DNA from: an uncultured Actinomycetes bacterium | Lineage (GTDB): Bacteria; Actinomycetota; Actinomycetes; S36-B12; CAIYMF01 | Length of the DNA stretch: 32,000 nucleotides | Reading direction: 5' to 3' | NCBI GenBank assembly: GCA_963843975.1 | Contig: CAWJMG010000003.1 | Location: 420,001-452,000 of the forward strand | Shown: one piece after another, positions 1 through 32,000 of the stretch | Position numbering within the stretch: the stretch's first letter is position 1 | Layout of the letters: each line of letters begins with the position of its first letter | Notes under the pieces: generated by a model | Databases searched by the model: none | Told to the model about the DNA's origin: nothing | Seen by the model: the letters and a program-made list of their open reading frames with translations, nothing else | Program-made: the position numbers and the translations under genes

Positions 1-220
1 AGACAACTGCGTGCTGATCGCACGTCCCGGTGTGCCGTGTCGAGGGCCGAGATCGGTTGGGGCACAGGCGATCGTGCGGATCCGGTGAGGTGGCCGAGGG
101 TCCGAGGAAGGCTACCCTGCGTGGCGGTTACCACACCACGTCATCTATTCAATGTTGAACGACCGGGCGTAGGTTCCTAGGTGTCGGACCACGACAACCA
201 CACCGCAAGGGGGCTCCACC

Positions 221-808
221 ATGAAGCGCAGGACTCTCGACCTGACACTCGCCACTGTCGGTCTCGTCATGGCAGTCGTTCTGGCCATCGCCAGCGGACT
301 GCTGCTGTTCGCATCGTCGTTCACCAACTCCACGATCAGCGACCAGCTCACTGCACAGAACATCTCGTTCCCGGCTGCCGACCAGCTTCCGGTCGACCAG
401 TACGGCGCGACGGTCAACGGCTACGCCGGCCAGCAGGTCACCACGGGCGCGCAGGCCAAGGCCTACAGCGACATGATCGCCGTCCACCTCACCTTCGTCG
501 CCGACGGCAAGACGTACTCCGAGGTCAGCGAGGCCTGGATCGAGTCCGCCGAGAACCCTGCCGACCGCGACCCGGCCCTCGGCGCCCAGCGCCAGACCCT
601 GTTCATGGGTGAGACGCTCCGCGGCCTGCTGATGAACGTGTACGCGTTCAGCATCTTCGGCCTCGTCGCCTACATCGCCGGCTGGGTCGCCGCGATCGCC
701 GCCCTCGTGATGGTCGGCCTCGCGATCTACGGCTTCGCCCACGCCCACAAGCTCCACAAGGCAGAGCTGCTCGAGGCCCCGGCCGTCGAGACCATCCCTG
801 TCGCCTGA
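221..808 (+). CDS. hypothetical membrane protein (N-terminal TM anchor, extracytoplasmic middle segment, C-terminal hydrophobic helices)
   Basis: ATG at 221 with a GGGGG run about 7 nt upstream. Third codon positions are GC-rich. Hydrophobic segments VGLVMAVVLAIASGLLLF and FSIFGLVAYIAGWVAAIAALVMVGLAIYGF. No family recognised. Confidence 0.6.
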   Translation: MKRRTLDLTLATVGLVMAVVLAIASGLLLFASSFTNSTISDQLTAQNISFPAADQLPVDQYGATVNGYAGQQVTTGAQAKAYSDMIAVHLTFVADGKTYSEVSEAWIESAENPADRDPALGAQRQTLFMGETLRGLLMNVYAFSIFGLVAYIAGWVAAIAALVMVGLAIYGFAHAHKLHKAELLEAPAVETIPVA

Positions 809-840
809 CCCCCTGCGGTCGGAACCTCGACCGACAGAAA

Positions 841-876
841 CACGACGCCCCCCGGCATCAGCCGGGGGGCGTCGTG
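841..876. terminator. GC-rich hairpin between convergent genes (16-bp perfect stem, 4-nt loop); likely intrinsic terminator, best fit for the minus-strand pilin gene
   Basis: cacgacgccccccggc (841-856), loop atca, then gccggggggcgtcgtg (861-876) is the exact reverse complement. On the minus strand the hairpin is followed by TTTCTGTC. It lies between the stop at 806-808 (+) and the stop at 890-892 (-). Confidence 0.6.
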
Positions 877-889
877 CGTGCGTGCTGGT

Positions 890-1234
890 TCAGCCGCCGT
901 TGCCGCCGCGGCCGCCGCTGCTCCCGCCGTTGCTGCTCGACGAGCCGCCGGAGGAGCCGGAGCTCGACGACGAGCCGCCGGAGGAGCCGGAGCTCGACGA
1001 CGAGCCGCCGGAGGAGCCGGAGCTCGACGACGAGCCGCCCGACGAGCTCGCGGTCGGTGCTGCCGTGGGGCTGCAGGTGCCGCTGAAGCAGGTGGACATG
1101 GTGCTGAAGTTCCCGGCGACGGTGCGGCCGAGGACGCTGACGGCGAGCACGATGCCGCCGACCAGCGTGACGAGCAGGGCGTACTCGACCGCGGAGGCAC
1201 CGCGGTCGTCGCGGAGCCGGGCGATGATGCGCAC
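890..1234 (-). CDS. Flp/Fap-family type IVb pilin precursor with an unusually long C-terminal Ser/Gly-rich tail
   Basis: The ORF track gives 890..1348. I place the start at GTG 1234, preceded by GAGGGGAAGG 6 nt upstream. The leader RLRDDRG|ASAVEYALLVTLVGGIVLAV matches the Flp G/xxxxEY processing motif plus a hydrophobic helix. This is followed by CFSGTC and then (SSSSSGSSGG)n. Confidence 0.7.
   Translation of the reverse strand: MRIIARLRDDRGASAVEYALLVTLVGGIVLAVSVLGRTVAGNFSTMSTCFSGTCSPTAAPTASSSGGSSSSSGSSGGSSSSSGSSGGSSSSSGSSGGSSSSNGGSSGGRGGNGG
941..1039 (-). repeat. perfect 30-bp tandem repeat, 3 full copies plus a partial fourth, inside the pilin CDS (encodes SSSSSGSSGG units)
   Basis: The unit cgagccgccggaggagccggagctcgacga occurs identically at 941-970, 971-1000 and 1001-1030. 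The next 9 nt repeat the unit start. The unit length is in frame (30 = 10 codons). Confidence 0.95.
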
Positions 1235-1433
1235 GACGTACCTTCCCCTCGTGGAGCGCGTCGTGGCTCCTGGGACGGCCACGTCAGCACCCTGAGGGTG
1301 ACCGGTCAGCCTCTCGGACGGCTCACGTGAGACCGAGGGCACGGTCAACGTTTCCGGGGCACGACGAACGGCCGTCCCCGGGACGGAGACGGCCGGAGCC
1401 GATGGGCATCTGGTACGGGCAGCGCCGCCGGAC

Positions 1434-1667
1434 CTACTTGAAGCCGTGGACGGCGGCCGCCTGCTCGCAGCCCTGGTGCTCGATGCACTGCTCCATGGGC
1501 ACCGTGCCCCCGTTGCCGCCCCCTGCCACCGCGACGACGCGGTTGAACGCGATGAACACCATCGCCACCAGTGCGACGGCGGCGACGAGCTGGAAGCTCA
1601 CCTCGACCATCGAGGCACCGGCGTCGGAGCGCAGCACGCCCGTGGCGGCGCTGATCGAGCGGAACAT
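1434..1667 (-). CDS. second Flp-family pilin-like precursor
   Basis: The ORF track gives 1434..1679. The internal ATG at 1667 is preceded by GGAGGA (ATGGAGGACGTCATG), so it is the preferred start. LRSDAG|ASMVEVSFQLVAAVALVAMVFIAF parallels the G/ASxVE[YV] motif and hydrophobic helix of the neighbouring pilin. The C-terminal CIEHQGC mirrors CFSGTC. Confidence 0.55.
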   Translation of the reverse strand: MFRSISAATGVLRSDAGASMVEVSFQLVAAVALVAMVFIAFNRVVAVAGGGNGGTVPMEQCIEHQGCEQAAAVHGFK

Positions 1668-1788
1668 GACGTCCTCCATGACGTGGCATCGACCGAATGG
1701 CCGATGGCCAACTGTCGAACGGCTGTCTCTGCGAACGCTCAGCGGCGACCGCGTGCGTCGCTCAAGACCCGTCGTGGGCGGCCGTACC

Positions 1789-2271
1789 TCACGTGAGGCC
1801 GGCCACAGCCCCCCAGATCGAGGTGGCGAGCACCGTGGCGCCGAGCCCGAGGAGCACCGACAGGCCGGTGCCCTTCATCGCCTCGACCGTCGACGGCCAG
1901 GCGGCCGCGTGGTCGGGCAGCCGGACCCGCTCGGCGAGGTACACGCCGAGCACGAAGCCGAGCGGCAGCCCGACGACGGGCACGAGGAAGAAGCCGATGA
2001 TGCCGAGGATGCCGCCCGCCACGAGCGTCCGCGTCGGGATGCCGGCGGCGCTCATCCGGCGGCCGGGGATCAGGATCGTGAGCACGTACCCGACGACGAG
2101 GGCCGCACAGGCCAGCAGCGCCGTGACCCAGGCGACCGCGCCCCCCTCGACCAGCGCCCAGACCACGATCGCCCCGCCGACGAGGATGCTGCCGGGCAGC
2201 ACCGGGAGGACCGTGCCCACGATGCCCACGAGGCACGCCAGCAGCACGAGCCACTCACCCCACGCAGGCAT
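1789..2271 (-). CDS. DUF456-like integral membrane protein
   Basis: 160 aa, almost entirely hydrophobic helices. The N-terminal pattern GIVGTVLPVLPGSILVGGA is what I recall as typical of DUF456. The start ATG at 2271 sits 6 nt downstream of TAGGCT. Confidence 0.7.
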   Translation of the reverse strand: MPAWGEWLVLLACLVGIVGTVLPVLPGSILVGGAIVVWALVEGGAVAWVTALLACAALVVGYVLTILIPGRRMSAAGIPTRTLVAGGILGIIGFFLVPVVGLPLGFVLGVYLAERVRLPDHAAAWPSTVEAMKGTGLSVLLGLGATVLATSIWGAVAGLT

Positions 2272-2324
2272 GCCCGCAGCCTAGGCGAGCGTTGCGCCCG
2301 CGGAGACGCGCGTAGGGTCGCCGC
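2272..2324. promoter_or_regulatory. divergent promoter region; both flanking genes look leaderless
   Basis: A TAnnnT hexamer lies 6 nt upstream of each start codon: TAGGGT (2313-2318) before ATG 2325 on the + strand, and TAGGCT (reverse complement of 2278-2283) before ATG 2271 on the - strand. Neither start has a Shine-Dalgarno sequence. Confidence 0.4.
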
Positions 2325-3302
2325 ATGGAATCACGAGCACTGGCCGGCCGCCCCGTCTCGGTGATCGGCCTGGGCACCTGGCAGCTCGGCGCCGACTGGG
2401 GCCCGGTGGACGACGCGGAGGCCTTCGACGTCCTGGACGCCGCCTACGACGCCGGAGTGACGCTGTTCGACACGGCCGACGTGTACGGCGACGGACGCAG
2501 CGAGCGGATCATCGCCGCTTGGCGGGCGAGCCGCCCGGCCGCCGAGGTCATGGTCGCCACCAAGATGGGCCGCCGCGTCGAGCAGCGCCTCGAGAACTAC
2601 ACCGGCGACGCGATGCGCGCCTGGAACGACCGCTCCCGGGCCGACCTCCAGGTCGAGACCCTCGACCTGGTGCAGCTGCACTGCCCGCCGACCTCGGCGT
2701 ACTCGTCGGACGCCCTCTTCGACGAGCTCGACGCCATGGTGGCCGAGGCGCGGATGGCGGCGTACGGCGTGAGCGTCGAGACCTGCGCCGAGGCCCTCGC
2801 TGCCATCGCCCGGCCGAACGTCGCGAGCGTCCAGATCATCCTCAACGCGCTGCGCCGGAAGCCGCTCGAGCAGGTGCTGCCCGCTGCCCAGGCCTCGGGA
2901 ACCGCAATCATCGCCCGGGTCCCGCTCGCCTCGGGCCTGCTGTCGGGCCGGTACGACGAGAGCACGACGTTCGGCGCGGACGACCACCGCACCTACAACC
3001 GGCACGGCGAGGCGTTCGACGTCGGCGAGACGTTCTCCGGCGTCCCGTACGACGTCGGCCTCGAGGCCGTGCGTGCGCTGCGCGACGTCGTCCCCGCCGG
3101 TGTCGCCACGGCCGCCTTCGCTCTGCGCTGGATCCTCGACCACCCCGGGGTGACCACGGTGATCCCGGGGGCGCGCAACCGGGCCCAGGCCGAGGGCAAC
3201 GCGGCGGCAGCCGCGCTCCCGCCGCTCACCGCCGAGCAGCTGGACGCCGTGCGCGAGGTCTACGACCGCCTTGTCCGACCGCTCGTGCACGACCGCTGGT
3301 GA
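2325..3302 (+). CDS. aldo/keto reductase family oxidoreductase
   Basis: 325 aa. IGLGTWQLGADWG...AYDAGVTLFDTADVYGDGRSERII is the canonical AKR N-terminal signature (catalytic D/Y region). The C-terminal VIPGARNRAQAEGN matches the AKR cofactor-binding motif. Confidence 0.9.
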   Translation: MESRALAGRPVSVIGLGTWQLGADWGPVDDAEAFDVLDAAYDAGVTLFDTADVYGDGRSERIIAAWRASRPAAEVMVATKMGRRVEQRLENYTGDAMRAWNDRSRADLQVETLDLVQLHCPPTSAYSSDALFDELDAMVAEARMAAYGVSVETCAEALAAIARPNVASVQIILNALRRKPLEQVLPAAQASGTAIIARVPLASGLLSGRYDESTTFGADDHRTYNRHGEAFDVGETFSGVPYDVGLEAVRALRDVVPAGVATAAFALRWILDHPGVTTVIPGARNRAQAEGNAAAAALPPLTAEQLDAVREVYDRLVRPLVHDRW

Positions 3303-3333
3303 CGGACGACCCCTCGCGGCCCGCCCGGCGCAC

Positions 3334-3370
3334 CACGAAGGCCCGCCCCTCGTGGGGACGGGCCTTCGTG
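3334..3370. terminator. hairpin between convergent genes (12-bp perfect stem, extendable through CCCC/GGGG)
   Basis: cacgaaggcccg (3334-3345) pairs with cgggccttcgtg (3359-3370). It lies between the AKR stop (3302) and the stop of the minus-strand small gene (3393). No clear U-tract. Confidence 0.45.
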
Positions 3371-3392
3371 ATGTCTGTCGGAGCCGGTCGGC

Positions 3393-3620
3393 TCAGGCCT
3401 CGTGCTCGACGATCGGCGCCGGCTCGGTGAGCTTGGCGGTCTCGTCGAGGACGTCGCTGGCGAGCGGACGCAGGCGCGCCTCGTGCTCACGGAAGTGGTG
3501 GCCGCAGAAGAGCAGCTCGCCGCCGGCGGTGAGGCTCACCCGGACGTAGGCCTGGGCGCCACAGCGGTCACAGCGGTCGAGCGCGGTGAGCGGTGTGGTC
3601 GGGCTCAGGGTCGCAGTCAT
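3393..3620 (-). CDS. small conserved Cys/His (zinc-ribbon-like) protein, divergent from ParE-like gene
   Basis: 75 aa. CDRCGAQAYVRV...LLFCGHHFREH gives a CxxC...CxHH pattern. The start has a strong SD (GGAGGTAGAGG then ATG). I recall this family as a conserved actinobacterial DUF (possibly DUF7455) but cannot verify that. Confidence 0.6.
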   Translation of the reverse strand: MTATLSPTTPLTALDRCDRCGAQAYVRVSLTAGGELLFCGHHFREHEARLRPLASDVLDETAKLTEPAPIVEHEA

Positions 3621-4023
3621 CCTCTACCTCCGGTTCGGTACCTCAAGTCTTGCACGTACCAACGACACGCACCGCCGGGGTAGTCCCGCGTTCGCCTGCG
3701 GCTGAACCGCATCGTGACCCGTTTCACCCCCCGGCCACCACCACATCGGCCCGGCGTGTCGCACTCGGCGCCGAACCTTTGCCTGCCCGTAACACCTGCG
3801 ACACGGGGCTCACAGGTCCGGGCGGGCGCGGGCGCGGCGCTCCTGACCCCTCCGATCGGCTCCCGGGCGCGCCGTCCGAGCCTTTTCGGGGGTGGTTCTC
3901 ACCACCCCGGCGTGGCCCGGCGGGGGCGTGGGAGGCGCCGACTACCCTGCAGGGGACCGGTCGGTGCGCCGCCGCCCGCCGGTCGCCGCACGCCGCCCGA
4001 GACCTCCAGGAGATCCCCGCACC

Positions 4024-6120
4024 ATGACCGCCGAGCCCGTCGCCCGTCGCTCCCCACGGATGTCCGTCGGCTCGGGCTACTCCGCCAAGCACCTCTCGGT
4101 GCTCGAGGGGCTCGACGCCGTACGCAAGCGCCCGGGCATGTACATCGGGTCCACCGACGGCCGCGGCCTCATGCACTGCCTCTGGGAGATCATCGACAAC
4201 TCGGTCGACGAGGCCCTGGCCGGGCACTGCCACCGGATCGACGTCGTGCTGCACTCGGACGGCTCGGTCGAGGTCCGCGACGACGGCCGCGGCATCCCCG
4301 TCGACGTCGAGCCCAAGACCCGGCTCACCGGGGTCGAGGTCGTCATGACCCGGCTGCACGCGGGCGGCAAGTTCGGCGGCGGGTCCTACACCGCCTCCGG
4401 CGGCCTGCACGGCGTCGGCGCGTCGGTGGTCAACGCACTGTCCGAGCGCCTCGACATCGAGGTCGACCGCGACGGCAAGATCCACACGATGTCGTTCCAG
4501 CGCGGTGTCCCCGGCCTGTTCGACGGCCCCGGCCCCGATGCCGGGTTCGCCAAGAAGTCCGGTCTCGTGCAGGCGGGGAGGGCCAAGAAGGGCATCACCG
4601 GCACCCGCACGCGCTACTGGGCCGACCGGCAGATCTTCACCAAGGACGCCGAGTTCGACGTCGAGGCGCTGCGCGCCCGCGCCCGTCAGACCGCGTTCCT
4701 CGTGCCGGGGCTCGCCCTGGTCATCCGCGACGAGCGCACCGAGGAGGTCACCGAGGAGACCTACCTCTTCAAGGGCGGCATCACGGAGTACGTCGAGTAC
4801 CTCTCCAAGGACGAGGGCGTCACCGGCGTCGTGCGGCTGAAGGGCTCCGGCCACTTCAAGGAGACCGTGCCGGTTCTCGACGGCAAAGGTCACATGTCCT
4901 CGCAGGAGGTCGACCGCGAGCTCGGCGTCGACATCGCCCTGCGGTGGGGCACCGGCTACGACACCGACGTCCGCAGCTACGTCAACATCATCGCCACGCC
5001 CAAGGGCGGCACGCACGTGAGCGGCTTCGACCGCGCGCTCACCAAGACGGTCAACGACGTCCTGCGCGGCCAGAAGGTGCTCAAGGCGTCCGAGGACAAC
5101 GTGACGAAGGAGGACATCGCCGAGGGCCTGACCGCCATCGTCACGGTGCGCCTCGCCGAGCCGCAGTTCGAGGGCCAGACCAAGGAGGTCCTCGGCACGC
5201 CGGCGGCCACCCGGATCGTGTCGAACGTCGTGGCCAAGGAGCTCACGGCCTGGTTCGCCTCGCCCCCGCGCGGCGACAAGGCCGCCACCAAGGCCGTCCT
5301 GGACAAGGTCGCCAACGCCTCGCGCGCGCGCATCGCCGCCCGCACCCACCGGGACGTCCAGCGCCGCAAGAACGCGCTCGAGTCCTCGGCGCTCCCGGCC
5401 AAGCTCGCCGACTGCCGCAGCGACGACGTCGGCCGCAGCGAGCTCTTCATCGTCGAGGGCGACTCCGCGCTCGGCACCGCCAAGCTCGCGCGCAACGCCG
5501 AGCACCAGGCGCTGCTGCCGATCCGCGGCAAGATCCTCAACACCCAGAAGGCGTCCGTCGCGGACATGCTGAAGAACGCCGAGTGCGCGGCGATCATCCA
5601 GGTGATCGGTGCGGGCTCCGGGCGCAGCTTCGAGCTCGAGCAGGCGCGCTACGGCAAGGTCATCGTGATGTCCGACGCCGACGTCGACGGCGCCCACATC
5701 CGCTGCCTCCTGCTGACCCTCGTGCACCGGTACATGCGCCCGCTGCTCGAGGCCGGCCGGGTGTACGCCGCGGTGCCGCCGCTGCACCGGTTCGAGATCA
5801 CCAACCCCGGCAGCAAGAAGAACGACATCGTCTACACGTACTCCGAGGAGGAGTACCGCGCGCTGCTCGGCGACCTCACGGCCAAGGGTCGCTCGTTCAA
5901 GACACCGCAGCGCTACAAGGGCCTCGGCGAGATGGACGCCTCGCAGCTGCGCGAGACGACGATGGATCCCGCCACCCGGACGCTGCGCCGCATCACGATG
6001 AGCGAGGTCGACCAGGCCACCGAGGTGTTCGACCTGCTCATGGGCACCGACGTCGCCCCGCGCAAGGAGTTCATCGTCGAGGGTGCCCAGAGCCTCGACC
6101 GGGCCCGCATCGACGCGTGA
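4024..6120 (+). CDS. parE: type IIA DNA topoisomerase subunit B (topoisomerase IV ParE-like / GyrB paralog)
   Basis: The ORF track gives 3892..6120. The N-terminal 44 codons are Arg/Pro junk, so I prefer ATG 4024 (AGGAG about 11 nt upstream); ATG 4060 is the alternative. GHKL ATPase motifs are LEGLDAVRKRPGMYIGST, HCLWEIIDNSVDEA, GGLHGVGASVVNALS. The Toprim motif is ELFIVEGDSALGTAK, with PLRGKILN-like IRGKILN and DADVDGAHI. It is not adjacent to its A subunit, which is the usual ParE/ParC layout in actinobacteria. The ParE versus second-gyrase assignment is an inference. Confidence 0.9.
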   Translation: MTAEPVARRSPRMSVGSGYSAKHLSVLEGLDAVRKRPGMYIGSTDGRGLMHCLWEIIDNSVDEALAGHCHRIDVVLHSDGSVEVRDDGRGIPVDVEPKTRLTGVEVVMTRLHAGGKFGGGSYTASGGLHGVGASVVNALSERLDIEVDRDGKIHTMSFQRGVPGLFDGPGPDAGFAKKSGLVQAGRAKKGITGTRTRYWADRQIFTKDAEFDVEALRARARQTAFLVPGLALVIRDERTEEVTEETYLFKGGITEYVEYLSKDEGVTGVVRLKGSGHFKETVPVLDGKGHMSSQEVDRELGVDIALRWGTGYDTDVRSYVNIIATPKGGTHVSGFDRALTKTVNDVLRGQKVLKASEDNVTKEDIAEGLTAIVTVRLAEPQFEGQTKEVLGTPAATRIVSNVVAKELTAWFASPPRGDKAATKAVLDKVANASRARIAARTHRDVQRRKNALESSALPAKLADCRSDDVGRSELFIVEGDSALGTAKLARNAEHQALLPIRGKILNTQKASVADMLKNAECAAIIQVIGAGSGRSFELEQARYGKVIVMSDADVDGAHIRCLLLTLVHRYMRPLLEAGRVYAAVPPLHRFEITNPGSKKNDIVYTYSEEEYRALLGDLTAKGRSFKTPQRYKGLGEMDASQLRETTMDPATRTLRRITMSEVDQATEVFDLLMGTDVAPRKEFIVEGAQSLDRARIDA

Positions 6121-6620
6121 GCACCGAGCTGCTCCTGCCCGCCGTCGCCTTGGCCCTCGAGGCGCACGGCCTGGTGGCCGAGGTGCTCGCCTGCGACCCC
6201 GAGCTCGCCGACACCGCGGCGTTCTGCGCGCACTACGGCTTCGAGCTGGCCGATGCCGCCAACACCATCGTCGTCACCTCCAAGAAGGTCGAGCCGGCCC
6301 GGATGGCTGTGTGCGTCGTCCTCGGCACCACGCGCCTCGACGTCAACCGCGTGGTGCGCGAGCGGCTCGGGGTGCGTCGCGCGTCCTTCGCCGACGCCGA
6401 GACGACCGTGGCCCTCACCGGCATGCTGGTCGGCGGCGTCACCGCGCCGGGCATCGACGGGCTGCCGCTGTGGATCGACTCTGCTGTCCTCGGCCGCGCT
6501 CGCGTCGTGCTGGGCGGCGGCAACCGGTCCAGCAAGCTCGTGCTCCACCCGCGCGAGCTCCTCGAGCTGCCGGGCGCCGAGATCGTCGAGGGCCTGGCGG
6601 CCGTGACCGAGCAGGCCTGA
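6117..6620 (+). CDS. YbaK/EbsC-like aminoacyl-tRNA editing (deacylase) domain protein
   Basis: Only the C-terminal 167 codons of track ORF 3714..6620 look coding. The GTG start at 6117 overlaps the parE stop (GTGA). NTIVVTSKK...AVCVVLGTTRLD...ETTVALTGMLVGGVTAPG...VVLGGGNRSSKL resembles the YbaK/ProX fold pattern. Confidence 0.7.
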   Translation: MSTELLLPAVALALEAHGLVAEVLACDPELADTAAFCAHYGFELADAANTIVVTSKKVEPARMAVCVVLGTTRLDVNRVVRERLGVRRASFADAETTVALTGMLVGGVTAPGIDGLPLWIDSAVLGRARVVLGGGNRSSKLVLHPRELLELPGAEIVEGLAAVTEQA

Positions 6621-6679
6621 CCCCCGGGATCCGGCCGCTCAGCGCGCCTCCTCGGCCCGTCGCCTGCGAGCGTTGGCGC

Positions 6680-8152
6680 GTGAGACGACACGGGGGTGCG
6701 CAGCCGGGTCAGCGCGCCCCGGCGCTGCTCGCGCTCCTCGGCCTCCTGACCGTCGTCGTGGCCGCCGGCCTCACGCTGTTCGCCGGGCGTCTCATCAGCA
6801 CCGAGCACGACCGCACCGTGGCAGAGAACCACGTGCTCTCCGACGTCCGCTACTACGACGACGTGCTGACCACCTCGGCGCTGCTCGCGGCCGAGACGGG
6901 CGACTCGCGATGGTCGGTGCAGTACAACACCGCCTCCGACGCCCTGGACTCCAGCCTCGCTGAGGCGAAGGGCTGGGTCGGAGAGGACGTGATGGCCGAC
7001 CTGGCGCGCATCGTGGACATTAACGACCGGCTGGTCCTCATCGAGCGCGAGGCCCTGCAGCTCACGGCCGACGGGGACCGGGAGAAGGCACGGGCGCTCA
7101 TGGCGGGCGTGGAGTACGCGGCACTCAAGTCGGAGTACGCGACCGCCCTGCGCGAGGCGCAGGAGCGAAGCGAGGCAGCGCTCACCGCCAGCGCGGCGCG
7201 CTGGCAGCTGATCTCCGCGCTGTTCATCGGGCTCGTCCTGGGCGGGGCGGTGCTCGTGGTCGTCCTCGCCCGCACCACGTCGCGCCGCGTATCGCGGGCC
7301 GAGCGGTCGCTGCGGGAGGCGATGGACGCCGCGGTCATCGGCCAGGCGCTCAGCGGCCCCGACGGCGCCTTCCTGTACGTCAACCCGGCCCTGTGCCGGA
7401 TGGTGGACGTCGAGCCGCAGGACCTCATCGGCCTGCGCTGCTCGGACATCGTCCCGGACCTCGACGAGGTGATCCAGCGCGCCCACGACTCCGCGGACCA
7501 CGGGACCCCGGTCGAGCACGAGCACCACGTCGGCGTGGACGGCTCGGGGCTCTGGGTGCGCCACGTCATCAGCGCCTCCCGAGGGGCGGATGGCGAGCGG
7601 CGCTTCGTGCACCAGTTCGTCGACGAGACCGAGCAGCACCGGCTGCAGGAAGAGCTCGCCTTCCGCGCCGGGCATGACGCCTTGACCGGCCTGGCCAACC
7701 GTGCGCAGCTGATCTCGGCCCTCGAGCGCCGCCTGGCGCAGCCCTCGTTCGACCTCGTCGGTGTGCTGTTCGTCGACGTCGACCGGCTCAAGCCGGTCAA
7801 CGACGACCACGGGCACGCCGCGGGGGACGCCCTGCTCTGCGCGGTCGCGGGCCGCCTGCTGCACTCGGTCCGCGGCAACGACCTCGTCGCGCGCGTCGGC
7901 GGCGACGAGTTCGTGGTGCTGCTCGACGGCGTCACGGGCCCCGACGAGGCGGCGGCGGTGGCCGCGCATGTCGAGGAGGGCGTCCGCGGGCCGGCATCGG
8001 TCGCAGGGCGGACCGTCGAGGTCAGCGTCAGCGTCGGGTGCGCCGTCGCCGCGGCGGGCGAGAGCGCGGACTCCGTGCTGAGCCGCGCCGACGAGCGGAT
8101 GTACGCCGCCAAGCGTGGCCGCGCGGACGACGCCGCGCGGCCGGGCCCGTGA
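6680..8152 (+). CDS. membrane sensor diguanylate cyclase (2 TM + helical extracytoplasmic region + PAS + GGDEF)
   Basis: The upstream part of track ORF 6083..8152 is Arg/Pro junk. GTG 6680 gives MRRHGG...LLALLGLLTVVVAAGL (charged N-terminus then TM), but this start is uncertain. A second TM is ISALFIGLVLGGAVLVVVLA. The PAS-like segment is AVIGQALSGPDGAFLYVNPALCRMV. The GGDEF domain has intact GGDEF (ARVGGDEFVVLL), and RGND sits 5 residues upstream (RxxD I-site). Confidence 0.85.
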   Translation: MRRHGGAQPGQRAPALLALLGLLTVVVAAGLTLFAGRLISTEHDRTVAENHVLSDVRYYDDVLTTSALLAAETGDSRWSVQYNTASDALDSSLAEAKGWVGEDVMADLARIVDINDRLVLIEREALQLTADGDREKARALMAGVEYAALKSEYATALREAQERSEAALTASAARWQLISALFIGLVLGGAVLVVVLARTTSRRVSRAERSLREAMDAAVIGQALSGPDGAFLYVNPALCRMVDVEPQDLIGLRCSDIVPDLDEVIQRAHDSADHGTPVEHEHHVGVDGSGLWVRHVISASRGADGERRFVHQFVDETEQHRLQEELAFRAGHDALTGLANRAQLISALERRLAQPSFDLVGVLFVDVDRLKPVNDDHGHAAGDALLCAVAGRLLHSVRGNDLVARVGGDEFVVLLDGVTGPDEAAAVAAHVEEGVRGPASVAGRTVEVSVSVGCAVAAAGESADSVLSRADERMYAAKRGRADDAARPGP

Positions 8153-8176
8153 GGCGCAGCCCGGTGCTGGAAGTGA

Positions 8177-9208
8177 TCAGCTGAGCATGTCGCGGACCAG
8201 CGGCATGACCTTGGTGCCGTAGAGCTCGATGCTGCGCATCAGGTGGTGGTGCGGCAGCGATCCGCTGGAGTACTTCATGTCGAACCGGCTGAGCCCGAGC
8301 AGGCGCACGGTGGCGGCGATCTTGGTGGCCACCGTCTCCGGCGACCCGACGTACAGCGCGCCCTGCGGGCCCGCCTGCATCTCGAACTGGACGCGGTTGG
8401 TCGGGCCCCAGCCGCGCTCGGCACCGATCCGGTCGTGCATGGCCTTGTAGTGCGGCCAGACCTGCTCGCGGGCCTCCTCGTCGGAGTCAGCGACGTGCCC
8501 CGGCGAGTGCACGGCGATGGGCAGCTCGGGCTGGCCCAGCTCGTCGAGGGCGCGTCGGTAGAGGTCGGCGAACGGCACGAACCGCTCCGCCGGGCCGCCG
8601 ATGATGGCCAGCACGAGCGGGAGGTTGTAGCGCGCGGCGCGCACGACCGACTCCGGGCTCCCGCCGACGCCGATCCAGGCCCGCAGGCCGTCCTCGGTGG
8701 TGGGGTAGACGCTCTGGTTCGTCAGCGGGGGGCGGGTGCTGCCGGACCACGTGACGGGCTGCTCGGTGAGGAGCTGCGCGAAGAGGTCGAGCTTGTCGCT
8801 GAAGAGCTCCTCGTACCGCCCGAGGTCGAAGCCGAACAGAGGGAACGACTCGATGAACGAGCCGCGGCCGAGGATGACCTCGGCGCGGCCGTTCGAGATG
8901 GCGTCGAGGGTGGCGAAGCGCTGGAAGACCCGGATCGGGTCGTCGCTCGACAGCACGGTGACGGCCGATCCGAGCCGGATCCGCTGGGTGCGGGCGGCGA
9001 TCGCGGTGAGGACGACGTCGGGCGCGCTGACCGCGAAGTCGGGGCGGTGGTGCTCGCCGACGCCGATGAAGTCGATCCCGACCTCGTCGGCCAGGACGCC
9101 CTCCTCGACCACGTCGCGGATCACCTGCGGCAGCGGCACGAACGTGCCGTCCTCGCGCAGGGTGGTGTCGCCGAAGGTGTCGATGCCGAGCTCGACCACG
9201 TCGCTCAT
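8177..9208 (-). CDS. LLM-class (luciferase-like) flavin/F420-dependent oxidoreductase
   Basis: The ORF track gives 8177..9247. I prefer ATG 9208 with AGGA 6 nt upstream. ELGIDTFGD...GIDFIGVGEHHRPDFAVSAP...RIRLGSAVTVLSSDDP...LDAISNGRAEVILGRG is a typical LLM TIM-barrel signature. Confidence 0.85.
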   Translation of the reverse strand: MSDVVELGIDTFGDTTLREDGTFVPLPQVIRDVVEEGVLADEVGIDFIGVGEHHRPDFAVSAPDVVLTAIAARTQRIRLGSAVTVLSSDDPIRVFQRFATLDAISNGRAEVILGRGSFIESFPLFGFDLGRYEELFSDKLDLFAQLLTEQPVTWSGSTRPPLTNQSVYPTTEDGLRAWIGVGGSPESVVRAARYNLPLVLAIIGGPAERFVPFADLYRRALDELGQPELPIAVHSPGHVADSDEEAREQVWPHYKAMHDRIGAERGWGPTNRVQFEMQAGPQGALYVGSPETVATKIAATVRLLGLSRFDMKYSSGSLPHHHLMRSIELYGTKVMPLVRDMLS

Positions 9209-9289
9209 CGTCGTCCTGTCCGATCGGGCGCCCGGCTCGTCCCGCACGCTCTCGGCAGCAACGTACGGCGACCGCGTTTCATGCCCGGG

Positions 9290-9919
9290 TCAGACCCCCA
9301 GCAGGATGCGCAGCTGGGCGATGGACGCCGCCGGGTCGGTGGTGTCGAAGCGGAACGCCTGCAGGCCGGCCGCGCGTGCCCCCTCGACGTTGGCGGTGAG
9401 GTCGTCGACGAACAGGACGCGGTCGGGGGCTGCGCCGAGCAGCTCGACGGCGGCGGTGTACGACCCCGGGTCGGGCTTGCGGACGCCGATGTCGAGCGAG
9501 TCCACGATCCGCTCGAAGTAGCCGGCGTACTCCCAGGAGTCCTTCCAGCCCTCGCCCAGGAACTTGGTGGCGTCGTTGGTGAGGACCGCCTGTCGGTAGC
9601 GCTTGGGGATGTCGGCCAGCAGGCCGAGCACGACCGGTCGGCCGCGGCCGTCCCAGCCGAGCTCGCGCAGCGCGTCGTAAAGGTGCAGGCCCGGGACGGT
9701 CCCGCGGGCGAGCGACTCGATGTCGCGCCAGTACTCGGGCTCGTCGCGCTCGCCGGAGTCGACCTTGTCGTACTCGGCGTCCCCCTCGGGCACGAACGGG
9801 CCGCGCGGCAGGGTGCCCTGCGGCATGCCGGTGCGGGCCTCGAGCTCGCCGAACCGCTCGAACGGGCTCTGGTAGAGCACCTGGCCGATGTCCCACAGCA
9901 CGACGTCGATGCCGGTCAT
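9290..9919 (-). CDS. HAD-superfamily hydrolase (subfamily IA-like, DxG variant of motif I), paralog of 23953-24597
   Basis: ATG 9919 (GAAGGA upstream) overlaps the stop of the Rieske ferredoxin gene (ATGA). Motif I is VVLWDIGQVL, motif II is AVLTND, and motifs III/IV are VRKPDP...VLFVDDLTANVEGA. Confidence 0.8.
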   Translation of the reverse strand: MTGIDVVLWDIGQVLYQSPFERFGELEARTGMPQGTLPRGPFVPEGDAEYDKVDSGERDEPEYWRDIESLARGTVPGLHLYDALRELGWDGRGRPVVLGLLADIPKRYRQAVLTNDATKFLGEGWKDSWEYAGYFERIVDSLDIGVRKPDPGSYTAAVELLGAAPDRVLFVDDLTANVEGARAAGLQAFRFDTTDPAASIAQLRILLGV

Positions 9920-10284
9920 GGTCGTCCTTCCCGGGCGTGGGCGAGGAGCACCTCGCGGAGGCTGGGTGCGCGCACCGCGTCGGGCACGTCGACCTCGACG
10001 ACGCCGCCGACGATCCGCGCGGGGTAGGTGGGGAGGGGCTCGCCCTCGGTGTCGTGCCGGGCGCCGGTGCGCAGGTCGTACTGGAACAGGTGCGACGGGC
10101 AGGTGACCACGCCGTCGCGGATGACGCCGGTGACCAGGGACGCCTGGCGGTGGCGGCATGCGTCCTGCACGGCGTACGGCGAGCCGTCGACCAGCGCCAC
10201 GAGCACCGGGCAGGCCGCGGCCTCCACCCGGACTCGGCCGAGCCGCTGGAGTTCGGAGAGGTCGACTGCGACCGTCTGCGTCAT
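9916..10284 (-). CDS. Rieske [2Fe-2S] ferredoxin (oxygenase electron-transfer component)
   Basis: ATG 10284 overlaps the tautomerase stop (ATGA). About 122 aa. CRH-x16-CPSH is the Rieske cluster-binding motif. There is no catalytic domain. Confidence 0.85.
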   Translation of the reverse strand: MTQTVAVDLSELQRLGRVRVEAAACPVLVALVDGSPYAVQDACRHRQASLVTGVIRDGVVTCPSHLFQYDLRTGARHDTEGEPLPTYPARIVGGVVEVDVPDAVRAPSLREVLLAHAREGRP

Positions 10285-10499
10285 GAGGGCGCGGGGGCGT
10301 TCGGGTCGGTGCCGCGCGCGGTGGAGAAGGGCTCGCCGCCGATGCCCCACTCGTCGGGGGAGATCTCGTAGATCGCGACGCGGATGCGGTCCTTGGGGGT
10401 GCCGACGGCCTCGTGCATCGCCTCGGTGAGCCCGCGGATGAGGGCGTGCTTCTGCTCGACGGTGCGCCCCGCGACCATCGTGACCTGGATCAACGGCAT
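10281..10499 (-). CDS. 4-oxalocrotonate tautomerase family enzyme (2-hydroxymuconate tautomerase)
   Basis: 72 aa beginning MPLIQV (catalytic Pro-1 after Met removal). ...GRTVEQKHALIRGLTEAM... is typical of 4-OT. GAGGAG SD. It sits in the position equivalent to xylH/dmpI. Confidence 0.85.
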   Translation of the reverse strand: MPLIQVTMVAGRTVEQKHALIRGLTEAMHEAVGTPKDRIRVAIYEISPDEWGIGGEPFSTARGTDPNAPAPS

Positions 10500-10509
10500 G
10501 AGCGGCTCC

Positions 10510-11286
10510 TCACCGGAAGGCGATCTCGACCGAGCCGAGCCGGTCGAAGGATGCGACGACGCTGTCGCCGGGGGCGACGGGGATCGCCTCGGTCATGCCA
10601 CCGGCCATGACGATCTGCCCGGCCTCCAGGCCGAGGCCGCGCGCGGCCAGCGCGCGCACCAGCCACGCCACGGCTGCCGCCGGGTGGCCCATCACGGACG
10701 CTCCGGCGGCCGTCGAGACGAGCTCGCCGTTCTTCTGCAGCACGCAGCCGGTGAGGCGCAGGTCGATGCCGTAGGGGTCCAGCGGGGTGCCGCCGAGCAC
10801 GAACCCAGCCGAGGACGCATTGTCGGCCACCACGTCGTTGAAGGTGAACGCGTAGCCGGCGTAGCGGGAGTCGAGGATGTCGACCGCGCCGAACACCGCC
10901 TCCGTGGCGGCCAGCACGTGGGTGGCGCTGACGTGCGACCCCTCGAGGTCGCGCCCGAGCAGGAACGCGATCTCTGGCTCGACCCGCGGCTGGATGTAGT
11001 CGGCGCACCGCACGGTCTGCCCGGCGTCGACCTGCATGTCGGTGGTCAGCCAGCCGTACAGCGGCCGGTCCACCTTCATCTGCGTCATCTTCGCCTTGCT
11101 CGTGAGGCCGAGCTTGGCGCCCATGAGCGGGTTGCCCGCCTCGATGCGCGCTCGCACGACCGCGTCCTGCACCTGCAGCGCGGTCGCCTCGTCGAGCTCG
11201 CGGGTGTCGGTGAAGGGCGTGGTCGCCGTACGCGTCCGCACGGCCTCGAGCAGCGTGCCGACGAAGGACTCGATCTCGTCGCTCAT
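10510..11286 (-). CDS. 2-oxopent-4-enoate hydratase / 4-oxalocrotonate decarboxylase family protein; by gene order the decarboxylase (XylI/DmpH position)
   Basis: 258 aa. GAKLGLTS, QPRVEPEIAFLLG (acidic metal-ligand pair), [10 protein letters not shown]. The start ATG overlaps the aldolase stop (ATGA). The order hydratase-ADH-aldolase-this gene-4-OT mirrors xylJQKIH and dmpEFGHI. The decarboxylase versus hydratase call comes from synteny only. Confidence 0.7.
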   Translation of the reverse strand: MSDEIESFVGTLLEAVRTRTATTPFTDTRELDEATALQVQDAVVRARIEAGNPLMGAKLGLTSKAKMTQMKVDRPLYGWLTTDMQVDAGQTVRCADYIQPRVEPEIAFLLGRDLEGSHVSATHVLAATEAVFGAVDILDSRYAGYAFTFNDVVADNASSAGFVLGGTPLDPYGIDLRLTGCVLQKNGELVSTAAGASVMGHPAAAVAWLVRALAARGLGLEAGQIVMAGGMTEAIPVAPGDSVVASFDRLGSVEIAFR

Positions 11287-12353
11287 GCGGTCTTCCCCTC
11301 GGCCTCGGCGTGCTTGCGGGCTAGCTCGACCGCGACGTCGATGATCATGTCCTCCTGGCCACCGACCACCTTGCGCTTGCCGAGCTCGAGCAGGATCTCG
11401 GCCTGCGGGACTCCGTACCGCTCGGCGGCCCGCTCGGCGTGCAGCAGGAACGAGCCGTAGACGCCTGCGTAGCCGAGCAGCAGGCCCGCACGGTCGACCA
11501 CCTGCTGGCGCGGCATGAGCGGCCGGGTGACCTCCTCGGCGAGGTCCATGAGCATGAGCGGGTTGACGCCGCTGATGATGCCGTTCTTCTCGCAGACCGC
11601 GGCGAGGATCTCGGTGGGGCAGTTGCCCGCCCCGGCGCCGAGGCCGGCGCTGGTGCCGTCGAGGTTGCGCGCGCCCTCCTCGTACGCCGCGATGGAGTTC
11701 GCGACGGCGAGGGACAGGTTCTGGTGCGCGTGGACGCCGAGGGGGACGTCGATGCCGCCCACGATCTCGGCCACGCGGGCGCGGACCTCGTTGGTGGTCA
11801 TCGCACCGGCGGAGTCGGCGATGTAGACCGTGTCGGCGCCATAGCCCTCGAGCAGCTTCGCCTGCTGCAGGAGGCCCTGCGGCGTGTTCATGTGGCTCAT
11901 CATCAGGAAGCCGATGGCCTCCATGCCGAGCTCCTTGGCGATCTTGATGTGCTGCTGGGTGATGTCGGCCTCGGTGCAGTGCACGGCGATGCGCACGACG
12001 TTGACGCCGAGGTCGCGCACGCGGCGCAGCTCGTCGACGGTGCCGATGCCGGGGACGAGCAGCACGGCGATGTCGGCGTCGGTCGTGGCGTTCACGGCCG
12101 CCTCGACGAGCTTCATCTCGTCGACCTTGCTGAAACCGTAGTTGAACGACGAGCCGCCGAGGCCGTCGCCGTGCGTCACCTCGATGACCTGGACGCCGGC
12201 GGCGTCGAGGCCCTTCACGACGGCGACCACCTGGTCCTCGGTGTACTGGTGCGAGATCGCGTGCGAGCCGTCGCGCAGCGTCGAGTCGATGAGGCGGAAG
12301 TCCCGCTTCACCTCGGCCCCGGTCGTGGCTGCGGTGTCGATGGTGGCGGTCAT
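11283..12353 (-). CDS. dmpG: 4-hydroxy-2-oxovalerate aldolase
   Basis: The upstream part of track ORF 11283..12884 is junk. ATG 12353 overlaps the dehydrogenase stop (ATGA). [40 protein letters not shown] and [12 protein letters not shown] are hallmark DmpG/BphI/MhpE motifs. Confidence 0.93.
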
Positions 12354-13255
12354 GCCGAGACCTCCTGGTGCGCGGCGATGGCCTCGCCGACCCGGACCGC
12401 CGCGGCGGTCATGATGTCGAGGTTGCCGGCGTACGTCGGCAGGTAGTCGCCGGCGCCCTCCACCTCGAGCAGGACGACGGAGCGGAACGGCACGATGCCG
12501 CCCGGGGTGTTGAAGGGGCCTTCCTCGATGAGAGGAGGGGACTTGAGGCGGTAGCCCGGCACGTACTTCGCGACGTCGGCCACCATCTGCTCGATCGAGG
12601 CGACGACGGCGTCGTGGTCGGTGCCCTCGGGGAGAGCGCAGAACACCGTGTTGCGCATGAGGATCGGCGGCTCCGCCGGGTTGAGCACGATGATGGCCTT
12701 GCCGATCTCGGCGCCTCCGACCTCGACGAGCGCCTGGCGCGTGGTGCGCGTGAACTCGTCGATGTTGGCCCTCGTGCCGGGGCCGGCCGACTTCGACGAC
12801 ACTGCCGAGACCATCTCGGCGTACGGGACGCGCGTGACGCGGCTGACGGCGGCGACCATCGGGGTCGTGGCCTGGCCGCCGCACGTCACCATGTTGACGT
12901 TGATCGCGTCGAGGTGCTCCTCGAGGTTGACCGCTGCGATCACCTTCGGGCCGCGGGCCGCCGGCGTGAGGTCGACCGCGCGGATGCCGAGCTCCTCGAG
13001 CACCTTGGCGTGCCGCACGTGCGCGTAGGCGCTGGTGGCGTCGAACACCATCTTCACGGCGTCCGGGTTCTCGCGGACCCAGTCGATGCCGTTGCTCGGC
13101 GCCTCGTACCCGTGGTCGCGGGCCCGGGCGAGGCCGTCGCTCTCGGGGTCGATGCCGATGAGGGCGACGAGGTCGAGCGCCGTCGAGCGCTCGAGCTTGT
13201 ACATGAGGTCGGTGCCGATGTTGCCGGAGCCGATGATGGCGACGGGGAGTCCCAC
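12350..13255 (-). CDS. acetaldehyde dehydrogenase (acetylating), DmpF/BphJ/MhpF type
   Basis: GTG 13255 follows [23 protein letters not shown] (Rossmann fold), [14 protein letters not shown] (catalytic Cys), NLDIMTAAA. Paired with the aldolase, as in all meta-cleavage lower pathways. Confidence 0.93.
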
Positions 13256-13265
13256 GGTGTTCCCT

Positions 13266-14054
13266 TCAGACGATCCGGACGGAGACCGAGCCGAGCCGGT
13301 CGAACTCGGCCCGGTAGGTCTCACCAGCGGCGACCGGGACGGCTGCGTGCAGCGCCCCGGTCATGACGATCGAGCCCGCGGACAGCGATGCGCCGAGCGG
13401 GTGGAGAGTGCGGACGAGCCAGGCCACGGCGGCGGCGGGGTTGCCGAGGGCCGCGGCGCCGGCTCCGGTGGCGATGACCTCGCCGTCGCGGGTGAACACC
13501 ATCCCGAGGGTGCGCAGGTCGACGTCGGCGACGGGCGTGCTGGCGCCCCCGATGAGGATCGCGCCGCTGCTGGCCATGTCCGCGACGGTGTCGGGGAGCT
13601 TGATCCTCCAGTCGGCCACGCGGCTGTCGACGAGCTCGATCGAGGCGACGACGCCCTCGACGGCGCGCAGAACGTCCAGGGGGGTGCAGTGCGGGCCGGA
13701 CAGGTCGGCGCCGAGCACGAGCGCGATCTCTGCCTCGAGCTTCGGGGCGATGAAGTCGGTGAGCGCCACGGACGCACCGTCGTCGAGCACGTGCGAGGCC
13801 ATCACCGGCGCGAAGTCGGGGGAGTCGACGCCGAGCATCTGCTGCATCGGCTTGCTGGTCAGGCCGAGCTTGTAGCCGACGATGCGGTCGCCGTCCTCGA
13901 GGTAGCGGCGTACGACGCCCTGCTGGACGAGGTAGCCGTCCTCGAGGGTGAGGCCCGGGTCGGCCTCGGTGAGGGGCGGCACGGGCACCCGCGTGCGGCG
14001 CGCGTCGTACAGCGCGGCCGCGAGCTCGTCGGCGCGCTCGGGCGAGAGGGTCAT
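13266..14054 (-). CDS. 2-oxopent-4-enoate (2-keto-4-pentenoate) hydratase (XylJ/DmpE/MhpD position)
   Basis: 262 aa. [31 protein letters not shown]. The start ATG overlaps the IclR stop (ATGA). It is the first enzyme gene in xylJQKIH-like order. Confidence 0.8.
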
Positions 14055-14869
14055 CGCGTTCCTTCCTTGCGGGCGGGAGACTCGGCGAATCCCATGCGTC
14101 GGCTGATGGCTGCGGCCGCCTCGGTCACCGGGCGCACGTATCGGCGCAGCGTGGCGCCCTCCATGCGGGTCAGCGGGCCGGCGATGGAGAGGGCTGCGAC
14201 CACGACGCCGCGTCCGTCACGGATCGGCGCGGCGATCGACGCGACGCCGACCTCGGACTCGTTGACGTTCTCGGCCCATCCCTGCGCGAGCACGATCTGC
14301 AGCTGCGCGCGCAGCGTGGCCTGGTCGGAGATCGTGTACTGCGTCTTGCGCGGGAGCCGCCAGCCCGACAGCAGGGCGTCCAGCTCGGTCGCGGGCAGGT
14401 GGGCCAGCAGCACCTTGCCGGTGGACGTCGAGTGCGCGTCGTTGCGGTGGCCGACGCGACCGAAGAGGCGGATGGTCTGCGGGCTCTCGCGCCGCTCGAC
14501 GTAGACGACGTGGCGTCCGTCGAGGACCGCGATCTGCACGGTCTCCTTGGTGATGTTGCGCAGCTGCTCGATCACCGGGTTCGCCGCCGAGTGCAGGTCG
14601 ATCGCCGACTGCACGCTGGCACCGAGCTCGTGCATCGCGAGGGCGAGCCGGTAGGTGCCGGTGTCGGTGTCCTGCTCGAGCAGCCTCTCGACCGTCAGGG
14701 TGTGCAGGAGCCGGTGGGTGGTGCTCTTGCCCAGGCCGAGACGTCGCGCGAGCTCGCTGACGCCGATCTCGCGGTCGCCCTTGCCGAACTCCTTGAGCAG
14801 GCGGGCGGCGTTGCTCACGCTGGCGAGGACCTGGGTGTCGCCGACGGGACGGAGATCGCGATCGGCCAC
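14051..14869 (-). CDS. IclR-family transcriptional regulator
   Basis: Only the C-terminal 272 codons of track ORF 14051..15448 look coding. GTG 14869 lies 1 nt after the stop of the upstream gene. The winged HTH is IGVSELARRLGLGKSTTHRLLHTL. The effector domain is GRVGHRNDAHSTSTGKVLLA...GWAENVNESEVGVASIAAPI. Confidence 0.85.
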   Translation of the reverse strand: MADRDLRPVGDTQVLASVSNAARLLKEFGKGDREIGVSELARRLGLGKSTTHRLLHTLTVERLLEQDTDTGTYRLALAMHELGASVQSAIDLHSAANPVIEQLRNITKETVQIAVLDGRHVVYVERRESPQTIRLFGRVGHRNDAHSTSTGKVLLAHLPATELDALLSGWRLPRKTQYTISDQATLRAQLQIVLAQGWAENVNESEVGVASIAAPIRDGRGVVVAALSIAGPLTRMEGATLRRYVRPVTEAAAAISRRMGFAESPARKEGTR

Positions 14870-14870
14870 G

Positions 14871-15554
14871 TCAGCGAACCTCTGCCGGAGCACGCAGTGC
14901 TGCGAGCAGGGCGCGGCGGATGTCGGCGTCCTCGGAGCCGGGGGAGGCGCACACCGCGGCGAGCGCCGCGTCCCCGGGCGCGAGCTGCTGCGCGAGAAGT
15001 CGCACGGTCTGGTGCAGGCCGACGCGCTCGGCGACGGCGTACTCCTCGGCGAGGCCCGCTCGTGAGCCGGAGTTGGCCCGGATGGCGTCGTGGTCGCGGA
15101 AGAGCGCCGCGTGCTGGTTGGCGAGGCCGGTGCCCGCGTGCTGGGCGTGGTGCGGCGTGAGGCCGCCGCCGGGGGACACCGACAGGTGGTAGACGACGTC
15201 GGCGACGCCGAGCACCTGGCGCACAGCCGCCGGCTGGGCCGCCTCGGACTCGTCGATGCCACCGAGCCCCGGCGCCACGATCGGGTCGAAGAAGCGCAGG
15301 GTCCAGGCGAGGCCGGGGAGCGAGTCGTGCAGCTCGACCTCCTGCCCCTGCGGAGCGGGGAGCGGCGACGTGGTGGCGAGCACGTGGAGGTGGCGGACAC
15401 CGACCGCGAGCACGGTGAGGCTGTCCGTGCGGGTGAGCGGGAGGGCACCCTGCTCGCCGACCGGCAGGTGCCGAGCCTGGTCGAGGTAGGCGCCGTGCAA
15501 CGCGGCCACGAACTGGGCCATGGCGTCCCGCAGCTGGCCGGGGTCTGCGCTCAT
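14871..15554 (-). CDS. hypothetical protein, first gene of the minus-strand operon (no family recognised)
   Basis: The ORF track gives 14871..15677. I prefer ATG 15554 (MSADPGQLRDAMAQF...), which lies 7 nt downstream of TACCTT. Third-position GC is consistently high over 227 codons. The stop is 1 nt before the IclR start. Confidence 0.55.
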   Translation of the reverse strand: MSADPGQLRDAMAQFVAALHGAYLDQARHLPVGEQGALPLTRTDSLTVLAVGVRHLHVLATTSPLPAPQGQEVELHDSLPGLAWTLRFFDPIVAPGLGGIDESEAAQPAAVRQVLGVADVVYHLSVSPGGGLTPHHAQHAGTGLANQHAALFRDHDAIRANSGSRAGLAEEYAVAERVGLHQTVRLLAQQLAPGDAALAAVCASPGSEDADIRRALLAALRAPAEVR

Positions 15555-15636
15555 GTCGGGGAAGGTACGCCGATCCTGTCCCGCATGGCGGCACATCGGT
15601 CCACTGTGCGGGACGCGGCGGCCTACCTTCCCGGCC
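15555..15636. promoter_or_regulatory. 82-bp divergent control region: mirror-image TACCTTCCC boxes 4 nt from each ATG, plus a concentric 8-bp inverted repeat (candidate IclR operator)
   Basis: TACCTTCCC lies at 15624-15632 (+) and as a reverse complement at 15559-15567; each is followed by 4 nt and then ATG (15637 and 15554). GTCCCGCA (15578-15585) pairs with TGCGGGAC (15607-15614). The symmetry centres are 15595.5 and 15596. Neither start has an SD. Confidence 0.45.
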
Positions 15637-16545
15637 ATGGGCATCCTGCGGCTCGGCCACGTCGACGTGACGGTCACCGACCTCGACCTCGCGACGGCCT
15701 ACTACACCGAAGTGATGGGCATGATCGTCGTCGAGCGTGACGCCGACTCGGTCTACCTCAAGTGCTGGGACGAGGTGGACCACCACTCCCTGCGCCTCGT
15801 CTACGCACCCCGCGTCGGCCTCGACCTCATGGCTTTCAAGGTCGAGCGCGAGGACGACCTCGCCGACCTCGAGAAGGCTGTGAACCGCTACGGCTTCCCC
15901 GTGCAGCGGATCTCCAAGGGCGAGTCGGTCGGCCAGGGCGAGTCGATCCGGTTCGAGACGCCGTCGGGCCAGACGATGGAGCTGGTCCACGACGTCGAGA
16001 AGGTCGGCGGCCTGCTGCCGAAGATCAACCCGGCGCCGTTCGTCACCGGCATCCCCGGCATCGCGCCGCCGCGCATGGACCACCTGCTGGTGACGGCCGA
16101 GGAGGTCGGCGAGGCGACGACGTTCTACACGAGCGTCCTCGGCTTCCGCGTGACCGAGCAGCTGCTCGACGGCAACGGCCACCAGATCGGCACCTGGATG
16201 GAGCGCTCGTTCTCGCCGCACGACCTCGCGATCGTGTCCGGGCCCAACGGAGGCCTGCACCACTTCGCGTTCTGGCTGGACGACTGGGAGTCGGTGCGCA
16301 AGGCCGCCGACACGCTCGCCTACAACGGCATCCAGATCGACGTCGGCCCGACGCGCCACGGCGTGACGCGGGGGAGCACCATCTACTTCTTCGACCCGCT
16401 GGGCACGCGCAACGAGGTCTTCACCGGCGGCTACCGCCCCGACCCCGACTTCCCGACGATCACCTGGACCGAGGACAACATCGGACGGGCCGTCTTCTAC
16501 TACGAGGGCGAGCTCAACGACCGCTTCATGAAGGTGCACACCTGA
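15637..16545 (+). CDS. catechol 2,3-dioxygenase-type extradiol dioxygenase (two-domain VOC, type I), copy 1
   Basis: The ORF track gives 15520..16545. ATG 15637 gives MGILRLGHVDVTV. The predicted Fe ligands are the His in PRMDHLLV, the His in GGLHHFAF and the Glu in GTRNEVFTGGY. 302 aa. Confidence 0.9.
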   Translation: MGILRLGHVDVTVTDLDLATAYYTEVMGMIVVERDADSVYLKCWDEVDHHSLRLVYAPRVGLDLMAFKVEREDDLADLEKAVNRYGFPVQRISKGESVGQGESIRFETPSGQTMELVHDVEKVGGLLPKINPAPFVTGIPGIAPPRMDHLLVTAEEVGEATTFYTSVLGFRVTEQLLDGNGHQIGTWMERSFSPHDLAIVSGPNGGLHHFAFWLDDWESVRKAADTLAYNGIQIDVGPTRHGVTRGSTIYFFDPLGTRNEVFTGGYRPDPDFPTITWTEDNIGRAVFYYEGELNDRFMKVHT

Positions 16546-17456
16546 TGAGCATCCTGCGACTCAGCCACGTCGAGGTCCGCGTACCCGACCTCGAGCTGGC
16601 GACGGCGTACTACTGCGAGGTCGTCGGCCTGATCGAGACCGCGCGCGAGAGCGAGCGGGTCTTCCTCAAGGCCTGGGACGAGCACCAGCACCACTCGGTG
16701 GTGCTCACCTGGGAGCCGACGCACGGCCTCAACCACTTCGGCTTCAAGGTCACCGAGCTCGAGGACCTCGACCTCTACGCCGCCCGCCTCAAGGAGGCCG
16801 GCGTCGACGTCGTCCGCTACGGCCCCGACGAGTGGGCGCCCGGGCACGGCGAGGCGATCCGCTTCACGCTGCCGAGCGGCCACTCGATGGAGCTCGTGCA
16901 CGGCATGCAGCAGGTCGGAAACCTCCTGCCGCTGACCAACCCGCCCCCCAAGCCCCTGGGGCTGCCGGGCATCGCGCCCCCACGCATCGACCACATCTTC
17001 CTGACGGCCGAGGACGTCGGCGGCATGACCGACTTCCTCGTCGAGGTCCTGGGCTTCCGGGTGACCGAGCAGGTCGTCGGCGACGACGGCTTCCGCATCG
17101 CCACCTGGCTCGAGGTGTCTCACGCCAGCCACGACATCGCGCTGGTCACCGGCTCGAACGGCGGCCTGCACCACTTCGCGTGGGCGGTGGAGGACTGGAC
17201 GGCGCTGCGCGACGCGGCGGACGTCTGCGCCTACCACGGCGTCCGCATCGAGACGAACCCCACGCGCCACGGCGCGACGCGCGGCCACTGCCTGTACTTC
17301 TTCGACCCCGTCGGCAACCGCAACGAGGTCTTCACGGGCGGCTACTGGGTCGACCCCGACAACGAGCCCACGATCTGGACCGAGGCGGAGATGGGTCGAG
17401 CCCTGTTCTGGTACGACGGCGTCGTGAACCAGAAGTTCCTGACGGTGCACACGTGA
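16545..17456 (+). CDS. catechol 2,3-dioxygenase-type extradiol dioxygenase, copy 2 (paralog of copy 1)
   Basis: ATG 16545 shares its A with the upstream TGA (TGATG). MSILRLSHVEVRV; PRIDHIFL, GGLHHFAW, GNRNEVFTGGY. It is collinear with copy 1 over the full length at roughly half identical residues (by eye). Confidence 0.9.
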   Translation: MSILRLSHVEVRVPDLELATAYYCEVVGLIETARESERVFLKAWDEHQHHSVVLTWEPTHGLNHFGFKVTELEDLDLYAARLKEAGVDVVRYGPDEWAPGHGEAIRFTLPSGHSMELVHGMQQVGNLLPLTNPPPKPLGLPGIAPPRIDHIFLTAEDVGGMTDFLVEVLGFRVTEQVVGDDGFRIATWLEVSHASHDIALVTGSNGGLHHFAWAVEDWTALRDAADVCAYHGVRIETNPTRHGATRGHCLYFFDPVGNRNEVFTGGYWVDPDNEPTIWTEAEMGRALFWYDGVVNQKFLTVHT

Positions 17457-18538
17457 CCGCCGTGCAGGAGCCGTCCACCGGCTCGGCGTTCCCGCGCACC
17501 GAGCGGCCCGATGCTCCGGCGTACCTCAGCCGCTACCTCGAGCGCACCGCTCGCACGGTCACGCGCGAGGAGGCGGAGGACGACAGCACGCCGCTCTACC
17601 TGCGCCGGTTCCGCGAGCGTCGCGAGTCGACCGACCCGTTCGAGACCCCGGTCCCGATGTACGAGGGCCAGGAGCTCAACACCACGCGCGGCTGGGCCGA
17701 GGTCACCCGTACGAAGGAGATCGTGCCGGAGCGGCGCGAGCAGGCGGCTCAGGCCACGACCGACATCTACTTCGTGCGCCACGGCGAGACGCAGGGCTAC
17801 AGCTCGGAGTCCGGTCTCACGCCGCTCGGCTCGTGGCAGGCGCACCGCCGCGGCCAGGAGCTCGCCCGTCGCGTGATGGACGGGCACACCGTCCGCCTCG
17901 CCTGCGCCGAGACCAACCGGGCCCGCCAGACCGCCGAGCACATCCGGCGGGGGCTGCTCGACGGCATGCAGCTCTTCGGGCGCGATGCCACCGTCGGCGA
18001 CATCGTCGGCTACCGCGAGTTCCAGAACTTCGCCGTGTCGACGCCCGAGGGCCTGCGCGACGTGACCTCGGCGTTCCGCCTCTACGCCAAGGAGATCGAG
18101 GCCTACGAGCGGGTCTCGATGGGGGAGCGCCCGGGCTGGCTCGTGGAGATCGACCGCTTCTGGAAGATCCAGAACGGCGGCGGCGACCCGATCACGCACT
18201 GGCTGACCATGCCGCTCATGCACTTCGAGCCGCCGATCTCCTGCGTGCGCCGGTTCTGGGCCGGCCTCCTGCGCATCCACAACGAGACGCCGGGCAACTC
18301 CGTCGTCGTCGCGACCCACTCCGGGCCGATCCGCGCCTTCGCCACCTGGGCGATGGGCTACGACCCGGGAGAGCCCTTCAACACCGAGTTCGTGCGCGTC
18401 CGTCTCATCGACGGCGGCGTCACGGCGCTCGTGCTCTACCGCAACCGCGTCCAGGAGGTGCACGTGCCCGATCTCGAGGCCCTGCCGAACTGGTGGACCG
18501 GCACCGCGACCGCGGCCGATGTCGCCGAGGAGATCTGA
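17453..18538 (+). CDS. histidine phosphatase (phosphoglycerate-mutase-like) family protein with about 95-aa N-terminal extension
   Basis: GTG 17453 overlaps the dioxygenase stop (GTGA). The RHG motif is IYFVRHGETQGY and the second catalytic His is in VVVATHSGPIRAF. The N-terminal acidic/basic extension is not recognised. Confidence 0.75.
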   Translation: MTAVQEPSTGSAFPRTERPDAPAYLSRYLERTARTVTREEAEDDSTPLYLRRFRERRESTDPFETPVPMYEGQELNTTRGWAEVTRTKEIVPERREQAAQATTDIYFVRHGETQGYSSESGLTPLGSWQAHRRGQELARRVMDGHTVRLACAETNRARQTAEHIRRGLLDGMQLFGRDATVGDIVGYREFQNFAVSTPEGLRDVTSAFRLYAKEIEAYERVSMGERPGWLVEIDRFWKIQNGGGDPITHWLTMPLMHFEPPISCVRRFWAGLLRIHNETPGNSVVVATHSGPIRAFATWAMGYDPGEPFNTEFVRVRLIDGGVTALVLYRNRVQEVHVPDLEALPNWWTGTATAADVAEEI

Positions 18539-19629
18539 TGACGACCATCACCTGGTTCGAGAGCTACTGGGCCGGCATGAAGAGCGAGGTCGGCGGCAAG
18601 GCGGCCAGCCTCGGCGAGATGACCGGCGCCGGCCTGCCCGTCCCGCCCGGCTTCGCGATCACGACGTCGTCCTACCGCCGGGCGCGCGACGAGTCCGATC
18701 TCGACGCGCAGATCGCGCGGCTGCTGCACGGGCTCGACACGTCGAACACCGACATGGTCTCCGAGCGCTGCGCGAAGATCCGCCAGGCGATCGCCACGAT
18801 GCCGATCCCCGAGGGCATCGAGCTGCAGATCCGCGGCGCCTACCTCGAGCTCGGCGCCCGGTTCGGCATGAAGGACGTCCCGGTCGCCGTCCGGTCGTCC
18901 GCCACCTCGGAGGACTCGCCCGACGCGTCCTTCGCGGGCGAGCACGACACCTACCTCTGGGTGCGCGGCGCCGAGGACGTGATCGACGCCGTACGCCGGT
19001 GCTGGGCGAGCCTGTTCACCGACCGCGCCACCTGCTACCGCGTCGAGATGGGCTACGACCACCGCACCGTCGAGATGTGCGTGGTCATCCAGAAGATGGT
19101 GACGCCGAAGGCCGCAGGCGTGGCGTTCACGCTGGACCCGACCAACGGCGACCGCTCGCAGGTCGCGATCGACGCGGCGTGGGGCTTCGGCGAGGCCGTC
19201 GTCGCGGGAGAGGTCACTCCGGACAACTACCGCGTCGACAAGGTGATGCTCGACATCACCAAGCGCATCGTCAGCGAGAAGTCGCACGAGTATGTGCTGA
19301 CCGACCACGACACCGTCGAGAAGGTCGAGACGACGCCCGAGCGCGCCTCGGCACCGTGCCTGACCGACGTGGAGATCAAGGCCATCACCAAGCTCGCCAA
19401 GACGGCCGAGCGCCACTACGGCTGCCCGCAGGACATCGAGTGGGCCGTCGACCTCGACCTCCCCGAGGGCGACAACATCATCCTGCTCCAGTCCCGGCCC
19501 GAGACCTTCTGGAGCAAGAAGGGTCCGACGACGGTCGTCGAGCCGGGCACCAAGAGCGGCGACTTCATGTCGAGCATCGTCTCGACGCTGATGTCGCCGC
19601 TCTACACGAAGGGGGCGGACGGTCCCTGA
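18538..19629 (+). CDS. PEP/pyruvate-binding (PPDK_N, ATP-grasp) domain protein; phenylphosphate synthase beta (PpsB)-like dikinase subunit
   Basis: ATG 18538 shares its A with the upstream TGA. VGGKAASLGEM...GLPVPPGFAITT, VAVRSSATSEDSPDASFAGEHDTYL, CWASLF..RA..YR and AGVAFTLDP are the N-terminal nucleotide-binding module of PEP synthase/PPDK. At 363 aa it lacks the swivel-His domain. Confidence 0.85.
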   Translation: MTTITWFESYWAGMKSEVGGKAASLGEMTGAGLPVPPGFAITTSSYRRARDESDLDAQIARLLHGLDTSNTDMVSERCAKIRQAIATMPIPEGIELQIRGAYLELGARFGMKDVPVAVRSSATSEDSPDASFAGEHDTYLWVRGAEDVIDAVRRCWASLFTDRATCYRVEMGYDHRTVEMCVVIQKMVTPKAAGVAFTLDPTNGDRSQVAIDAAWGFGEAVVAGEVTPDNYRVDKVMLDITKRIVSEKSHEYVLTDHDTVEKVETTPERASAPCLTDVEIKAITKLAKTAERHYGCPQDIEWAVDLDLPEGDNIILLQSRPETFWSKKGPTTVVEPGTKSGDFMSSIVSTLMSPLYTKGADGP

Positions 19630-19725
19630 CCGGCTGTCCGTGGCACGTCGTTCCACCCCCGCGACCGCGCGCTGTGCGGTCGTCCACCCCAGTGAAGACC
19701 CGCAAGGGTTCTAGAAGGAGACCGC

Positions 19726-21537
19726 ATGGCTGGGTTCCCGCTCCCGTCGGAGATCACCACTCCGCCCGGCGCCGAAGGCTGGCAGGAGCTGTACGCGTAC
19801 TCGTCGACGTGCAGCCCCGCGCGCGCCGAGTACGAGGACTCGATGTTCTGGTTCCAGGACGGTGTGCACTGGCCCAAGGCCCTGCTGCCGTGGGACGCCT
19901 CCCTCATGGAGGTGGCGATCATGGCGCTGTCGCAGTACAACACCCGCCACCTGCTCGTCCCGCCGGCCAACGGCATCGACTTCCGTATCGTGAACGGGTA
20001 CACGTACCTCTCGCCCGTGCCGGCTCCCGAGGCCGACATCCCCGCCCGCGCCGAGCAGTTCATGCAGCGCGCCGGCCACTACTTCATGAACTGGAACGAC
20101 CTCTACGACAACTGGCTCATCAAGATCCGCGACCTGGTCAAGGAGATGGAGGGCATCACCTTCGAGACCCTCCCGGACGTCGAGCCCATGGAGGTCGTCA
20201 CCTCCGGTGCAGGCAAGGGCGCGGGCGGCGCGCTGCAGGCGAACTACCTCCACCTGCTCACCTCGGCCAGCACCCTGTGGCAGTACCACTTCGAGTTCCT
20301 CAACCTCGGCTACGCCGCCTACCTCGACTTCTTCGGCTTCTGCAAGCAGGCCTTCCCCGGCATCTCCGACCTCGCCATCGCCAAGATGGTCGCGGGCGTC
20401 GAGGTCGACCTGTTCCGCCCGGACGAGGAGCTCAAGCGGCTCGCCCGCATGGCCGTCGACACCGGCATCACCGACGCCTTCAAGCTCGGCGACGTCGAGG
20501 GCACCTGCGAGGCCCTGCGCGCCAAGGGCGACGCCGGCCAGGCCTGGATCTCGTCGTTCCAGCAGTCGGCCGAGCCGTGGTTCAACTTCTCGACCGGCTC
20601 CGGCTTCTCGAGCCAGGACAAGATCTGGATCGAGAACGTCGAGATCCCGTTCGACTTCATCAAGGGCTACATCGACAACCTCCAGAAGGGCGACGACATC
20701 AACCGCCCGACGGAGGCGATCTCCGCCGAGCGCGACCGCATCGTGTCGGAGTACGTCGCCCTGCTCGGCTCGGACGAGGACCGCGAGGCCTTCAACGGCA
20801 AGCTCGGTCTCGCCCGCGTGGTGTTCCCGTACGTCGAGAACCACAACTTCTACGTCGAGCACTGGAGCCACTCGGTCATCTGGCGCAAGATGAAGGAGCT
20901 CGGGGCGATCTTCGCCAAGGAGGGCTTCCTCGCCGAGCCCGAGGACATCTTCTTCATGAAGCGCCACGAGATCCCGGACGCTCTCTTCGACCTGTACCAC
21001 TCGTGGGCTGCTCCCGCGGTGGCCGCAGGCCCGTCGTACTGGCCCGGGATCATTGCCAAGCGCAAGTCGATCCACGCGGCGCTCAACGCCTGGAAGCCGA
21101 CGCCGGCCCTCGGCACCCCGCCGGAGGTCGTCACCGAGCCCTTCACGATCATGCTCTGGGGCATCACGTCGGACTCCATCGCCAACTGGCTCGGCGGCGG
21201 CGCGAGCGAGGACGGCTCCCTCAACGGCATGGCGGCCTCGCCCGGTGTCGAGGAGGGCCCGGCCCGTGTCATCTTCGGGCCCGACCAGATCAACGAGGTG
21301 CAGGACGGCGAGATCCTCGTCGCCCCGCTCACCGCGCCGAGCTGGGCGCCGATCTTCGGCAAGATCAAGGCGACCGTCACGGACACCGGCGGCATGATGA
21401 GCCACGCCGCCATCGTCTGCCGCGAGTACGGCCTCCCGGCCGTGACCGGCACCGGCTTCGCCACCAGCCTCATCAAGACGGGCCAGCGGATCCGCGTGGA
21501 CGGCTCCAACGGCAAGGTCACGATCCTCGACGACTAA
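19726..21537 (+). CDS. PEP-utilising-enzyme mobile-domain protein; phenylphosphate synthase alpha (PpsA)-like dikinase subunit
   Basis: GAAGGAG SD. 603 aa. The C-terminal swivel domain is GEILVAPLTAPSWAPIFGKIKATVTDTGGMMSHAAIVCREYGLPAV, with the phospho-His intact. The large N-terminal domain (about 480 aa) has no ATP-grasp and is presumed to bind substrate. Confidence 0.85.
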   Translation: MAGFPLPSEITTPPGAEGWQELYAYSSTCSPARAEYEDSMFWFQDGVHWPKALLPWDASLMEVAIMALSQYNTRHLLVPPANGIDFRIVNGYTYLSPVPAPEADIPARAEQFMQRAGHYFMNWNDLYDNWLIKIRDLVKEMEGITFETLPDVEPMEVVTSGAGKGAGGALQANYLHLLTSASTLWQYHFEFLNLGYAAYLDFFGFCKQAFPGISDLAIAKMVAGVEVDLFRPDEELKRLARMAVDTGITDAFKLGDVEGTCEALRAKGDAGQAWISSFQQSAEPWFNFSTGSGFSSQDKIWIENVEIPFDFIKGYIDNLQKGDDINRPTEAISAERDRIVSEYVALLGSDEDREAFNGKLGLARVVFPYVENHNFYVEHWSHSVIWRKMKELGAIFAKEGFLAEPEDIFFMKRHEIPDALFDLYHSWAAPAVAAGPSYWPGIIAKRKSIHAALNAWKPTPALGTPPEVVTEPFTIMLWGITSDSIANWLGGGASEDGSLNGMAASPGVEEGPARVIFGPDQINEVQDGEILVAPLTAPSWAPIFGKIKATVTDTGGMMSHAAIVCREYGLPAVTGTGFATSLIKTGQRIRVDGSNGKVTILDD

Positions 21538-21547
21538 GGGCAGCCTG

Positions 21548-21584
21548 TCCCGCCTGGGGGGCCGAATACGCCCCCCAGGCGGGA
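21548..21584 (+). terminator. strong GC hairpin (14-bp stem, 9-nt loop) in the 106-bp gap between dikinase and oxygenase genes; internal terminator/attenuator candidate
   Basis: tcccgcctgggggg (21548-21561), loop ccgaatacg, then ccccccaggcggga (21571-21584) is the exact reverse complement. Only a weak T-run (cttt) follows, about 15 nt downstream. Confidence 0.45.
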
Positions 21585-21643
21585 TGCTCCGTCAGACTTT
21601 CCGCAGCAGCATCCCCAGCACCGCCGCACACCGGAGGAACCGC

Positions 21644-22897
21644 ATGCTCACCGTGGAGCAGAACAACGAGCTCACGCAGATCGGCCCGGGCACGCCCATG
21701 GGCGAGCTGCTCCGGCGCTACTGGTACCCCATCGCGTTCGAGCAGGACTTCGACACGGTGCCGTCCAAGACGGTCCGGCTGCTGAGCGAGGACTGGACCC
21801 TCTACAAGACCCCGAGCGGCAAGTACGGGATCATCGGCGAGAAGTGCGCGCACCGCCGCGCCTCCCTCACCTACGGCGTCGTCCACGAGGACGGCATCCG
21901 CTGCGGCTACCACGGCTGGAAGTACGACTTCGACGGCCAGTGCACCGAGCAGCCGGCCGAGGCCGACAACCAGAACTTCCGCGACCGCGTGAAGATGAAG
22001 GCGGGCAAGGCCCAGCCGATGGGCGGCATGGTCTGGGTGTACGTCGGCCCCGACCCCGCGCCCGAGCTGCCGCGCTTCGACGTGTTCGTCAAGGACGGCA
22101 TCCGCGACGTCGGCTACACCGTCATCCCGTGCAACTGGCTCCAGATCATGGAGAACTCCGTCGACCCGCACCACGTCGAGTGGCTGCACGGCTACTACTT
22201 CAACTTCCTCGGCGAGACCAACGGCTTCGAGGCTCCGAAGGCGTTCCAGAAGAAGCACATGAAGACCGGCTTCGACGAGATGGAGTGGGGCATCCTCAAG
22301 CGTCGCGTCCTGGAGGGCGGGACCGAGGAGAACGACGACTGGAAGATCGGCCACCCGCTCGTCTTCCCGTTCTACATGCGCGTCGGCGGCGCCTACATCG
22401 ACCAGATGCAGATCCGCGTGCCGATCGACGAGACGCACACCTGGAAGCTCTTCTACTCCACGCACAACCCGGGGGAGAAGCTCACCACCCAGGAGCGCCC
22501 GCACGTGTACGAGTACCTCTGGAAGGACGAGGACGGCCGGTTCATCACCGACTACATCGAGGGCCAGGACGTCATGGCCTGGGTGTCGCAGGGTGAGATC
22601 ACCGACCGCACCCAGGAGCACCTCGGCCGCTCCGACGCCGGTGTGGCCCTGCTGCGCAAGATGTTCAAGGAGAACATGCGCAAGGTGGCCAACGGCGAGG
22701 ACCCGATCGGCACCGTGCGCAACAAGCACGACATCATCAATCTGCCCTGCGAGAAGGACAAGTTCGGGGCCGAGCGCACCTTCGCGGCCGCCTGGATCAA
22801 CGGCGGCTCGATGCGCTACAGCCCCATCAAGGACGAGCTCCTCGCGCTGCACGAGTCCTACTGGTCCGACCTGGAGAAGGCCGAAGCAGGTGCCTGA
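21644..22897 (+). CDS. Rieske non-heme iron oxygenase, alpha-only type (phthalate-dioxygenase-like family), no beta subunit gene
   Basis: ATG 21644 with GGAGG 6 nt upstream. The N-terminus is ELTQIGPGTPMGELLRRYWYP. The Rieske motif is CAH-x16-CGYHGW. The mononuclear iron motif is NSVDPHHVEWLH. 417 aa. Confidence 0.9.
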   Translation: MLTVEQNNELTQIGPGTPMGELLRRYWYPIAFEQDFDTVPSKTVRLLSEDWTLYKTPSGKYGIIGEKCAHRRASLTYGVVHEDGIRCGYHGWKYDFDGQCTEQPAEADNQNFRDRVKMKAGKAQPMGGMVWVYVGPDPAPELPRFDVFVKDGIRDVGYTVIPCNWLQIMENSVDPHHVEWLHGYYFNFLGETNGFEAPKAFQKKHMKTGFDEMEWGILKRRVLEGGTEENDDWKIGHPLVFPFYMRVGGAYIDQMQIRVPIDETHTWKLFYSTHNPGEKLTTQERPHVYEYLWKDEDGRFITDYIEGQDVMAWVSQGEITDRTQEHLGRSDAGVALLRKMFKENMRKVANGEDPIGTVRNKHDIINLPCEKDKFGAERTFAAAWINGGSMRYSPIKDELLALHESYWSDLEKAEAGA

Positions 22898-23186
22898 CGA
22901 GCGATCCGAGGTGGTGGCGCGGGCTGCTGATGCCGCGCCGCTGCCGCTCGACCCGCACGAGCTGCCCGATCCTGGGCAGTGGTTCGCCCCGGACGCCGAG
23001 CGGCACTACCTCGACCGGCCGAAGTTCTGCCCGATGTGCGCGGCCTCGATCGGCGAGCACGGCGGGATCACGACCGAGTACTGGACCGGCGACACCCGCA
23101 ACTTCATGACCTGGTGCGGGGAGTGCGGCTGGTTCGGCGAGGTGGTGCGGTTCGACCGCGTCACGATCATGGAGGAGGAGCACTGA
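22890..23186 (+). CDS. small Cys4 (CPMC...CGEC) zinc-ribbon/rubredoxin-like protein of unknown function
   Basis: This is the C-terminal part of track ORF 22593..23186. GTG 22890 would overlap the oxygenase gene by 8 nt, but the start is uncertain (in-frame GTGs also at 22911 and 22914). Third-position GC is high. KFCPMCAASIGEHGG...MTWCGECGWFGEV. Confidence 0.5.
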   Translation: MPDERSEVVARAADAAPLPLDPHELPDPGQWFAPDAERHYLDRPKFCPMCAASIGEHGGITTEYWTGDTRNFMTWCGECGWFGEVVRFDRVTIMEEEH

Positions 23187-23200
23187 ACCCGGTCGCCGGC

Positions 23201-23956
23201 GTGGACGTGGAGTCCGCTGCCGAGCTGCTGGACGGTGCCCACCTTCGAGGTGTCCTGCTCGAGGCCGTCGACGTGCGCGTCGGCGGCCTCGCTGCTGCCT
23301 ACGGCGTCCAGGACGCCCTGACCGCGCGGCGCCTCGCCCGCGGCGCGACGCGCATCGGGTGGAAGCTCGGCTACACGTCGGCCGTGATGCGCGCGCAGAT
23401 GGGGATCGGGGAGCCCAACCTCGGGCCGCTGCTGTCGAGCATGGTCGTCACGGACGTGCTCGACGACCGATTCGTGCAGCCGCGCGTCGAGCCTGAGATC
23501 GCCCTCGTGCTCGGGGAGGACCCCGGGCCGGGCGCGGGTGTCCAGGAGGTGCTGGGCGCGTGCCGGTCGGCTCACGTGGCGCTGGAGGTCGTCGACTCGG
23601 TCTGGGCCGGCTACGTGTTCGACCTCGAGCACAACACGGCCGACGGGTCGTCCGCTGCGGGGGTCGTCCTGGGTGACGAGATCCCGCTCGACCGGCTCGA
23701 CGAGGTGCGCGTGGCCCTGCACGTCGACGGGGTCGAGGTGGGGAGCGGGCGCGGCGCGGACGCGTCCGGGCACCCGGCGCTCGGGATCGCGTGGCTGTCT
23801 GCGCGGCTCGCCGAGCGGGGCCTGGCGCTGGCCGACGGCGACGTCGTGATCACCGGTGGGCTGACGGCGGCGCACCCGCTCGCGCCAGGATCGACCGTGT
23901 CGGCGGTCTTCTCGCACGACGGGTTCGGCTCACGGACGGTGGAGGTACGACGGTGA
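23201..23956 (+). CDS. third member of the 2-oxopent-4-enoate hydratase / 4-oxalocrotonate decarboxylase family
   Basis: This is the C-terminal part of track ORF 22979..23956. The start is uncertain (GTG 23201 or 23207, or CTG 23183 just after GGAGGAGGAG). GWKLGYTS, QPRVEPEIALVLG, GHPALGIAWL. Confidence 0.75.
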   Translation: MDVESAAELLDGAHLRGVLLEAVDVRVGGLAAAYGVQDALTARRLARGATRIGWKLGYTSAVMRAQMGIGEPNLGPLLSSMVVTDVLDDRFVQPRVEPEIALVLGEDPGPGAGVQEVLGACRSAHVALEVVDSVWAGYVFDLEHNTADGSSAAGVVLGDEIPLDRLDEVRVALHVDGVEVGSGRGADASGHPALGIAWLSARLAERGLALADGDVVITGGLTAAHPLAPGSTVSAVFSHDGFGSRTVEVRR

Positions 23957-24597
23957 AGGCGCTCGTGCTCGACTTCGGCGGCCCCGTGCTGCGCACGCCG
24001 TTCGAGCTGCTGCGCGGCGGCGAGACGCGGATGGGTCTGCCGACCGGATCGCTCGCGTGGACCGGCCCGTTCGACCCGTCCGCCGACGCCGACTGGCGGG
24101 CGATGCAGGCGCACGAGATCACCGAGCGCGACTACTGGCAGCGCAAGGCCGACGAGTTCGCCTCGCTCACGGGGCGCGAGGCGTCGTTCCGCGGGCTCAT
24201 GGACGTGCTGTTCGCCGCGCCGGAGGACGAGCTCGTGCGGCCCGAGGCGCGTCGCCTCGTCGAGGACGCGCGCGAGGCGGGCTTCGCGATCGCCGTCCTC
24301 ACCAACGACATGCAGGCCTTCCACGGGCTCGAGTGGGTGCAGAGCAACAGGTTCCTGACGCTCGTAGACGTGCTCGTCGACGGATCGGTCGAGCACGTGC
24401 TCAAGCCCGATCCGGCGATCTACGAGATGGCCACCGACCGGCTGGGGATCGCCGCGGCGGACTGCCTGTTCGTCGACGACCAGCCCGGCAACATCGCCGG
24501 CGCCGAGGCCGTGGGGATGGCAGCGGTCTGGTTCGACGTCACGCACCCGGAGTCGTCGTACGCGAAGGTGCGGGCATTGCTCGGGATGGGTGGCTGA
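23953..24597 (+). CDS. HAD-superfamily hydrolase (DxG motif-I variant), paralog of 9290-9919
   Basis: GTG 23953 overlaps the upstream stop (GTGA). Motif I is LVLDFGGPVL, motif II is AVLTND, and motifs III/IV are VLKPDP...CLFVDDQPGNIAGA. The cap region TPFELLRGGETRMGLPTGSLAWTGPF aligns with SPFERFGELEARTGMPQGTLPRGPF of the other copy. Confidence 0.8.
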   Translation: MKALVLDFGGPVLRTPFELLRGGETRMGLPTGSLAWTGPFDPSADADWRAMQAHEITERDYWQRKADEFASLTGREASFRGLMDVLFAAPEDELVRPEARRLVEDAREAGFAIAVLTNDMQAFHGLEWVQSNRFLTLVDVLVDGSVEHVLKPDPAIYEMATDRLGIAAADCLFVDDQPGNIAGAEAVGMAAVWFDVTHPESSYAKVRALLGMGG

Positions 24598-24661
24598 GGA
24601 TGTCTGCGACGCGACCGCCCGCGAGCGCCCTCGCGGGGTGCCTCTGTGGTGGGATCGGCTC

Positions 24662-25996
24662 GTGACCTTCCGTGCTGCCGTCGTCGGCGCCGGGCCCTCG
24701 GGCCTGTACGCGGCCGACGCCCTTGCCTCTGCCGGTGTCCACGTCGACGTGATCGAGCGGCTGCCCGTGCCGTTCGGGCTCGTGCGCTACGGCGTCGCGC
24801 CCGACCACTTCTCGATCCGCTCCGTCCGCGACACCCTCGCGAAGGTCCTGGCGCGGCCCGAGGTGCGGCTGCTGGCCGGTGTCGAGGTGGGCGTCGACGT
24901 CACAGTCGACGAGCTCGTCGCGGCGTACGACGCGGTGGTGCTGACCTACGGCGCCTCGCGCGACCGGCACCTCGACGTCCCGGGCGAGGACCTGCCCGGC
25001 AGCGTCGCGGCCACCGACCTCGTCAACTGGTACTGCGGCCACCCGGACGCCGACCGCTCTGCGATCGAGGCCGCGCTGTCCGGCGTCACGTCGGCCGTGG
25101 TGATCGGCGTCGGGAACGTCGCGGTCGACGTCGCCCGCGTGCTCGTCGCTCCGGCCGAGCGCCTTGCGGCCACGGACATGCCTCAGCACGTGCTCGACGT
25201 GCTCGCCTCCACCGGGATCACCGACGTGCACGTGCTCGGCCGGCGTACGGCGGCGCACGCCAACTGGACGACGAAGGAGCTGCGCGAGCTCGGCGAGCTC
25301 GACGGCGTGGACGTCGCGTGCGGAGAGGTCGAGCTCGTGTCGGAGCCGGTCGCGGACCGCCTCGACGCCGACGACCGCGTCGTGCACCGCAACCTCGAGG
25401 TGCTGCACGAGTGGTCGCACCGCGCACCCACCGACGCCGGCAAGCGGATCCACCTGCACTTCCACGCGCGACCGGCGGAGCTGCGCGGCACCGACCGCGT
25501 CGAGACGCTCGTGGTCGAGCGCACGCGCGTCGACGACGACGGCAGCGCGCACGGCACGGGCGAGACATGGGAGCTCCCGGCCCAGCTCGTGATCCGTTCG
25601 GTCGGCTACCGCGGCGAGCCGCTCGAGGGCGTGCCGTTCGACCCGCGCCGCAACGTCGTGCGCAACGACGAGGGCCGCGTAGTCGACGAGTCTGGCGCGC
25701 AGGTGCCCGGGCTGTACGTCGCCGGATGGATCAAGCGCGGGCCCAGCGGGATCATCGGCACCAACAAGAAGGACGCCGGCGCCACGGTCGCGCACCTGCT
25801 CGAGGACCTCGAGGGCCGCTCGGCGCGCGAGGGTGACGGCGTCGTACCCCTGCTCGCCTCGCGCGGCGTCACGCCCGTGGGCCTCGCCGGCTGGGAGTCG
25901 ATCGACGCCGCCGAGCGTGCCCTCGGCGCGACCCAGGGCCGCGACCGCACGACGCTGCACGACCGCGACTCCCTCATAGCCGCCACCCGCCCCTGA
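24662..25996 (+). CDS. FprA / adrenodoxin-reductase-type NADPH:ferredoxin oxidoreductase
   Basis: The ORF track gives 24590..25996. GTG 24662 places AAVVGAGPSGLYAA near the N-terminus, as in FprA; GTG 24590 is the alternative. The family signature comprises PFGLVRYGVAPDH, VIGVGNVAVDVARVL (NADPH site) and VGYRGEP...GWIKRGPSGIIGTNK. Confidence 0.85.
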   Translation: MTFRAAVVGAGPSGLYAADALASAGVHVDVIERLPVPFGLVRYGVAPDHFSIRSVRDTLAKVLARPEVRLLAGVEVGVDVTVDELVAAYDAVVLTYGASRDRHLDVPGEDLPGSVAATDLVNWYCGHPDADRSAIEAALSGVTSAVVIGVGNVAVDVARVLVAPAERLAATDMPQHVLDVLASTGITDVHVLGRRTAAHANWTTKELRELGELDGVDVACGEVELVSEPVADRLDADDRVVHRNLEVLHEWSHRAPTDAGKRIHLHFHARPAELRGTDRVETLVVERTRVDDDGSAHGTGETWELPAQLVIRSVGYRGEPLEGVPFDPRRNVVRNDEGRVVDESGAQVPGLYVAGWIKRGPSGIIGTNKKDAGATVAHLLEDLEGRSAREGDGVVPLLASRGVTPVGLAGWESIDAAERALGATQGRDRTTLHDRDSLIAATRP

Positions 25997-26001
25997 CCCC
26001 C

Positions 26002-26051
26002 GATTTGGTAGTGCTCAAGCGTCACCCGTGACGCCCTGGCACTACCAAATC
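26002..26051 (+). terminator. nested palindrome (13-bp outer arms, 7-bp inner arms) directly after the reductase stop and upstream of the ECF sigma gene; terminator and/or operator
   Basis: gatttggtagtgc (26002-26014) pairs with gcactaccaaatc (26039-26051). Inside, gcgtcac (26019-26025) pairs with gtgacgc (26028-26034), with symmetric 4-nt spacers. The arms are unusually AT-rich for this DNA. No U-tract. Confidence 0.45.
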
Positions 26052-26129
26052 GACTGGCGTGCAACCTCGGGCGGTCCCAGTTCCGTGTAGGTGGCGGAAC
26101 GGGTTGCGACGTACGGGGAGGATGACGGC

Positions 26130-26657
26130 GTGAGCGCGGGGGAGTCGGACTTCCGGGGCTGGGTGGCCGAGGGCCGCGCAGACCTGCGGCGTACGGCGTA
26201 CCTGCTCTGCGGCGACTGGTACCTCGCCGACGACCTGGTGCAGGAGACGCTCGCGCGGATGTTCTCGGGGTGGGACCGAGTCACGCGCAGCGGTGCGCCC
26301 GACGGGTACGCCCGCAAGGTGCTCGTGAACCTCGCTCTCGACCATCGGCGACGTCCGTCACGGCGCGAGGCGTCGGTGGCCGTTCTGCCCGAGCGTCCGT
26401 CGGTGGCGGAGGCGTCGTACGTCGACGGCGACGGGCCGGCGGTGATCGCGGCGCTGCAGGACGTCCCCGCCGGGCAGCGCGCGGTGCTGGTGCTGCGCTA
26501 CTGGGAGGACCGCTCGATCGAGGAGACCGCGCGTCTGCTCGGCACGAGCGAGGGGAACGTGAAGAGCCAGGCCAGCCGTGGGCTGACGGCCCTGCGCTCG
26601 GCGCTCGCCGACCGCGGGATCGTCACCGAGCCGATGCCGGAGGAGGCGCAGCCATGA
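26130..26657 (+). CDS. ECF (sigma-70 family, SigE-like group) RNA polymerase sigma factor
   Basis: The ORF track gives 26091..26657. GTG 26130 follows GGGGAGGA by 7 nt. Region 2 is RTAYLLCGDWYLADDLVQETLARMF. Region 4 is QRAVLVLRYWEDRSIEETARLLGTSEGNVKSQASRGL. Confidence 0.85.
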   Translation: MSAGESDFRGWVAEGRADLRRTAYLLCGDWYLADDLVQETLARMFSGWDRVTRSGAPDGYARKVLVNLALDHRRRPSRREASVAVLPERPSVAEASYVDGDGPAVIAALQDVPAGQRAVLVLRYWEDRSIEETARLLGTSEGNVKSQASRGLTALRSALADRGIVTEPMPEEAQP

Positions 26658-27971
26658 GCAGCCAGCAGCTGAAGGACCTGTTCGAGGCCGGCCTCGCCGC
26701 GCCCGCACCGGACCGCGTCGACGTCGACGCCGCCATCGCGACCGGTCGACGACGTCGCCGGATCCGAGTCGGCTCAACGGTTCTGGCGTCGTGCGCCGCC
26801 GTGTTCGTCGCTGTGCTCATCACTGCGGGCCTCATCCCGCGCTCGTCGACGCTGCCGCCGGTGAGCCCGAGCGTCTCCCAGACCGTGTCTCCAAGCGGGA
26901 GCGCAGTCCCGATCCCCACCTCCACCTGGACGCCGGGAGACGCGGGGATGGCCGCACTCGCCGAGGGCTACCTCGCGGTCGGTGACGACCGCTGCCTGGT
27001 GCTCGTCGACGGCGGCCAAGGCGTCCCCGAGATCGTGCCGGTCTGGCCGTCCGGCTTCACAGCGCTCGACACCGGCACCGGCATCGTCGTGCTGGACGCC
27101 AGCGGTGCGGAGGTCGCCCGCACGGGGGAAAGGATCAGTCTCGGCGGAGGCTTCAGCGACGGGGTGGCCGCCGGTCCGTCCTGCACCGGTCAGGCGCGCA
27201 AGCAGTACCAGGTCCAGGCGGCGCCGCCGTACCAGCGCGTGGTGCCTCCGACCGCTGACGGGCCGTGGGTGCCGGTCCAGTCGTCGGACGCCTTCGGTCG
27301 CTGGCTCCCCGAAGCGATCGCAGGCCGGGACGCAGTCGGCGCCGAGGGCGGCAGCGGCTCCCCGTTGGAGATGACGTTCGGCGTCACCGCGCTCGGGCAG
27401 ACGGTGTCGGCGTCCGACGGATGCAACTCGATCGGCGGTCGGTACGCGGCCGGTCCTGACGGTGCCTTCACGAGCGCGGTGATGTCGAGTGCCATGGCGT
27501 GCCAGCCGTACCCCTGGAAGCTCGGTCGGCTTCCTGCTCGATCGCGGCCGATCCATCGAGGTGTCGGCGTCGGACCCGGTCAGGCTGCGCCTGCTGGACT
27601 CCGGGGGCACCGTGCTGGCCGTCTACGTGCGCGACGGCGAAGGCGGGCCAGAGTCGACGGGGGCGCAGGCACGGGCGGTGAAGCTGTGCACGAAGACGCT
27701 GGCCTCCTTCCCCGACGGCGCGGAGCTGCTGTTCTCCCGCCCCACCACGGTCGAGGGCGTGCGAGGCCTCTCCGGCGGACCTTCCGGTGCGGCGATCGTG
27801 GCCGACGCGTGGCCCGAGCTCGCCGGCTCGGAGCTCGCAGCCTGGTGCACGATCCGCTCGTCCTACGGCTACAGCATCAGTGCCGCCGCCACCCAGGGTC
27901 GCTCGATCACTGTGGTCCAGTCCGACATGCCGCTCGGCGACCCCGGGACCGACGGGCCGCCGATCCCTTGA
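26654..27971 (+). pseudogene. sigma-coupled single-pass membrane protein with extracytoplasmic META domain, interrupted by an apparent +1 frame change near 27515-27535
   Basis: ATG 26654 overlaps the sigma stop (ATGA). The TM is VLASCAAVFVAVLITAGL. The META-like SASDGCNSIGGRYAAGPDGAFTSAVMSSAMACQP lies in frame 1. High third-position GC and a plausible continuation (VGFLLDRGRSIEVSASDPVRLRLLDSGGTVLAVYV) then move to the frame of track ORF 27489..27971. Frame 1 itself has no stop until 28915 and turns to Arg-rich junk. Confidence 0.6.
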
Positions 27972-27985
27972 TCCGGGACCTCGCC

Positions 27986-28561
27986 TCAGGCGGCGGCGCG
28001 GGTGGGGTCGTGGCGCAGGTCGGCGGGGCGGGCGACCAGCTCGAGGACGGCGCCGGCGCGGGGGCGGGCGCCGAGGCTGAGCAGCAGGTCGCGGGAGGCA
28101 CCCTCGGTGACGACGCCGAGCAGGCGCACCTCGTCCAGCGAGGCGCACGCGGTGGCGATCCGGTGCATGAGCGCCGAGGCGAGCAGGCGGCCGAGGCCGT
28201 CGCCGCGCCACTGCCCGGCTACCGCGCCCGCGGCGAGCCACGATCGGGCTGGGCCGAAGCCCGGCAGGCTGGCGTCGTCGATCAGAGGGGAGATGCCCGA
28301 CGCGAGCGCGTCGGCCAGGCGGTCGCGCACGGGTGCTGCGGCAGCGAAGCCGACGACGTCGTCGTCCCAGGTGAGGGTGACGAGGATGCCCCCGGCGCGG
28401 GCGATCAGCTCGGGGAGGGCGCCGACGTGGTCGGCGAGGTCGCCGTACGACAGGTCGACGAGCGTGGTCAGCGCGTCATGCTCGAGGAGCCCCTCGGCGA
28501 CGTGGACACGCAGTGCTGCAGGCATGGTGCGCAGGTCCGTCATGACCTCCTGATCGGTCAT
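27986..28561 (-). CDS. GNAT-family N-acetyltransferase
   Basis: 191-aa ORF; alternative starts at Met7 and Met13. The acetyl-CoA binding motif is VAGQWRGDGLGRLLASAL (Q/RxxGxG/A). Confidence 0.7.
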   Translation of the reverse strand: MTDQEVMTDLRTMPAALRVHVAEGLLEHDALTTLVDLSYGDLADHVGALPELIARAGGILVTLTWDDDVVGFAAAAPVRDRLADALASGISPLIDDASLPGFGPARSWLAAGAVAGQWRGDGLGRLLASALMHRIATACASLDEVRLLGVVTEGASRDLLLSLGARPRAGAVLELVARPADLRHDPTRAAA

Positions 28562-28626
28562 CGAAGACCCCGTCCGAAGGAAACAGGCCCGCCAACGACG
28601 CGAGACGCCTCACAGGGCCGCACAGC

Positions 28627-28666
28627 GGTAGTCAGAACGGAGGGTATGGCGTCCGTTCTGACTACC
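28627..28666 (-). terminator. 15-bp perfect-stem hairpin, 10-nt loop, 8 nt downstream of the carbonic anhydrase stop
   Basis: ggtagtcagaacgga (28627-28641), loop gggtatggcg, then tccgttctgactacc (28652-28666) is the exact reverse complement. The stem is comparatively AT-rich. No U-tract on the minus strand. Confidence 0.45.
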
Positions 28667-28673
28667 AGTGGCG

Positions 28674-29186
28674 TCAGACGTCGCGGGGGTGCAGGAGTCC
28701 GGTGGCGACGTCGTAGACCGCGCCGGCGACGGCGATGTCCTTCGGCAGCAGCGGGTACGACCGGATGCGGCGGACGTCGAGGGCGAGTGCGGCCTCCTGG
28801 TCGTCCACCGTGCGGAACTCGACCGAGGCCGTCTCGACACCGTACTCCTCGCGGATCGTGTCGTGGATCTGCTCCTCGGTCGCGCTCGCCATCTTGCAGT
28901 CGGTGTGCGGCATGACGAGAACCCGGTCGACGCCGAGGAGGTACGTCGCCAGCACGAGCGTGCGCAGGACGTCGTCGGTCACGCGGGCGCCGGCGTTGCG
29001 CAGGATCTTGACGTCGCCGTGCTTCATGCCGACGAGCGCGAGCGGCTCGATGCGGCTGTCCATGCACGTGATGATCGCCAGGCCCTGGGCGGCGCGGCCC
29101 CCGAGCGTGGAGGCGACGTACCGCGACGCGTAGGCGCTGTTGCCCTCGAGCACGTCGCCGAAGGACTCGCCCGGGAACGTCGTCAT
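28674..29186 (-). CDS. beta-class carbonic anhydrase
   Basis: 170 aa. The zinc ligand motifs are CMDSR and HTDCKM, with spacing typical of short actinobacterial beta-CAs. Confidence 0.9.
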   Translation of the reverse strand: MTTFPGESFGDVLEGNSAYASRYVASTLGGRAAQGLAIITCMDSRIEPLALVGMKHGDVKILRNAGARVTDDVLRTLVLATYLLGVDRVLVMPHTDCKMASATEEQIHDTIREEYGVETASVEFRTVDDQEAALALDVRRIRSYPLLPKDIAVAGAVYDVATGLLHPRDV

Positions 29187-29244
29187 GCGGCCAGCCTAGG
29201 CGGAACTGCACTTCCTACGTGGGGGAGGGTCGCCGGGCGGGAGC

Positions 29245-30234
29245 TCAGAGCCAGGGCGCAGCGGGGACGGGCACGTCCGCGACCCAGGAGGCGACCGGCA
29301 CCGCGGCCTTCCCGCAGGACTCGCTGCGGTCGGGCAGCGCCGACTCCACGCGTCGCACGGTCACGGTCCACGACCGGCCGTCGACGTGCCGCACCTCGAG
29401 GTCGGCCACGCCACCCTCGCCGACGTACGACAGCGGCACGGGAGCCGCGTGCTCGCCGACGCGGCGCAGCACATCGATGTCGTCGAGGCCGTCGACCGAC
29501 TCGCCCAGGCGTACGGCGATAGCCGCGACCTGAGCCGGCGCGGCGGCCGACGTACGACCACGGAGGAGCGGCATCGCGCCGATGCGGCCGTCGAGCGCCG
29601 AGTCGAGCACCTCGGTCGCAGCGGCGAGGTCGAGGCGGCCGAACACGTTGCCCGAGGGCAGCAGCATCGCAGTGGGGGCGAAGCGGTGACCGCCGAGGTG
29701 GTTCACCTCGAGCACACGGGCGGCGTGCGGCCCGGCCGCGAGTCCTTCTGCCAGAGGCAGTCCCTCGATCGCGCAGCAGCGGTCGCGTCGGGCGTTCGTG
29801 CACACGAGCAGGAGCGGCGAGTCGTCCTTGGTGCCCCACGGCGGCAGCTGGCCCTGGCCGGCGTCGCGCAGGAGGTCGGGCAGCTCGGGGCGCAGCAGGG
29901 TGGAGTCCTGCAGCACGCCGCTGCGCATCCGCACACCGCCCGGGGCCGAGTGCGCGAACCAGAAGCGGCGGCTCGCGGTGGTCTCGTGCTCGTCGGCATG
30001 CCGGCCGACGGTGCGGGCCAGCAGCACCGACGTGCGGGTGCCCTCGGCGGCAGCGCCCACCGCGGCGCCGACGGCAGCGGGCAGGTGGGACTCGGTGAGC
30101 GCCAGCCGGCCGTAGGGGCCGGGCTGCTCGAGCACGAGCCAGGCGCGGGCGAGCGGAGCGGTGCCGGGCATGGGCTCGGCGAGCCTCGCTGAGACGACCG
30201 AGCAGCGCTGGTCGTCGGTCACGGGGGCGCTCAC
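29245..30234 (-). CDS. sucrase/ferredoxin-like (thioredoxin-fold [2Fe-2S]-type) family protein
   Basis: Only the C-terminal 329 codons of track ORF 29245..30897 look coding. GTG 30234 overlaps the ParC-like stop (GTGA). LLLVCTNARRDRCCA...VNHLGGHRFAP matches the Suc_Fer-like Cys/His pattern as I recall it. Confidence 0.75.
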   Translation of the reverse strand: MSAPVTDDQRCSVVSARLAEPMPGTAPLARAWLVLEQPGPYGRLALTESHLPAAVGAAVGAAAEGTRTSVLLARTVGRHADEHETTASRRFWFAHSAPGGVRMRSGVLQDSTLLRPELPDLLRDAGQGQLPPWGTKDDSPLLLVCTNARRDRCCAIEGLPLAEGLAAGPHAARVLEVNHLGGHRFAPTAMLLPSGNVFGRLDLAAATEVLDSALDGRIGAMPLLRGRTSAAAPAQVAAIAVRLGESVDGLDDIDVLRRVGEHAAPVPLSYVGEGGVADLEVRHVDGRSWTVTVRRVESALPDRSESCGKAAVPVASWVADVPVPAAPWL

Positions 30235-32000
30235 GCCGTCGGCTCCGGAGCGGCCGACGGTGCCGGACGCGGACCGCCCGGCTCGAGCGGGCCGCCGACT
30301 GCGGCCACCGGCTTGGAGGTCGGCAGGCCCGAGCCGTCGCGGCGCGGGTCGATGGGCGGCAGGGGAGCGGGCGCCCCCTGCGGCGTCGCTGCGCGGGCGG
30401 GAGCGGGGCCGACCCAGGCGACGAGGAGCGTGTCCTCGCCCTTGAGGAAGCGCTGGGCGCGCACGCCTCCGGTGGCCCGGCCCTTGCCCGGGAACTCCGA
30501 GAACGGCGAGACCTTCACTGTGGCGCCGGACGTGCCCGGCAGCGCGCTCGTGCTGCCCGCAGCCGTGACCACGACGGACTCCCGCGAGGGATCGACGGCC
30601 CCGAACCAGAGAGCGCGGGCACGGTCGTCGAGGCGGACACCTGCCATGCCGCCGGCGGGGCGGCCCTGGGGGCGGACGGCGGACGCCGGGAAGTGCAGCA
30701 GCTGGGCGTCGGTGGTGACGAAGACGAGCTCCTCGTCGCCGGTGGTGAGCTCGACGGCGCCGACGACGCGGTCGCCGTCGTCGAGCCGGATGACCGACCA
30801 CTGATCGGACGACGACGGCACGTCGGGGGCGACGCGCTTGACGATGCCGCCCGCCGTGCCGAGCGCGAGCCCGGGGCCCTCGCCGGTGACCGAGCACAGG
30901 CCGACGGGCTGCTCGCCCTTGTCGAGCTCGGTCAGCGCGCCGAGCGGCACTCCGCCGGCGAGCGACGGCGCGCCGTGCGTCGGCGGCAGGGTCGGCATCT
31001 CGAGCACCGGCAGGCGCAGGACGCGGCCCGTGCTCGTGACGAGGCCGATGTGGCCGCGCGCGGTGGTGCGGACGGCGGCGACGATGACGTCGTGCGGGCC
31101 GCGCTCGCCGTCGGCGGGCAGCTCACGGTCGTCGGTCGTGCGGGCGAGGAGCCCGGTGCTCGACATGAGCACCACGCACGGATCGTCGGTGATCTCGAGG
31201 GGGACGGCGGCCGCCTTCGTGGGCGCACCGGATCCCTCGAGCAGAACCGTGCGGCGCGGGGTGCCGTGCTCCTTGGCGACGGCGGCGAGCTCGTCGCTCA
31301 CGACGCGGCGCAGGCGCTTCTCGTCCTCGAGGATCTCGGTGAGCTCGGCGATCCGCGCCTGCAGCTCGTCGCGCTCGGTCTCGAGCTCGATGCGGCTGAA
31401 CTTCGTGAGGCGGCGCAAGGGCATCTCGAGGATGTACTGGGCCTGGACGTCGGACAGGTCGAAGACCTGGATGAGGCGCACCCGTGCGGCCGCGGCGTCG
31501 TCGGACGAGCGGATCAGCGCGATGACCTCGTCGATGTCGATGATCGCGATGAGCAGGCCGTCGACGAGGTGCAGGCGCTCCTCGGCCTTGCGGCGGCGGA
31601 ACGCCGACCGACGGCGTACGACCTCGAGGCGGTGGTCGACGAAGACCTCGAGCATGTCCTTGAGGCCGAGCGTGCGCGGCTGCCCCTCGACGAGCGAGAC
31701 GGCGTTGATGTTGAACGAGTCCTCCATCGGCGTGAGCGCGTAGAGCTGCTCGAGCACCGCCTCGGGGACGAAGCCGTTCTTCACCTCGATCACCAGGCGC
31801 AGGCCGGACTCCATGTCGGAGAAGTCGTCGACGGCCGCGATGCCCGTGAGCTTCTTGGCGTCCACGGCCTCCTTGATGCGCGTGATCACCTTCTCCGGGC
31901 CGACGTTGTACGGCAGCTCGGTGACGATGATGCCCTTGCGGCGCGGCGTGACGCTCTCGATGTGCGCGGTCGCGCGGACGCGGAACGCGCCGCGGCCAGT
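30231..32000 (-). CDS. parC: type IIA DNA topoisomerase subunit A (topoisomerase IV ParC-like), 5'-truncated by window edge
   Basis: The reading frame stays open to position 32000 (...TELPYNVGPEKVITRIKEAVDAKKL...). This covers the tower and coiled-coil regions and C-terminal beta-pinwheel repeats, then a Pro/Ala-rich tail. It is not adjacent to a B subunit gene. The ParC versus GyrA-paralog assignment is an inference. Confidence 0.9.
   Translation of the reverse strand, partial: TGRGAFRVRATAHIESVTPRRKGIIVTELPYNVGPEKVITRIKEAVDAKKLTGIAAVDDFSDMESGLRLVIEVKNGFVPEAVLEQLYALTPMEDSFNINAVSLVEGQPRTLGLKDMLEVFVDHRLEVVRRRSAFRRRKAEERLHLVDGLLIAIIDIDEVIALIRSSDDAAAARVRLIQVFDLSDVQAQYILEMPLRRLTKFSRIELETERDELQARIAELTEILEDEKRLRRVVSDELAAVAKEHGTPRRTVLLEGSGAPTKAAAVPLEITDDPCVVLMSSTGLLARTTDDRELPADGERGPHDVIVAAVRTTARGHIGLVTSTGRVLRLPVLEMPTLPPTHGAPSLAGGVPLGALTELDKGEQPVGLCSVTGEGPGLALGTAGGIVKRVAPDVPSSSDQWSVIRLDDGDRVVGAVELTTGDEELVFVTTDAQLLHFPASAVRPQGRPAGGMAGVRLDDRARALWFGAVDPSRESVVVTAAGSTSALPGTSGATVKVSPFSEFPGKGRATGGVRAQRFLKGEDTLLVAWVGPAPARAATPQGAPAPLPPIDPRRDGSGLPTSKPVAAVGGPLEPGGPRPAPSAAPEPTA

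Follow-up and report, generated by a model that had tools for sequence, protein, structure and literature searches.

A conserved actinobacterial gene cluster, probably for phenolic-compound catabolism, combines an aryl-OH-type dikinase with a Rieske oxygenase and meta-cleavage genes

Dikinases of the cre, hpe, and pps types phosphorylate 4-cresol, hydroxyphenylethanones, and phenol, respectively (PMC12167813, PMC9618137), and HpeD, a NagD-like HAD phosphatase, acts in the Hpe pathway (PMC9618137). An earlier note on the DNA described here, which saw aryl phosphorylation paired with oxygenases instead of a carboxylase, knew of no described pathway organized in this way. The Cre pathway of Corynebacterium, however, does combine aryl phosphorylation and oxygenation, by means of the CreHI kinase, the CreJ/E/F P450 system, and the CreD phosphohydrolase (PMC12167813, PMC9549646, PMC7764795). 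The locus reported here resembles Cre in its proposed logic of kinase, oxygenase, and phosphatase, with phosphate as a handle, whereas it has a Rieske oxygenase and meta-cleavage where Cre has a P450 (CreJ). It resembles Hpe in that the HAD phosphatase HpeD has a counterpart in the HAD hydrolase HAD-B. Aerobic aryl phosphorylation combined with an oxygenase is therefore already known from Cre; the variant with a Rieske oxygenase and meta-cleavage is uncharacterized, and no new dehydrogenase-free chemistry is needed.

Genes in the window, i.e., the whole 32-kb stretch of DNA that was analyzed, were called by third-position GC, and their products were scanned against Pfam and NCBIfam. Two operons diverge from either side of a region of exactly 82 bp (15555 to 15636). 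The plus-strand operon (15637 to 25996) encodes, in this order, two extradiol dioxygenases (EDO1 and EDO2), a histidine phosphatase, the small and large subunits of a dikinase, the Rieske oxygenase, a Cys-rich protein, a third FAA-family protein, HAD-B, and an FprA-type reductase. The minus-strand operon (15554 to 9290) encodes Unk227, an IclR regulator, a hydratase, an acylating dehydrogenase, an aldolase, a 4-oxalocrotonate decarboxylase (4-OD)-like protein, 4-oxalocrotonate tautomerase (4-OT), a Rieske ferredoxin, and HAD-A. The inventory of the earlier note, with two divergent operons, an 82-bp region, and the listed enzymes, was reproduced almost exactly by these calls and scans; the IclR regulator, the orphan 227-aa gene, the 4-Cys small open reading frame (ORF), and the third FAA-family gene were absent from its list.

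Conservation across Actinomycetota, a check proposed in that note, was counted in 80 loci from the genomes of different species, and further relatives (L088 and L090 to L094) were compared besides. The core of the cluster is syntenic in 80/80 loci, and its order, IclR-Unk227 <-> EDO1-EDO2-HisPhos-DikS-DikL-Rieske oxygenase-CysSmall-HAD-B, spans several actinobacterial orders, with hosts including Longivirga, Nanopelagicales MAGs, Nocardioides, Micromonospora, Blastococcus, and others. Recurrence of this order in every one of these loci goes far beyond what chance would give. The cluster is a real and widely conserved actinobacterial gene set, probably for the catabolism of phenolic compounds. 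We favor, with reasonable rather than high confidence, an IclR-regulated module in which a phenolic compound would be degraded with phosphate as a handle, by a Rieske oxygenase and then by meta-cleavage via the dehydrogenative branch. Phenol itself, a 4-alkylphenol, and a methoxyphenol are the likeliest candidates for its substrate.

As homology suggests, the first step would be phosphorylation of the phenolic OH by the two-component dikinase, with conversion of ATP to AMP + Pi. The small subunit (18538 to 19629, plus strand) is an ATP-grasp protein of the CreI/PpsB/HpeI kind (PF01326, E=1.7e-113), sharing 50-52% identity with cre-type, 48% with PpsB, and 45% with hpe-type sequences. The large, CreH/PpsA/HpeH-like subunit (19726 to 21537, plus strand; PRK08296, 815 bits) joins a substrate-binding domain to a swivel domain (PF00391) at its C terminus, in which the swivel motif GGMMSH(560)AAI is present; its identity is highest with cre-type sequences (54%), followed by hpe-type (48%) and PpsA (46%), and it forms its own clade adjoining the cre type. 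The reference loci in this comparison, cre (L081, L082), hpe (L087), and pps-ppc (L086), were recognized by gene context. The split, RPH-like architecture, a large subunit devoid of the PEP/pyruvate TIM-barrel domain, and the 46-54% identity group the enzyme, as the earlier note had supposed, with phenol-OH dikinases and not with PEP synthases or rifampicin phosphotransferases. Automatic annotations nevertheless label the subunits "pyruvate, water dikinase," and models of PEP synthase and RPH hit the ATP-grasp subunit, as would be expected if a PEP-synthase-like or antibiotic-phosphotransferase enzyme with no part in the aromatic pathway (e.g., one that recycles aldolase-derived pyruvate) had come to lie here by chance. 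We give this reading almost no credence, since a PEP/pyruvate-binding domain is missing from the large subunit, which finds a full-length match only in PRK08296-type models, its resemblance to RPH is confined to partial matches at 24-35% identity versus the much higher values for aryl-OH dikinases, and synteny with the oxygenase and the dioxygenases is invariant in the 80 loci. Throughout these loci, inheritance of the dikinase is tightly and widely linked to that of the Rieske oxygenase, the phosphatases, and both extradiol dioxygenases.

In the second step of the favored pathway, electrons would pass from NADPH through the FprA-type reductase and the Rieske ferredoxin to the Rieske oxygenase, which may attack the dianionic aryl phosphate beside the ester, as co-inheritance and the analogy to CreJ suggest. 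A dianionic aromatic, phthalate, is also the substrate of its nearest relatives of solved structure. The product would be a catechol monophosphate if the enzyme catalyzes ortho-hydroxylation or O-demethylation; an ipso/ortho dioxygenation from which phosphate leaves spontaneously could take the place of these reactions. The oxygenase (21644 to 22897, plus strand; PF00355+PF19301) belongs to the phthalate/LigXa family and carries an intact Rieske motif and the iron motif ENSVDPHHVEWLH; it is of the alpha-only type, with no beta-subunit gene in the cluster, and is found in 77/80 loci at a median identity of 77%. The Rieske-type [2Fe-2S] ferredoxin (9916 to 10284, minus strand; PF00355, motif CxH...CxxH) is present in 50/80 loci. 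The FprA/adrenodoxin-reductase-type NADPH:ferredoxin reductase (24662 to 25996, plus strand, with 24590, 24638, or 24662 as its start; PDB 1lqt FprA, E=1.3e-94) is present in 26/80, and Nocardioides-type loci have a PDR-like FNR+Fer2 reductase instead. Always directly 3' of the oxygenase gene, in 72/80 loci, lies the small Cys-rich ORF (22911 to 23186, plus strand, start at 22890 or 22911), whose four cysteines form the motif CPxC...WCxxC; it was without a match in the Pfam scan and is probably a zinc-ribbon or rubredoxin-like accessory protein.

Removal of the phosphate to give a catechol, the third step, would fall to HAD-B and/or the histidine phosphatase, by analogy with HpeD and CreD. The histidine-phosphatase superfamily protein (361 aa; 17453 to 18538, plus strand; PF00300) has an N-terminal extension of ~100 aa and retains the RHG (109) and HSG (289) motifs; upstream, its frame overlaps that of EDO2, and downstream that of the dikinase small subunit. 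HAD-B (23953 to 24597, plus strand; PF00702, TIGR02247-like), with a DFGGP motif I, is a candidate aryl-phosphate phosphatase analogous to the HAD-type HpeD. The earlier note had counted a histidine phosphatase and two HAD hydrolases; all three are present, and the conserved parts of the cluster are the histidine phosphatase (75/80 loci) and HAD-B (65/80) only. HAD-A (9290 to 9919, minus strand; HAD family, DxGxV type) lies outside the conserved core as a lineage-specific gene, seen in only 3/80 loci plus L088, L090, and L091.

A rival reading takes angular-type (ipso/ortho) dioxygenation by the Rieske oxygenase as the route itself: phosphate, a good leaving group, would be lost spontaneously from the oxygenated aryl phosphate to give catechol in one step, with the phosphatases as safety valves or regulators and not as pathway steps. 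The closest solved structures, the phthalate 4,5-dioxygenases 7fhr and 7fjl (E about 1e-46), are genuine dioxygenases whose substrate, phthalate, is dianionic; there is a parallel with dioxygenases that eliminate sulfonate, amine, or ether groups, and a dihydrodiol dehydrogenase is missing from every variant of the cluster. We consider this route unlikely, though worth keeping in view, because JGI auto-annotation places the oxygenase nearest to LigXa-type O-demethylases, which are monooxygenase-type enzymes, and both phosphatases are conserved like the oxygenase; their conservation and the frame overlaps of the histidine phosphatase argue for a stoichiometric role in the pathway. Direct elimination of phosphate by the oxygenase would leave two conserved phosphatases unexplained, and monohydroxylation would need just one.

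In the favored pathway, ring cleavage by the two dioxygenases would follow, converting catechol or a 4-substituted catechol to a 2-hydroxymuconic semialdehyde, a step for which homology is strong. EDO1 (15637 to 16545, plus strand; TIGR03211, 380 bits) matches PDB 1mpy and 5znh (E about 1e-78) with its catalytic residues conserved, and EDO2 (16545 to 17456, plus strand; TIGR03211, 344 bits), 53% identical to EDO1, retains every metal and catalytic residue of XylE (H153, H199, H214, H246, Y255, E265). Both exceed the cutoff of this catechol 2,3-dioxygenase equivalog model, and no anion-binding changes relative to XylE-type enzymes are evident in sequence comparison; the two look like ordinary XylE-type enzymes.

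The semialdehyde would then enter the 4-oxalocrotonate branch through a semialdehyde dehydrogenase, 4-OT, 4-OD, the hydratase, the aldolase, and the acylating dehydrogenase. All but the first are encoded on the minus strand: a DmpE/XylJ-like 2-oxopent-4-enoate hydratase (13266 to 14054; best NCBIfam match TIGR03220, 264 bits, below cutoff), a DmpF/XylQ-like acylating acetaldehyde dehydrogenase (12350 to 13255; TIGR03215, 433 bits, above cutoff), a DmpG/XylK-like 4-hydroxy-2-oxovalerate aldolase (11283 to 12353; TIGR03217, 498 bits, above cutoff), a DmpH/XylI-like 4-oxalocrotonate (2-oxo-3-hexenedioate) decarboxylase (10510 to 11286; best NCBIfam match TIGR03218, 249 bits, below cutoff), and 4-OT (72 aa; 10281 to 10499; TIGR00013, 68.8 bits, above cutoff), in which Pro directly follows the initiator Met. 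Pfam scans of all plausible ORFs in the 32-kb window found neither a PF00171 aldehyde dehydrogenase nor an alpha/beta-hydrolase, and tblastn with XylG-like queries likewise returned no dehydrogenase, in agreement with the earlier note. The start of the ferredoxin gene overlaps the 4-OT stop with no dehydrogenase gene between, and in many loci the ferredoxin directly follows 4-OT. That 4-OT and 4-OD are retained where no dehydrogenase gene lies nearby would in itself fit a supply of 2-hydroxymuconate that bypasses a dehydrogenase.

The earlier note had offered, as an explanation of these absences, conversion of the aryl phosphate to a 3-O-phospho or 3-hydroxy catechol, whose proximal cleavage would yield 2-hydroxymuconate or its acyl phosphate directly. 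In this scheme, which can be extended to a 3-methoxy catechol and an ester product, the phosphatases would hydrolyze the acyl phosphate, and neither dehydrogenase nor hydrolase would be needed. This scheme is chemically coherent, as extradiol cleavage of pyrogallol or 3-methoxycatechol gives an acid or an ester; the cluster conserves phosphatases of two families and a pair of dioxygenases, and the window, L088, L092, and many loci of the Nanopelagicales type retain 4-OT and 4-OD with no dehydrogenase gene close by. However, 27/80 loci carry a XylG/DmpC/HpaE-like aldehyde dehydrogenase gene within their version of the cluster, among them L064, where it sits inside the upper operon, and it is found between 4-OT and the ferredoxin in the close relatives L090, L093, and L094. 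The argument for dehydrogenase-independent chemistry is thereby lost, and the family as a whole would make the semialdehyde. Given also that the dioxygenases look like ordinary XylE-type enzymes and that no dihydrodiol dehydrogenase or second hydroxylase is there with which a trihydroxylated ring could be made, we regard the scheme as improbable. The absence of the dehydrogenase from the window, L088, L092, and Longivirga-type loci looks like a lineage-specific loss or relocation; here, a gene elsewhere in the genome would have to provide this step of the favored pathway, which may otherwise be leaky or truncated. The absence of a hydrolase from every cluster variant fits ring fission of catechol or 4-substituted catechols to aldehyde-type products.

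Within the 82-bp control region, mirror-symmetric TACCTT boxes (-10-like, TANNNT) stand 6-7 nt upstream of both ATGs, which suggests that the transcripts of both operons are leaderless. The inner palindrome, GTCCCGCA-N21-TGCGGGAC, is kept across Longivirga, Nanopelagicales, and Nocardioides-type loci and is the likely operator of the IclR-family regulator (14051 to 14869, minus strand; PF09339+PF01614; 68/80 loci). The IclR start immediately follows the stop codon of Unk227 (14871 to 15554, minus strand; 68/80 loci), with which the operon on the regulator side begins. This 227-aa protein had no match in the Pfam or NCBIfam scans, and the 335 clusters of its homologues are all named hypothetical; its AF2 model (pLDDT 92) found no fold match in the PDB. 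The alignment contains an invariant His-rich motif, PGGGLTPHHAQHAGTGLANQHAA, and Unk227 is possibly a metal-binding accessory protein or sensor.

The third MhpD/XylI/XylJ-family (FAA-hydrolase superfamily) protein (23201 to 23956, plus strand; PF01557, weak TIGR03218/TIGR02312 matches) is a variable component, present in 10/80 loci. A luciferase-like monooxygenase gene of the Atu2307/SP_0267 family (8177 to 9247, minus strand; TIGR03858, 512 bits), located 43 bp downstream of HAD-A, is possibly a passenger in the operon; L088 and L091 have this gene, and L090, L092, L093, and L094 lack it.

Because the G+C content of the window is ~71%, genes were called by third-position GC and start-codon context, and their products were compared with the Pfam and NCBIfam models. 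The resulting gene inventory agreed with that of the earlier note, and the control region shared by the two divergent operons, given there as 82 bp, corresponds to an intergenic gap of exactly that length (15555-15636). Mirror-symmetric TACCTT boxes are located 6-7 nt before both divergent ATGs (window 15549-15642), a spacing which suggests that both first genes may yield leaderless transcripts. The divergent promoter also contains a palindrome, GTCCCGCA-N21-TGCGGGAC, which is recognizable from Longivirga to Nocardioides. The flanks of the cluster carry housekeeping genes, including a gyrB/parE-like gene on one side (3892-6120, plus strand), a gyrA/parC-like gene on the other (30231-31889, minus strand), and genes for a GGDEF protein, a sigma factor, and a carbonic anhydrase. 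The gyrB-like gene also adjoins the cluster in three contigs of relatives (L088, L090, and L091); close relatives thus share the site of insertion.

The dikinase is encoded by two plus-strand genes and has a split architecture, with an ATP-grasp subunit of the PPDK_N family (DikS; PF01326; 18538-19629) and a larger, 603-aa subunit (DikL; 19726-21537), in which a substrate-binding domain is combined with a C-terminal PEP-utilizers swivel domain (PF00391). The swivel domain retains a phospho-carrier His motif, GGMMSH(560)AAI, and such a His is needed in two-component phenolic dikinases, where it is His581 in HpeH (PMC12167813). DikL matched PRK08296-type models over its full length and the PEP synthase and RPH models over the swivel domain only, and domain and profile searches revealed no PEP/pyruvate-binding (TIM-barrel) domain in the dikinase subunits.

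Full-length relatives retrieved in a plasmid protein search with the dikinase were then typed by gene context. On Rhodococcus pRB98 and in R. ruber Y14, the genes are arranged as IclR-P450-small subunit-large subunit-SDR-ferredoxin-reductase-HD phosphohydrolase-aldehyde dehydrogenase, the same genes in the same order as those that PMC7764795 tabulates for the cre operon of Corynebacterium glutamicum. In Azoarcus sp. KH32C, ppsABC lies beside annotated phenylphosphate carboxylase genes, and in Rhodococcus sp. JS3073 the dikinase lies beside a biotin carboxylase and a CoA ligase, an hpe-type context. DikL shares 54%, 48%, and 46% identity with the cre, hpe, and pps types, respectively, and DikS shares 50-52% with the cre type, 48% with the pps type, and 45% with the hpe type; the three known types are 43-47% identical to one another. 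In a small NJ tree, large subunits of the window type form a clade of their own next to the cre type. CreHI, PpsAB, and HpeHI phosphorylate phenolic hydroxyls by a shared two-component mechanism (PMC12167813, PMC9618137). Since these identities, the clade beside the cre type, and the published activities all point the same way, the assignment of the window dikinase as a putative two-component phenolic-OH kinase is well supported, and the claim of an aryl-OH dikinase made from the sequence alone was borne out by the split architecture, the swivel His, and the 46-54% identity of DikL to the three types. The same architecture and identities led us to reject a PEP synthase or a rifampicin phosphotransferase, the families whose models match the swivel domain, and they make it extremely improbable that the enzyme is an unrelated dikinase. 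We also noticed that the complete cre-type clusters of pRB98 and Y14 adjoin toluene/aromatic monooxygenase gene sets, an association on mobile plasmids that would fit the conversion of toluene to p-cresol followed by Cre processing.

To our knowledge, only a few systems use phosphate as a handle on phenols: Pps acts on phenol under anaerobic conditions, Cre combines the handle with a P450 for 4-cresol, and Hpe/Acv combines it with a carboxylase for acetovanillone. Cre is an aerobic, oxygenase-coupled pathway: according to PMC9549646, PMC7764795, and PMC12167813, CreHI phosphorylates 4-cresol, the P450 CreJ together with CreE and CreF oxidizes the phosphorylated substrate, and CreD then takes the phosphate off. 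The coupling of aryl phosphorylation to an oxygenase, regarded as undescribed in the earlier note, which had named carboxylase-coupled systems only, is thus preceded by Cre, and the C. glutamicum genes (creHI, creJEF, creG, creC, and creD) are the nearest functional precedent. Both systems are aerobic, employ a two-component phenolic dikinase (DikL being 54% identical), and have an adjoining IclR regulator gene, located at 14051-14869 on the minus strand of the window; both also possess an oxygenase that comes with a ferredoxin and a reductase of its own and that acts on the aryl phosphate before a dedicated phosphohydrolase in Cre and would do so in the window. They differ in that a Rieske oxygenase replaces the P450 CreJ, that the phosphatases are of the histidine phosphatase (HisPhos) and HAD types rather than the HD-domain type of CreD, that the window cluster includes two extra proteins, an orphan 227-aa protein (Unk227) and a 4-Cys mini-protein (CysSmall), and that it leads into two extradiol dioxygenases and meta-cleavage, whereas Cre leads into 4-hydroxybenzoate/protocatechuate. 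Pfam scans of the ORFs detected no P450 gene in the 32-kb window, and the HD-domain CreD, the alcohol dehydrogenase CreG, and the aldehyde dehydrogenase CreC are likewise missing from it, leaving the kinase as the only feature of Cre membership present. Without CreG and CreC, side-chain oxidation to 4-hydroxybenzoate is unlikely.

HpeHI/AcvAB, acting on acetovanillone and 4-hydroxyacetophenone, share the two-component phenolic dikinase (48% identity to the JS3073 hpe-type large subunit) and a HAD-type phosphatase, HpeD, after the phosphate-dependent step; however, in those pathways it is a biotin carboxylase, rather than an oxygenase, that depends on the phosphate, vanillate or 4-hydroxybenzoate is formed, and the window cluster contains no carboxylase genes. 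PpsABC with phenylphosphate carboxylase (Thauera, Aromatoleum, and Azoarcus sp. KH32C) has A and B subunits that are homologous to those of the window dikinase (46% and 48% identity, respectively) but serves anaerobic phenol degradation with a UbiD-type carboxylase and the CBS-domain PpsC, both lacking in the window.

For the whole cluster, we commit to a Cre-like logic. The dikinase would convert a phenolic substrate to an aryl phosphate, the Rieske system would oxygenate this compound next to the ester, the plus-operon HAD hydrolase (HAD-B) and/or HisPhos would dephosphorylate the product to a catechol, and XylE-type cleavage of the catechol would then open the 4-oxalocrotonate branch. We infer the substrate class, the action of the oxygenase on the phosphorylated form, and the step at which each phosphatase acts.

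The alpha-only Rieske oxygenase (21644-22897, plus strand) has an intact Rieske motif (CxH-x17-CxxH) and an intact iron motif (E/DxxxDxxHxxxxH), and no beta-subunit gene (PF00866) was found in the window. Its nearest solved structures are phthalate 4,5-dioxygenases (E about 1e-46), and the JGI auto-annotation names its cluster mates LigXa-type O-demethylases. The iron motifs, the missing beta subunit, and a LigXa_C-like C-terminal domain place it near the phthalate-family alpha-only oxygenases (phthalate 4,5-dioxygenase, LigXa, TsaM, PobA, and VanA). Yet its catalytic domain aligns with phthalate dioxygenase only partly, its electrons would come via a Rieske ferredoxin (9916-10284, minus strand) and an FprA-type reductase (about 24662-25996, plus strand; PDB 1lqt, E=1e-94), in place of which Nocardioides-type loci have a PDR-like reductase, and the 4-Cys mini-protein always directly follows oxygenases of the window type. 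The sequence would fit hydroxylation, O-demethylation, or ipso-dioxygenation alike. Ipso-dioxygenation of the aryl phosphate with elimination of the phosphate is a plausible route, though an unlikely one beside the Cre-like order, in which oxygenation next to the ester precedes dephosphorylation. CysSmall (22890/22911-23186, start about 22911, plus strand) comes directly after the oxygenase in 72 of 80 loci (the best 80 of 576 matches) and has four invariant Cys (CPxC...WCxxC) in the 71 aligned loci; it could be an accessory protein that resembles a zinc ribbon or a rubredoxin, and its single-sequence AF2 model is of low confidence (pLDDT 54).

The two extradiol dioxygenases, EDO1 (15637-16545) and EDO2 (16545-17456), both encoded on the plus strand, are 53% identical and score above the TIGR03211 catechol-2,3-dioxygenase equivalog cut-off. 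The XylE residues H153, H199, H214, H246, Y255, and E265 are kept in both, which rules out either one as an inactive subunit, and sequence comparison gave no sign of an anion-binding pocket. The reading frame of HisPhos (17453-18538, plus strand) overlaps those of EDO2 upstream and DikS downstream; the protein is an atypical histidine phosphatase, with the RHG and HSG motifs kept and an N-terminal extension of ~100 aa. HAD-B (23953-24597, plus strand) is conserved across the cluster loci, and the HAD-type HpeD provides a precedent, by analogy, for its possible role as a phosphatase. In this cluster, the IclR-side operon always begins with Unk227 (14871-15554, minus strand). Its family comprises only 335 sequence clusters, every one named hypothetical, and has seven invariant His; it gave no Pfam or NCBIfam match, and the AF2 model, although confident (pLDDT 92), had no fold match in the PDB.

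The lower pathway resembles xyl/dmp, with XylE-type dioxygenases and with hydratase, acylating acetaldehyde dehydrogenase, aldolase, 4-oxalocrotonate decarboxylase (4-OD)-like, and 4-oxalocrotonate tautomerase (4-OT; 10281-10499) genes in xylJQKIH order on the minus strand. The aldolase, the acylating dehydrogenase, and 4-OT exceeded the NCBIfam cut-offs, and the hydratase and 4-OD assignments are best matches below them. In contrast to xyl/dmp, the catechol would presumably arise via an aryl phosphate rather than through phenol hydroxylase or toluate dioxygenase, two dioxygenases occur in tandem, the XylG-type dehydrogenase is missing in the lineage of the window and present in relatives, and a XylF-type hydrolase is found in none of the cluster variants.

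A genome-collection scan with DikL yielded 576 confirmed matches, the best 80 of which, each from another species, were used for locus comparison. The carriers among these 80 include Longivirga, many Nanopelagicales-labelled MAGs, Nocardioides, Micromonospora, Blastococcus, Nostocoides, and Streptosporangiaceae, and the nearest named genome by DikL is Longivirga aurantiaca (98% identity). Mapping the window proteins onto these loci revealed an invariant core, IclR-Unk227 divergent from EDO1-EDO2-HisPhos-DikS-DikL-Rieske oxygenase-CysSmall-HAD-B; the conservation check proposed in the earlier note thus returned one core order recurring across the 80 actinobacterial loci, and core genes absent from a locus were mostly at contig ends. 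The variable components are the minus-operon HAD hydrolase (HAD-A; 9290-9919 in the window), the third FAA-family gene (23201-23956, plus strand), and the FprA reductase, which is replaced in Nocardioides-type loci by a PDR-like FNR+Fer2 reductase. The lower pathway is modular: the window type has it beside IclR, the Nocardioides type has it downstream of the reductase, and some loci lack it. Family assignments, synteny, and the presence of a dehydrogenase in relatives are directly supported by the sequence analysis.

The cluster is a widespread, uncharacterized variant of a known phosphate-handle strategy and not categorically new. It would represent a fourth type of phenol phosphate handle, beside Pps, Cre, and Hpe/Acv, and the first in which the handle is combined with a Rieske oxygenase and the route proceeds to extradiol cleavage of the ring; full-text literature searches turned up no description of a dikinase-Rieske-extradiol pathway, a result that is only suggestive given the thin coverage of subscription journals. 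Since it occurs in at least 80 species-level genomes, from soil genera (Nocardioides, Micromonospora, and Blastococcus) to freshwater Nanopelagicales-type MAGs, it may contribute to a quantitatively relevant extent to the turnover of phenolic or lignin-/humic-derived compounds. It also holds two conserved proteins without an assigned function, Unk227 and the 4-Cys protein, besides the atypical histidine phosphatase, and, with L. aurantiaca CGMCC 4.7317 as a cultured carrier, it is directly testable and a good experimental target.

As the earlier note had observed for the XylG and XylF types, the window contains neither a PF00171 aldehyde dehydrogenase nor an alpha/beta-hydrolase gene, as judged by scanning all plausible ORFs of the 32 kb against Pfam and by tblastn with XylG-like queries. 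No alpha/beta-hydrolase occurs in any cluster variant compared, which is consistent with ring fission of catechol or 4-substituted catechols to products of the aldehyde type. The dehydrogenase, however, is present in relatives. The last gene of the lower operon in Nocardioides-, Micromonospora-, and Blastococcus-type loci encodes a ~490-aa PF00171 protein, for which 2-hydroxymuconic semialdehyde dehydrogenase and HpaE are the top NCBIfam hits, and one locus (L064) has the gene inside the upper operon; an N-terminal query detected an in-cluster dehydrogenase in 27 of the 80 loci (best 80 of 576). Contigs around Unk227 homologues were fetched to widen the view of this site. In a Frankiales MAG (L090), whose dikinase is 88% identical and whose cluster occupies the same chromosomal site beside the gyrB-like gene, the order is 4-OD, 4-OT, aldehyde dehydrogenase (494 aa), Rieske ferredoxin, and HAD-A, and two further contigs (L093 and L094) likewise have the dehydrogenase between 4-OT and the ferredoxin. 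In the window, L088 (Unk227 90% identical), and L092, the ferredoxin follows 4-OT with no gene between, the two genes overlapping by four bases in the window. A protein-database search for a xylG homologue in the genome of the window, with an N-terminal fragment from a homologous locus (L004), returned truncated proteins only, none from the 2.76-Mb contig of the window, and therefore says nothing on the point; a metagenome scan with the 4-OD protein, intended to see past the ferredoxin, returned three short contigs only.

The simplest reading is that the dehydrogenase would be an ancestral and frequent cluster member, lost or relocated in some lineages, including that of the window; the headline anomaly thus appears to be a lineage-specific gene loss. 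Because relatives' clusters carry the gene, its absence says nothing about pathway chemistry, and its absence as a defining trait of the pathway is ruled out. The earlier note had offered, as one scenario to explain the gap, that a 3-O-substituted catechol, made from an aryl phosphate, might be cleaved directly to 2-hydroxymuconate or its acyl phosphate. 4-OT and 4-OD are indeed kept and the dehydrogenase lost in the window, L. aurantiaca, and many Nanopelagicales-type genomes, but with the gene in 27 of 80 loci and in L090, L093, and L094, such a dehydrogenase-independent route is quite improbable. The observation of the earlier note stood, and its interpretation held in part, the dikinase being retained and the novelty of the oxygenase coupling and the dehydrogenase argument being lost. 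For the dehydrogenase-less lineages themselves, it is rather unlikely that the phosphate is kept through ring cleavage, or that a pyrogallol-type intermediate is formed, so that 2-hydroxymuconate or its acyl phosphate would come straight from one dioxygenase, with the conserved phosphatases completing the conversion; in a variant, the Rieske oxygenase would be the first known aryl-phosphate dioxygenase, for which phosphate would be the recognition handle as well as the leaving group.

A luciferase-like monooxygenase gene (TIGR03858 family; 8177-9247, minus strand) lies 43 bp after HAD-A. As a stand-in for the dehydrogenase it is ruled out by the lack of a consistent co-occurrence pattern: it occurs without the dehydrogenase in the window and L088 and with it in L091, and it is absent from L090, L092, L093, and L094, of which L092 also lacks the dehydrogenase. 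In L091 (15284-19037), the reading frame is broken in the aldehyde dehydrogenase gene, which is spread over three frames, and in that of the Rieske ferredoxin, and the HAD-A and luciferase-like products are truncated, with the upstream genes intact, reflecting either decay of the distal operon or a long-read assembly error. The lower operon of L093 (11540-13542) keeps the hydratase, 4-OD, 4-OT, and aldehyde dehydrogenase and is devoid of the aldolase and acylating dehydrogenase. Finally, Nocardioides-/Micromonospora-type loci (L040, L041, L043, L046, L051, etc.) encode a conserved extra peptide about 270 bp upstream of EDO1, reading MADVNGVTGH..LAEGTPAGT.., which would either extend EDO1 at its N terminus or belong to a small ORF upstream.

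Follow-up and report, generated by a model that had tools for sequence, protein, structure and literature searches.

With moderate confidence, the segment under study can be read as the core of the upper pathway in an aerobic operon for a small phenolic compound, in which phosphorylation by a split dikinase would be followed by Rieske oxygenation, dephosphorylation and meta-cleavage. Phenol, cresol and guaiacol are candidate substrates, and the order in which the substrate passes through the steps is one that we infer. A phosphorylate-transform-dephosphorylate logic had been proposed in a sequence-only reading of this DNA; it fits the strict linkage of the kinase, Rieske and phosphatase genes described below, but it had already been established, for the Cre pathway of 4-cresol (kinase, P450 and HD phosphohydrolase) and for the Hpe/Acv pathway (kinase, carboxylase and HAD phosphatase), in both of which the modifying enzyme acts on the phosphorylated intermediate only (PMC9618137, PMC12167813). 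The present cluster points to an undescribed variant of that route, and a literature search found no paper describing it. The following features were located in the window, that is, the whole stretch of 32,000 nucleotides that was analysed:

9290 to 14054, minus strand: lower meta-cleavage pathway and electron carrier block (enzymes, ferredoxin and HAD protein typed by Pfam), made up of the next seven genes
9290 to 9919, minus strand: second HAD hydrolase (Pfam)
9916 to 10284, minus strand: Rieske-type ferredoxin (Pfam)
10281 to 10499, minus strand: 4-oxalocrotonate-tautomerase-like protein (N-terminus, tblastn, position in relatives)
10510 to 11286, minus strand: decarboxylase (Pfam)
11283 to 12311, minus strand: 4-hydroxy-2-oxovalerate aldolase (Pfam)
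12350 to 13324, minus strand: acetaldehyde dehydrogenase (Pfam)
13266 to 14054, minus strand: hydratase (Pfam)
14051 to 14893 (start approximate), minus strand, divergent: IclR-family regulator (Pfam HTH_IclR and IclR_C)
14871 to 15554, minus strand, same orientation as the regulator: conserved protein of about 227 aa
15637 to 16545, plus strand: catechol 2,3-dioxygenase paralogue 1, 302 aa (TIGR03211, PDB 1mpy)
16545 to 17456, plus strand: catechol 2,3-dioxygenase paralogue 2, 303 aa (TIGR03211, 1mpy alignment)
17453 to 18538, plus strand: histidine phosphatase (branch 1), 361 aa, GTG start (Pfam His_Phos_1)
18538 to 19629, plus strand: ATP-grasp component, PpsB/CreI/HpeI-like, 363 aa, ATG start (Pfam PPDK_N)
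19630 to 19725, plus strand: intergenic gap of 96 nt, with a ribosome-binding site, GAAGGAGA, for the 603-aa gene (sequence read)
19726 to 21537, plus strand: substrate-binding and phospho-histidine swivel component, PpsA/CreH/HpeH-like, 603 aa (Pfam, homology)
21547 to 21585, plus strand: G+C-rich hairpin of 16 bp without a T-tail, directly 3' of the 603-aa gene
21644 to 22897, plus strand: phthalate-dioxygenase-like Rieske non-haem iron oxygenase, alpha subunit only, 417 aa (Pfam Rieske and LigXa_C)
22890 to 23186, plus strand: zinc-ribbon-like protein, 98 aa, with four cysteines, CPMC...CGEC (translation)
23201 to 23956 (start uncertain, GTG at 23201), plus strand: FAA-hydrolase-fold hydratase/decarboxylase paralogue (Pfam FAA_hydrolase)
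23953 to 24597, plus strand: HAD-IA phosphatase-type hydrolase, second phosphatase candidate (Pfam Hydrolase/HAD_2)
24590 to 25996, plus strand: FprA-type NAD(P)H flavin reductase, presumably the one serving the Rieske system (Pfam Pyr_redox_2)

The plus-strand genes from dioxygenase 1 to the swivel protein were fixed by GC3 frame analysis and translation, and those for the phosphatase, the ATP-grasp protein and the swivel protein lie downstream of the two dioxygenase genes. The dioxygenases are joined by TGATG (16543-16547), dioxygenase 2 and the phosphatase by GTGA (17453-17456, the phosphatase GTG start lying over the dioxygenase stop), and the phosphatase and the ATP-grasp protein by TGATG (18536-18540, the phosphatase stop lying over the ATP-grasp ATG), the last two overlaps being confirmed as first read. 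The 603-aa gene is not overlapped, since the 96-nt gap with its ribosome-binding site precedes it; the gap showed no significant RNA fold (z = -1.0), and its counterpart before the PpsA-like gene measured 18-232 nt in nearly all loci measured, with a spurious value at one locus. Following the 603-aa gene, a 112-nt spacer gave a fold energy of -52 kcal/mol (z = -2.6), which none of 200 shuffles equalled.

The division of the dikinase between two polypeptides, as in phenylphosphate synthase, had been noticed from the sequence alone and was borne out. PPDK_N is the sole Pfam domain of the 363-aa protein (E 4e-114), its VAVRSSATSEDSPDASFAGEHDTY loop is conserved, and it matched PDB 9goj_A (E 5e-80). 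It is 48% identical to the PpsB of Azoarcus KH32C and 52% identical to a protein from a Cre cluster of Rhodococcus. The 9goj_A entry is a stand-alone chain of 387 residues, deposited as 'phosphoenolpyruvate synthase'. In the 603-aa protein, the PEP-utilizers swivel domain (residues 526-596, E 1e-24) was the only one found by Pfam, behind some 500 N-terminal residues without a match, and the protein reached 815 bits in the NCBIfam subfamily PRK08296 ('hypothetical protein'), where the cut-off is 650. It aligned over its full length with Azoarcus KH32C PpsA (46% identity, 608 columns) and with a Rhodococcus CreH-like protein (54%, 604 columns). The swivel motif TDTGGMMSH560AAIVCREYG, with the expected catalytic histidine, was intact and invariant in 27 homologues; within the T-x-x-G-G-x-x-x-H pattern, positions -2 and -1 are Met and Ser, the residues described for phenolic kinases (PMC12167813). 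The structural comparison suggested earlier for the N-terminal region was made on a predicted model (pLDDT 80), for which rifampin phosphotransferase was the only full-length PDB match (5fbu, TM 0.59, E 4e-15), the remaining matches covering the swivel domain. Judged by homology, the pair belongs to the two-component phenolic dikinases (PpsAB, CreHI, HpeHI, AcvAB), and its nearest relatives of known context are 4-cresol-type enzymes.

The phosphatase had been described as an RHG protein with an N-terminal extension, and this description held. His_Phos_1 (E 1e-13) begins at residue 105, and R109-H110-G111, R156 and H289 were invariant among 32 homologues. The core (residues 100-350) was modelled confidently with a phosphoglycerate-mutase/phosphatase fold, at just 14-19% identity to solved structures, and together these residues and this fold predict a catalytically competent enzyme. 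The extension of about 100 residues is conserved, with the motifs PRTERPDAPAYL and PLYLRRFR, and residues 1-95 were modelled with low confidence. The N-terminal motif (A)PYL(R/S)RY was restricted to phosphatases with a dioxygenase gene upstream.

Both dioxygenases exceeded the TIGR03211 cut-off of 320 bits (380 and 344 bits) and share 53% identity. Dioxygenase 1 matched XylE (PDB 1mpy, E 2e-77) and shows the motifs of the six XylE residues that bind metal or act in catalysis, all of them conserved in 72 orthologues; dioxygenase 2 has equivalents of XylE H153, H199, H214, H246, Y255 and E265. With the tautomerase, decarboxylase, hydratase, aldolase and dehydrogenase also present, catechol is the predicted product of the upper pathway. 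The tautomerase was assigned by its N-terminal MPLIQV, by a match of 50% in tblastn to the L090 tautomerase, itself typed with Pfam, and by a Pfam-typed counterpart that is located equivalently in relatives. Neither a semialdehyde dehydrogenase nor a hydrolase turned up in the window, the former being present in relatives.

The Rieske oxygenase was closest to phthalate dioxygenase-type structures (7fhr, E 5e-46; 7fjl, E 5e-45), and its bridging Asp and two His iron ligands aligned (D-x-x-H-x4-H). However, it does not retain Ser179 and Ser182, which bind phthalate, and the region of Arg207/Arg244 is unalignable (reference residues from PMC8649396), so the alignment gives no direct sign of an anionic substrate. 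The zinc-ribbon gene, whose product had no significant match in the Pfam search, starts within the Rieske gene (8-nt overlap). The FAA-hydrolase paralogue scored below the cut-offs of DmpH, HpaH and DmpE and occupies this position in a minority of related loci only. The top NCBIfam match of the HAD-IA protein, 'epoxide hydrolase N-terminal domain-like phosphatase', was under its cut-off, and the protein shares 33% identity with a HAD protein adjoining a dikinase in an Amycolatopsis microcompartment locus.

Hundreds of actinobacterial genomes carry a kinase-phosphatase-Rieske-dioxygenase operon. Of 80 loci fetched across Actinomycetota, about 75, ranging over Nanopelagicales, Nocardioides, Micromonospora, Blastococcus and Streptosporangiaceae, keep the core order of IclR and unknown protein, then dioxygenase, dioxygenase, phosphatase, PpsB, PpsA, Rieske oxygenase and zinc ribbon, a recurrence that makes the arrangement more than chance. 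Among the 80 loci, the Rieske gene occurred in 76, the zinc-ribbon gene directly 3' of it in 73, the IclR homologue in 68, a homologue of the 227-aa protein (without a match in Pfam or NCBIfam searches) in 64 and a HAD-IA homologue anywhere in the fetched flank in 67, in most loci 3' of the Rieske gene. The FprA-type reductase was present in 26 loci and a phthalate-dioxygenase-reductase-type protein instead in 26 others (either type, 52). Phosphatase homologues also adjoin dikinases of this kind and extradiol dioxygenases in clusters of other types, one of them an aromatics microcompartment locus. A second cluster type has kinase, phosphatase and dioxygenase and lacks the oxygenase; here the phosphatase homologues lie directly 3' of the extradiol dioxygenase gene with a 4-nt overlap. 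A haloarchaeal plasmid carries such a kinase alongside a Rieske oxygenase and a metallophosphoesterase.

By homology with characterised members, the ATP-grasp protein would present ATP and the swivel histidine (His560 here) would accept the beta-phosphate, carrying it to the hydroxyl of a phenol bound by the N-terminal domain, which resembles rifampin phosphotransferase, and yielding aryl phosphate, AMP and phosphate. Conserved gene linkage suggests the later steps. The anionic aryl phosphate would be the substrate of the Rieske oxygenase, served by the Rieske ferredoxin, the reductase and the small zinc-ribbon protein, and an oxygen function would be placed ortho to the ester by hydroxylation or O-demethylation. 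The dedicated histidine phosphatase would then strip the phosphate, the HAD hydrolase acting as second or reserve enzyme for this step. A catechol would thereby be freed for the two adjoining dioxygenases, and a dehydrogenative meta-cleavage pathway would complete degradation. Against this pathway stand a related cluster with phosphatase, dioxygenases and Rieske oxygenase and no kinase on its 13-kb contig, the oxygenase-less second cluster type, which means that the oxygenase step is not universal to the kinase-phosphatase pair, and the semialdehyde dehydrogenase or hydrolase missing in the window. A further objection is that attack of the oxygenase at C1/C2 of the aryl phosphate would cause spontaneous phosphate loss, making a phosphatase unneeded and leaving two conserved phosphatases unexplained.

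A different order of steps or a different target is possible, though it appears the less probable course. The Rieske enzyme could be a dephosphorylating 1,2-dioxygenase converting phenyl phosphate directly to catechol, for which aniline dioxygenase acting on gamma-glutamylanilide is a parallel. Among the Rieske relatives of class IA are angular dioxygenases that eliminate a group (a match to carbazole dioxygenase had E 3e-15), and no dihydrodiol dehydrogenase was found in the cluster, either in the window or in relatives. In that case the phosphatases would only relieve aryl phosphate build-up or proof-read misphosphorylated phenols, and the second cluster type, lacking the oxygenase, agrees with a different order; yet a role as safety valves alone hardly accounts for two phosphatase families tied strictly to the kinase, and the close coupling of dioxygenase and phosphatase points to the phosphatase making what the dioxygenase cleaves. 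The kinase might also phosphorylate a catechol, aminophenol or aromatic amine rather than a monophenol, as related synthases in Desulfatiglans anilini do with aniline (PMC7500099), and a kinase-phosphatase-HAD trio occurs in a 2-aminophenol-type microcompartment locus; against this, the nearest kinase relatives of known context are of the 4-cresol type.

It is unlikely that the phosphatase is an accessory or regulatory dikinase subunit replacing the CBS-domain PpsC, as the sequence-only reading had ventured. Such a subunit could hydrolyse the terminal phosphate of a pyrophospho-histidine intermediate or reset the phospho-histidine swivel domain in the manner of SixA; SixA-type histidine phosphatases act on phospho-histidine proteins. 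A CBS-domain gene was looked for in the window and among the genes called in relatives, and none was found. In favour of the accessory role, the overlap with the ATP-grasp gene is retained in 66 of 75 loci, which implies co-translation, phosphatase homologues immediately adjoin PpsA-like genes in other architectures, and a conserved extension of low model confidence is as expected of a partner-binding segment. Nevertheless, two components suffice for full activity of CreHI and of HpeHI, with HpeH carrying out phosphotransfer by itself (PMC12167813), the phosphatase is kept in the related cluster that has no kinase on its 13-kb contig, the sole fusion joins a homologue to a degenerate dioxygenase-like domain and not to a kinase part, and the extension motif tracks the upstream dioxygenase gene, not the kinase.

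A phenylphosphate synthase feeding anaerobic-type carboxylation of phenol to 4-hydroxybenzoate is highly improbable: despite 46-48% identity to genuine ppsA/ppsB products, the UbiD-type phenylphosphate carboxylase, UbiX and the CBS subunit are absent in the window and relatives, neighbouring genes encode oxygen-dependent enzymes, and the order is B then A, whereas in Azoarcus KH32C ppsA precedes ppsB and both adjoin a CBS-domain gene and ppcBDAG. A split PEP synthase or pyruvate phosphate dikinase of gluconeogenesis, or a rifamycin-resistance phosphotransferase, suggested by generic names ('pyruvate, water dikinase', 'PEP-utilizing enzyme') and partial NCBIfam matches to PEP synthase and RPH models, is effectively refuted by the absence of the PEP/pyruvate-binding C-terminal TIM-barrel from both proteins in the Pfam search, by scores far under the cut-offs for all of these models and by the setting of the genes, in about 75 of 80 loci, inside an aromatic meta-cleavage operon under IclR control.

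If the phosphorylation-first pathway is true, it may be speculated that phosphorylation would trap a membrane-permeant phenol, that the phosphate would give the oxygenase an anionic handle, and that it would mask the reactive catechol until cleavage.

The G+C content of the window was ~72%, and the real reading frames were picked among many spurious ORFs by third-position G+C. A co-directional run of ten to eleven genes was found on the + strand (15637-25996), next to a divergent set of genes, and the features of both are listed below with their predicted functions.

Features of the catabolic cluster (window positions)
15637-16545, + strand: catechol 2,3-dioxygenase paralogue
16545-17456, + strand: catechol 2,3-dioxygenase paralogue
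17453-18538, + strand: histidine phosphatase, 361 aa
18538-19629, + strand: ATP-grasp-only (PpsB-like) protein, 363 aa
19726-21537, + strand: swivel-domain (PpsA-like) protein, 603 aa
21644-22897, + strand: Rieske oxygenase
22890-23186, + strand: zinc-ribbon-like protein, 98 aa, with CPMC...CGEC cysteine pairs
Between the 98-aa zinc-ribbon gene and the HAD hydrolase gene, + strand: FAA-hydrolase paralogue
23953-24597, + strand: HAD hydrolase
24590-25996, + strand: FprA-type reductase
14871-15554, - strand: first gene divergent from the operon, ~227-aa protein without a Pfam/NCBIfam match
Co-oriented with the ~227-aa gene, - strand: second divergent gene, IclR regulator
Divergent, then in order: hydratase, acetaldehyde dehydrogenase, 4-hydroxy-2-oxovalerate aldolase, decarboxylase
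Divergent, after the decarboxylase: 4-oxalocrotonate-tautomerase-like gene, Rieske-type ferredoxin, second HAD hydrolase

The overlapping junctions TGATG, GTGA and TGATG, the last two of which the sequence-only reading had claimed for the phosphatase gene, were all present, while the gene of the 603-aa protein was preceded by a 96-nt spacer, not by an overlap, and no significant fold was detected in this spacer. Examination of the start codon showed that the length of 363 aa previously assigned to the ATP-grasp protein was right. No sigma-70-like promoters were found in a consensus scan, and terminator-like sites were no commoner than in shuffled controls. A perfect, G+C-rich hairpin of 16 bp without a T-tail (21547-21585, + strand; z = -2.6) was located just 3′ of the 603-aa gene and 58 nt 5′ of the Rieske gene; as a terminator of the actinobacterial type or an mRNA-stability element, it may divide the operon into two expression units. 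Moreover, the catabolic cluster was flanked by topoisomerase genes, GyrB/ParE-like (3892-6120, + strand) and GyrA/ParC-like (30231-32000, - strand). The related loci L085 and L089 shared the downstream neighbours (carbonic anhydrase, a Suc_Fer-like protein and the topoisomerase A subunit), which suggests a stable chromosomal site, not a mobile element.

The 603-aa protein was 46% identical to PpsA of Azoarcus sp. KH32C over its whole length (608 aligned columns), the gene being followed in that genome by ppsB, a CBS-domain gene and ppcBDAG. A higher identity, 54%, was seen with the large subunit encoded in a Cre-type cluster of a Rhodococcus ruber plasmid; this cluster further encodes a P450, a ferredoxin, a reductase, an SDR, an aldehyde dehydrogenase and an HD-domain protein. 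Identities of the 363-aa protein to the matching small subunits were 48% (Azoarcus PpsB) and 52% (Rhodococcus CreI-like). The two-polypeptide split is that of phenylphosphate synthase, as had been proposed, with full-length identities of 46% and 48%. The domain split was likewise borne out by Pfam, since the 603-aa protein carried only the swivel domain (residues 526-596) and the 363-aa protein only PPDK_N (E 4e-114), a separate ATP-grasp-only polypeptide of ~350-380 aa being a feature of the family, as is a second one of ~600 aa in which an RPH-like (rifampin phosphotransferase-like) substrate-binding domain precedes a C-terminal swivel domain. Furthermore, the 363-aa protein matched PDB 9goj (E 5e-80), a stand-alone ATP-grasp chain that we take, from PMC12167813, to be the HpeI crystal structure. 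Among the NCBIfam models, the 603-aa protein exceeded the cut-off of PRK08296, a family named 'hypothetical protein', and its scores against the models of rifampin phosphotransferase (RPH) were far under the cut-offs.

A fold comparison of the N-terminal domain of the 603-aa protein had been suggested by the sequence-only reading, and in the AlphaFold model (pLDDT 80) the protein appeared RPH-like over its full length. In particular, RPH was the only full-length match of the fold search, while PEP synthase, PPDK and Enzyme I matched only the ~120-residue swivel domain. RPH shares three modules with the pair (ATP-grasp, substrate-binding domain and swivel histidine domain), but it is a single polypeptide conferring antibiotic resistance and, although the sole solved full-length match of the model, is only ~18% identical. 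As modelled, the domain and fold picture of the 603-aa protein is that published for HpeH (PMC12167813). The motif T552-D-T-G-G-M-M-S-H560 was invariant in 27 homologues, so that the catalytic His expected there is kept; the motif reported for two-component phenolic kinases is T/S-x-x-G-G-x-x-x-H, where Met stands at the position of the Thr that is regulatory in PEP synthase and PPDK (PMC12167813). The work on HpeH defines a subfamily of two-component small-molecule dikinases formed by PpsAB, CreHI and HpeHI (PMC12167813). Judged on all the sequence and fold features examined, the pair of the window is very probably a two-component phenolic dikinase, predicted to phosphorylate a phenolic hydroxyl with ATP and to yield AMP and phosphate. 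An ordinary PEP synthase or PPDK was rejected, as the scores with the PEP synthase models of NCBIfam, 357 and 106 bits, stayed below the cut-off of 598; moreover, a gluconeogenic role is excluded because neither protein has the C-terminal PEP/pyruvate-binding TIM-barrel domain.

Regarding the histidine phosphatase, the RHG protein with an N-terminal extension described from the sequence was recovered by Pfam, with His_Phos_1 starting at residue 105 and a score exceeding the cut-off. The residues R109-H110-G111, R156 and H289 were invariant in 32 homologues, and the core of the model (residues 100-350) was confident and displayed the phosphoglycerate-mutase/phosphatase fold. A sequence search of the PDB returned only a spurious TAL-effector match and, being uninformative, made a fold search necessary, which gave a probability of 1.0 to structures of phosphoserine phosphatase, PhoE and dPGM, with an identity to any solved structure of only 14-19%. 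With the RHG motif, the second Arg, the second His and the fold, the protein has the predicted features of branch 1 of the histidine phosphatase superfamily. Residues 1-95 were modelled at low confidence, yet they contained the conserved motifs PRTERPDAPAYL and PLYLRRFR. Concerning its distribution, the phosphatase family is small and dedicated: it comprised 255 representatives at 50% clustering among 1.8 billion proteins, the best 120 matches of a second search all had at least 65% identity and only generic names, and all the orthologues fetched with their context fell in the cluster type of the window.

Both dioxygenases scored above the TIGR03211 equivalog cut-off of 320 bits (380 and 344 bits) and kept the six catalytic and metal residues of the catechol 2,3-dioxygenase XylE (PDB 1mpy), which were conserved in 72-75 orthologues. 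The score, the 2-His-1-Glu ligands and the His/His/Tyr residues are those of type I extradiol catechol 2,3-dioxygenases, a class to which both proteins are assigned on their sequences. The Rieske oxygenase was nearest to alpha-only enzymes of the phthalate dioxygenase (PDO) type (E about 1e-46) and had intact iron ligands; of the PDO residues that bind phthalate, Ser179 and Ser182 were replaced, while the part of the catalytic domain containing Arg207 and Arg244 could not be aligned. Its gene end was overlapped by 8 nt by the GTG start of the 98-aa gene, whose zinc-ribbon-like product may assist the oxygenase or transfer electrons. Neither this protein nor the 227-aa protein gave any significant match in Pfam/NCBIfam. 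The gene of the latter (14871-15554, - strand) faced the operon promoter region and had a homologue in 64 of 80 related loci. The tautomerase and the decarboxylase of the dehydrogenative meta branch were present (region 9290-12311, - strand), and no 2-hydroxymuconic semialdehyde dehydrogenase or hydrolase was found within the 32-kb window. Unlike the window, its relatives carried a semialdehyde dehydrogenase beside the tautomerase, an aldehyde dehydrogenase adjoining the tautomerase in L085, a relative with 90% identity; in the window, that side was occupied by the Rieske ferredoxin, a luciferase-like oxidoreductase (8177-9247) and the second HAD hydrolase, whose identity to the first was 36.5%. 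Overall, the gene content of the cluster points to a kinase, phosphatases of two kinds, a Rieske oxygenase with three components and a dehydrogenative-type catechol meta-cleavage pathway.

The conservation of the cluster was examined in a scan with one genome per species, which returned at least 576 matching stretches, the best 80 of which were fetched with 10-kb flanks. The order IclR-unknown, divergent from dioxygenase-dioxygenase-phosphatase-PpsB-PpsA-Rieske, was found in ~75 of these 80 loci, with the stop of the phosphatase gene overlapping the PpsB start in 66 of 75, a spacer between PpsB and PpsA in nearly all the loci measured, and the zinc-ribbon gene directly 3′ of the Rieske gene in 73 of 80. 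The carriers were Nanopelagicales-type MAGs, Nocardioides, Micromonospora, Blastococcus, Nostocoides and Streptosporangiaceae, with kinase identities of 65-94%, and the counterpart of the 603-aa protein in Longivirga aurantiaca was 98% identical. The presumed oxygenase reductase is swapped non-orthologously between two locus types: it was FprA-type in 26 loci of the Nanopelagicales/Longivirga type, as in the window, and of the phthalate-dioxygenase-reductase type (FNR-like plus 2Fe-2S) in 26 other loci of the Nocardioides/Micromonospora type (e.g. L090:14089-15057). Moreover, the Nocardioides-type loci encoded a Rieske-type ferredoxin fused to an alpha/beta-hydrolase (408 aa; L090:2985-4211), with relatives in 16 loci; semialdehyde hydrolysis is a possible function of the fused domain. 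A literature search found no description of the cluster of the window.

Among the characterised systems, the Cre system for 4-cresol (Corynebacterium glutamicum and Rhodococcus plasmids) likewise has an aerobic actinobacterial two-component phenolic dikinase, and among relatives of known context the Cre-type Rhodococcus ruber pair is the nearest (54% and 52%). Cre shares with the window an IclR regulator and, as proposed for the window, the succession of a kinase, an oxygenase acting on the aryl phosphate and a phosphohydrolase, the P450 oxidising the phosphorylated cresol before the HD phosphohydrolase acts (PMC9618137, PMC12167813). However, Cre employs the P450 CreJ with ferredoxin/reductase, alcohol and aldehyde dehydrogenases and the HD-domain phosphohydrolase CreD, and oxidises the methyl side chain to 4-hydroxybenzoate, whereas the window has a Rieske oxygenase, the histidine-phosphatase and HAD families and no side-chain dehydrogenases, its product being predicted to be cleaved by catechol 2,3-dioxygenases. 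A Cre-type 4-cresol pathway was thus discarded, the P450, the dehydrogenases and the HD phosphohydrolase being absent from the window and from the conserved core.

The HpeHI/AcvAB dikinase, for hydroxyphenylethanone and acetovanillone, belongs to the same subfamily. In Hpe, the carboxylase accepts only the phosphorylated ketone, and the HAD-family phosphatase HpeD then takes the phosphate off (PMC9618137). Its distinctive elements are the biotin-dependent carboxylation of the acetyl group and an end in vanillate or 4-hydroxybenzoate, while the window has no linked carboxylase and adds a histidine phosphatase to the HAD hydrolase; an Hpe/Acv pathway was rejected because genes for a biotin carboxylase or a carboxyltransferase were found neither in the window nor in its relatives. 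As for PpsABC (Thauera aromatica, Azoarcus/Aromatoleum), it shares the split, the domain content and the His motif with Ser before His, but the window shows the reversed gene order and an oxygen-dependent, not anaerobic, setting, and lacks phenylphosphate carboxylase and the CBS-domain third subunit, which had been reported missing from the sequence and was found neither in the window nor in the gene calls of its relatives. A strict phenylphosphate synthase with anaerobic carboxylation was also discarded, given that the CBS subunit and the UbiD-type carboxylase of Azoarcus KH32C are absent from the same gene sets.

The scheme proposed for the window is that the kinase pair would make an aryl phosphate via phospho-His560, as its homology indicates, and that the Rieske oxygenase would act on this aryl phosphate, perhaps by hydroxylation or demethylation; a catechol would then be freed for the two dioxygenases by the histidine phosphatase, perhaps together with the HAD enzyme. 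The last two steps draw on gene linkage and precedent, and the precedents regarded as direct are Hpe, Cre and a Haladaptatus plasmid pairing a kinase, a Rieske oxygenase and a metallophosphoesterase. The chances of the overall scheme, from kinase through Rieske oxygenase and phosphatase to catechol cleavage, are judged slightly better than even. It is unlikely that the same enzymes act in a different order or on different targets, for example with the oxygenase itself eliminating the phosphate, and quite improbable that the phosphatase serves as an accessory of the kinase. The phosphorylate-transform-dephosphorylate logic put forward by the sequence-only reading fits the cluster as a logic but is not new, as it is known from Cre and Hpe. 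What is new here is the combination of the dikinase with a Rieske oxygenase, a dedicated extended phosphatase, twin catechol dioxygenases and a meta pathway, as well as its wide distribution. In addition, the authors of the HpeHI study suggested phosphorylation as a way to trap freely diffusing phenolics when their concentration is low (PMC12167813), and such trapping would suit oligotrophic freshwater lineages.

Distant homologues of the phosphatase (36-44% identity) were examined in their contigs, and the kinases of these other architectures were 43-46% identical to those of the window. In a 13-kb contig (L091:3940-10047), the order dioxygenase-dioxygenase-phosphatase-Rieske oxygenase-tautomerase-decarboxylase was found with no dikinase genes on the contig, a 1x long-read contig with frameshifts, and its phosphatase was 39% identical and had the extension. 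Two further loci (L097:9096-17969 and L098:9096-18192) came from a Terriglobales MAG and a metagenome contig of 1.2 Mb; in both, an IclR gene was divergent from catechol-dioxygenase-like-phosphatase-PpsA-PpsB, with a 4-nt overlap between the dioxygenase and phosphatase genes; these were followed by a MetE-like (Meth_synt_2) gene and by the E1 alpha/beta and E2 genes of a thiamine-dependent dehydrogenase, and there was no Rieske oxygenase. Short forms of the phosphatase directly preceded a gene for a PpsA-like protein; the phosphatase relatives of the contigs concerned bear the label Candidatus Dormibacteraeota. P0272 (L095:328-1956; 542 aa) presented a dioxygenase-like VOC domain, without equivalents of XylE H246, Y255 and E265, fused to the phosphatase core, in a single 2-kb contig where an assembly artefact is possible. 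Across five architectures, the N-terminal motif (A)PYL(R/S)RY was found where a dioxygenase gene lies directly upstream and was missing elsewhere, an association that is only suggestive. Finally, a cluster on a haloarchaeal plasmid (Haladaptatus salinisoli; L088:2407-11939) encoded a PpsA/PpsB-like kinase (41% identical) along with a Rieske oxygenase of two subunits, a metallophosphoesterase, and zinc alcohol and aldehyde dehydrogenases, which resembles the logic of Cre assembled from other enzyme families.

In Amycolatopsis (JBIAWY010000007; L099:3557-16133), the order PpsB-PpsA-HAD-phosphatase had on one side BMC/EutN shell genes with an AmnAB-type dioxygenase, and on the other the aldehyde dehydrogenase and a meta-cleavage lower pathway of the aminophenol type, which was complete. 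By its hallmark genes, this locus fits the published locus of the actinobacterial aromatics (ARO) microcompartment (PMC10470539). It holds homologues of PpsB, PpsA, the HAD hydrolase (33-35% identical to the two HAD proteins of the window) and the histidine phosphatase, but differs in having a LigB-type 2-aminophenol dioxygenase and shell proteins, no Rieske oxygenase and a phosphatase without the N-terminal extension. In the main text of the ARO description, whose authors state that the true substrate of the microcompartment is unknown, a keyword search found no mention of the PpsB, PpsA, HAD and phosphatase genes (PMC10470539).

A broader, rather unlikely reading treats dikinase, histidine phosphatase and HAD hydrolase as one portable module that serves ring cleavage by 'phosphate masking'. 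In this view, ortho-diphenols or aminophenols prone to auto-oxidation would be held as phosphate esters from uptake on, and would be unmasked only by a phosphatase docked on the extradiol dioxygenase via its N-terminal (A)PYLRRY extension. In the cluster of the window, the Rieske oxygenase would act on the aryl phosphate, and phenol (or guaiacol) would be turned into catechol by an aerobic, ATP-dependent route not yet described, which would be widespread in freshwater and soil Actinomycetota, while in the ARO loci the phosphate ester would be the shell-permeant substrate.

The two-component phenolic dikinases are a recently recognised subfamily with only about four characterised systems, and the cluster found in the window is far commoner than these, being present in at least 576 stretches (one genome per species), including abundant freshwater lineages of the Nanopelagicales type. 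Here, the kinase is joined to enzymes not linked to a dikinase before, namely a Rieske oxygenase, a pair of catechol 2,3-dioxygenases and a histidine phosphatase dedicated to the cluster. Possible uses of the enzymes lie in the funnelling of lignin monomers and in the selective making and hydrolysis of aryl phosphates, and the kinase-phosphatase-HAD set of the ARO locus provides a testable lead on the microcompartment substrate. If the proposed route is true, it would represent a third, ATP-consuming way from phenols to catechols in aerobes, probably tuned to the scavenging of trace phenolics, and aryl phosphates would be added to the substrate range of Rieske oxygenases.
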